DNA of 64,000 nt from Phaeosaccion multiseriatum (GCA_965112735.1 OZ218965.1:1302001-1366000), one strand, 5' to 3'; positions 1-64,000 are shown, numbered from the stretch's first letter. The notes: generated from the letters alone by a model not told the origin. Program-made: numbers and translations.

Positions 1-61
1 CTGCTCGCAGCCACGCCCAGCCCTGCCCCCTTCGTTCCGCAAGCCCAAGGAATGACCCAAG

Positions 62-100
<39 letters not shown>

Positions 101-117
101 GTCTGCCCAAGCCTCCG

Positions 118-149
<32 letters not shown>

Positions 150-170
150 ACTCTGTCTGCCCAAGCCTCC

Positions 171-205
<35 letters not shown>

Positions 206-240
206 TCTCTCTCTATCTGCCTCATGCCCTCGCCACTCAC

Positions 241-2214
241 AGTGAGGTTCCCTTCCCTTAGCTTGGTCGAGAGGGCCACCTTGAGGCCCAACTTGACGTA
301 CTTCTTGTTCAACTTGTAGCTCCAGTCCTTCGGCACCGGACCGTGCGCCTGACGGGGGCACAAAAAGGACACATGGGGAGGGGGGGGGGGTACGGAAACA
401 GATACCCAGGGAGGCACAGATACACCCAGGACCCAGGGGGGCACAACCGACAGGGAGGTATCAGAGGACCGGAGCGAGTGTGGGTGCGTGAGAGGGGATG
501 GCAGCGGACGGAGAGGAGTAGACGCACCTTCACACCGCCCCGGAACTGTCCCGCTCGGGAGTGGCCCACTCGGGCTCGGCCAGAGCCTGAGATAGAGAGC
601 AGCAGCAGCAGTTGGTGATACAGTAGCAGCAGCAGGAGCACGAAGGGGGGGTCGGTGAGGAAAAAGCGACACACAAGAGTCGTTCGAGTGGCAGACGACA
701 AAGGCAAGGGCAGGGAGGAAGGAGAGACGCGCTTCGCCTCCCTCCCTGTGGGGAGGAGGAAAGGGCGGTTTGGTCGTTGGCAGGGGTGCTTCCTCCCTGT
801 GGGGAGGAGGAAAGGGCGGTTCGGTCGTTGGCTGGGGTACTTCCTCACCTTTTTGCTGGCGCAGCTTTCTCCCGCTGCCTCGAGTCTGTTCCACGGCGGG
901 TGAAGGGATTTTGATAGAAAGAGAAGAGGAGGAGGAGAAGGAGGAGGAGGAGGAGGAGGAGAAGGAGGAGGAGGAGGAGGAGGAGGAGGAGGAGGAGGAG
1001 GAGGAGGAGAAGGAGGAGGAGGAGGAAGCTGAGTGCAGGGTTGGAGGGGAGGGACGGTTCACCACGTATGGGGGCGCGAAACAAAAATCTTCCTTCCATC
1101 CACTGCCATCGACAGTCTCTGCTACACTCCCCCCCCCTACCGCCCCCACACCAAGCGTCTTGAAACTCGAACTGGAACTGAAACTGAAAGTGAAACTGAC
1201 CTCGCTGATGTTTTTGACCTTGGCCGTGCCAGAGCGTTTGCAAGCCCTCTGCCACCGAACAACCTCGTGCAGTACGTCCCTACAGGGGATGGCAGTGGAT
1301 GGCGACAGGGAATGGGGATGGGGATGGCAGTGGATGGGGGAGACGGGTGTGAACGGAAGTCGTGGGGGGCGGCAACATGGACGATGATGGACGATCGAAG
1401 TAAAGGCAACAGTATCTTCTTGTCCTGGGGCCTGTCTTCGGCGTGTCAAAGGAGAGGGAGAAGCGCTACATGTGTCGAGAGGAGGGCATGGCATGGAACG
1501 AGGTGCCCAGCCGGCCAAGGAGAGGGTATGGCATGGAACTAGGTGCCCAGCCGGCCCAAGGCTCCTTCCTCTCTGGGCGCCTGATGCTGCGGGTTCGCTC
1601 GCTCACTTGTCCTCACCTCCGAATTGGTTGTCCGAACACCCTAATGTCCAGCTCCAGGGTGCTTCTCTCGTCCTCCACTCCCCCCCCCTGCTCCTCCTCC
1701 TGCTCCTCCTCCTCCTGCTCCTGCTCTTCCCCCTGCTCCTCCTCCTGTTCACCCTCCTGCGCGACAGTTTCCTTCTTGGCCTCCTTCTTTGCCTTCTTCT
1801 TCTTGGCCTTCTTCTTGATTTTGCCGAACGGCGTGACTTGCACGCTCAGCAGGTGCGGTCCGTCCAAGAGAGGCGCGGGCCGCGAAGGCGGCTGCACCAC
1901 CACCCCGGCAAGGGCCGCCGCCTTCGCTTGGGCGTCCTCCTCTGGGGAGGCAGGGAGGCAGGGGGGAAGGGGCGGAGGAAGGGGAGGGGAAAGGGTGAGA
2001 TTACTCTACGGCACACGAGGGAAGGGTGAGATTGCGCTGCGTCTGTCGGCGCGCAGGGGCGATTGAGGAGGTTGAAGGGGGAGAGGGGGGGGGGGGGGGC
2101 GTGAGGCCACATCGCAGCTCGAACTGGGAAAGGGTTGGTCACGGGGAGCAACGCGGCGGCTGTGCAAGTGGGCGAGTAGGGAAGAAAAGTGGAGCTTTGC
2201 GCCAACCGAAAGAT

Positions 2215-2279
<65 letters not shown>

Positions 2280-2789
2280 ATTTCGTTCCATCACTCTCGC
2301 ACCTTCCTCTGCCGCAAGAATCTCCTCCTCCTCTGTCAAGCCCAGTGGTGGAGCGTTCTGCTGCTGCCGCCGCTGCTGTTCCCCCTTTTGCCTCCGCCTC
2401 CTCTCTTCCACTTCCCTCGGAATGACCGACACAGGCCCCTTCGGGAAGAGCACGCTGGTGTCCTCGAGGGTGAGATTTGGGGGCAGCGTGATGGCCTGCT
2501 GCTCCTGCGCTAGTGCCGCAGAGCTACTGAAGGAATGCCGCTGCGGGTACATCCGCTGCTGCCCTTTGTGGCGAAAGTTCATCCATCGACCCCTCGATGG
2601 CGGCAGAGGGAAGCGGTGCTGGAGAGGCGCCGCCTGCCGTAAGGGAAATGAAGGCAAGACCTGCAATCTTCGCTTGGCTCCCGCTCCCGCTGCTGCCCCT
2701 GCCGTCGACGCCCTGGGTGCTGCGGCTACCGCTGTCACAGACGCCTTGCAGGCACACCTGGCCGCCCCTCTCCCACCGGCCACTATCAT
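241..2789 (-). CDS. MRPL4: Ribosomal protein uL4, bacterial/organellar type (probably mitochondrial); spliced, 3' end runs off the left of the window
   Basis: In-phase GT-AG exons 2789-2303, 1941-1617, 1279-1201, 885-849, 586-528 and 348-241 join to give [83 protein letters not shown], the uL4 signature. The Arg/Ala-rich N-terminus looks like a presequence. Confidence 0.9.
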
Positions 2790-3074
2790 TTTTCCTCTCT
2801 CTCTTGTGCCGTCTCCCAGGGCCCGGGGGGGAGTAGTCGCCACTTGAAAGTCGTACAGCCAATGAATGCACTTGCTCGACTTTTCTCTTTTCTGCCACTT
2901 TTCTCCTCGATCTTCGCTCTCCTCTCTCATTCTCGCACTCTGAAGCAGGCCATCAACATCTCACCCACTCTTTCCTCTCCAACTGAGACCTGGCCAGGAC
3001 GCGCAGGAAGAAGGGGCGCAGTCGAGAGGGAGGGAGGCAGAGACTGCCAATATGAGAGAGAGGAGAAAGAGTCC

Positions 3075-5680
3075 ATGCCTCGAGTTGACGCCGAGTGTGT
3101 TGTTGTGGGTGCCGGAGTCGTGGGTTTGAGCATAGCTCGCGCTCTGGCTCGAGCGGGGAGGGAGGTGGTGGTGCTCGAGAGCGAGGGCGGCATAGGCCGG
3201 GGCATCAGCAGCAGAAACAGCGAAGTTGTTCACGCAGGTGAGTACCCTCTCGATAAAATTCAATCTCGGAGAAGATAGTCGCTCACGATTGTGTTCCTGT
3301 CGTACATCCTCCAGGCTTGTACTATCCCCCGGGAAGCTTAAAGGCAGAGCTGTGCGTCAGGGGGAATGCCCTCCTGTACGACTACTGCCGCAGCCGAGGC
3401 GTGCCCCATAAGCAAACAGGCAAGCTCGTCGTTGCCACGCACGAGTCTCAGCTCGAGGCGCTGAGGGCGCTGCAAAAGAGAGCAGAGGCCAACGGTGTGG
3501 GCAGCAAAGGCAGCACTGGGGAGGGGCAGGGGCTCTCGTGGCTGTCTCCTGCCGAGGTTGGGCATCTCGAGCCCAGCGTGCGCTGCGTGGGCGCCCTCCT
3601 ATCGCCCCTAAGCGGCATCGTCGACAGCCATGAGCTCATGCTCAGTCTCCAGGCGGAGGCGGAGGCCGCGGGGGCCGTGTTCGCGTTCCACACGCGGGTG
3701 GTCCCCGGTGGGGCGGTGGCAGCCGATGGACAGAGCGTGACGCTGTGTACCGCCGCCACCCCTTCCGTGCGGACACAGAGTCAGGGGGGTCAGAACGAGG
3801 AGCTGAGCCTGTCCTGCAATGTGGTGATCAACAGCGCCGGCCTCGGAGCCCCCTCTGTGGCGCGCTGCCTCGGCTTGCCCTCTCCTTGCGTGCCCAAGCT
3901 ACACCTGGCCAAGGGCAGCTACTTCGCCCTCACCACGCCGCCTCATGCGGCCCATATGCCTCCGTCGGGCCAGGCCAGCGGTGGGGGCAGCAGGCCCTTC
4001 AGCCGATTGGTTTATCCGCTTCCCGATGGTGGAGGACTCGGGGTCCATGCCACACTTGGTGAGTCAGAGGCAGCAATGGGGGCAGGGGGCTGGGGGGAGA
4101 GGCTTTGCTTCGAGACGGCTGACTGCTGTGTGGGTGTCAGAAGGGGCTAGGCCGACTAAGCCAAGTTTCACTTTAAGCGAAGCTACTGACTTCTTCTCCT
4201 TCTCCCTCACCCTCACTTTCTCTGCTCTCGCCTCTACTGTCCCTGTCCCTCTCTCTACCACCCTCCAGATCTGTCTGGCCGCGTTCGTTTCGGCCCTGAT
4301 GTGGAGTGGGTCGATCGGTGAGTGGCGAAACCGAAGTTTCCGTATCAGTTACGTGAGCCTTCGGTTGACAGAGATGAAACGCCCTACCAAGGGCCGAGGG
4401 CCGAGGGAGGTGGCATATAGAGCATGTGGGGTGGGGTGAGGTGGTGAGGGGAGGCTGACGAGGTGATGTGCGGTACATTAGGTGGCGTGTCTCGTATGTA
4501 CACTCTCAGAAGGAACAGAGGGGAATGGGTAAAAGGGGGTGAAGAAGGGGCGAGCAGCTCTCACGTCACTCGCTCACAGCCCTTGGCGCTCGCTTCCTCT
4601 TGCATAGTCCTGTGCCGCCTGTTCACAAGGCAAGTACTCCCCCCTCTGACCCAGTCCATTGCGCCAACCGCCCCCCCCACCGCCCATCCACTGCCATCCA
4701 TCCACTGCTCATGACGTCCTACTTCAACAGAGAGGATTACTCTGTGGACCCGCTCCGCTCGGCCTCCTTCTATGCCGCAGTTCGCCGTTACTGGCCCGGC
4801 CTGCCCGACAACAGCCTTGTGCCCGACTACAGCGGTATCCGCCCAAAGCTCAAGAGAGGGGCGGAGGCAGGGGGGGGAGGAGGAAGGGGTGAGGATGGAA
4901 AGGACGGACAGGACTTGCTGGGGCAAGACTTTTGCATACGGAGGTGCGTTGGAGAGGAGAGGAGGGGATAGAAGAGAGGGGACAAGACGAGATTAAGGAT
5001 TAGAGGAGAGGCGAGGAGAGGAGAGAGGAGGAGAGGAGAGGAGGGGATAGAAGAGAGGGGAGAAGACAAGCAAAAAGATTACAGGAGAGGCGAGGAGAGG
5101 AGAGGAGAGGAGAGGAGAGTGGAGGAGAGTGGAGGAGAGGAGAGGAGAGGAGAGGACAGGGGAAGAGAGAAGAGGAGTAGAGTGGAGAGGAGAGAAGAGG
5201 AAAGGGGAACAGAGGGGAACAGAGGAGTGGAGTGGAGGGCAGGGGAGAGGAGAGGCGAGGAGAGAATGCGAGAAGAGAGCAAGAGAGGAGAGAGGAGGAG
5301 TGGATAGGAGAGGAGAGGAGAGGGGAATACAGGAAAGGAGAACGAGAGAAAGGAGAGGCGAGGATGGCAGCCTATCGCACCCGTCTCCCTTCGTGGTTCA
5401 CGCCTCCCTGTGAATTGGGACTGGGAGTGCAAAGTGACTTCCTCCTTCCTTCTCATGTGCTGCCGTGCTGAGCTGGGCTGCCCCCAACCTCTCATCTCCT
5501 CCTCCCTTGCACTTTATCTATCCCTGTATCTGCAGGGACGGAGCGGCAGGGGGAGGGGCAGGGGGAGGTTCTGTGGGTGCAGGCCCTGTGGTGTCGCTGT
5601 ATGGGATCGAGTCGCCGGGCCTCACTGCCTCTCTCGCCATCGGAAACCTCGTGAGGGGCCTCGTGCTGGATGGCAGCTGA
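3075..5680 (+). CDS. L2HGDH: L-2-hydroxyglutarate dehydrogenase-like FAD-dependent oxidoreductase (5 exons)
   Basis: Exons 3075-3237, 3315-4058, 4269-4317, 4731-4943 and 5536-5680. Motifs: [68 protein letters not shown]. An alternative in-frame ATG lies at 2862. Confidence 0.88.
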
Positions 5681-6386
5681 TGGTACCGGAGAGCTGTGCC
5701 GCTTCGGCCGCCATTACATGAGCCACGCCCAACGGGATCGACGCGCCTCGAGACCGCTGGGCTCACAGTTGTCACCGTGTTCACAGGGCCGTCGGTCCGT
5801 CCGTTTGTATGTGCAACACGTGTACCGTTGAAGGAGGGGGGGAGGAGGGGCAGAGCACTGAAGCGGAACAGAAGGAGGCCTTCTCTTCTTGAGCACCCCC
5901 CCCCTTCTTGAGGGGAGACACACCCAAGGGGGGGCACCCAAGGGGGGGCACCCAAGGGGGGAGGGTGGTACGAGGGGTCAGTACAGACGTGTGCGCAAGC
6001 TTTGTACACAGGCGGCGGGGCGTCCATCATTACGTCACACCAACCAGGGAGCTCTCGCACTTGTTTCCTATGGGCTTGCACCCGGGTGACAAGCCGTTAC
6101 AAGTCGTTACAAGCCGTTACTCACCCCCATTGGGCCATGCTTGCCCCATTGGGCATGCTTGCCAGGTATCCGATCATGGATCCACCTCCTTCTTCGGCGG
6201 TGCTGATACCCTTTGACGGCCCTGATGCTCTTCGCCGCTCCATCACAGTTTAGCAGTCAACGCACTTGGCAGAGCCGCATTGGAGAGAGGACGGTGCTGA
6301 AGGGATGGAAGAGGCGACAAAGAGAGGGAGGGAAGAGCGCCCTGCTTGCTTCACTAACATTGAGAGACTGTGAGATACATGGAAGT

Positions 6387-6450
6387 TCGACCCCTGACGT
6401 GCTACCTGCTACCGGCCGGCAGCCAGTACCGGCCAGAAGCTAGGGGATGA
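6387..6450. mobile_element. Degenerate copy of the small TCGACCCCTGA-ended inverted-repeat element
   Basis: Starts TCGACCCCTGACGTGCTA (18-mer identical to 34249) and ends in a decayed AGGGGATGA. It sits at the left edge of the PPR cassette homology. Confidence 0.4.
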
Positions 6451-7079
6451 CCACACGTCATCCTTCGCTCGCCCAGGAAGAGAGCCTCTACGGGAGTTGG
6501 CGTCGAGCTGCTCCAGCGCTGTTATCAGTCGCCCCACAACCCCTTTGTTAGTTTTGCGATACGAAGACCTCTGGCCTCTTGCGCTCCTCTCAACGAAGTG
6601 AGGGGGTGAGTAGATATTGACGAATTTCAGAAAAGGGCGTTTACGTTTGTGCGCGTGTGTTTGTGTGAGTGTGCGTATGTATGTGTGTGTGTGGAGGGCC
6701 CTCTAGGGACACCGGGGATGGTATTGGCTGACTTGATAGGAATCACCTAAGAAACTGAATAGTGTGTGTGTGTGCGTGTGTGTGTGCGTGTGCATGTGTC
6801 GCTGTGTCACTGGGGCCCACGAGAGGCCGGTTCTCCCCCTCTTGTACTCTTGGTCGGGGAGAGGGGTGCCGGACGCCGTGGAGACAATTCCACGATAGTT
6901 CCACATGGAGTACCAACTTACAACATTTCCCCCCCTGGGAAATGCCCCCCCCGGTGTTCCTCCCCCCTTTTTCTTATCAATCCCGTGCCAGGGTCGAAGC
7001 CACAGCTCATTCGCCGTGGGCTTCAAGTGGTGTCCCGAGGAAGGAAGAAGTGGTATCGTGAATTGAGAGAGCGAAAGGG

Positions 7080-10000
7080 ATGACGGGCAACAACGTGGCG
7101 GCCTTTATTTCAGCTGTAGCATCAGGAGGTACTTACGCTTATGGCCGATACGGCGCTCCTGCTCCTGCTTTCACAAGCTCGTGGGGAAGATGGGCTTCTG
7201 CTGCTCCACCCGCTGCGCACCACCCTGCTATGGGGAAACAGAACTCCATCCTCACAGCCCCAGTGCATGCTGAGTGGCGATCGGCGACACGCTCGCTTCG
7301 CCTCCTTGGAACCAGGGGTAACATTAATACGGGAGGGTCGCGGCAGGGACCAGGTGGTAGAAGTAGTGAGCGGCAGAAGCAAATAGCGTTGACAAAGGAG
7401 ATCCAGAGACTTGGAAATATGCAGGACTGGAGAGGGGTGGCGAGAGTGATTGAGGAGGCGAAAGCAGCGGGGCTTCGGATGGATGTCATTCTGTACAACG
7501 CCGCCATTTCTGCAGTCGGTAAGGCTCGGCGATGGAAGGGGGCGCTTGCCCTACTCGAGGAGATGAAGGCGAGTGGTCTCCAACCTAATGTCATCTCGTA
7601 CAGCTCTGCGATTAGTGCTTGTGGCAAGGCAGGAGAGCACGAGAAGGCGCTGGCCTTGCTGGAGGAGATGCGGAGGGAAGGGCTTCGACCCGATGAAATC
7701 TCGTACAACTCTGCTATTACTGCTTGTGGCAATGCAGGAGAGCATGAGAAGGCGCTTGACTTGCTTGAGGAGATGCGGAGGGAAGGGGTTCGACCCGATG
7801 TCATCTCGTACAGCTCTGCGATTACGGCTTGTGGCAATGCAGGAGAGCACGAGAAGGCGCTGGCCTTGCTGGAGGAGATGAGGAGGGAAGGGCTTCGACC
7901 GAATGTCATCTCGTACAACTCTGCGATGACTGCTTGTGGCAAGGCAGGAGCGCACGAGAAGGCGCTTGACTTGCTGGAGGAGATGCGGAGGGAAGGGCTT
8001 CGACCCGAGGTCATCTCATACAACTCTGCGATTAGTGCTTGTGGCAATGCAGGAGAGCACGAGAAGGCGCTTGCCTTGCTGGAGGAGATGCGGAGGGAAA
8101 GGCTTCGACCCAATGAAATCTCGTACAGCTCTGCGATTAGTGCTTGTGGCAAGGCAGGAGAGCACGAGAAGGCGCTTGACTTGCTGGTGGAGATGCGGAG
8201 GGAAGGGCTTCGACCCGAGGTCATCTCGTACAACTCTGCGATTAGTGCTTGTGGCAATGCAGGAGAGCACGAGAAGGCGCTTGCCCTGCTGGAGGAGATG
8301 CGGAGGGAAGGGCTTCGACCCGATGAAATCACATACAACGCTGCGATAAGTGCTTGTGGCAATGCAGGAGAGCACGAGAAGGCGCTTGACTTGCTGGAGG
8401 AGATGCGGAGGGAAGGGCTTCGACCGAATGTCATCTCGTACAGCTCTGCGATTACTGCTTGTGGCAAGGCAGGAGCGCACGAGAAGGCGCTTGACTTGCT
8501 GGAGGAGATGCAGAGGGAAGGGCTTCGACCCGAGGTCATCTCGTACAACTCTGCGATTACTGCTTGTGGCAATGCAGGAGAGCACGAGAAGGCGCTGGCC
8601 TTGCTGGAGGAGATGCAGAGGGAAGGGCTTCGACCCGAGGTCATCTCGTACAACTCTGCGATTACTGCTTGTGGCAATGCAGGAGAGCACGATAAGGCGC
8701 TTGACTTGCTGGAGGAGATGCGGAGGGAAGGGCTTCGACCCGATGTCATCTCGTACAGCTCTGCGATTACGGCTTGTGGCAAGGCAGGGGAGCACGAGAA
8801 GGCGCTTAACTTGCTGGAGGAGATGCGGATGGAAGGGCTTCGACCCAATGAAATCTTATACAACTCTGGGATTACTGCTTGTGGCAATGCAGGAGAGCAT
8901 GAGAAGGCGCTTGCCCTACTCGAGGAGATGAAGGGGAGCGGTCTCCAACCCGATGTCATCTCGTACAGCTCTGCAATTACTGCTGTTGGCAATGCAGGAC
9001 AGCACGAGCAGGCGCTTGCCTTGCTGGAGGAGATGCGGAGGGAAGGGCTTCGACCCAATGAAATCTCGTACAGCTCTGCGATTTCTGCTTGTGGCAATGC
9101 AGGAGAGCACGAGAAGGCGCTTGCCTTGCTGGGGGAGATGCGGAGGGAAGGGCTTCAACCCAATGGGATCTCATACAACTCTGCGATTACTGCTGTTGGC
9201 AAGGCAGGAGAGCACGAGAAGGCGCTTGCCTTGCTGGAGGAGATGCGGAGGGAAGGGCTTCGACCGAATGTCATCTCGTACAGCTCTGCGATGACTGCTT
9301 GTGGCAAGGCAGGAGAGCACGATAAGGCGCTTGACTTGCTGGAGGAGATGCGGAGGGAAGGGATTCGACCGAATGTCATCTCGTACAGCTCTGCGATTAC
9401 TGCTTATGGCAATGCAGGAGAGCATGAGAAGGCGCTTGTCTTGCTGAAAGAGATGCGGAGGGAAGGGCTTCAACCCGATGAAATCTCGTACAACTCTGCC
9501 ATTACTGCTTGTGGCAATGCAGGAAAGCATGAGAAGGCGCTTGCCCTACTCGAGGAGATGAAGGCGAGCGGTCTCCAACCCGATGTCATCTCGTACAGCT
9601 CTGCAATTACTGCTGTTGGCAATGCAGGACAGCACGAGAAGGCGCTTGCCTTGCTGGAGGAGATGCGGAGGGAAGGGCTTCGACCCAATGTCGTCACGTA
9701 CAACTCTGCGATTTCTGCTTGTGGCAAGGCAGGAGAGCATGAGAAGGCGCTTGACTTGCTGGAGGAGATGCAGAGGGAAGGGCTTCCACCCGATGAAATC
9801 TCGTACAGCTCTGCGATTAGTGCTTGTGGCAATGCAGGAGAGCACGAGAAGGCGCTTGCCTTGCTGGAGGAGATGCGGAGGGAAGGGCTTCGACCCAATG
9901 AAATCTCGTACAGCTCTGCGATGACTGCTTGTGGCAAGGCAGGAGAGCACGAGAAGGCGCTTGCCTTGCTGGGGGAGATGCGGAGGGAAGGGCTTCGACC

Positions 10001-10472
10001 CGATGTTATCTCGTACAACTCTGCGATTAGTGCTTGTGGCAAGGCAGGAGAGCACGAGAAGGCGCTTGACTTGCTGGAGGAGATGCGGAGGGAAGAACTT
10101 CAGCCCGATGAGGTGACCTACCGCACCGCTATCGACGTCCTGTCCGCGCACGAGCAATGGAGCTCGGCTGATGGCTTGTATGCAGAGGCTGTCACAAAGG
10201 GTGTATTGTCGCATTGGAAGACGGGTAAGGAAGGGAAGGTCATGGATTTGCACGGGCACTCGGAGTGGACCGGCAAGGCCGCCCTTCGATACGCCCTTCA
10301 AGAGGAGAAGGCGAAGGGTCAGATCACTGTCATTACCGGTCGAGGCCGCGGCAGCGTGGACGGTGTCAGCGTGCTGAAGCCTGCGGTGTTGGCGTACCTC
10401 AAGGAAGAGCTCGGACTCCATGCCACGGTGCAGGACAGCAACGAGGGCCGTGTGAAGTTCGAAGTAGAGTAG
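7080..10472 (+). CDS. PPR-SMR protein copy 1 (1130 aa, intronless; 24 near-identical core PPR repeats plus caps, C-terminal SMR domain)
   Basis: 35-aa repeats of the type VISYNSAISACGKAGEHEKALALLEEMRREGLRPD at 7590-10109. The C-terminus has MDLHG...VITGRGRGS...LKPAV...NEGRV, typical of Smr domains. Confidence 0.95.
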   Translation: MTGNNVAAFISAVASGGTYAYGRYGAPAPAFTSSWGRWASAAPPAAHHPAMGKQNSILTAPVHAEWRSATRSLRLLGTRGNINTGGSRQGPGGRSSERQKQIALTKEIQRLGNMQDWRGVARVIEEAKAAGLRMDVILYNAAISAVGKARRWKGALALLEEMKASGLQPNVISYSSAISACGKAGEHEKALALLEEMRREGLRPDEISYNSAITACGNAGEHEKALDLLEEMRREGVRPDVISYSSAITACGNAGEHEKALALLEEMRREGLRPNVISYNSAMTACGKAGAHEKALDLLEEMRREGLRPEVISYNSAISACGNAGEHEKALALLEEMRRERLRPNEISYSSAISACGKAGEHEKALDLLVEMRREGLRPEVISYNSAISACGNAGEHEKALALLEEMRREGLRPDEITYNAAISACGNAGEHEKALDLLEEMRREGLRPNVISYSSAITACGKAGAHEKALDLLEEMQREGLRPEVISYNSAITACGNAGEHEKALALLEEMQREGLRPEVISYNSAITACGNAGEHDKALDLLEEMRREGLRPDVISYSSAITACGKAGEHEKALNLLEEMRMEGLRPNEILYNSGITACGNAGEHEKALALLEEMKGSGLQPDVISYSSAITAVGNAGQHEQALALLEEMRREGLRPNEISYSSAISACGNAGEHEKALALLGEMRREGLQPNGISYNSAITAVGKAGEHEKALALLEEMRREGLRPNVISYSSAMTACGKAGEHDKALDLLEEMRREGIRPNVISYSSAITAYGNAGEHEKALVLLKEMRREGLQPDEISYNSAITACGNAGKHEKALALLEEMKASGLQPDVISYSSAITAVGNAGQHEKALALLEEMRREGLRPNVVTYNSAISACGKAGEHEKALDLLEEMQREGLPPDEISYSSAISACGNAGEHEKALALLEEMRREGLRPNEISYSSAMTACGKAGEHEKALALLGEMRREGLRPDVISYNSAISACGKAGEHEKALDLLEEMRREELQPDEVTYRTAIDVLSAHEQWSSADGLYAEAVTKGVLSHWKTGKEGKVMDLHGHSEWTGKAALRYALQEEKAKGQITVITGRGRGSVDGVSVLKPAVLAYLKEELGLHATVQDSNEGRVKFEVE

Positions 10473-10924
10473 AGGAAACACTATTGACGACTGAATGAAA
10501 GGCGATCGCATCATGTATGGGCACACTCGCGGTAGGGCTCTCTCTCTTCCCGTCATCAGAGGGCGCACTAGCCTGGCACTTACTCCCTGCGATGGATATG
10601 CTTTCTCTCTCTCTCCAGAAGGAAGCATACCGCCGCACCCACTCTTTCTCTTCGCCTCCTTCCTTTCTGCTTGAGCCTGGCGTGACTCGCTTCTTGCTCT
10701 TTAGGTTTACTGTCTCATCACTTCACACAGCGCGTCGGTCGTGGTCCTTCTTGCAAGTCCAACACGGCACCTGTCAACAGCTGTGTTAGTGCGTGCTGGC
10801 GCTCCTCCTCGTCCATTCGCTCTCTTCATTCGGCACGTGTTCACTCACTCAGTCACGCACGCACCCACTCACCCACTCGATCACTCCCTCACATACTCTC
10901 ACTCTCTCACCCATTCACGTGCGC

Positions 10925-11383
10925 ACTCACTCTCTCACTCACTCACTCACTCACTCACTCACTCACTCACTCACTCACTCACTCACTCACTCACTCACTC
11001 ACTCACTCACTCACTCACTCACTCACTCACTCACTCACTCACTCACTCACTCACTCACTCACTCACTCACTCACTCACTCACTCACTCACTCACTCACTC
11101 ACTCACTCACTCACTCACTCACTCACTCACTCACTCACTCACTCACTCATTCATTCACTCCCTCACTCACTCGCTCACTCACTCACTCACTCACTCACTC
11201 ACTCACTCACTCACTCACTCACTCACTCACTCATTCATTCACTCCCTCACTCACTCGCTCACTCACTCACTCACTCACTCACTCACTCACTCACTCACTC
11301 ACTCATTCACTCACTCACTCACTCATTTATTCACTCCCTCACATTACTCACGCACTCACTCACTCACTCACACACACACTCAC
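10925..11383. repeat. (ACTC)n microsatellite
   Basis: Long, nearly perfect CACT run downstream of PPR copy 1. Confidence 0.95.
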
Positions 11384-12013
11384 TTTTGGGGGAGGTATGC
11401 GTGTGCGCGTGCGTGCATGAGGTAACCTACGCTCCGGCTACATACAAAGGATGCTGTCTTTCCGACCACCTCCTCAAATCAACGCGTCCTTCAAAGTGCA
11501 GCTCCTCCCCCCGGGGAAGGCTGAAGGTGTGTGTATGTGTATATGTAGGTATGTACGTATGTACGTATATGTGTATGCATCATGCCTCTCAAGGGCTCCA
11601 GCTTCTCGGGGCCCGTGGAAGCCATGCCTGGATCCTGACACATGGCTGTGCGCTGCGTCCCTTGTGTCCTGACACCTGGCCCCTCCCGCTGAACCGAAGC
11701 GCAATGGTCCACACGTCATCCTTCGCTCGTCCACGAAGAGAGCCTCTACAGAAGTTGTTGACGAGCTGCTCCAGCGCTGCTATCAGTCGCCCCACAACCC
11801 CTTTGTTAGTTTTGCGATACGAAGACCCGTCTGGACCTCTGCGGTGCGCTCCTCTGGACGAAGTGAGGGGATGAGTACATATTGACTCATAGGAATCAAT
11901 CTAAGAGCTACGTATGTGCGTGTGTGTGTATGTGTGTGTGCGTGTGCGTGTGCGTGTGTTGAGGGCCCCCTAGGGACGCCGGGGATACGAGGTCCACGGA
12001 ACCATATATATTA

Positions 12014-12165
12014 TCGACCCCTGATACACTATCCGCTATCCGCTATCGCCGGCGCCAGCCGGCGCGCTATCCGCTATCGGCCGGCGCCAGCCGCGCGCTA
12101 TCCGCTATCGGCCGCGGCCGATAGCGCGCTATCGAGAAAGTGGGCGATAGTGTGTCAGGGGTCGA
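12014..12165. mobile_element. 152-bp MITE-like element with 20-bp terminal inverted repeats
   Basis: Left end TCGACCCCTGATACACTATC and right end GATAGTGTGTCAGGGGTCGA (19/20 complementary), with internal GCTATC/GATAGC repeats. It is absent from the equivalent position upstream of copy 1. Confidence 0.7.
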
Positions 12166-12390
12166 GAATTTACTTCGTAACTCTTAAGTGCCATCTATGA
12201 TTGTCCACGGAACCTGTGAGGCCTGGAGCACCAACACACAACATTTGGGTCCTTCAATAAAGTTTGTCCCCCGTCCTATGAAAATTATCCTGTGCCAGGT
12301 TCGACAGCCACAGCTCATTCGTCGTGGGCTTCAGGTGGTGTCCGGAGGAAGGAAGATTGCTGTCGTGAATTGAGAGGCAGAGCGAAAAGG

Positions 12391-15243
12391 ATGACGGGCA
12401 ACAACGTGGCGGCCTTCATTTCCGCTGTAGCACCAGGAGGTACTTACGCTGATGGCCGAGCTACTGCTTTCACAAGCTCATGGGGAAGATGGGCTCCTGC
12501 TGCTCCATCCGCTGCGCACCGCCCTGCTGTGGGAAAACAGAACTCCGTCCTCACAGCCCCAGCAGTGCATGCTGAGAGAGAGAGATGCTCGCTTCGTCTC
12601 CTTGGAACCAGGAGTAACATTAATACGGGAGGGTCGCGGCAGGGACGAGGTGGTAGAAGTAATGAGCGGCAGAAGCGAATAGCGTTGACCAAGGAGATCC
12701 AGAGACTTGGAAAGATGCGGGACTGGAGAGGGGTGGCGAGAGTGATTGAGGAGGCGAAAGCAGCGGGGCTTCGGATGAACGTGATTTGCTTCAACGCCGC
12801 CATTTCTGCAGTGGGTAAGGCTGGGCGATGGAAGGGGGCGCTTGCCCTACTCGAGGAGATGAAGGCGAGCTGTCTCCAACCCAATGTCATCTCGTACAAC
12901 TCTGCAATTACTGCTGTTGGCAATGCAGGAGAGCACGAGAAGGCGCTTGACTTGCTGGAGGAGATGCGGAGGGAAGGGCTTCGACCCGATGTCATCTCGT
13001 ACAGCTCTGCGATGACTGCTGTTGGCAAGGCAGGAGAGCACGAGAAGGCGCTTGACTTGCTGGTGGAGATGCGGAGGGAAGGGCTTCGACCCAATGAAAT
13101 TTCGTACAACTCTGCGATTACTGCTTGTGGCAATGCAGGAGAGCATGAGAAGGCGCTTGCCCTACTCGAGGAGATGAAGGCGAGCGGTCTCCAACCCGAT
13201 GTCATCTCGTACAGCTCTGCGATTACTGCTTGTGGCAAGGCAGGACAGCACGAGAAGGCGCTTGACTTGCTGGAGGAGATGCGGAGGGAAGGGCTTCGAC
13301 CCGATGAAATCATATACAACTCTGCGATTAGTGCTTGTGGCAAGGCAGGAGAGCACGAGAAGGCGCTGGCCTTGCTGGAGGACATGCGGAGGGAAGGGCT
13401 TCACCCTAATGACATCTCATACAACTCTGCGATTTCTGCTGTTGGCAAGGCAGGAGAGCACGAGAAGGCGCTTGACTTGCTGGAGGAGATGCGGAGGGAA
13501 GGGCTTCGACCGAATGTCATCTCGTACAGCTCTGCGATTACTGCTTGTGGCAAGGCAGGAGAGCACGAGAAGGCGCTTGACTTGCTGGGGGAGATGCGGA
13601 GGGAAGGGATTCGACCGAATGTCATCTCGTACAGCTCTGCGATGACTGCTTCTGGCAATGCAGGAGAGCACGAGAAGGCGCTTGTCTTGCTGAAAGAGAT
13701 ACGGAGGGAAGGGCTTCCACCCGATGAAATCTCGTACAACTCTGCGATTACTGCTGTTGGCAATGCAGGAGAGCACGAGAAGGCGCTTGACTTGCTGGAG
13801 GAGATGCGGAGGGAAGGGCTTCGACCCGATGTCATCTCGTACAGCTCTTCGATTTCTGCTTGTGGCAATGCAGGAGAGCACGAGAAGGCGCTTGCCTTGC
13901 TGGGGGAGATGCGGAGGGAAGGGCTTCACCCTAATGACATCTCATACAACTCTGCGATTACTGCTGTTGGCAAGGCAGGAGAGCATGAGAAGGCGCTTGA
14001 CTTGCTGGAGGAGATGCGGAGGGAAGGGCTTCGACCGAATGTCATCTCGTACAACTCTGCGATTACTGCTTGTGGCAAGGCAGGAGAGCACGAGAAGGCG
14101 CTTGCCTTGCTGGGGGAGATGCGGAGGGAAGGGCTTCGACCCGAGGTCATCTCGTACAACTCTGCGATTAGTGCTTGTGGCAATGCAGGAGAGCACGAGA
14201 AGGCGCTTGACTTGCTGGAGGAGATGCGGAGGGAAGGGCTTCGACCCGATGTCATCTCGTACAACTCTGCGATTAGTGCTTGTGGCAAGGCAGGAGAGCA
14301 CGAGAAGGCGCTTGACTTGCTGGAGGAGATGCGGAGGGAAGGGCTTCGACCCGATGAAATCATATACAACTCTGCGATTAGTGCTTGTGGCAAGGCAGGA
14401 GAGCACGAGAAGGCGCTTGACTTGCTGGAGGAGATGCGGAGGGAAGGGCTTCGACCCGAGGTCATCTCGTACAACTCTGCGATTAGTGCTTGTGGCAATG
14501 CAGGAGAGCACGAGAAGGCGCTTGACTTGCTGGAGGAGATGCGGAGGGAAGGGCTTCGACCCGAGGTCATCTCGTACAACTCTGCGATTAGTGCTTGTGG
14601 CAATGCAGGAGAGCACGAGAAGGCGCTTGACTTGCTGGAGGAGATGCGGAGGGAAGGGCTTCGACCCGATGTCATCTCGTACAGCTCTGCGATTACGGCT
14701 TGTGGCAAGGCAGGGGAGCACGAGAAGGCTCTCGCCTTGCTGGGGGAGATGCGGAGGGAAGGGCTTCGACCCAATGAAATCATATACAACTCTGCGATTG
14801 GTGCTTGTGGCAAGGCAGGAGAGCACGAGAAGGCGCTGGCCTTGCTGGAGGACATGCGGAGGGAAGGGCTTGAACCCGATATCATCACGTACAGAACCGC
14901 TGTCGACGTCCTGTCCGTGCGCGAGCAATGGAGCTGGGCTGATGGCTTGTACGCAGAGGCTGTCACAAACGGTGTATTGTCGCATTGGAAGACGGGTAAG
15001 GAAGGGAAGGTCATGGATTTGCATGGGCACTCGGAGTGGACCGGCAAGGCCGCCCTTCGATACGCCCTCCAAGTGGAGAAGGCGAAGGGTCAGATCACTG
15101 TCATCACCGGTCGAGGCCGCGGCAGCGTGGACGGCATCAGCGTGCTCAAGCCTGCGGTGTTGGCGTACCTCAACGAAGAGCTCGGACTCCACGCCACGGG
15201 GCAGGACAGCAACGAGGGCCGTGTGAAGTTCGAAGTAGAGTAG
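12391..15243 (+). CDS. PPR-SMR protein copy 2 (950 aa, intronless; 19 core PPR repeats plus caps, SMR domain)
   Basis: The ATG at 12391 is homologous to 7080 (MTGNNVAAFISAVA). Core repeats span 12886-14880 and the SMR domain is almost identical to copy 1. Confidence 0.95.
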   Translation: MTGNNVAAFISAVAPGGTYADGRATAFTSSWGRWAPAAPSAAHRPAVGKQNSVLTAPAVHAERERCSLRLLGTRSNINTGGSRQGRGGRSNERQKRIALTKEIQRLGKMRDWRGVARVIEEAKAAGLRMNVICFNAAISAVGKAGRWKGALALLEEMKASCLQPNVISYNSAITAVGNAGEHEKALDLLEEMRREGLRPDVISYSSAMTAVGKAGEHEKALDLLVEMRREGLRPNEISYNSAITACGNAGEHEKALALLEEMKASGLQPDVISYSSAITACGKAGQHEKALDLLEEMRREGLRPDEIIYNSAISACGKAGEHEKALALLEDMRREGLHPNDISYNSAISAVGKAGEHEKALDLLEEMRREGLRPNVISYSSAITACGKAGEHEKALDLLGEMRREGIRPNVISYSSAMTASGNAGEHEKALVLLKEIRREGLPPDEISYNSAITAVGNAGEHEKALDLLEEMRREGLRPDVISYSSSISACGNAGEHEKALALLGEMRREGLHPNDISYNSAITAVGKAGEHEKALDLLEEMRREGLRPNVISYNSAITACGKAGEHEKALALLGEMRREGLRPEVISYNSAISACGNAGEHEKALDLLEEMRREGLRPDVISYNSAISACGKAGEHEKALDLLEEMRREGLRPDEIIYNSAISACGKAGEHEKALDLLEEMRREGLRPEVISYNSAISACGNAGEHEKALDLLEEMRREGLRPEVISYNSAISACGNAGEHEKALDLLEEMRREGLRPDVISYSSAITACGKAGEHEKALALLGEMRREGLRPNEIIYNSAIGACGKAGEHEKALALLEDMRREGLEPDIITYRTAVDVLSVREQWSWADGLYAEAVTNGVLSHWKTGKEGKVMDLHGHSEWTGKAALRYALQVEKAKGQITVITGRGRGSVDGISVLKPAVLAYLNEELGLHATGQDSNEGRVKFEVE

Positions 15244-15714
15244 AGGAAGCACTGTTGATGACTGAATGAAAGGCGATCGCATCATGTATGGGCACACTCG
15301 CGGTAGGGCTCTCTCTCTCTTCCCGTCATCAGACGGCGCACTAGCCTGGCACTTACTCCCTGCGATGGATATGCTCTCTCTCTCTCTCTCCAGAAGGAAG
15401 CATACCGCCGCACCCACTTTTCTCTTCGCCTCCTTCCTTTCTGCTTGAGCCTGGCGTGGCTTGTTTCTTGCTCTTTGGGTTTGCTGTCTCATCCCTTCAC
15501 ACAGCGCGTCGGTCGTGGTCCTTCTTGCAAGTCCAACACGGCACCTGTCAACAGCTGTGTTAGCGCGTGTTGGCGCTCCTCCTCGTCCATTCGCTCTCTT
15601 CATTCGGCACGTGTTCACTCACTCAGTCACGCACGCACCCACTCACCCACTCTCACTCCCTCACATACTCGCTCACTCTCTCACCCATTCACGTGCGCAC
15701 TCACTCAGTCACTC

Positions 15715-16262
15715 CCACTCACTCACTCACTCTCTCACTCACTCACTCACGCACTCACTCACTCACTCACTCACTCACTCACTCACTCACTCACTCACTC
15801 ACTCACTCACTCACTCATTCATTCACTCCCTCACTCACTCACTCACTCACTCACTCACTCATTCACTCACTCACTCACTCACTCACTCATTCTTTCACTC
15901 CCTCACTCACGCACTCACTCACTCACTCACTCACTCACTCACTCACTCACTCACTCACTCACTCACTCACTCACTCACTCACTCACTCACTCACTCACTC
16001 ACTCACTCACTCACTCACTCACTCACTCACTCACTCACTCACTCACTCACTCACTCACTCACTCACTCACTCACTCACTCACTCACTCACTCACTCACTC
16101 ACTCACTCACTCACTCACTCACTCACTCACTCACTCATTCATTCACTCCCTCACTCACTCACTCACTCACTCACTCACTCATTCACTCACTCACTCACTC
16201 ACTCACTCATTCTTTCACTCCCTCACTCACGCACTCACTCACTCACTCACACACACTCTCAC
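15715..16262. repeat. (ACTC)n microsatellite
   Basis: Paralogous to the tract at 10925-11383. Confidence 0.95.
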
Positions 16263-16477
16263 TTTTGGGGGAGGTACGCGTGTGCGCGTGCGTGCATGAG
16301 GTAACCTACAAAGGATGCCGTCTTTCCGACCACCTCCTCAAATCAACGCCTCCTTCAAAGTGCAGCTCCTCCCCCCCTGCCACATCTTCACTCGAGTCAG
16401 TGGCGGGGCCAAGTGGAGGCCGCCTTGCAGGGCTTCGTCAGGGTTGGGGACATGCCCCCCGGGAAAGGCTGAGGGTG

Positions 16478-16531
<54 letters not shown>

Positions 16532-16993
16532 TGTGTGTGTGTGTGTATATGTGTCCCTCAAGGGCTCTACTTAGGGCCCGTGGAAGCCACGCCTGGATCC
16601 TGACACATGGCTGTGCGCTGCGTCCTTTGTGTCCTGACACCTGGCTCCTCCCGCTGAACCGAATCGCCATGATCCACACGTCATCCTTCGTCCACGAAGA
16701 GAGCCTGCACAGAAGCTGGCGTCGAGCTGCTCCGGCGCTGCTGTCGGTCGCCCCATCACCCCTTTGTTAGTGTTGCGATGCGAAAGCAAAAGGGGAGAAC
16801 GTGAAAAAAAATTATGTCAATAAATTGACAGTTTCAGATTTTTCAATCATGCCTTCTCCCTCTGCGCTAAACTCTCCAAGCGACGGGAGTAGAGGAGTGG
16901 GAAGAGAACTGTGTAAAGAAGACAAGGGGAAAGAAGAAGGGCGAGGATGCAAGGCAATGAGGAGGCCCGTGAGCTACCCCCGCCCCCGTCTTG

Positions 16994-19397
16994 ATGGCGG
17001 TTCTGCTCAACGCTGACGGGAGCAGCACTATGGGAGAGGGGAAGCAGCAGCAGGAGCAGCAGCAGGAGCAGCAGAAGAATGAGCGTCCGGAGTGGAATGC
17101 CTTCGATAAGCACCCATGGGGCAGGCGCAACACCATCATCCAGCAGTACACGCGCAGGGGCCTCGGCTTCGGTACCGAATCATTTAATGAGGGCCTCCTC
17201 GTCAAGTACAGGGACCTCAAGGCGCGGGGACAGGAGAAGCTCTACCACCTCAGCATGGGCACCTGGCTGGGGGAAGATATCGCCTCGCGCAAGAAGGGAG
17301 AGCGCAGGAGGAGACGGAACTTCGGGCGGGCGGCCTTGGTAGTGACGGGAGAGGAGGTGGGCACTAGGGACAGCGCGAGGGAGGCGGCGGCGTGCCAGGC
17401 CCAGCAGCAAAGGCTGCGTGCCCGCAAGAGGCAGAGAATTGACCTTAAGCGAGCCGGCCTCCAGCTGGCCAAGACGCACCAGGCTCTGCTGGCGAGCGGA
17501 AGGACGGTGGAGGGAGTCGTGGAGGCCATGGGTCTGTGTCCTCCGCCGCAGCAGTGCCCAAAGCTACAGCAGTTGGAGATACAGCAGCAGCAGTCGGATG
17601 TGGGGGGGGAAGAGTCAACTGCTGGGGAGAGCCGGGCGGGGGAGAAGAGTGCAGGAGAGGAGGAGGAGCGCTCTTGCGTGCGGCTGAGCAGTGAGGACTG
17701 CAAGCGTGTCATTGAGGTCATGTCTGCGAGAGTGGGCGCGCTCTCACCCAGCATGGTGCCCGGTGCCGATGGAGCCTTGCTCCAGCTGCGCACCATTGCC
17801 TGCACCGGGGCAGGGAAGGGCAAGAGCCCTCGAAGCAAGGGTGGCGATGGCCGAAAACCCTCCCAGACAGCGAGCACTCAGCAGCTGAAGAAGGCCGTGT
17901 CCGACGTGCTGGGCAAGCACCTCTCCTCGCAGCTCGGGAGGAAAACGAGCGACACCCTCTCTCTGGACGAGGTGGTGTCTGCTTTAGAGAGCTTGCGGGG
18001 GGTGGAGGCGAAGGCAGCAGACGGTGGGGAGGATGACAGTGGAGGACCTGTAGGAGAGGGCGTAGGAGAGAAGAGCCTCGAGAGCCCTGTGGAAAGGCTG
18101 GACACCGCAGCGGTGCTCTCTCTTAGACGCTTCTTGTACCTGAGCTACGGGGCCTCCAACCTCTCCATCCCCGTGCTAGCGGAGGACATTGCCTCGCACG
18201 TCAGGAGCCTCGAGGTGCTGCAGCAGGAGAGACAGGCAGCACAGGCGAAGGAGAAGGAGGAAGTGGAGGCGAAAAGGCTGGACGAAGAGAGGAGACTCGC
18301 CCACGCCGCCTTGCTGTCTGAGGATAAGATCGACTTGGTGGTGCAGTTTCTCGATACGGACGGAGATGGCAGCATATCGCTAGAAGAGCTCTTGGCGGTA
18401 CGTCGGGGCCGCAGGGGAGGGGACGAGGCAGGAGGGTATGGTTAGGGTCGGAAGGAGGAGGAAAGGAGGAGGAAAGGAGGAGGAAAGGAGGAAAAGGCGG
18501 GTGGGGTAGTGTGCCCTCGAGAGTCGTGTCCGCTGTGCCTTACCCTTACTTGTCGACCACTCCATCCCCCCCCCCCCCTCCCTCTTGGCTGTTCCCTCCT
18601 TCCGGCGCCCCCCTTCATCCCCTCTGTTCCCTCCGTTCCATCTGCTGCCACCCGCTGCTCTCCTCTCAGGCCTTCAAGTTGGTGCGGCACGGAGCCCTCG
18701 ACAATCGCCTCAAGGGGGTTCAAGGGCACGGGCCCAACCCTAAGCAGGCCACCACCCCCACGGTAAGGATGGGTCGTGCTCGACCTCTCCGCTCACTGCC
18801 ATCCACTGCCATCCACTACCATCCCCAGCGCTGAGGGGGGGGTAGAGTTGTCATGCCTTACAATGCCTGTCGACCGTAGACGGTCGACGCTCTCATTCAA
18901 GAAGCAGGGGCTGAGAGGGAGAGCAATTTACACACACACCAAAGAGCTTTTGTTGGTTGGTTGGTTGGGTGGGTGGTTGGGTGGTCGGTTTGGTTGGTTG
19001 GTTGCTGGCTTGCTATTCCCTATAAGTTATGGCCTTGGAGAGGGGGGGGGGAGATTCGAAGTGTTCTTGCTCAGCTAAAGCTCACACCACACCACCACAC
19101 CCTCGCCCCCCTGCCATCTCTGCCTCCGACGACGAAAAATCGATATCGATTTCGATGCCTTCAGGGCGACGGCATCGATATTCCCGACCACGGAAGCGCC
19201 GAGGACGGAAGCTTAGACGGGCACAGCGTGACCACAGAGGGAGCCTTCAAGAAGGAGGGAGAGGAGGAGGAGGACGAGGAGGAGGAGGGGGAGGAGGGAA
19301 TAGATCCTGACAAAGACCCCAGTCGCGAGTTCCTGTTCTCTACGGATGACGTGCTTCAGCTGCAGCACTTCATTGTCCGGCACGCAGGGAGGGAGGC

Positions 19398-19429
<32 letters not shown>

Positions 19430-19711
19430 GGAAGGAGAAGCAGAAGGAGGGGCAGAAGGAGGGGCAGAAGGAGGGCCCGACGGAGAGGGAGAAGGAGAAG
19501 GAGGGAGAAAGCGGCAGCAAAGCCAAAGCCAATGACACTGCGGGCGCCTCGGCGTCGGCCACCCCCCTCGGGGCGAGGCAGAGGCAGAGACAAGAGGAAC
19601 TGCAAGCGAAGCAGGTACGTGTGCGTGCATCGGGCCCGTGGGTGTGGTGGGCGTGTAACCGTAACTATACACCGTGCCTACAAGTGGCGCGTGAGTGGAC
19701 CACGGCCAAAT

Positions 19712-19780
<69 letters not shown>

Positions 19781-22700
19781 ATATAATGGGAGAGCATCAT
19801 CCGTGCGGCCCCTGAGGGCAAGCAAAGGCAAGCCGCCCTGCCCTGCCCAGCCCGGCCCGGCCCCATGCAAGACAAACCCCTTTCAGAAGGACAAACACGG
19901 CACGGCCCTGCCCCCACAATGACGCGAGTGTCCCGCTCCTCCCCCCTCCTCCCCCCTGCCCTCGTCGTCCCTGACTCTGACTCCCTTCCCCTCCCCTTCC
20001 TTCCTCTCCCCTCCCCTTCCTTTTCCTCCACTCCCCTTCCTTCCCCTCCCCTCCCCTCCCCTCCCCTCCCCTCCCCTCCCCTCCCCTCCCCTGCCCTGCC
20101 CTGCCCCATACCCCATACCCCATACTCTATACCCTATGCCTCATACCCTATACCCCATACCCCATACCCTATACCCCATACCCCATACCCCATACCCCAT
20201 ACCCTGCCCACAGAGCCTACCCCCGGCGGTGCTGAACAGTCCTTCCCTCACGCAGGCACACGTGGAAAGTGCCCTCCGAGTGGCGCACAGGGCCGCCACC
20301 GCCCTTATACAGCGCAAGCACACCCGCACGCTGGGCAGGGCCTTTCACGACGGCCTCCTCGCGAAGGGTATGGGCCTTAGCACCTCCTCCACCGCGAAGG
20401 ATGGCAGTGGAAGGCCACTGGATGGCACTGGAGGGTCCAACCTACCGCTCTTCTTCCTCGCGTGTGAGACGGAGCTGCGCGAATCGCCCCGCATGGGCCG
20501 CGCCGAGCTCAAGAGGGGCATGGTCAAGGTGCTTGGAGAGGCTTCCTCAGCGGCTGGCGTGTGCAAGGGCTTTCAGCAGGCCGAACTCGACACTCTCCTG
20601 GCGGCGCTGCGGGGGCCAGGACTGAAGCAGGGGGAAGACATGACACTTGAGCACTTTGAGGTGGGACTCCGCCGACTCGTGGGCGGCGGAGGGATGGCAC
20701 TGGATGCGGGAGAGACCCAGACCCAGGGAGGGGAGACCCAGGGGGGAGAGACCCAGGGGGGAGAGACCCAGGGGGGAGAGACCCAGGGGGGAGAGACCCA
20801 GGGGGGAGAGACCCAGGGGGGAGAGACCCAGGGAGGGGAGGATAAGGCAGCGAGTCAGGGGCGAAGGGGGGGCAGTGTGACGAGTGATACGAATGAGTCG
20901 AGTGAGGCGCAGCGGAGGCGTCGGGCGATGAGCACCGCCATGGAGCTCTTCTCTGAGGAGGACAAGGCGATGGAGCTTGAGGAGCTAGCGATGAGCTGCA
21001 CGCCTCTGGCCGAAAAGCTTGAAGGCTATCTCAAGGGGCACACGCTGAGGCTCGTCGATCTCGTCGATGGCATGCTAGGTGAGGGAGGAAGGATGGGTGA
21101 GGGAGGAAGGACGGGTGAGGGAGGAAGGACGGGTGAGGGAGGAAGGATGTGTGGGGAGGAAGGAGGGAGCAGGCGGGGAGGGGAGGGAGGAATGCTCGCC
21201 AGTGCACCCGCTGGCGCTACTCTGCAGGCCCCCAGTGCCCAACTTCAACTTCGATTCCATCTCTGCCGCCTTCTCTCCCCACCCTCCTCTCTGCATGCCC
21301 TCCTTGTCGCCCTCCTTTGTCTAAGCTGAGCATACAAGCCCCTGCTGCGCGTTCTCCTCGCCAACTCCCTCCCTCTTTCACTCTCTTCCACCCTCTCTCA
21401 CCCTCTCTCACTCTCTCTCTCACTCACTCTCTCACCCTTTCTCACTCTCTCTCACTCTCTCTCACTCTCTCTCTCTCACACTCTCTCTCTCTCTCTCTCA
21501 CTCACTCTCTCACCCTCTCTCACTCTCCCTCACGCTCCCTCACGCTCCCTCACCCTCTCCCTCACGCTCTCCCTCACGCTCTCCCTCACGCTCTCCCTCA
21601 CGCTCTCCCTCACGCTCTCTTGCCCTTTCATTCTGCAGAGGTTGAGAGGGTAAAGGACGAAGGGCAGGCCCAGGGGGGGCAGGCATCACCCAAGGGGGAT
21701 AAGCAGCTCAGCAGCCGACCCACCTTAACCGTAGGTGCGTGCGTTTCACATCAGGAGGATATGCCAGTTTCCGTTTCGGTTAATTGGGACCTCGGTGTTA
21801 CCGAATAAGCAAGGCGGAGTGCTCGCGACGAGTGTGTCTTTGTGGGAAGGGGAGAGAGACGAAGCTTTACCTTTAGCTCTGGCCTGCCCTCTGTCCTCAT
21901 TCTTCCCCTCTCCCTCTCCCCCCCCCCTCTCTTCTCCCTCTCTTTGCGTCTCTTCTCTTCTCTTCTCTTCTCCTATACCCTCTGTGCACACACACACACA
22001 TGTTGGTGATACACACAGGCGCGAGAGATGTGATGCTCTCCCCAAAGTCCTTGGCGATCGTTCTTGCCGGCATTCAGGTGACATCACAAATGTCATATGG
22101 TTTAGGACAGGGGAGGGGAGGGAGGATCCATCCTCAGTTTTTCCTTCGGGCATGGGGGGGAGGGGCGAACGGCGGGGGGTGGACAAGGCTCCAATGCCCC
22201 CGACCTTGACCCTGACCCTGACCCTGACCCTGACCCTGACCCTGACCCTGACCCTGACCCTGACCCTGACCCTGACCCTGACCCTGACCCTGACCCTGAC
22301 CCTGACCCTGACCCTGACCCTGACCCTGACCCTGACCCTGACCCTGACCCTGACCCTGACCCTGACCCTGACCCTGACCCTGACCCTGACCCTGACCCTG
22401 ACCCTGACCCTGACCCTGACCCTGACCCTGACCCTGACCCTGACCCTGACCCTGACCCTGTCCCTGACCCTGACCCTGACCCTGACCCTGACCCTGACCC
22501 TGACCCTGACCCTGACCCTGACCCTGACCCTGACCCTGTCCCTGACCCTGTCCCTGACCCTGACCCTGGCCCTGACCCTGACCCTGACCCTGACCCTGAC
22601 CCTTACCCTGACCCTGACCCTGACCCTGACCCTGACCCTGACCCTGACCCTGTCCCTGACCCTGACCCTGACCCTGACCCTGACCCTGACCCTTACCCTG

Positions 22701-23719
22701 ACCCTGACCCTGACCCTTACCCTGACCCTGACCCCTCCCCTCCTCTCCCCTTATCTCAGGTGGGCGGTCTGTCTGCAGAGGAGCGCATCCGTCGCAAGAA
22801 GAAGAGGGAAGTGAAGGAGGCAAGGAGGAGGAAGAGCGCCGCAAGACTCAAGGTCTACGAGGTGTGTTGGGGCGGTGGATGGCAATGGATGGATGGTGGA
22901 TGTGGATGGCAGTGGATGGGTGCTGTCTCTTCTCTCTGGGAAGAGGCGGGCGATCGTGGGGAGGGAATGAGGGAGGCGATGGCACTAAATGGGTGATGCC
23001 GCTGCTTCTCTTCGTACATACGTAATGTACACACGCACGCACGCACATGGGTAGCGCCATTTGCTCTCGACTCGCAGGGGATGACACAGCGATGGCAGCA
23101 GATGGGGATAGGGTAGGATGGCAGCAGATGGGGATAGGGTAGGAACCCTCTCCCCTCTTCATGTCTGGCGCTAACGGCTGTCACCTACACGCGCCCCTGC
23201 CCATCCACTGCCATTTCCACCCCTCTCCATCCACTGCCATCCCGGCCCCTCGGCCTCTCCGTAGGCGCTGAGCTTGAAGCTGGAGGAAGCGACTCAGTCA
23301 GGCGCCCTTGACGTACTCGAGATGCTCATCAAGGAGATGGACAAGGCTGCCTTGAGGGTCGTGGACTTGTTCCGCAAGCTCGACAGCTCCGCCGACAACG
23401 CCATCAGCAAGGAGGAGCTCAAAGAGGGTCTCGCCTCGGTAAGTCAGTGCGAGGGCAGTGGATGGCAGTGAACGGCAGAGGGTGATGGCAGTGTATGTGT
23501 GGTGTGAGTGCATGTGTGTGCTCCTTCGCGTGTGTCCATCCCATTTGTACACAGAGCTGTGCGGTGCTGCTGCGTGGGGGGCGATGCGAAGGCCCAATTC
23601 TCATCGCTTGTCGACTCCGGACCCGGCTGCTGCTGCTGCTACTGCTGCTACTGCTGCTACTACTGCTGCTACTGCTAATACTACTACTACTGCTGCTGCC
23701 ACTACTGCTACTGCTGCTG

Positions 23720-23763
<44 letters not shown>

Positions 23764-26700
23764 ACCTGCCTACTGCACCCCTTCCCGCCTCACACACGCA
23801 CGAACCCACCAGATCATATTCCGCCTGGCCCGGCTGCGCGAGCAGAAGCACGAGAAGCTCCGCTCTCGAGACCTTGTCCTGTCCGAGCAGGAGCGGAGCA
23901 AGCGGGCGGCGGTGGAGCGGTGGATGAGAGAGGCGGAGGCGTGCGGGGCAGATCGGGTCATGTACAGAGTGGGTGAGTGAGGGAGTGAGTGAGGGAGTGA
24001 GTGGGTGAGTGAGTGAGGGAGGGAGGGAGGGAGTGTGGGAGTGAGGAAGGGAGTGAGTGAGGGAGGGAGAGAGGGAGGGAGGGAGTGAGGGGGTGAGTGA
24101 GTGAGTGAGTGAGTGAGTGAGGGAGGGAGGGAGTGGGCGAGTGAGTGAGTGAGTGAGGGAGGGAGCGAGCGAGTGAGTGAGGGAGTGGGGGGTGAGGAAG
24201 GGAGTGAGTGAGTGAGTGAGGGAGGGAGGGAGGGAGGGAGGGAGGGTGGGAGTGAGTGACGGAGTGAGTGAGTGAGTGAGTGAGTGAGTGGGTGAGGGAG
24301 TGGGGAGTGAAGGAGGGAGTGGGGAGTGAGGGAGCGAGGGAGGGGGTAAGTGAGTGAGTGAGTGAAAGGGTGAGAGAAGAAAGTGAGTGAGTGCAGGAGA
24401 GGAGTGTGTGAGTGAGTGAGTGAGTGAGTGAGTGAGTGAGTGAGTGAGTGAGTGAGTGAGTGAGTGAGTGAGTGAGTGAGTGAGTGAGTGAGTGAGTGAG
24501 TGAGTGAGTGAGTGAGTGAGTGAGTGAGTGAGTGAGTGAGTGAGTGAGTGAGTGAGTGAGTGAGTGAGTGAGTGAGTGAGTGAGTGAGTGAGTGAGTGAG
24601 TGAGTGAGTGAGTGAGTGAGTGGATGAGTGGGTGGGTGGGTGTGAGTGAGTGGCGACTTGTACCTGCATGGACGTCTCACGGTACTTTACGTCGCTGTCA
24701 CTGTCACGAGCTGTCGCGGCGGTAGTCGCCACCGTGCGTCTTGTACCAACTTTCTGTCCCCCTCTCATCCACTGCCATCCACTGCCATCCACAGACACGT
24801 ACATCACTAAGAAGGGCATGAAGATGCTTGCCCTGTTCGACTCCTTCTCGCTTGATTCGGACAACACCCTCTCCAGGAGGGAGTTCGAGCTAGGCTTGGC
24901 CCTCATGGATGGGCTTGACCTCACAGATGACGACATCGCTCTGCTGCTGGACTTCGCAGGTAGGCAGGGGAGCAGAGGAGGGAGGGAAGGACGGGAGGAA
25001 GGGGAGAGAGAGGGAGGGAGAGAGAGAGCCCTGGACCAACGTACGTCACACATTGATGAGATTTCCTCTCCTCTCCTTCCATTCCTTCATGCATCCACTG
25101 CCATCCCCCCCCCCCTTCTCGGGCTCGCCTCGATGCTCAAGGTGGTGGCTTCCTCCATCGCCTTCTTCTCTCACTCCATCTCTCAATCCCTCCTTCCTTC
25201 CCTCCCTCCCTCCCCTTCCTCTCCCAGACCGCAACGGAGACGGTCAAGTGAACTCCGACGAATTTGTGTCGATGCTGAGGGACTTCCGCCGAATGCGATA
25301 CAAAGAACCTTCCTTCGGGCAGGGGCCGCTCACCGGCCTCTCAGACGGGCAACTCGAAGCAATCGTGGGCATGCTCCATCAACAACTAAGGCAGGGAGGG
25401 GCTCATACCGGCGAGAAGCACCAACAACAAGAGGAGGGCGCACCGGCTTCACCTGCATCGGAAGAGGGGACAGAAGCGGTGGGTGCTGTAAAGGACTCCA
25501 AGGACTCCAAGTCGATGACCGTGTCGCAGCTTTGCATGGCCCTGGAGGAGGTGGAGCGGCAGCATCGTGCCCGCCTGCTGGCAGAGGAAGGAGGCTCAGC
25601 AGGTTAGTGACCAGAGAGACGAACGACGAGGGACGAGGGACGAGGGCAGCGAAGGGAGGGAGAGGAGGGCGGGGGCGGGGGGCTGCAGACTGACTGCTGC
25701 ACGGCGAGTGGGACAACGCCCCGTCCTCGAGCCCCTCAGCAACTGAAAGACTGAATCGTCTTATCTCTGTCTGTGTATCCACCTCTCTCTCCTCTTCCTC
25801 CCTCTCTTTCTCTCTCTCTCTCTCCCTCCCTCTCTCTCTGCCTCTGCCCCTTCCCAGGCGGAGGGCGCGCCGGAGGCGTGGAGGCCCTGCTGAGCGTGGA
25901 CGAGAGGAAAGAGGGCGGCGCCGCGGCTGAGAAGAAGAAGAAGATGGAGCAGTGGCTCGCTAACTCCAAGTTCAACAGGTAGGGACGGCAGGGGTGAATG
26001 ACCACATTGTGCATTTCATGGGGGGGATCGGCCGTGTTGCGTTTGAGACAAAGGTGGCCTGTATGTATCACCAACTGCTATGCCGCTTCCATAGGGCATC
26101 CTCCCCCCAAGGATGCCCTCCGCTTGAGACATGCCATTGAGACTACCCACTAAGCCCACGCCCAAGCCCAAGCCCAAGCAAAACGCATCTGTCCCCTTCC
26201 ATTCGTTCCTTCCGTCCTTCCATTCCTTCCTTCCTTCCTTCCTTCCTTCCTTCCTTCCTTCCATCCATCCTCCACCCTTCCATTCCTTCCTTCCTTCCAT
26301 GCTTGCTTCCTTCCTTCCTTGCTTCCTTGCTTTCCTCCTTCCTTCCTTGCTTCCTTCATTCCTTCCTTGCTTCCTTCCTTCTTTCCTTCCATCCATCCTC
26401 CACCCTTCCTTTCTTCCTTCCTTCCTTCCTTCCTTCCTTCCTTCCTTCCTTCCTTCCTTGCTTGCTTCCATCCTCGACCCTTCCTTCCTCCCTTCCTTCC
26501 TTCCTTCCTTCCATCCATCCTCCACCCTTCCTTTCTTCCTTTCTTCCATCCTCCACCCTTCCTTCCTTCCTTCCTTCCTTCCTTCCTTCCCTCTTCCTCC
26601 TCCCCCCTGCCCTGCTCCCTCCCTGTGCTTGCCCCCTCCCCCCCTCCCCCCTGCCTGTCCCTTGTGCTCAACCGTGCGTGTGTGTGTGTGTGTGTATGTG

Positions 26701-26841
26701 CGTGTGTGTGTCTGTGTGTATGTGTGTGTGCGCATATGTGTGTGTGTATGTGTGGGGGGGGTGTGTGCGTGTGTGTGTGCGTGTGTGTATGTGTGCGTGT
26801 GTGTGTGCGTGTGTGTGTGTAAATGTGTGTGTGCGTGTGTG

Positions 26842-26872
<31 letters not shown>

Positions 26873-29015
26873 AAACGTGTGTGTGCGTGTGTGTGTGTGC
26901 GTGTGTACGCGTGTGTGTGTGCGTGCGTGTGTGTATGTGTGTGTGTGTGTGCGTGTGTGTGCGTGCGTGTGTGTGTGTGTGTGTAGGTCTGACCTTGACC
27001 GAGGCTCCACACTGCAGGAGCGACTGCCGGAGGAGGCCCGCCTTGCCCTCGAGATCAAGAAGAGGCTTCTCGCCAAGAAGAGGAGGGATGCAGGTGACAG
27101 AAGGCCGAGGCACCCTGAGAGAGAGGGGGGGGGGGGGGCAAGCCGGGCATATGCTTCAAGACTCGTTTGCTCGGCAACCTTACGTAACCTTACATAATAA
27201 CTGTACATAACCCTACACCGCATGCGTTCTGCTGCTTGCCTCTCTCATCCATTCATTGACCCGAACGGCACCGCACAACAGGAGAGCGTCACTGGGAGCA
27301 ATGGGTGGCGACCAAGAGTAAGGACCTCACCCTCAAGCGAAAGGAAGAGGAGGAGAGGAAGCGGAGGCAGGAGGAGGAGAAGAGGGAGAAGCTGCGCAGG
27401 ACCGAAGAGGGCAAAGAGGCCTTCGTGGCGTGGGTGGCCAAGAAGAAAAGGGTGAGTGAGGCTCATCCAACCCTCATCCTTCTCCTCCTCCTCCTCCTCC
27501 TCCTCCTTCTCTTCTTCCTCCTCCTCTCCCGTCCCCCCTTCTCCTCCTCCCTCCCCCTCCCCACTCCTCCCCCAAGAAGAAGAAGAACACACAGAGTCGG
27601 TGGGAGAGACGCACGACATGCTTTGTCTACTCTCTACTCTCTACTCTCCACTCTCCACTCTCTACTCGTATTCGAACATGTGAAGGGCCTCTATTGAAGG
27701 ATCTTGTCCCTGGGGCGGCCTGGCTGGAGGCCTCTAGACGCCCATGGAAGCATATGGAATCATATGGAAGCACATGGAAGCATATGGAAGCATATGGAAG
27801 TATATGGAAGCATATGGAAGCATATGGAAGCATATGGAAGCCTATGCTCCCTCCCTGCTGAGTGATGATTCCTTCCTACACTGCTCGTGCTCCTTGATCC
27901 CATCCTTCCTACCCCCTCCCCCCCCCCTCCTGCTCTTCTCCTCACATCTTGTCCCCTGCGCACTCACCCACCCCCCCACCCATCTACCCACCCCATCTGC
28001 CCACCCATCTGCCCACCCATCTGCCCACCCATCTGCCCACCCACCTACCCACCCATCTGCCCACCCATCTACCCACCCATCCACCCACCCATCTACCCAC
28101 CCATCTGCCTACTCAGGACGCGAAGGACGAGCGGCGGCGAGAGCGGGAGGCAGCAGCAGCGGAGGCGGCTCAGGTCGAAGCAGCTCAGCTCGCCACCGCC
28201 TCGAGGTGCAGCGTCAGCTCCAGTCATGCTGGTGATATGGGGGGCAACAGCGTCGACGGGGACGGCAGCGCTCCTTCTTCTCGCTTCCCAGTCATTTCGA
28301 GCGCCGAGGAGCGGCGGCGCGCGCAGCAGCAGGTCTCTCATGCGAAGAAGGCAAAGGTGGGGGTGCGGAGGGCAGGGACCAAGAGTAGCAAGCCACGAGC
28401 GATGAGGAAGGAAGAGCTCGAGTTCGCTCTTGCCAAAGTTGCGGTGAGCCCGTACCTGTGCTCGCCCGACAAGCCCTACAGCATGAGCGGGTTGAGGGCC
28501 TACAATAGACTCATGGCTAGCGCAGACGAGGAGGAGGGGGAGGGAGAGAAGGGGCCTCAGAGGGAGTCGATCTGGGCGAGAGTGGAGAGTGGGGGTGAGG
28601 AAGACGAGGAGGAAGGCGAGGAGGAAGGCGAAGAAAGCGAGGGTGAAGGGGAGGAGGGGAGCGGAGGGAGCGAAGCTGGACGTACGCCAGGCGGCAGGGA
28701 TGAACAAGAGGGGCAGAAGGCGAGTCAGCTGCGCCAACATCAGCAGCAGCCTTTGACGACACGGCAGCAACGGCGACTGCCCACGGGAAGGTCGAGAAAG
28801 AGTCCCTACGGAAGGACCGGAGGCCCGAGGGGGGCCGGGTCCGGAAAGGGTTCCGCCCCGTATCACGGGGGACGCGTGCTTCCCTCGGTACTTGTGGAGC
28901 AGGGAAGGATAGTCCGAGACCTGCTCGCCTCCGATGGAGGGGCCTTTGGCCACAGCGTGCAGAGCATTCGGGACAAGACCCGAGCGCAGACCACGCAAGG
29001 GAAGCGGAAACGGCG

Positions 29016-29053
<38 letters not shown>

Positions 29054-29613
29054 TGGTGATACAGCAGCTCTCGCTCCAGGCAGGCAGGGGGCTTGAGAAG
29101 GCGAAGAAGTCTGAGTCCGGCCTTGACGAGGGGCCGCAACCCGCAGGCGGGGCACGGCTGGAGCATGAAGAGGACGAGGACGAGGACGAGCAGCAAAGCT
29201 ACGCATCGGACGACGACTTTGTCTCAGCGCCTGCAGGGGCACACAGGGGGGCAGCCACGGACGGGGGGGCGAAGGGACAAGACCGAGACCAAGACAAGAA
29301 CGCAGATGGCGACGACAACGAAGATGACGATGACAACTCGCGGTACAGCGGAGACTTCGACGACGACGACGACCTCGGGGGCGGGGACGAGTTCAAAGTA
29401 CAGCAGGAGGAGGACATGCCCGCCTGGGGAGATGAGATGAAGGACCTGCCTCTCGATGACGCGTACAGCGAGGCAGCCTTCGAGGACGAAGAGGAGGAAG
29501 GCGAACAAGGAGGAGGGGGAGCGGGGAAGGAGCGGGGAGGGGACACCAACGGGACGTTAGCGCCGAGGTCGATCCACACGCCCCCACGCCCGGGGAAGGG
29601 CAAGGTGAGATGA
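16994..29613 (+). CDS. Large multi-exon EF-hand and coiled-coil protein; exon structure only partly resolved
   Basis: EF-hand loops [13 protein letters not shown] (~18350), [13 protein letters not shown] (~23380), [11 protein letters not shown] (~24855) and [13 protein letters not shown] (~25228) lie in exons bounded by GT-AG. A charged coiled coil ([11 protein letters not shown], ~27420) and an acidic final exon follow. It could be more than one gene, and the 3' end is uncertain. Confidence 0.65.
22207..22733. repeat. (CCCTGA)n telomere-variant-like hexamer array, intronic
   Basis: About 87 nearly perfect units; the reverse complement is (TCAGGG)n. Confidence 0.95.
23970..24650. repeat. (GAGT)n/(GAGG)n intronic microsatellite
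   Basis: Directly visible tetranucleotide runs. Confidence 0.9.
27743..27845. repeat. 10-bp (CATATGGAAG)n intronic tandem repeat, ~10 units
   Basis: Directly visible. Confidence 0.9.
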
Positions 29614-30288
29614 GAAGAGCGGGTCGAAACCGGCAAGCGATCGCTCGGCGGGGCAAGGGCTGCCAGTAGTCACGTCCACTCACTCACGCCAACAAACCTC
29701 TCCCTCCCTCCCTCTCTCGCTCCATCCTACGGCAGAAGCCACTTGGCTACTTGCAGCCCGAGCCCGCCAATCACTTACCCCCCCCCCTCCCTGCGCTCCC
29801 TCCTCCTTGTTTGCTGATCCTCGCTGATTCTCTCTCTTCTGTGCGACGTGGCTGTCTTTCTTTCTCTCTGTTCCTTCGCTTGTTGGGTGTACATCGTATG
29901 CGGCAACAGGAGGGACACCGCCCCACCACGGTGTCGGCGAGTCGAGCACAGTGACGACCTGGTCCAAGCCAAGCAGTTGGTGATATGGCAGGGTTGTGTA
30001 GAGCGATAGCACAAGCAAGCCGCAGCCACACTGCAACAGATAGTATCAAATCAAGTCAAGCGTCCCACTTTTGCTCCATCTAAAATAGGACTGGCACCCG
30101 TCCTACGTGCACTTTACTCCATCTCATATAGGGTGGTTCTCTTGAGAGAGAGGAGCCGGGCCTCCTGACACCAAGGGCACAGGCCTAAAGAAAAGACTTC
30201 ACTTCAAGTTGCGTAACCGTGTTGTGGTAGAAGCGTGGTTTACTTTACGCCCACGCACGCACGCGCGCACGCATACCTCGCCCAAAGT

Positions 30289-30432
30289 GAGAGTGTGTGT
30301 GACTGGTCGAGTGAGTGAAGAAGCGAGAGTGTGTGTGACTGGTCGAGTGAGTGAAGAAGCGAGAGTGTGTGTGACTGGTCGAGTGAGTGAAGAAGCGAGA
30401 GTGTGTGTGACTGGTCCAGTGAGTGAAGAAGC
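30289..30432. repeat. 36-bp tandem repeat x4 downstream of PPR copy 3
   Basis: Unit GAGAGTGTGTGTGACTGGTCGAGTGAGTGAAGAAGC. Confidence 0.9.
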
Positions 30433-30531
30433 GAATGCGTGCGTAACCGGTGGAGTCAGTGAATACATGAGTGAGTGAGGGAGAGGAAGAGTGGGTGGTG
30501 AGCCTTTCATTCGGTCATCACCAGTGTTTCC

Positions 30532-32211
30532 TCATATTACTTCGAACTTCACATGGCCCTCGTCGCTGTCCTGCCCCGTGGCGTGGAGTCCGAGCTCTTC
30601 GTTGAGGTACGCCAGCACCGCAGGCTTGAGCACGCTGACACCGTCCACGCTGCCGCGGCCTCGACCGGTGATGACGGTGATCCGGCCCTTCGCCTTCTCC
30701 ACTTGGAGGGCGTATCGAAGGGCGGCCTTGCCGGTCCACTCCGAGTGCCCGTGCAAATCCATGACCTTCCCTTCTTTACCCGTCTTCCAATGCGACAATA
30801 CACCGTTTGTGGCAGCCTCTGCATACAAGCCATCAGCCGAGCTCCACTGCTCGTGCAGGGACAGGACGTTGATAGCGGTGCTGTATGAGATTTCATCGGG
30901 TCGAAGCCCTTCCCTCCGCATCTCCTCGAGCAAGGCAAGCGCCTTCTCGTGCTCTCCTGCCTTGCCACAAGCCGTAATCGCAGAGTTGTATGTGACTTCA
31001 TCGGGTCGAAGCCCTTCCCTCCGCATCTCCTCGAGCAAGGCAAGCGCCTTCTCGTGCTCTCCTGCATTGCCACAAGCAGTAATCGCAGAGTTGTATGTGA
31101 CTTCATCGGGTCGAAGCCCTTCCCCCCGCATCTCCTCCAACAAGCCAAGCGCCTTCTCGTGCTCTCCTGCATTGCCACAGGCAGTGATCGCAGAGTTGTA
31201 TGAGATTTCATTGGGTCGAAGCCCTTCCCTCCGCATCTCCTCCAGCAAGTCAAGCGCCTTCTCGTGCTCTCCTGCGTTACCACAAGCAGTAATCGCAGAG
31301 CTGTACGAGATGACATCGGGTCGAAGCCCTTCCCTCCGCTTCTCCTCCAGCAAGGCAAGCGCCTTCTCGTGCTCTCCTGCCTTGCCACAAGCAGTGATCG
31401 CAGAGCTGTACGTAATGCCATCGGGTCGAAGCCCTTCGCTCCGCATCTCCTCCAGCAAATCAAGCGCCTTCTTGGGCTCTTCTGCATTGGCACACGCAGT
31501 AATCGCAGAGCTGTACGAGATGACATCGGGTCGAAGCCCTTCCCTCCGCATCTCCTTCAGCAAGTGAAGTGCCTTCTCGTGCTCTCCTGCATTGGCACAC
31601 GCAGTAATCGTAGAGCTGTACGAGATGACATCGGGTCGAAGCCCGTCCCTCCGCTTCTCCTCAAGCAAGTCAAGCGCCTTTTCGTGCTTTCCTGCCTTGC
31701 CAACAGCAGTAATTGCAGAGCTGTACGTGATATCATTGGGTCGAAGCCCTTCCCTCCGCATCTCCTCCAGCAAGTCAAGCGCCTTCTCGTGCTCTCCTGC
31801 ATTGCCACAAGCAGTAATCGCAGAGCTGTACGAGATGACATCGGGTCGAAGCCCTTCCCTCCGCATCTCCTCCAGCAAATCAAGCGCCTTCTCATGCTCT
31901 CCTGCATTGCCACAAGCAGCTATCGCAGAGCTGTACGAGATGACATTGGGTTGGAGACCGCTCGCCTTCATCTCCTCGAGTAGGGCAAGCGCACCCTTCC
32001 ATCGCCGAGCCTTACCCACTGCAGAAATGGCGGCGTTGAAGCAAATCACATTCATCCGAAGCCCCGCTGCTTTCGCCTCCTCAATCACTCTCGCCACCCC
32101 TCTCCAGTCCCGCATATTTCCAAGTCTCTGGATCTCCTTTGTCAACGCTATATGCTTCTGCCGCTCACTACTTCTGCCACCTGGTCCCTGCCGCGACCCT
32201 CCCGTATTCAT
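30532..32211 (-). CDS. PPR-SMR protein copy 3 (10 core repeats plus caps, SMR domain); leader frameshifted, predicted 559 aa from the internal ATG at 32211; may be a pseudogene
   Basis: The ancestral ATG at 32416 is out of frame after a net 26-nt deletion and stops at 32261. The PPR+SMR frame is intact, with core repeats at 31944-30895. Confidence 0.8.
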   Translation of the reverse strand: MNTGGSRQGPGGRSSERQKHIALTKEIQRLGNMRDWRGVARVIEEAKAAGLRMNVICFNAAISAVGKARRWKGALALLEEMKASGLQPNVISYSSAIAACGNAGEHEKALDLLEEMRREGLRPDVISYSSAITACGNAGEHEKALDLLEEMRREGLRPNDITYSSAITAVGKAGKHEKALDLLEEKRRDGLRPDVISYSSTITACANAGEHEKALHLLKEMRREGLRPDVISYSSAITACANAEEPKKALDLLEEMRSEGLRPDGITYSSAITACGKAGEHEKALALLEEKRREGLRPDVISYSSAITACGNAGEHEKALDLLEEMRREGLRPNEISYNSAITACGNAGEHEKALGLLEEMRGEGLRPDEVTYNSAITACGNAGEHEKALALLEEMRREGLRPDEVTYNSAITACGKAGEHEKALALLEEMRREGLRPDEISYSTAINVLSLHEQWSSADGLYAEAATNGVLSHWKTGKEGKVMDLHGHSEWTGKAALRYALQVEKAKGRITVITGRGRGSVDGVSVLKPAVLAYLNEELGLHATGQDSDEGHVKFEVI

Positions 32212-32749
32212 GTTACCCCTGGTTCCAAGGAGGCGAAGCGAGCGTGTCGCCGATCGCCGCTTAGTATGCACTGGGGCTGTGAGGATGGAGTTCTGTTTCC
32301 CCACAGCAGGGCGTTGCGCAGCGGGTGGAGCAGCAGAAGCCCATCTTCCCCACGAGCTTGTAAAAGCAGTAGCTCGGCATAGCGGAAATGAAGGCCGCCA
32401 CGTTGTTGCCCGTCATCCCTTTCGCTCGGCCTCGCTATTCACGATATCACTTCTTCCTTCCTTGGGACACCGCCTGAAGCCCACGACGAATGAGCTGTAG
32501 CTGTCGATCCTACGGGATGGAGAACGGGGGGAGGAACACCGGGGGGGCATTTCCTGGGGGGAGGAAATGTAGTGAGTTGGTGCTCCAAACCTCACAGGGA
32601 GTTTACATGCCCGACGTCCCTAGAGGGGCCCTCGACACACGCACACACACACACGCACACACCCTCAGCCCTCCCCGGGGGGCATGTGCCCAACCCTGAA
32701 GAGGCCCTGCAAGGCGGCCTTCACTTGGCGCTGCCACTGACTCGAGTGA

Positions 32750-33188
32750 TCACCTAAGAAACTGAAAGTGTGATTGTGAGTGTGTGTGTGTGTGAGTGTG
32801 CATGTATCTCTGTGTCTCCGAGGCCCTCGACGGGCCGGTTACTCCCCCTCTTGGGCGGGGAGGGGGAGTGCAGGACCGGCTCCGCGGTTGAGCCGACCCA
32901 GGAAGGCGCGCTCTCGCTCCGAGAGCCACATCTATGGGGGGAGAAACAGGGGGGGGTGCTGGTGCTCCAGGATTCACAGGTTCGTGTATCCCTCAGCTGC
33001 CATGTATATCATCCCTCAGCTGCAGCCACCAGATGTGGCTCTCGGAGCGAGAGCGCACCTTCCTGGTTCGACCCGGACCTGCACTCCCTCCCCCCGACCA
33101 AGAGGGGGAGTAGCTAACGGGCCCCAGAGACACAAGCACGCACGCGCACACCTGACACACACTCCCCCCCTTTCAGTTTCTTAGGTGA
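32750..33188. repeat. ~440-bp imperfect fold-back (inverted repeat) upstream of PPR copy 3
   Basis: Outer arms TCACCTAAGAAACTGAAA / TTTCAGTTTCTTAGGTGA. Inner arms at ~32894-32933 and 33031-33070 are complementary at 38/40 positions. Confidence 0.85.
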
Positions 33189-34248
33189 CTCGTATTAAGT
33201 CAAGAAAGGTACCCCTCATCCCTGGCGTCCCTAGCGGGCTCTCAGCCAACACACGCACACACAAACACAAACACAAACACACACGCACATACACACATAC
33301 GTAAGTCTTGGGTTGACTCCTACATGTCAGTATGTACTCATCCCCTCACTGCGTTCAGAGGAGCGCACCACAGAGGTCCAGAGGGGCCTTCGCATCGCAA
33401 CACTAACAAAGTGATGGTGGGGCGACCGGCAGCAGCGCTGGAGCAGCTCGACGCCAACAACTCCTGTAGAGGCTCTCTTCGTGGACGAGCGAAGGATGAC
33501 GTGTGGACCATTGCGCTTCGGTTCAGCGGGAGGGGCCAGGTGTCAGGACACAAGGGACGCAGCGCACAGCCATGTGTCAGGATCCAGGCATGGCTTCCAC
33601 GGGCCCCGAGTAGCTAGAGCCCTTGAGAGGCATGATGCATACACACATACGTATATACGTACATACCTACATATACACACACCCTCCGCCTTCCCCGGGG
33701 GGCATGTCCCCAACCCTGACGAAGCCCTGCAAGGCGGCCTCCACTTGGCCCCGCCACTGACTCGAGTGAAGATGTGGCAGGGGGGGGGGAGCTGCACTTT
33801 GAAGGAGGCGTTGATTTGAGGAGGTGGTCGGAAAGACAGCATTCTTTGAATCTAGAACAGGAGCGTAGGTTACCTCATGCACGCACGCGCACACGCATGA
33901 TACCTCGCCCAAAGTGAGGCTGTGTGTGAGTGCGTGCTTGACTGGCCGACGAGCGTGAAGATGTGAGTGCGTGCGCACTTGCATGTATAAGTGGCTGAGT
34001 TAGTCAGTGAGGGCGTGAGTGTAGGAGCGAGTGCGAGTGTGCACGTGAGTGAGGGAGTGACTGAGGGAGCGAGTGAGTTGAGTGAGTTGAGTGTGAGTTG
34101 AGAGAGAGAGGGGGGGAGAGTGTGCAACCACGTGAGTGTGAGGGAGTGACTGAGGGAGCGAGTGAGTTGAGTGAGTTGAGTGTGAGTTGAGAGAGAGGGG
34201 GGGGGAGAGGGTGAGTGAGTGAGTGAGTGAGTCAGTGAGTGAGTGAGC

Positions 34249-34351
34249 TCGACCCCTGACGTGCTATCGACGCGTTCTCGATAGCATGCTATCGGCCGCC
34301 GGCGATAGCAGATAGCAGATGCATAGCAGATGCATAGCGCGTCGGGATCGG
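34249..34351. mobile_element. Diverged, inverted relative of the 12014-12165 MITE-like element
   Basis: TCGACCCCTGAC...CTATCG...TTCTCGATAGC..GCTATCGGCCGC..CGATAGC aligns with the reverse complement of 12014-12165. The right TIR is decayed (ATAGCGCGTCGGGATCGG). Confidence 0.55.
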
Positions 34352-34853
34352 CCCTGGACAAGTTGTGAAAGTTGATGGCATGCGCCATCCTTTCAAATAA
34401 TACTGTAAGCTGGCGCTGACCAAGATCAATAATCAGGCCTGGCTCAGCCAAAACAGAAAAAAGAAAAAACGGAGAGAGGAGAAAGGGAGAACGGGGAGAA
34501 GAAGTCGTAAAGTGAAGTTGTGGGCGGAGTTCAAAAAGATGGCAGCCGACGGTGTTCGAATTTCTCTCCCTTTTTTTTTTCTCTCACCTTTTGCCTTGCC
34601 GTAGTAGTAATGCAACTGCCGCTGCTGTAGGAGCTTCTTTTCGCTTGGAGGGAGACCGAAGACTCAGAGAAGCAGAGAAGAGAGGGAGGGAGGTTGCATA
34701 GGGACGTAGCTCCCAGAGGAGAGGGGGGAGAGGTTATTCGAGAACATGTCTTGAGTCTTGAGAGAAATCCAGACAGAAAGGAAGAAACGCACGGAGTAAA
34801 CAGAGCATCAGCACCAGAGAAGGGAACAGCAGCTGGTGGGCAAGCATCGAACG

Positions 34854-37800
34854 ATGGTGCGATTGAAGATTTCGACGATAGGCAAGCCGCATAAGCAGGC
34901 CACACCCCAACACGTTGCAGAGCTTAGGGCGGAGCTTAATGCCAACCGTCTGCACCGACAGCGCATACTGGAGCACCAAGGTGAGTAGGGGGGTTGGAGA
35001 GGGGGAGGGAGGAAGGCAGCCTGGGCCTCGGATCTGGCGCAGCCTCCTTCTGACCTCCCTCCCTCGGGCAATTACTCCTACCCCCAAACACACAACTCTT
35101 GAACGTCCTCTTCTTTTTCCCTCCTGTGCCTCTCCCTTCCCTGTCCACAGACTTCCTCAGCGACCGTACTCTGCACAGGTATGTGGTTATTGTCGCCGCT
35201 TCATCCCTTTTCTACCGTGCGATCGTACAATTCGCCAATCGGAGGCAGGGCCGGGGAGATGGGGATCTCGCACTCACCCTCACTCCACACTCTATCCGAC
35301 TCTCACCCCCACTCCTCCCACACACACCCTACCCTACTGAATTACTGCAACGTTCCCCCAATCCACAGGTTCATCACCGCCCGGAACGGAAACGTGGAGC
35401 AAGCCGCCCAGCTCCTCCTGAGAAGCTTGGAGTGGAGGGAGACGTACGGCATTTGCACGATCCTGGAGGAGGACTTTGCTGACCTAGAAGCCGCTCGGCT
35501 CATCTACTGGAGAGGCTTTGACCTCCTTGGCCACCCCGTGCTCGTGTGGAGGCCGAGTCGGCATGTTCCGGGCAAGTATGCACAGGACCGCATCGTGCGC
35601 TTCTTTTGCTATCAGTTGGAGAAGGGGTTTCGGGACTTTGCACCGGCGCATCAGTGTACCATGCTGCTGGACTGTAGAGGAATCAACAGGAGGTGAGGGA
35701 CAAGAGAGAGGGAGAGGGAGAGGGGGTAGAGACAGTGAGTAAGAGAGAGAGGGAGGAGAGGAGGAAGGAAGGAAGGAAGGAAGGAAGCACCAGTCCGTAT
35801 AGAACTGATGGATGGAATTTCCTCCTCTCTCTCTCGTCTTCTCTCTCCTCTGCCCGCCCATCATGCCCACAATACCCATATACCCGTCCACGGACTATAT
35901 TCCACAGGAATATGGACATGAAGCTGTTGCGCAAGGCCGCCCCCATCATCGAGAACAACTTTCCCGAGAGGCAGTTCGCCACGTACGTGACCCCGGTGGG
36001 TACCTCCATCATCCTGGCGTGGAAGATCATCGCCAGCTTCATCGACGAAGGCACCGCCTTCAAGGTAAGAGAGAGTCGCTTGTCCCTCCCGCCCTCTCTC
36101 TCTCTCTCTCCATGACTCTGCGCTGTCTGCATCTCTCTAACACTCTCTTTGACACTCCCTCGCTCTCTCTATGACTCTCTCGCCCTCTCTCTCTCTGACC
36201 CTCTATTTACCTCTTCTCTCTTCAGCTGTCGCCCGCCCTCACTTGTCCCCCTACGCCCCCCGTCCACTGCTTCCGCTTCTCTCCCTCCTCCCCTACCCTC
36301 TCACCCTTCCCTACCCACCCACATCTGGGCGAGAGGGTAGATTCGTCTCGTGCCAAGCCTGGAGCACCCTTTCCTTAGGGAGCACTTCTCCCCGGAAACC
36401 CTCCAGCGCCTCATGAGCCAAGAGGAGGAGGAGGAGGAGGAGGGGAAAGGGAGGGGAAGGCGGGAGGGGAAAGGGAGGGGGAAGCGGGAGGGGAAAGGGA
36501 GGGGGAAGAGGAAGGGGGGGGGGAAGGAGGAGGAGCAGGAGGAGGAGGGGAAGGGGAAGAGCCTCGTTAGCGAGGAGGAGGAGGAGGAGGAGGAGGAGAA
36601 GGAGAAGGGCGAGGGAAACGCGCTTCTTCCTCCACCGTACATGGAGCCGGACCCTCTCAGCCCCCGTCCGCGCCAGACTACTCAGACTACCACTGCGGTG
36701 GAGGCGCAGAAGGGGGGCGAAGGCGAAGGGGAAGAGGCAGGGGGTGGTGGAGGGAGTCTCGGCAGGATCAACGGAGGCAGCAGCCATTTCAGCAGAAGCA
36801 GCAGTAGTAGTATTCGTACTAGTAGTAGCAGTGTTCATATTGGTAGTAGCAGTAGCAACAATAGCAGCAGCAATTCCAAGGGTAGTGATTCCGACCAAAG
36901 TGAAGTCAGTGTGTTGCCTCGGCTGACACCGCCGCGACGGAGGAGGTTAACAGCCCAGCTTTCGCCAGGGGTAATGGCAGGAGGAGGACGACGAGGAGGA
37001 GGAGGAGGAGGAGGGGAGGGGGGGAAGGAGGAGGAGGGGGAGGAGTTACTAAGTCCAATGTTCCGCGATCGGGCTGGTAATGTGGAGGACGATAGTGGCA
37101 GCGTCAACAGCTGCGGAGGCATGAGCTACAGCAATCTTGTGACTGTGGAGCGGGCCGAAGAAGGAAGGGGGCAAAGTCTGAACTGGCCAATCGAAGTAAA
37201 AGTTGATGCTCCGAGTTGCATCATGGTGAAGGTAGCAGCAGGAGGAGGAGACGCACGTACCCTGCACACTGGAGGGGCCAGCACGGGCAGTAGCAGCACT
37301 GTGGGCACTGAGACACTGCCAAAGCCGAGGCCAAAGCCAATGCAAATGTCGACGTCGACTTCGATGGCAATGTCGAGGTCGATGATGATGTCGAAGCCGA
37401 CGGTTCCGGTTACAAGCAGCTCTGGTTCGGTTACTACAGCGGGCGCCGACTGGGACGAGCAGCAGCAGCAGGAGGAGGGGGAGGAGGAGAAGGAGGAGAA
37501 GGAGAAGGAGGGGGAAGGAGAGGACGACGAAGAGGAGGAGGACGAGGAAGATGAGGGAGAGGTTTGGTGGACTGATACATCCTTGGGCCTTGGCGGGGGG
37601 GAGGAGCAGCCGCAGCAGCTAGGGCAAGGGGCTCTATCGCTCGTGCCGGTCGTCGTCAAGAAGGAAGGAATGCTTCTCAAACAGAGGAACACGCTGCACA
37701 CACGGTGAGTGTGTGAGGGTAGGCGGGACGGGAGGAGTACCAACGCCACGGACTGAGTGACTGAGAGGCTGACTGGCTGACTGAGAGGCTGACTGACTGA

Positions 37801-40641
37801 CTGAGTGAGTGAGTGACTGACTGAGGGCTGCATTGCTGAAACCTACTGAGGTAAGAGGTTTAGTTCTCTCAGTAATGGACTCACTGACGGGCTTGTCACC
37901 CCTGCTGCTGGTCTCTTTTCTCTCTCTCTCTCTGTCCCTTCCTCTTTCCCGTTCTCTCTCCTCCTGCACAGATGGAACTATCGGTGGCGCTTCTTCACCC
38001 TCTGTGTGCAAGAGGGGCAGCACGTGCTCAAGTACAGTCTCTCGGAGCAGAAAAGGCTGCCTGAGAAGGTCGTCGAATTAAGGGGGGCACAGGTAAACAA
38101 GCGGGGAGAGGAAGGAAGGGATGGGAGGGAGGGAGGAGAGGGAGAAGAGGGAGGGAGAGGAAGGAGGAGAGGGAGGGAGAGAGGGAGGGAGAGAGGGAGG
38201 GAGGGAGGGAGGGAGGGAGGGAGGATGGCGGGATAGGGACGCGCATGGCGAACAGGGTGTACAAAGTTGGCTTGCACCTCTTCGCACTCAGTGCCTACTT
38301 TGCTCTGCTGTATCACCAACTACTGCTGCTGCTGCTGCTGCTGCTGTAACACCAAACTATTTTATATATCTATCTATCTCTCTATTTATCTCTGTGTGTA
38401 TACGTATGTATGTATGTAGGTGGCGCCCGGGCGCTTCAAGCAGGGGGGCCTTTACCCTTTCTCCATCCTGCCCGTGGAGGGGCCCATCGCCATGCTCGCC
38501 ACAGAGTCTGCCGTCCAAGCCAGGGACTGGGTCCACGTAAGTCAGCGACAGGGTAGAGGTATATGGGCAGGGCGAGGCAGGGAAGGACAGGTGGGGCGTC
38601 GGTACACGCTGATGAGAGGAATAAGAAGTGCGCTTCTTCTTCTTCGTGTTGCTCTGTCGTCTCCCCCCTCCTACCTCACTGCCTGCTGGCCTGCATTGCC
38701 TGTTTGCCGGCATGGCTGCGGGCCTGTCTGTCTACCTGCTTCTGCCTGCCTACGTGCTTTCTGCCTCCTGTCTCAATGCCCTTTGACGTGGCATTACCCC
38801 TCTCTCTCTTTCCCCATCTCTCTCCCTCCCTCCCTCCCCTCCCTCTCTCCCTCTCTCCCTCCCTCCTCTCCCCCCCTCTCTCTCTCCCTCTGCCCCCTCC
38901 CCCCCCCACTGCTTCTCTCTCGGTCTGATACTATAGGCGCTCACCGCAGCGGCCGAGGAAGGAGACGCGCCCTCATGGCCCATCTTAGCAGAGGAAGTGA
39001 GCAGCAGCAGAGGAAGTAGAGCAGGAGGAGACTCTCGGAGTTCCTTCTCGTCCCTCAGCCCCGCCCTCACACCCTCTGCTTACACCCCAGAAAGGCATCG
39101 GAGGAGGTGGGGAGGGCTGCGGCAGCGTGAGGCTGGAGCTGGAGGGGAGGGGGAGGGCAGGGCTGGCGACGGCGTGGATGTGGAGGGCAATGATACGTCG
39201 CTGAAACAGAGGTGCGTGGGTGGGTGGGTGGGTTAATAACCTCTCTCACTCTCTCTGACTTACTCACTGGCTCGTGCCCTCTGCCATGGTGCTCACTCAC
39301 GTTTCTCATACCCACTACCATTCATGCCATCCGTGTATCTGACACCAAGTACTCATACCCCTCCGTGCATCTGACCCCACATACTCATACCCACCACCAT
39401 TCATGCCATATCAGATACCTGGAGGTGCTGAGCGTTGTGCAGGCTCTGACAAGAAGCAATAAAGCGCCACCATCGGCCTCCGCCTCGGTTTCGCCCCCTC
39501 GGGTATCGCCCCCTCGGGTGCACAGGCACGTCTCCCCGGGGGGTGGTCAAAAGTCAACGAAGAGAGCCGCGCCTTTCGGGTAGGTACACCCCTCCTTCAC
39601 CTCCCTCCCTCCCTCTCTCCCTCCTTCCTTCCTTCCTTCCTTCCTTCCTCCCCTTTCGTGTTTTCCCTTTCTTTTTCGTCTCGTTTGTTCCTCTCACCCC
39701 CCCCCCCCCCACCCCACCCCACCCTCACTCTCCTGCTACCCCCCAAACACGCACGCGCACACGCACGCACGCACACGCAGAGAAAAGATTTCTCCTCGGC
39801 GAGTGGCGCTCTCCACCACGGGTCGCACCAGCAGCATCAGTCCTATGGGAAGGACGAGTAGGAGTCCTTTGGGTAGCAGCAGGGAGAACGTGGCCGAGGT
39901 GGTGCATCGAGAGCAGCTAGAGAGAGCAGCAGCAGCGGCAATAGCAGCAGCAACAGTTGGTGATACAGCACACTTGGCCCTCCTGGACAGTCCCAGCTGG
40001 CACAGCCCCAGCCACACTTACCCCCGCCGGAAAGAGAGCCTGCTGACAGAGAGCCCCCGGGAGGGTCGGAAGGACAGCCTGAAGGAGAGCCTGAAGGAGA
40101 GCCTGGAGGAGAGTGTAGGGTTGCTGTCGGGACAGCTTGTGGTCGCGGAGAGTGCGCTGGAGGAGGCACGGTCCCGACACCAAGCAGAGATGCAGGCGCT
40201 TAGGGACGAGGTGGAGGCGGAGAGGGCCCGCGCGGACGAGTTGAGAGTGGAGAACGATGCACAGCAGGTGGGTGGGCGGGTGCGTGGGTGGGTGGGTGCG
40301 TGAGTGGGTGGGTGAGTGAGTAGGTGGGTGAGTGGGTGGGTGAGTGGGTAGGTGGGTGGTGCGTGCGTGCGTGAGAGGGATTTGAGGTTGAGATTATCCT
40401 CTTCGCATAAAATTCGTCTTAGGCAAAGGGAGGAGGAATGAAGATAGCTGCTTTTGTTGTTGCTGCTGCCGCTGCTGCTGCTGCTACTGCTACTGTATGT
40501 AAACCTGACGCCCCGCCTTCTCTGCTACCCTCCCCCCCCCCGGGACCCCCTTCAGGCAGCGCTGGAGAGGACTGCTTTAGAGCTTCGAGAGGCCCTTCGG
40601 AGGAGGAAGAAGGGGAGAAAGAAGGATCGGAGGGGGAAGAG

Positions 40642-40672
<31 letters not shown>

Positions 40673-41703
40673 GCAGCAGCAGTTGGTGATACAGCAGCAG
40701 CAGTTGGTGATACAGCAGCGTCAGGGGTGGCCACGAGTAGTAGGAAGCAGCAAGTGCCATTTGTGACAGCAGCGCGGGAGACGGAGGAGGAGTGGGGAGG
40801 AGGAAGGCAGGTGGAGGACGAGGAGGACGAGGAAGATGAGGAGGAGGAAGATGAGGAGGAGGAAGCCCCCCAGATGCTCAACACCGAGAAGATGTGGGTC
40901 AGAGCCGCCCGCCCGGCCTTGCAGGTGAAGTGAAGTGAAGTGAAGTGCGATAAGGAGGGTGGATAGGGTGGTCTCGAATTGAACTGGAGTGGGCCAACTG
41001 GAGTGGGCCAACTGGAGTGGGCCAAGGAAAAGGAGAGGAGAGGAGAGTATCAACCAACAACAAGACAGCAAGATTCGTTGCGAGAGGGGCAAAAAGACAA
41101 CACAACGCAGAAAGAACAAAAAAAAAAAACTGGGGGGAGGAAGAGGAGGGGAGGGAACGTCGTTCGGTACACGACTCAATCTTTTAAGCTTTTCGCTGTC
41201 TGCTCTCTTCCTCCTCCTCCTCCTCCTCCTCCTTGTTGGCCCCACCCCACCCCACCCACCCACAGGTCGCCCGATCTCTGCACGCATCTCTGCACGGGAC
41301 TCCTCATCACGCGGTGGCGCCTGCTTCTCAGGTCCCCCGGTGGGCAGTCCCGGGGAGAGCAAGGGCGGGGGTGACGCTTGAAGACTGGGCGCTGGAGGCA
41401 GCGGAGTTGCAGATGGTGAATCTTGAGGCCTTTACAAATGGCGACCACGACAGACTCGAGTTCTTGACCCTCGTGCTGGCCCTGCTCAGGCGGCACGTGT
41501 GCTCCGTCCTGGGCAGGGAGGAGCAGGAGGAGGAGGAGGAGGAGGAGGTAGGCAGCAGCAGCAAGCTCGGCCTGCGTGTGGGTGGGGGTGCGGGTACGAG
41601 CTGGGTCCTGACACCTGCTGAGGAGCGGCGCTTCGGATACATCATCTCGGGAAAGCCCTTCACAGTGTGCGACCTCGTGGCGGAGATTGAGGCTCTCTCT
41701 TGA
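34854..41703 (+). CDS. CRAL-TRIO (Sec14-like) + PH domain + coiled-coil protein, multi-exon
   Basis: CRAL-TRIO: DFLSDRTLHRFITARNGNVEQAAQLLLRSLEWR...GFDLLGHPVLVWRP...LLDCRG...IIENNFPER...WKIIASFIDEGTAFK. PH: KKEGMLLKQRNTLHTRWNYRWRFFTL...ARDWVHAL. Linkage of the distal exons to the stop at 41703 is inferred. Confidence 0.8.
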
Positions 41704-42160
41704 GAGGGGGACACCCAACCAAGACCACTAGACACCCAACCAAGACCACTAGATTTCACGCGCGGTCAAATGGTTTTCGGCTGTTGGATTTTGATTGATT
41801 TGTTGATTTGTTTCCTCTTCTCTCCTCACAGGAGGGAGAGGAGGGCGTGTGATGGGGGGGGGGAGAAGGCGAAGGCTTTTCCACAGTGGTAGTCTCTGCG
41901 GTGCAGGAGAGTGGAGCAGGCATAAGAGGAGCGGGGAGAGATGTCTACCGTCTTGTTCCTGGCGGCCGAAAGGCACTCCGATGTGATGTATGCGCCCCCC
42001 CCCCCCTCCCCTCCGATCTCTTGTACTTTATAAGCATCCCACCCAATTTGGAAGTCAGCCAGTTGGTGATACAGCAGGGAACGCCTGTCTTGGCGTGTCT
42101 TGGCGTGGAGAGGGTCGAGGGAGTAGAGAGGAGAGAGGACCCACCCCGGCAAGTAAGCAG

Positions 42161-42281
42161 CATCACGAGCTGGTGATACAGCAGCAGTTGTGATACAGCA
42201 TCACGAGCTGGTGATACAGCAGCAGTTGTGATACAGCATCACGAGCTGGTGATACAGCAGCAGTTGTGATACAGCATCACG
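42161..42281. repeat. 38-bp tandem repeat x3 built from the dispersed GGTGATACAG motif
   Basis: Unit CATCACGAGCTGGTGATACAGCAGCAGTTGTGATACAG, upstream of the FNIP-like gene. Confidence 0.9.
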
Positions 42282-42519
42282 TGCCGGCGCACTGAGCGAG
42301 CTCGTCGCGGCTGTGGTGCTTGTGGGGCGGCGTGTGACACGGCAGGCTGTGGCTGTCCATCTGCATCTGCCGCCCCTCCTGCTGTCCACGGGCCAGGGCC
42401 TTCATGATCGGTGACGTGCTCTCTTGTGAATAAATACCCTTCCGCACTTACAATCATTTTCAATTTCTTTCTTCCTTTTCATCACTATATATTTCCACTG
42501 ACCGCCGTAGGAAGGAGCA

Positions 42520-44748
42520 ATGGGGGGAACCATGCAGAAGGGAAGTTTGGCAGAGGAAGGACAGTCTCGAGAAGCAATGCCTGAGCCCAAGTCGGCGAGA
42601 GCGGCTTTGAGAACAGTGGCGAGCCTAACTTCGGACAAGGCTTTGTGGGGAGTGTGCAGGGAGGTCGATGAGGGCACCTCCCGCATGTTGGTGATCAGCG
42701 GCGCCATGCCTGAGTGTGTACAGCTTCGTGTGCTGAGTATGCTGAGGCAGCAGAAGGGAGAAGAGGAGAGGTGTTGTCCTCCAGCATCCTCGTTACCCGA
42801 AGGAACGGGTGCCGCTGCTGCGGCTGAGGTGACAAGGCCAGCTATGGAGGGGGCTCGAAGGTCTGGGGGTATGCGGGCGATGCAGGAAGAGCGGCAGGAC
42901 GAGCAGGGTGAAGTTGCATTAGGGTCGTTTCGGGTGGAGGCTGTGCGACTTGGGCTCGGGTACGAGGATCCAGAAGACGAGGACATGAAATCTGCAGACG
43001 AGGCCCTCGTCACGAAAGCACTGGCTATGTTGCCACCATCAGTGAAGCGTGTGGTCTTCTCCGACTTTTTCCATCAGGCCGCCGTAGCTCTACCTTGCAC
43101 AGTGGAGGAGGTGAAGATGGGGGAGCGCTTTAACCTCCCCCTGGATCTGCCTGCCTCGCTGAAGAAGATCACATTTGGCCATCACTTCAATCAGCACGTG
43201 GTCCTTCCTTGTGGTATGGAGGAGGTGGAGATGGGGATTGCTTTTGACCTCCCTCTGGACCTTCCTGCCTCGCTGAAGAAAATCACATTTGGCCGTCGCT
43301 TCAATCAGCACGTGGTCCTTCCTTGTGGTGTAGAGGAGGTAGAGATAGGGCGTGACTTTACCCTCCCTCTGGACCTGCCTGCCTCGCTGAAGAAGATCAA
43401 ATTTGGGGACTGCTCAAGGTTCAATCAGCACGTGGACCTTCCTTGTGGTGTGGAGGAGGTGGAGATGGGGCACGACTTTAACCTCCCTCTGGACCCGCTG
43501 CCTGCCTCGCTGAAGAAGATCAATTTTGGCCTTCACTTCAATCAGCACGTGGTCCTTCCTTGTGGTGTGGAGGAGGTAGAGATAGGGCGTGACTTTACCC
43601 TCCCTCTGGACCTGCCTGCCTCGCTAAAGAGGATAAAATTTGGGGACTGCTCAAGGTTCAATCAGCACGTGGACCTCCCTTATGGTATGGAGGAGGTGCA
43701 GATGGGGCTTGCCTTTAACCTCCCTCTGGACCTGCCTACCTCTCTGAAGAAGATCACATTTGGCAATCGCTTCAATCAGCACGTGGTTCTTCCTTGTGGT
43801 GTGGAGGAGGTGGCGATGGGTCATGACTTTAACCTCCCTCTGGATCTCCCTGTCTCGCTGAAGAGGATGAAACTTGCGTTCTGCTCAAAGTTCAATCAGC
43901 GCGTGGACCTTCCTTGTGGCGTAGAGGAGGTGGTCATGGGAATTCACTTCAACCTCCCTCTGGACCTGCCTGCCTCGCTGAAGAAGGTTGCATTTGGCTT
44001 TAGCTTCAATCAGCACGTGGTTCTTCCTTGTGGTGTGGAGGAGGTGGACATGGGGTCTAAATTTAACCTCCCTCTGGACCTGCCTGCGTCTCTGAAGAAG
44101 ATCATATTTGGCCATTGCTTCAATCAGCACGTGGTTCTTCCTTGTGGTATGGAGGAGGTGAGGATGGGGCGTGACTTTAACCTCCCTCTGGACCTGCCTG
44201 CCTCGCTGAAGAAGATCACATGTTACGAGTACTCGAAGTTCAATCAGCACGTAGTTCTTCCTTGTGGTGTGGAAGAGCTGCAGATGTGGGATGCCTTTAC
44301 CCTCCCTCTGGTCCTGCCTGCCTCGCTGAAGAAGATCATTTTTGGCGCAAGTTTCAACCAGCACGTGGTCCTGCCTGCCTCGCTGAAGAAGGTCATTTTT
44401 GGCTCAAGTTTCAATCAGCACGTGGTCCTTCCGTGCGGTGTGGAGGAGGTGGAGATGGGATGTAACTTTACCCTCCCTCTGGAGCTTCCTGCCTCTCTGA
44501 AGAAGATCAAGTTTGGCAGCAAGTTCAATCAGCCGTTGGTCCTTCCTTGTGGTGTGGAGGAGGTGGAGATGGGGTGGAGCTTTGACCTCCCTCTGGACCT
44601 CCCGGCTTCTCTCCGGACTCTGCGGCTGGGACGGACTTACGCTCTGCCTTTGGAGAGCCTACCTGCTGGCCTGAGGGAGCTCAAAGTTGGAGGGAAATGT
44701 CGGTTGCCTGCAGCTCTACCCGAGGGGGTGAAGCTCTTTCGCTACTAA
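42520..44748 (+). CDS. Intronless FNIP-repeat/LRR-like protein (742 aa, ~29 short repeats)
   Basis: Alternating 19-21 aa units LPASLKKIxFGxxFNQHVV and LPCGVEEVxMGxxFNLPLD, resembling the FNIP consensus (LPxSLxxLxFGxxFNQP). Confidence 0.88.
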   Translation: MGGTMQKGSLAEEGQSREAMPEPKSARAALRTVASLTSDKALWGVCREVDEGTSRMLVISGAMPECVQLRVLSMLRQQKGEEERCCPPASSLPEGTGAAAAAEVTRPAMEGARRSGGMRAMQEERQDEQGEVALGSFRVEAVRLGLGYEDPEDEDMKSADEALVTKALAMLPPSVKRVVFSDFFHQAAVALPCTVEEVKMGERFNLPLDLPASLKKITFGHHFNQHVVLPCGMEEVEMGIAFDLPLDLPASLKKITFGRRFNQHVVLPCGVEEVEIGRDFTLPLDLPASLKKIKFGDCSRFNQHVDLPCGVEEVEMGHDFNLPLDPLPASLKKINFGLHFNQHVVLPCGVEEVEIGRDFTLPLDLPASLKRIKFGDCSRFNQHVDLPYGMEEVQMGLAFNLPLDLPTSLKKITFGNRFNQHVVLPCGVEEVAMGHDFNLPLDLPVSLKRMKLAFCSKFNQRVDLPCGVEEVVMGIHFNLPLDLPASLKKVAFGFSFNQHVVLPCGVEEVDMGSKFNLPLDLPASLKKIIFGHCFNQHVVLPCGMEEVRMGRDFNLPLDLPASLKKITCYEYSKFNQHVVLPCGVEELQMWDAFTLPLVLPASLKKIIFGASFNQHVVLPASLKKVIFGSSFNQHVVLPCGVEEVEMGCNFTLPLELPASLKKIKFGSKFNQPLVLPCGVEEVEMGWSFDLPLDLPASLRTLRLGRTYALPLESLPAGLRELKVGGKCRLPAALPEGVKLFRY

Positions 44749-44865
44749 GAAGGATGATGCGACTCGGCTGAGGACGGTGAGAGGAAGAGGACGACAGCGG
44801 TAGAAGGACAGGGCCGAGAAGAAGAGGAGGGGAGGAGGGCTTTGGGACTGGGCCCCGCCCCACCA

Positions 44866-45227
44866 CACACAGTCACCACTTGTCCTAGGGAATCGATCTG
44901 TCGGCGTACATGGCACAAACAAAACACTGTCCTTGTTGCTGACCTGGCCCCTCTCAGACTTGTCCATCAGACCCGTTCACTTCAGTACACTTTCAGTCCG
45001 GGCCCGCACTGACCCTGACCCTGACCCTGACCCTGACCCTGACCCTGACCCTGACCCTGACCCTGGTGTCCCTGACCCTGACCCTGACCCTGACCCTGAC
45101 CCTGACCCTGACCCTGACCCTGACCCTGACTCTGCCCCTGACCACTGCACCCCTCCTCTTGCCACCTCGCCGCCTCCTCCCTGTCCACGTCCACTGACCA
45201 GTTCGTCGAAGCTTGGATACACGTCAT
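44866..45227 (-). pseudogene. Duplicated exon-end plus intron fragment of the DUF885 gene
   Basis: Near-identical to ~52522-53027, including DDVYPSFDEL|GTCAGT and a shorter (CCCTGA)n tract. Confidence 0.85.
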
Positions 45228-45259
45228 CGCTTTGAGTCGACACAGGCCTGGCGATAACT

Positions 45260-45407
45260 GGAGCAGGTCCTTCTGTAACGATTGAAGCAGGTCCTTCTGT
45301 AACGATTGAAGCAGGTCCTTCTGTAACGATTGAAGCAGGTTGTTCTGTAACGATTGGAGCAGGTCCTTCTGTAACGATTGAAGCAGGTCCTTCTGTAACG
45401 ATTGGAG
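45260..45407. repeat. 24-bp minisatellite x6
   Basis: Unit G(A/G)AGCAGGTCCTTCTGTAACGATT, with no spacers. Confidence 0.95.
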
Positions 45408-45794
45408 GTGATGGGTGTTAGCGCTGGCGCTGCTTCTTCTCCTCGAAGCGGCACATGTGCCATTATTGAAAGGGATGGCAGTGAATGTACGCCCTTAGAA
45501 AAGGATGGCACTAAATGTCTAGCCTTCAGAAGGGGTGGGCATATGAATGTATATACATGTTAGAAGCATACGATACGCCGCAGTGCTGTACTTGCCCGCC
45601 AGGGGAAAGCCGCTCTACTCACTCCTTGTACAATTCTTCCATCACTGTCACTGACCACTGGCCAGTGGACCTTGGTACTACAATGCTTCCATCACTGTCA
45701 CTGATCACTGGCCAGTGGACCAAGCTAGACAACGCAGCGTTGGTGCGTGCGTGAACAACAGAGGGACACCCCCCCCCTCTTCACGGAGACTCTC

Positions 45795-45829
<35 letters not shown>

Positions 45830-45855
45830 TTTCGTTGCCTTGCTGTCCGAGGTGG

Positions 45856-54993
<9,138 letters not shown>

Positions 54994-55272
54994 GGCCGAT
55001 GCTCCCTCCCCTTGCGCTCCTCTCTCCTCTGTTCCTCGCTGTACTACAGCTTTTTCTTCTTCTACGTATTCTGCTTCTGGTATTGACTCTGTATGGCAGG
55101 GAAAGGGAGAAAGAGAGGAGAAGAATAAGAAAGAGAAAGGAATCAAAGGAAAGGAGCCAATTGTGAGTAGGGGTGTTGGTCCTTCCCAGTTGGTCCGATT
55201 TGGACCGACCCCCAACGGGCCCATAGTGTGCGGCTGGTCTTCGTGGCCCAGCAGAGGGCTGGCTGGTAGAGG

Positions 55273-64000: not shown

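Follow-up and report, generated by a model that had tools for sequence, protein, structure and literature searches.

The principal scaffold for programmable binding of single-stranded RNA is the PPR protein. Since its natural repeats are degenerate, PPR engineering has relied on artificial consensus repeats. In the plant PPR-SMR proteins (SOT1, GUN1, pTAC2/PAP2, SVR7 and PPR53/ATP4), a P-class array is followed by a C-terminal Smr domain. Cleavage of RNA by SOT1 needs the TGXG motif of this domain (PMC6662315). PPRs of the SACEK type and PPR-SMRs are also known from dinoflagellates, heterokonts, haptophytes and cryptophytes; position 12 of the SACEK motif is the one most often substituted, and dinoflagellates have 1-5 PPR-SMRs per species (PMC12787238). 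Clusters of RFL genes in plants are shaped by unequal crossing-over and by diversifying selection at the code residues (PMC5075784, PMC7380019). In designer PPRs, Val2 and Lys13 contact RNA (PMC4837458), and Lys13 was needed for binding when it was taken out of all repeats.

Three PPR-SMR genes were identified in Phaeosaccion multiseriatum, in a window of 64 kb, which is the whole stretch of DNA analysed. We consider it fairly probable that they are members of a lineage-specific, multi-copy P-class PPR-SMR family with the SACEK-like repeat type of CASH-lineage protists, working on organellar RNA as proposed below.

Gene cluster and repeat arrays

The features of the cluster are as follows.

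7080..10472, plus strand: copy 1 ORF, intact, single-exon, 1130 aa, composed of leader, 2 cap PPRs, 24 core PPRs, 1 degenerate PPR and SMR tail (ORF list, translation, Pfam PPR and Smr, repeat dissection)
7080..7379, plus strand: copy 1 N-terminal extension, 100 aa (translation; composition read from sequence)
7590..10109, plus strand: copy 1 core array, 24 units of 105 bp (TRF, unit table)
10245..10409, plus strand: copy 1 Smr core, aa 1056-1110, with MDLH and TGRG (Pfam PF01713, N4BP2 Smr match, AF2 model, Foldseek)
10473..11384, plus strand: 3' flank of the copy-1/copy-2 tandem duplication unit of ~5.3 kb (flank alignment, TRF)
10841-11384: (TCAC)n microsatellite within the copy 1 3' flank (TRF)
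12391..15243, plus strand: copy 2 ORF, intact, single-exon, 950 aa, 19 core repeats, starting at an ATG homologous to that of copy 1
12886..14880, plus strand: copy 2 core array, 19 units (TRF, unit table)
15016..15180, plus strand: copy 2 Smr core, aa 876-930 (Pfam Smr, 21-23 bits)
15244-16263: counterpart of the copy 1 3' flank, after copy 2
30532..32416, minus strand: copy 3, 10 core repeats and SMR tail (three-frame translation, DNA alignment)
32304-30532, minus strand: copy 3 long ORF, with a GTG start at 32304
30895..31944, minus strand: copy 3 core array, 10 units (TRF, unit table)
30595..30759, minus strand: copy 3 Smr core, motifs the same as in copies 1 and 2 (Pfam Smr, 22.8 bits)
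6900..7079 (plus), 12210-12390 (plus) and 32417-32600 (minus): conserved 5' flank of ~180-190 bp, common to all three copies (alignment, sliding identity), likely to be the duplicated unit's promoter or 5' UTR

An earlier sequence-only reading had described three paralogues with nearly identical N-caps. Copies 1 and 2 are clearly intact, and copy 3 is a paralogue with a damaged leader. A 26-bp deletion after codon 12, between 32379 and 32378, shifts the frame from the shared ATG at 32416, so that this ancestral start (32416-32414) is out of frame with the long ORF and copy 3 has no in-frame leader. A substitution of ATT (copies 1 and 2) to ATG supplies an in-frame ATG at 32211-32209. The N-caps are merely similar, since that of copy 2 differs from those of copies 1 and 3 by small indels. 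The flanks of copies 1 and 2 share 84-97% identity over ~2 kb, and the flank homology of copy 3 stops just past the stop codon. A ribosomal-L4-like ORF adjoins the genes as a neighbour, and no structured RNA was found by Rfam within the 64-kb window. Where the repeated units are free of stop codons, long reading frames say little about selection; the ORF list also includes a 652-aa ORF in antisense.

Searches of sequencing runs found the locus only in runs of one sample. As to expression, these runs behave as genomic DNA, with a depth of ~108 that is flat across gene and intergenic sequence (31945-33950). The family is multi-copy, because N-cap reads in the DNA runs reach roughly 4-26 times the single-copy depth.

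The 105-bp arrays were located by TRF at 7588-10110 in copy 1 (24.0 copies, 88% matches), 12879-14893 in copy 2 (19.2 copies, 89% matches) and 30880-31951 on the minus strand in copy 3 (10.2 copies, 90% matches). Together with the dissection of the proteins into 35-aa units, these arrays reproduced the 24, 19 and 10 core repeats counted earlier, and the residue pairs at positions 5 and 35 were identical for all 56 repeats that had been listed. At the N-terminal side every array is preceded by two cap repeats, and a single degenerate repeat follows at the C-terminal side. The repeats keep a strict 35-aa period, with 25, 20 and 11 Pfam stretches in copies 1, 2 and 3, and PPR_2 (PF13041) was detected strongly in each (E=6e-255, 1e-204 and 1e-121, respectively); all three copies thus carry the tandem 35-aa motifs of P-class PPR proteins. 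Nearest-neighbour core repeats differ at 0-10 of 105 nt, and units 13, 14, 16 and 17 of copy 2 at merely 0-2 nt from one another. Compared pairwise, core repeats share on average 81-82% of their amino acids; for the repeats of the best database relatives, the corresponding figure is 42-63%.

Residue 2 is Ile in 50 of the 53 repeats, and Tyr4, Ala10, Ala14, Ala20, Leu21, Leu23, Leu24 and Pro34 are invariant (Tyr4 in 53/53). Position 5 is Asn or Ser (AAC/AGC) and position 35 is Asp, Asn or Glu (GAT/AAT/GAG), with a single codon per allele; position 13 is Lys or Asn, about half of the repeats carrying Lys13. The repeats therefore have the hydrophobic residue 2 and the canonical code residues of the P class, apart from the non-canonical Glu35, which occurs in 7 repeats and has no assigned base. 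The unit table bears out the claim that the code residues differ both between repeats and between paralogues. Positions 9-13 read (T/S)-A-C-G-(N/K), and position 17 is His, with Trp solely in the cap repeat. The arrays lack the cytosine-type NS unit, and cap-derived 'KASGLQP' half-repeats occur within them.

SMR tail, relatives and proposed function

The C-terminal Smr domain (PF01713) follows the PPR array in all three copies. The tail of copy 1 alone scores 27.1 bits, above the Pfam cut-off of 25.7 bits; copies 2 and 3 (23.4 and 22.8 bits) fall just below it, with Smr cores ~90% identical to that of copy 1. MDLH (LDXH-type) and TGRG (TGXG-type) are intact in all three copies, so the tail does retain, as had been read from the DNA, both motifs that matter for the nuclease activity of SOT1. 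The TGRG form is the same as in human N4BP2/B3BP (LDXH and TGXG motif definition in PMC6662315), and the motif pair is of the nuclease-competent type seen in SOT1, GUN1 and N4BP2. The tail of copy 1 matched the N4BP2 Smr domain in PDB by sequence (E=7e-4). The last 155 aa were modelled with AF2 (pLDDT 81) as two PPR hairpins followed by a beta-alpha-beta-alpha-beta tail. The top Foldseek matches of this model, aligned over its whole length, were 8ras_G and 9epc_G, in which chain G is a PPR-containing subunit of the plastid-encoded RNA polymerase, presumably PAP2/pTAC2, a PPR-SMR protein; structures of the human Smr domain (3fau, 2d9i) matched as well. By analogy with SOT1, cleavage of RNA by the SMR tail is plausible. 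Repeat identity and domains together bear out the description of the proteins as TALE-like, homogenised P-class PPR-SMR proteins.

The search with the full-length protein gave a best identity of 52%, the top full-length matches being from brown algae and dinoflagellates. With the tail alone, a word-based search gave no match and an exhaustive HMMER search gave 105 matches, all with ≤44% identity across the tail. Relatives were not found in JGI metagenome contigs, and close relatives are absent from the public collections searched. The layout of PPRs and C-terminal Smr is also present in the database proteins P0012 and P0006.

The family probably acts on organellar RNA, as its SACEK-like repeats of CASH lineages, Arg/Ser-rich leader and A/U-rich predicted targets suggest. 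The copy 1 leader, with 11 Arg/Lys and 2 Glu in its 100 aa and many Ser, Ala, Gly and Thr residues, may serve as an organelle-import sequence; it has no clean signal-peptide or ASAFAP pattern. The targets predicted with the 5/35 code are A/U-rich for copies 1 and 2 and G-rich for copy 3. The three target strings had 0, 0 and 1 matches in the 64-kb window, none above chance.

The proposed mechanism begins with import of the protein into an organelle, which the N-terminal extension would direct. The PPR solenoid would then bind single-stranded RNA at one nucleotide per repeat, residues 5 (Asn/Ser) and 35 (Asp/Asn/Glu) choosing the base; to judge from designer-PPR structures, Ile2 would stack on the base and Lys13 contact the phosphate. 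The Smr domain would be placed just 3' of the bound site, where it may cut the RNA, as in plant SOT1, or serve as a non-catalytic partner, as in other plant PPR-SMRs.

Variation among repeats and competing explanations

The arrays are mosaics. The six dimorphic sites are close to linkage equilibrium within a unit (r2 ≤0.11), and some haplotypes cross repeat junctions: Glu35 is followed by Val1, Asn5 and Asn13 in 7/7 cases, against 0/43 after other residues at position 35. Matching blocks occur between genes (units 16-18 of copy 1 and 6-8 of copy 2) and within one gene (units 13-14 and 19-20 of copy 1). The near linkage equilibrium, the junction-spanning haplotypes and the shared blocks point to unequal crossing-over and gene conversion, by which the 105-bp units would be kept alike and re-assorted within a gene and between neighbours. 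Such exchange between units would explain why the paralogues differ in array length and code.

An excess of variation at positions 5 and 35 had also been reported. By entropy, position 35 ranks 2nd and position 5 ranks 7th among the 35 positions, which upholds the excess; its specificity does not hold, since positions 22, 1, 9, 33, 25 and 13 vary in the same range. Positions 1, 9, 13 and 22 are as dimorphic as 5 and 35, and position 13 is where designer PPRs carry the lysine that contacts the phosphate. Among repeats, pN/pS is 0.73 overall, with 0.48 in the 29 less variable codons and 1.65 at six codons picked after the fact for their variability. Given this choice of codons, the last value was not accepted as proof of positive selection. 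Between paralogues, pN/pS in the C-terminal 120 codons is ~0.45 in all three pairs. Synonymous divergence is 0.12-0.14 between the C-terminal regions of the paralogues and 0.135 among repeats, so the copies are not very young. These values, and the three-repeat block shared by copies 1 and 2, in which the code is unchanged while other residues have changed, do not support the description of the family as 'rapidly reprogrammed'.

The best of the alternatives, which we nevertheless regard as unlikely, is an arms race of the restorer-of-fertility type, in which the family keeps pace with organellar transcripts that are selfish or change fast, diversifying selection favours new arrays and the SMR tail destroys the target RNA. 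The comparison with restorer genes, made already in the sequence-only reading, is apt for genome organisation: the three paralogues cluster in the window and differ in array length and code. Positions 35, 5 and 13, which are three of the four RNA-contact positions, are within the eight most variable of 35 (hypergeometric p ~0.03, by hand), and in the closest repeat pairs, which are at most 3 nt apart, codons 35, 9, 13, 5, 22 and 1 account for 42 of the 63 differences. However, the code residues are not uniquely variable, as the equally dimorphic positions 1, 9 and 22 are not known RNA contacts; the pN/pS of 1.65 comes from codons selected as variable; the non-synonymous nature of all high-frequency variants is not significant alone (~0.75^6); and the shared block has kept its code.

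A more far-reaching interpretation, to which we attach a lower probability, is a natural 'designer-PPR nuclease' system. Tens of genes would use homogenised 105-bp units as interchangeable modules (base choice at 5/35, phosphate grip at 13), recombined into new RNA specificities for an active SMR endonuclease. The system would be an RNA counterpart of TALE arrays, acting in nuclear-organelle conflict or against foreign RNA.

Less probable again is a mostly neutral by-product, in which slippage and unequal exchange resize the arrays, some copies decay, and the differences between repeats are leftovers of a few ancestral unit types and not codes. The frameshifted leader of copy 3 and the overall pN/pS would agree with this, and a single codon per allele at positions 5 and 35 is expected from the shuffling of a few ancestral types. 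However, the reading frames of copies 1 and 2 run uninterrupted through 1130 and 950 codons, non-repetitive ends included, the SMR region has a low pN/pS in every pair, and structurally important positions are invariant in all 53 repeats. Copy 3 has more rare variants of both kinds, but their N/S ratio (1.06) is not above that of copies 1 and 2, and decay of copy 3 into a pseudogene is unproven.

A programmable RNase repertoire against viral or transposon RNAs, as first proposed for these genes and here placed in the cytosol, is very improbable: a multi-copy family with a modular layout of binding array and nuclease-type domain with intact motifs would suit it, and copy 3, translated from the new ATG at 32211, would lose most of its leader, might stay cytosolic and has a G-rich predicted target, but copies 1 and 2 keep a long basic, import-like leader and have A/U-rich targets unlike the surrounding nuclear DNA (58% GC), the predicted targets are not enriched in the window, no relatives were found in viral contigs, and no recognised defence gene was found in the neighbourhood of the copies. 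To our knowledge, no PPR-SMR protein takes part in antiviral defence.

The near-identical natural units and the motif-intact SMR domain would allow a direct test of the reach of the 5/35 code and of the part played by Lys13 in a native, homogeneous scaffold. The family would also supply candidate SMR domains for RNA-cutting tools, a need named in a review of PPR-SMR proteins (PMC6662315), and would be a second independent case, after the plant RFL genes, of recombination-driven turnover of RNA specificity. If the proteins are ordinary organellar processing factors, the arrays are still a clear case of concerted evolution in a helical-repeat protein.

Comparison with known systems

The Phaeosaccion copies share with plant PPR-SMR proteins the domain order and the LDXH- and TGXG-type motifs (here MDLH and TGRG), and the tail model is closest in structure to chain G of the plastid-encoded RNA polymerase, presumably PAP2/pTAC2. 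Plant genomes have few such genes, each conserved and in a single copy, with degenerate repeats, whereas the Phaeosaccion genes are clustered and multi-copy, range in array length from 10 to 24, and have repeats ~81% identical in protein and 0-10 of 105 nt apart.

The copies resemble SACEK-type PPRs in their succession of consensus-like repeats, which read (S/T)-A-C-x-K at positions 9-13, and the linker 'LY.EA....HW' into the Smr domain is common with P0012 and P0006. The copies differ from this type by Gly12 and Asn/Lys13 in place of Glu-Lys and by His in place of the usual Trp17, except in the cap repeat. The repeats of the dinoflagellate-type matches are much more degenerate, and the Smr motifs of the relatives (DFH/DFR, VGRG) are less canonical than those of the Phaeosaccion copies.

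Flowering-plant RFL clusters are similar in their clustered P-class paralogues, unequal crossing-over and variable code residues (PMC5075784, PMC7380019). RFL proteins differ in that they have no nuclease (Smr) domain and lack homogenisation of their repeat DNA; for them, targeting to mitochondria and conflict with CMS genes have been documented.

By analogy, the family is an unusual natural look-alike of laboratory designer PPRs. Designer PPRs (dPPR, cPPR) and engineered PPR-SMR nucleases also consist of near-identical 35-aa units that vary mainly at code positions, use the pairs ND, SN, SD and NN, and, in the case of cPPR, show 40-41% identity to the unit (Foldseek). The Phaeosaccion genes are natural, have extra dimorphism at positions 1, 9, 13 and 22, and combine the lack of an NS unit with non-canonical Glu35 units. 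TAL effectors and TALENs likewise have homogenised tandem repeats of ~34-35 aa, two specificity residues and arrays reshuffled by recombination. Their fold and ligand (double-stranded DNA for TALEs) are unrelated, and TALE repeats vary almost solely at the two specificity residues, whereas the Phaeosaccion repeats vary elsewhere too; the analogy with TALEs is thus one of design, not of descent.

Three PPR-SMR genes and their surroundings

The window is eukaryotic nuclear DNA (58% GC) that is rich in microsatellites. It contains three paralogous genes (copies 1, 2 and 3), each built on an array of 105-bp units.

Arrays (Tandem Repeats Finder) and open frames of the three copies
7588-10110, plus strand: 105-bp array of copy 1, 24.0 copies, 88% matches
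12879-14893, plus strand: 105-bp array of copy 2, 19.2 copies, 89% matches
30880-31951, minus strand: 105-bp array of copy 3, 10.2 copies, 90% matches
7080-10472, plus strand: open frame of copy 1, 1130 aa
12391-15243, plus strand: open frame of copy 2, 950 aa counted from the shared ATG
30532-32304, minus strand: open frame of copy 3, 590 aa

Dissection of the proteins into 35-residue units gives, in this order, an N-terminal extension (leader) of some 100 aa, a pair of cap repeats, the core repeats, one degenerate repeat and an 85-aa tail. Copies 1, 2 and 3 contain 24, 19 and 10 core repeats, respectively, with array lengths as assembled and short-read unitigs that do not bridge the repeats. 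The arrays were identified as PPR by Pfam (E=6e-255, 1e-204 and 1e-121 for copies 1, 2 and 3), which confirms the PPR part of the sequence-only reading. Its pairs of residues 5 and 35 were re-derived from the 35-residue units with zero differences; what that reading observed is real, and its description is exact. Long antisense ORFs run through the arrays (7139-9097, minus strand, 652 aa; 13942-15618, minus strand, 558 aa) because the 105-bp unit is stop-free in those frames; ORF length within the arrays is therefore weak coding evidence.

Read from the start codon common to the three paralogues, copy 3 is not intact, its leader being frameshifted. Compared with copy 2, copy 3 lacks 26 bp after leader codon 12 (between 32379 and 32378), so that the ATG at 32416 is out of frame. 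Copy 3 also has an in-frame ATG at 32211-32209, made by substitution (ATT in copies 1 and 2), and a start there would yield a protein that lacks most of the leader. A palindromic MITE-like element (32840-33110; inverted arms at about 32876-32933 and 33020-33080) is located about 450 bp upstream of copy 3. Its depth is 20-300x single-copy in all four runs, one of them from a second sample, and it is therefore a high-copy dispersed repeat.

Several other features are present in the window. An intronless ORF of 742 aa (42520-44748, plus strand) encodes FNIP repeats (PF05725, E=4e-71) and is built on a 114-bp tandem repeat at 43102-44612. The ORF at 151-1518 (minus strand) matches part of the bacterial-type ribosomal protein L4 domain (PF00573, E=6e-18, covering only profile positions 72-117); it probably represents a single exon of a nuclear gene encoding an organellar ribosomal protein. 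A 1.5-kb (CAGA)n microsatellite at 50307-51827 (94% matches) produces spurious minus-strand ORFs of >500 aa, and a (CCCTGA)n array at 22198-22734 contains about 90 units of a regular hexamer with 96% identity.

Duplication, recombination and variation of the repeats

Segmental duplication gave rise to the three genes. Copies 1 and 2 are tandem duplicates; the duplicated stretch spans about 5.3 kb and takes in about 2 kb of 3' flank together with a (TCAC)n microsatellite. Copy 3 is inverted, lies about 15 kb off and shares only the gene and at least about 190 bp of 5' flank. The (TCAC)n microsatellites (10841-11384 and 15615-16263; 135 and 163 units) start about 370 bp past the respective stop codons of copy 1 and copy 2; duplicated together with the genes, they diverged in length afterwards. 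In two DNA runs, the copy 3 cap-repeat region, counted at >=97% likeness, was about 4-26 times as deep as its flank, where depth is flat and single-copy; this agrees with a many-copy family.

The six dimorphic sites within the unit are nearly independent (r2 <=0.11). Haplotypes that span the protein-repeat boundary were also found; for example, Glu35 is followed by Val1+Asn5+Asn13 in 7/7 cases and other residues at position 35 in 0/43 (p=1e-8), and one more Val1+Asn5+Asn13 unit comes after the cap repeat. Four units of copy 2 (13, 14, 16 and 17) are 0-2 nt apart, units 19-20 of copy 1 repeat units 13-14, and units 6-8 of copy 2 correspond to units 16-18 of copy 1 with 3-5 nt differences per unit and the same code. 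The second half 'K(A/G)SGLQP', otherwise the mark of the cap repeat, occurs in three internal units (13 and 19 of copy 1 and 3 of copy 2). Taken together, the near-independent sites, boundary-spanning haplotypes, shared blocks and cap halves are what unequal crossing-over and short-tract conversion leave behind when breakpoints fall inside units, here both in single genes and between neighbouring ones.

Variation had been described as prominent at positions 5 and 35. Both positions are variable, but so are others.

Entropy of the eight most variable positions, 53 core repeats pooled
Position 22: 1.53, D/A
Position 35: 1.41, D/N/E
Position 1: 1.37, V/E
Position 9: 1.15, T/S
Position 33: 1.09, R/Q
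Position 25: 1.03, E/G
Position 5: 1.00, N/S
Position 13: 0.99, N/K

The structural positions Tyr4, Ala10, Ala14, Ala20, Leu21, Leu23, Leu24 and Pro34 are invariant in the core repeats. In crystal structures of designer PPRs with RNA, Lys13 is salt-bridged to the RNA phosphate and Val2 stacks on the base, and removal of Lys13 from all designer repeats abolishes binding (PMC4837458). Residue 13 is Lys in 24 and Asn in 29 of the 53 core repeats, and residue 2 is Ile in 50 of them. Of the four RNA-contact positions, three therefore rank in the top eight for variability (hypergeometric p ~0.03, hand-computed with a threshold picked afterwards), a modest signal.

Mean pairwise diversity among repeats is 0.135 at synonymous and 0.098 at non-synonymous sites (ratio 0.73), statistics that are confounded by concerted evolution. 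The ratio is 1.65 at the six dimorphic codons versus 0.48 at the other 29, the former being a description and not a test because these codons were chosen for their variability. Over the last 120 codons, the paralogues show a pS of 0.115-0.143 and a pN/pS of about 0.45 in all three pairs, and the tail is therefore under purifying selection. The paralogues have diverged about as much as the repeats and the copies are not very young, so that 'rapidly reprogrammed' overstates the tempo.

The Smr tail and its relatives

When the tails were scanned alone, the Smr profile (PF01713, cut-off 25.7) was matched above the cut-off by copy 1 (27.1 bits), whereas copies 2 and 3 fell below it (23.4 and 22.8 bits). 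MDLH and TGRG are present in all three copies. LDXH and TGXG are the two conserved Smr motifs, represented by LDLH and TGRG in human B3BP/N4BP2; in SOT1, TGXG is required for RNA cleavage, and DNA cleavage requires residues 2 and 4 of LDXH (PMC6662315). The last 155 residues were modelled with AlphaFold2 (mean pLDDT 81, from a shallow alignment of six rows); the model has two PPR hairpins and, after them, a beta-alpha-beta-alpha-beta domain. Across the whole tail model, the best Foldseek PDB matches are to chain G in structures of the plastid-encoded RNA polymerase complex (8ras_G, 9epc_G and 8r6s_G), probably the PPR-SMR protein PAP2/pTAC2, followed by the human Smr domain (3fau, 2d9i and 2vkc; target-normalised TM up to 0.70). 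The Pfam, motif, model and Foldseek results support the Smr assignment and motif integrity of this putative nuclease tail.

Full-length searches returned only distant proteins (25-53% identity, largely across the repeats) from brown algae, dinoflagellates, Noctiluca and marine assemblies. Two of these, P0012 and P0006, combine a PPR array with a C-terminal Smr and share the linker and the Smr-like tail seen here, but with less canonical motifs. An exhaustive HMMER search of 1.84 billion representatives with the 120-aa tail gave 105 matches at E <=0.001, four of them at E <=1e-10 and none above 44% identity across the tail. No relatives were found in viral contigs or JGI metagenome contigs. Repeat-to-repeat identity is 81-82% here versus 42-63% in the best matches.

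The 'SACEK' PPRs belong to the P class, may or may not have an SMR domain, and show S-A-C-E-K at positions 9-13 of consecutive repeats; they are described from dinoflagellates, which have 1-5 PPR-SMRs per species, and from heterokonts and some haptophytes and cryptophytes (PMC12787238). The units here have (T/S)-A-C-G-(N/K) instead and look like a derived form of this type.

Likely function and comparison with known systems

The predicted products are PPR-SMR proteins by descent and architecture. To our knowledge, all characterised PPR-SMR proteins act on organellar RNA or transcription. Of the 100 residues in the copy 1 leader, 11 are basic and two acidic, and Ser, Ala, Gly and Thr are plentiful, a composition that would suit organelle import; no clean bipartite signal was seen in its sequence. 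In the PPR code, ND specifies U, SN A, SD G and NN C/U. The predicted targets of copies 1 and 2 are A/U-rich and that of copy 3 is YGAGGGGAUUU; the arrays contain no cytosine-specific NS unit. The A/U-rich predictions fit A/T-rich organelle transcripts better than the GC-rich nucleus. Within the window, none of the predicted target strings occurs above chance.

Because of their descent and architecture, leader composition and A/U-rich predicted targets, the genes probably encode PPR-SMR proteins that bind organellar RNA and form a lineage-specific family diversified by recombination. The arrays would bind organellar RNA as the code predicts, and the Smr domain may cut next to the bound site as in SOT1, the most likely but unproven activity.

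A version of the same mechanism shaped by RFL-like conflict is unlikely. Largely neutral turnover of the arrays, with some copies decaying, is rather more doubtful: rare variants of both kinds are commoner in the copy 3 array than in copies 1 and 2, but their non-synonymous/synonymous ratio is 1.06 versus 1.33-1.75, not above that of the other copies, and decay of copy 3 is not demonstrated. An RNase repertoire against viruses or transposons, as proposed in the sequence-only reading, is highly improbable; that reading was right about the kind of protein (PPR and Smr matches) and its TALE-like design and went too far on function.

The organellar PPR-SMR family favoured here belongs to known kinds, the PPR-SMR proteins and SACEK-type PPRs. 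Its chief interest lies in concerted evolution with modular re-assortment, and in what may be a natural analogue of designer PPR nucleases.
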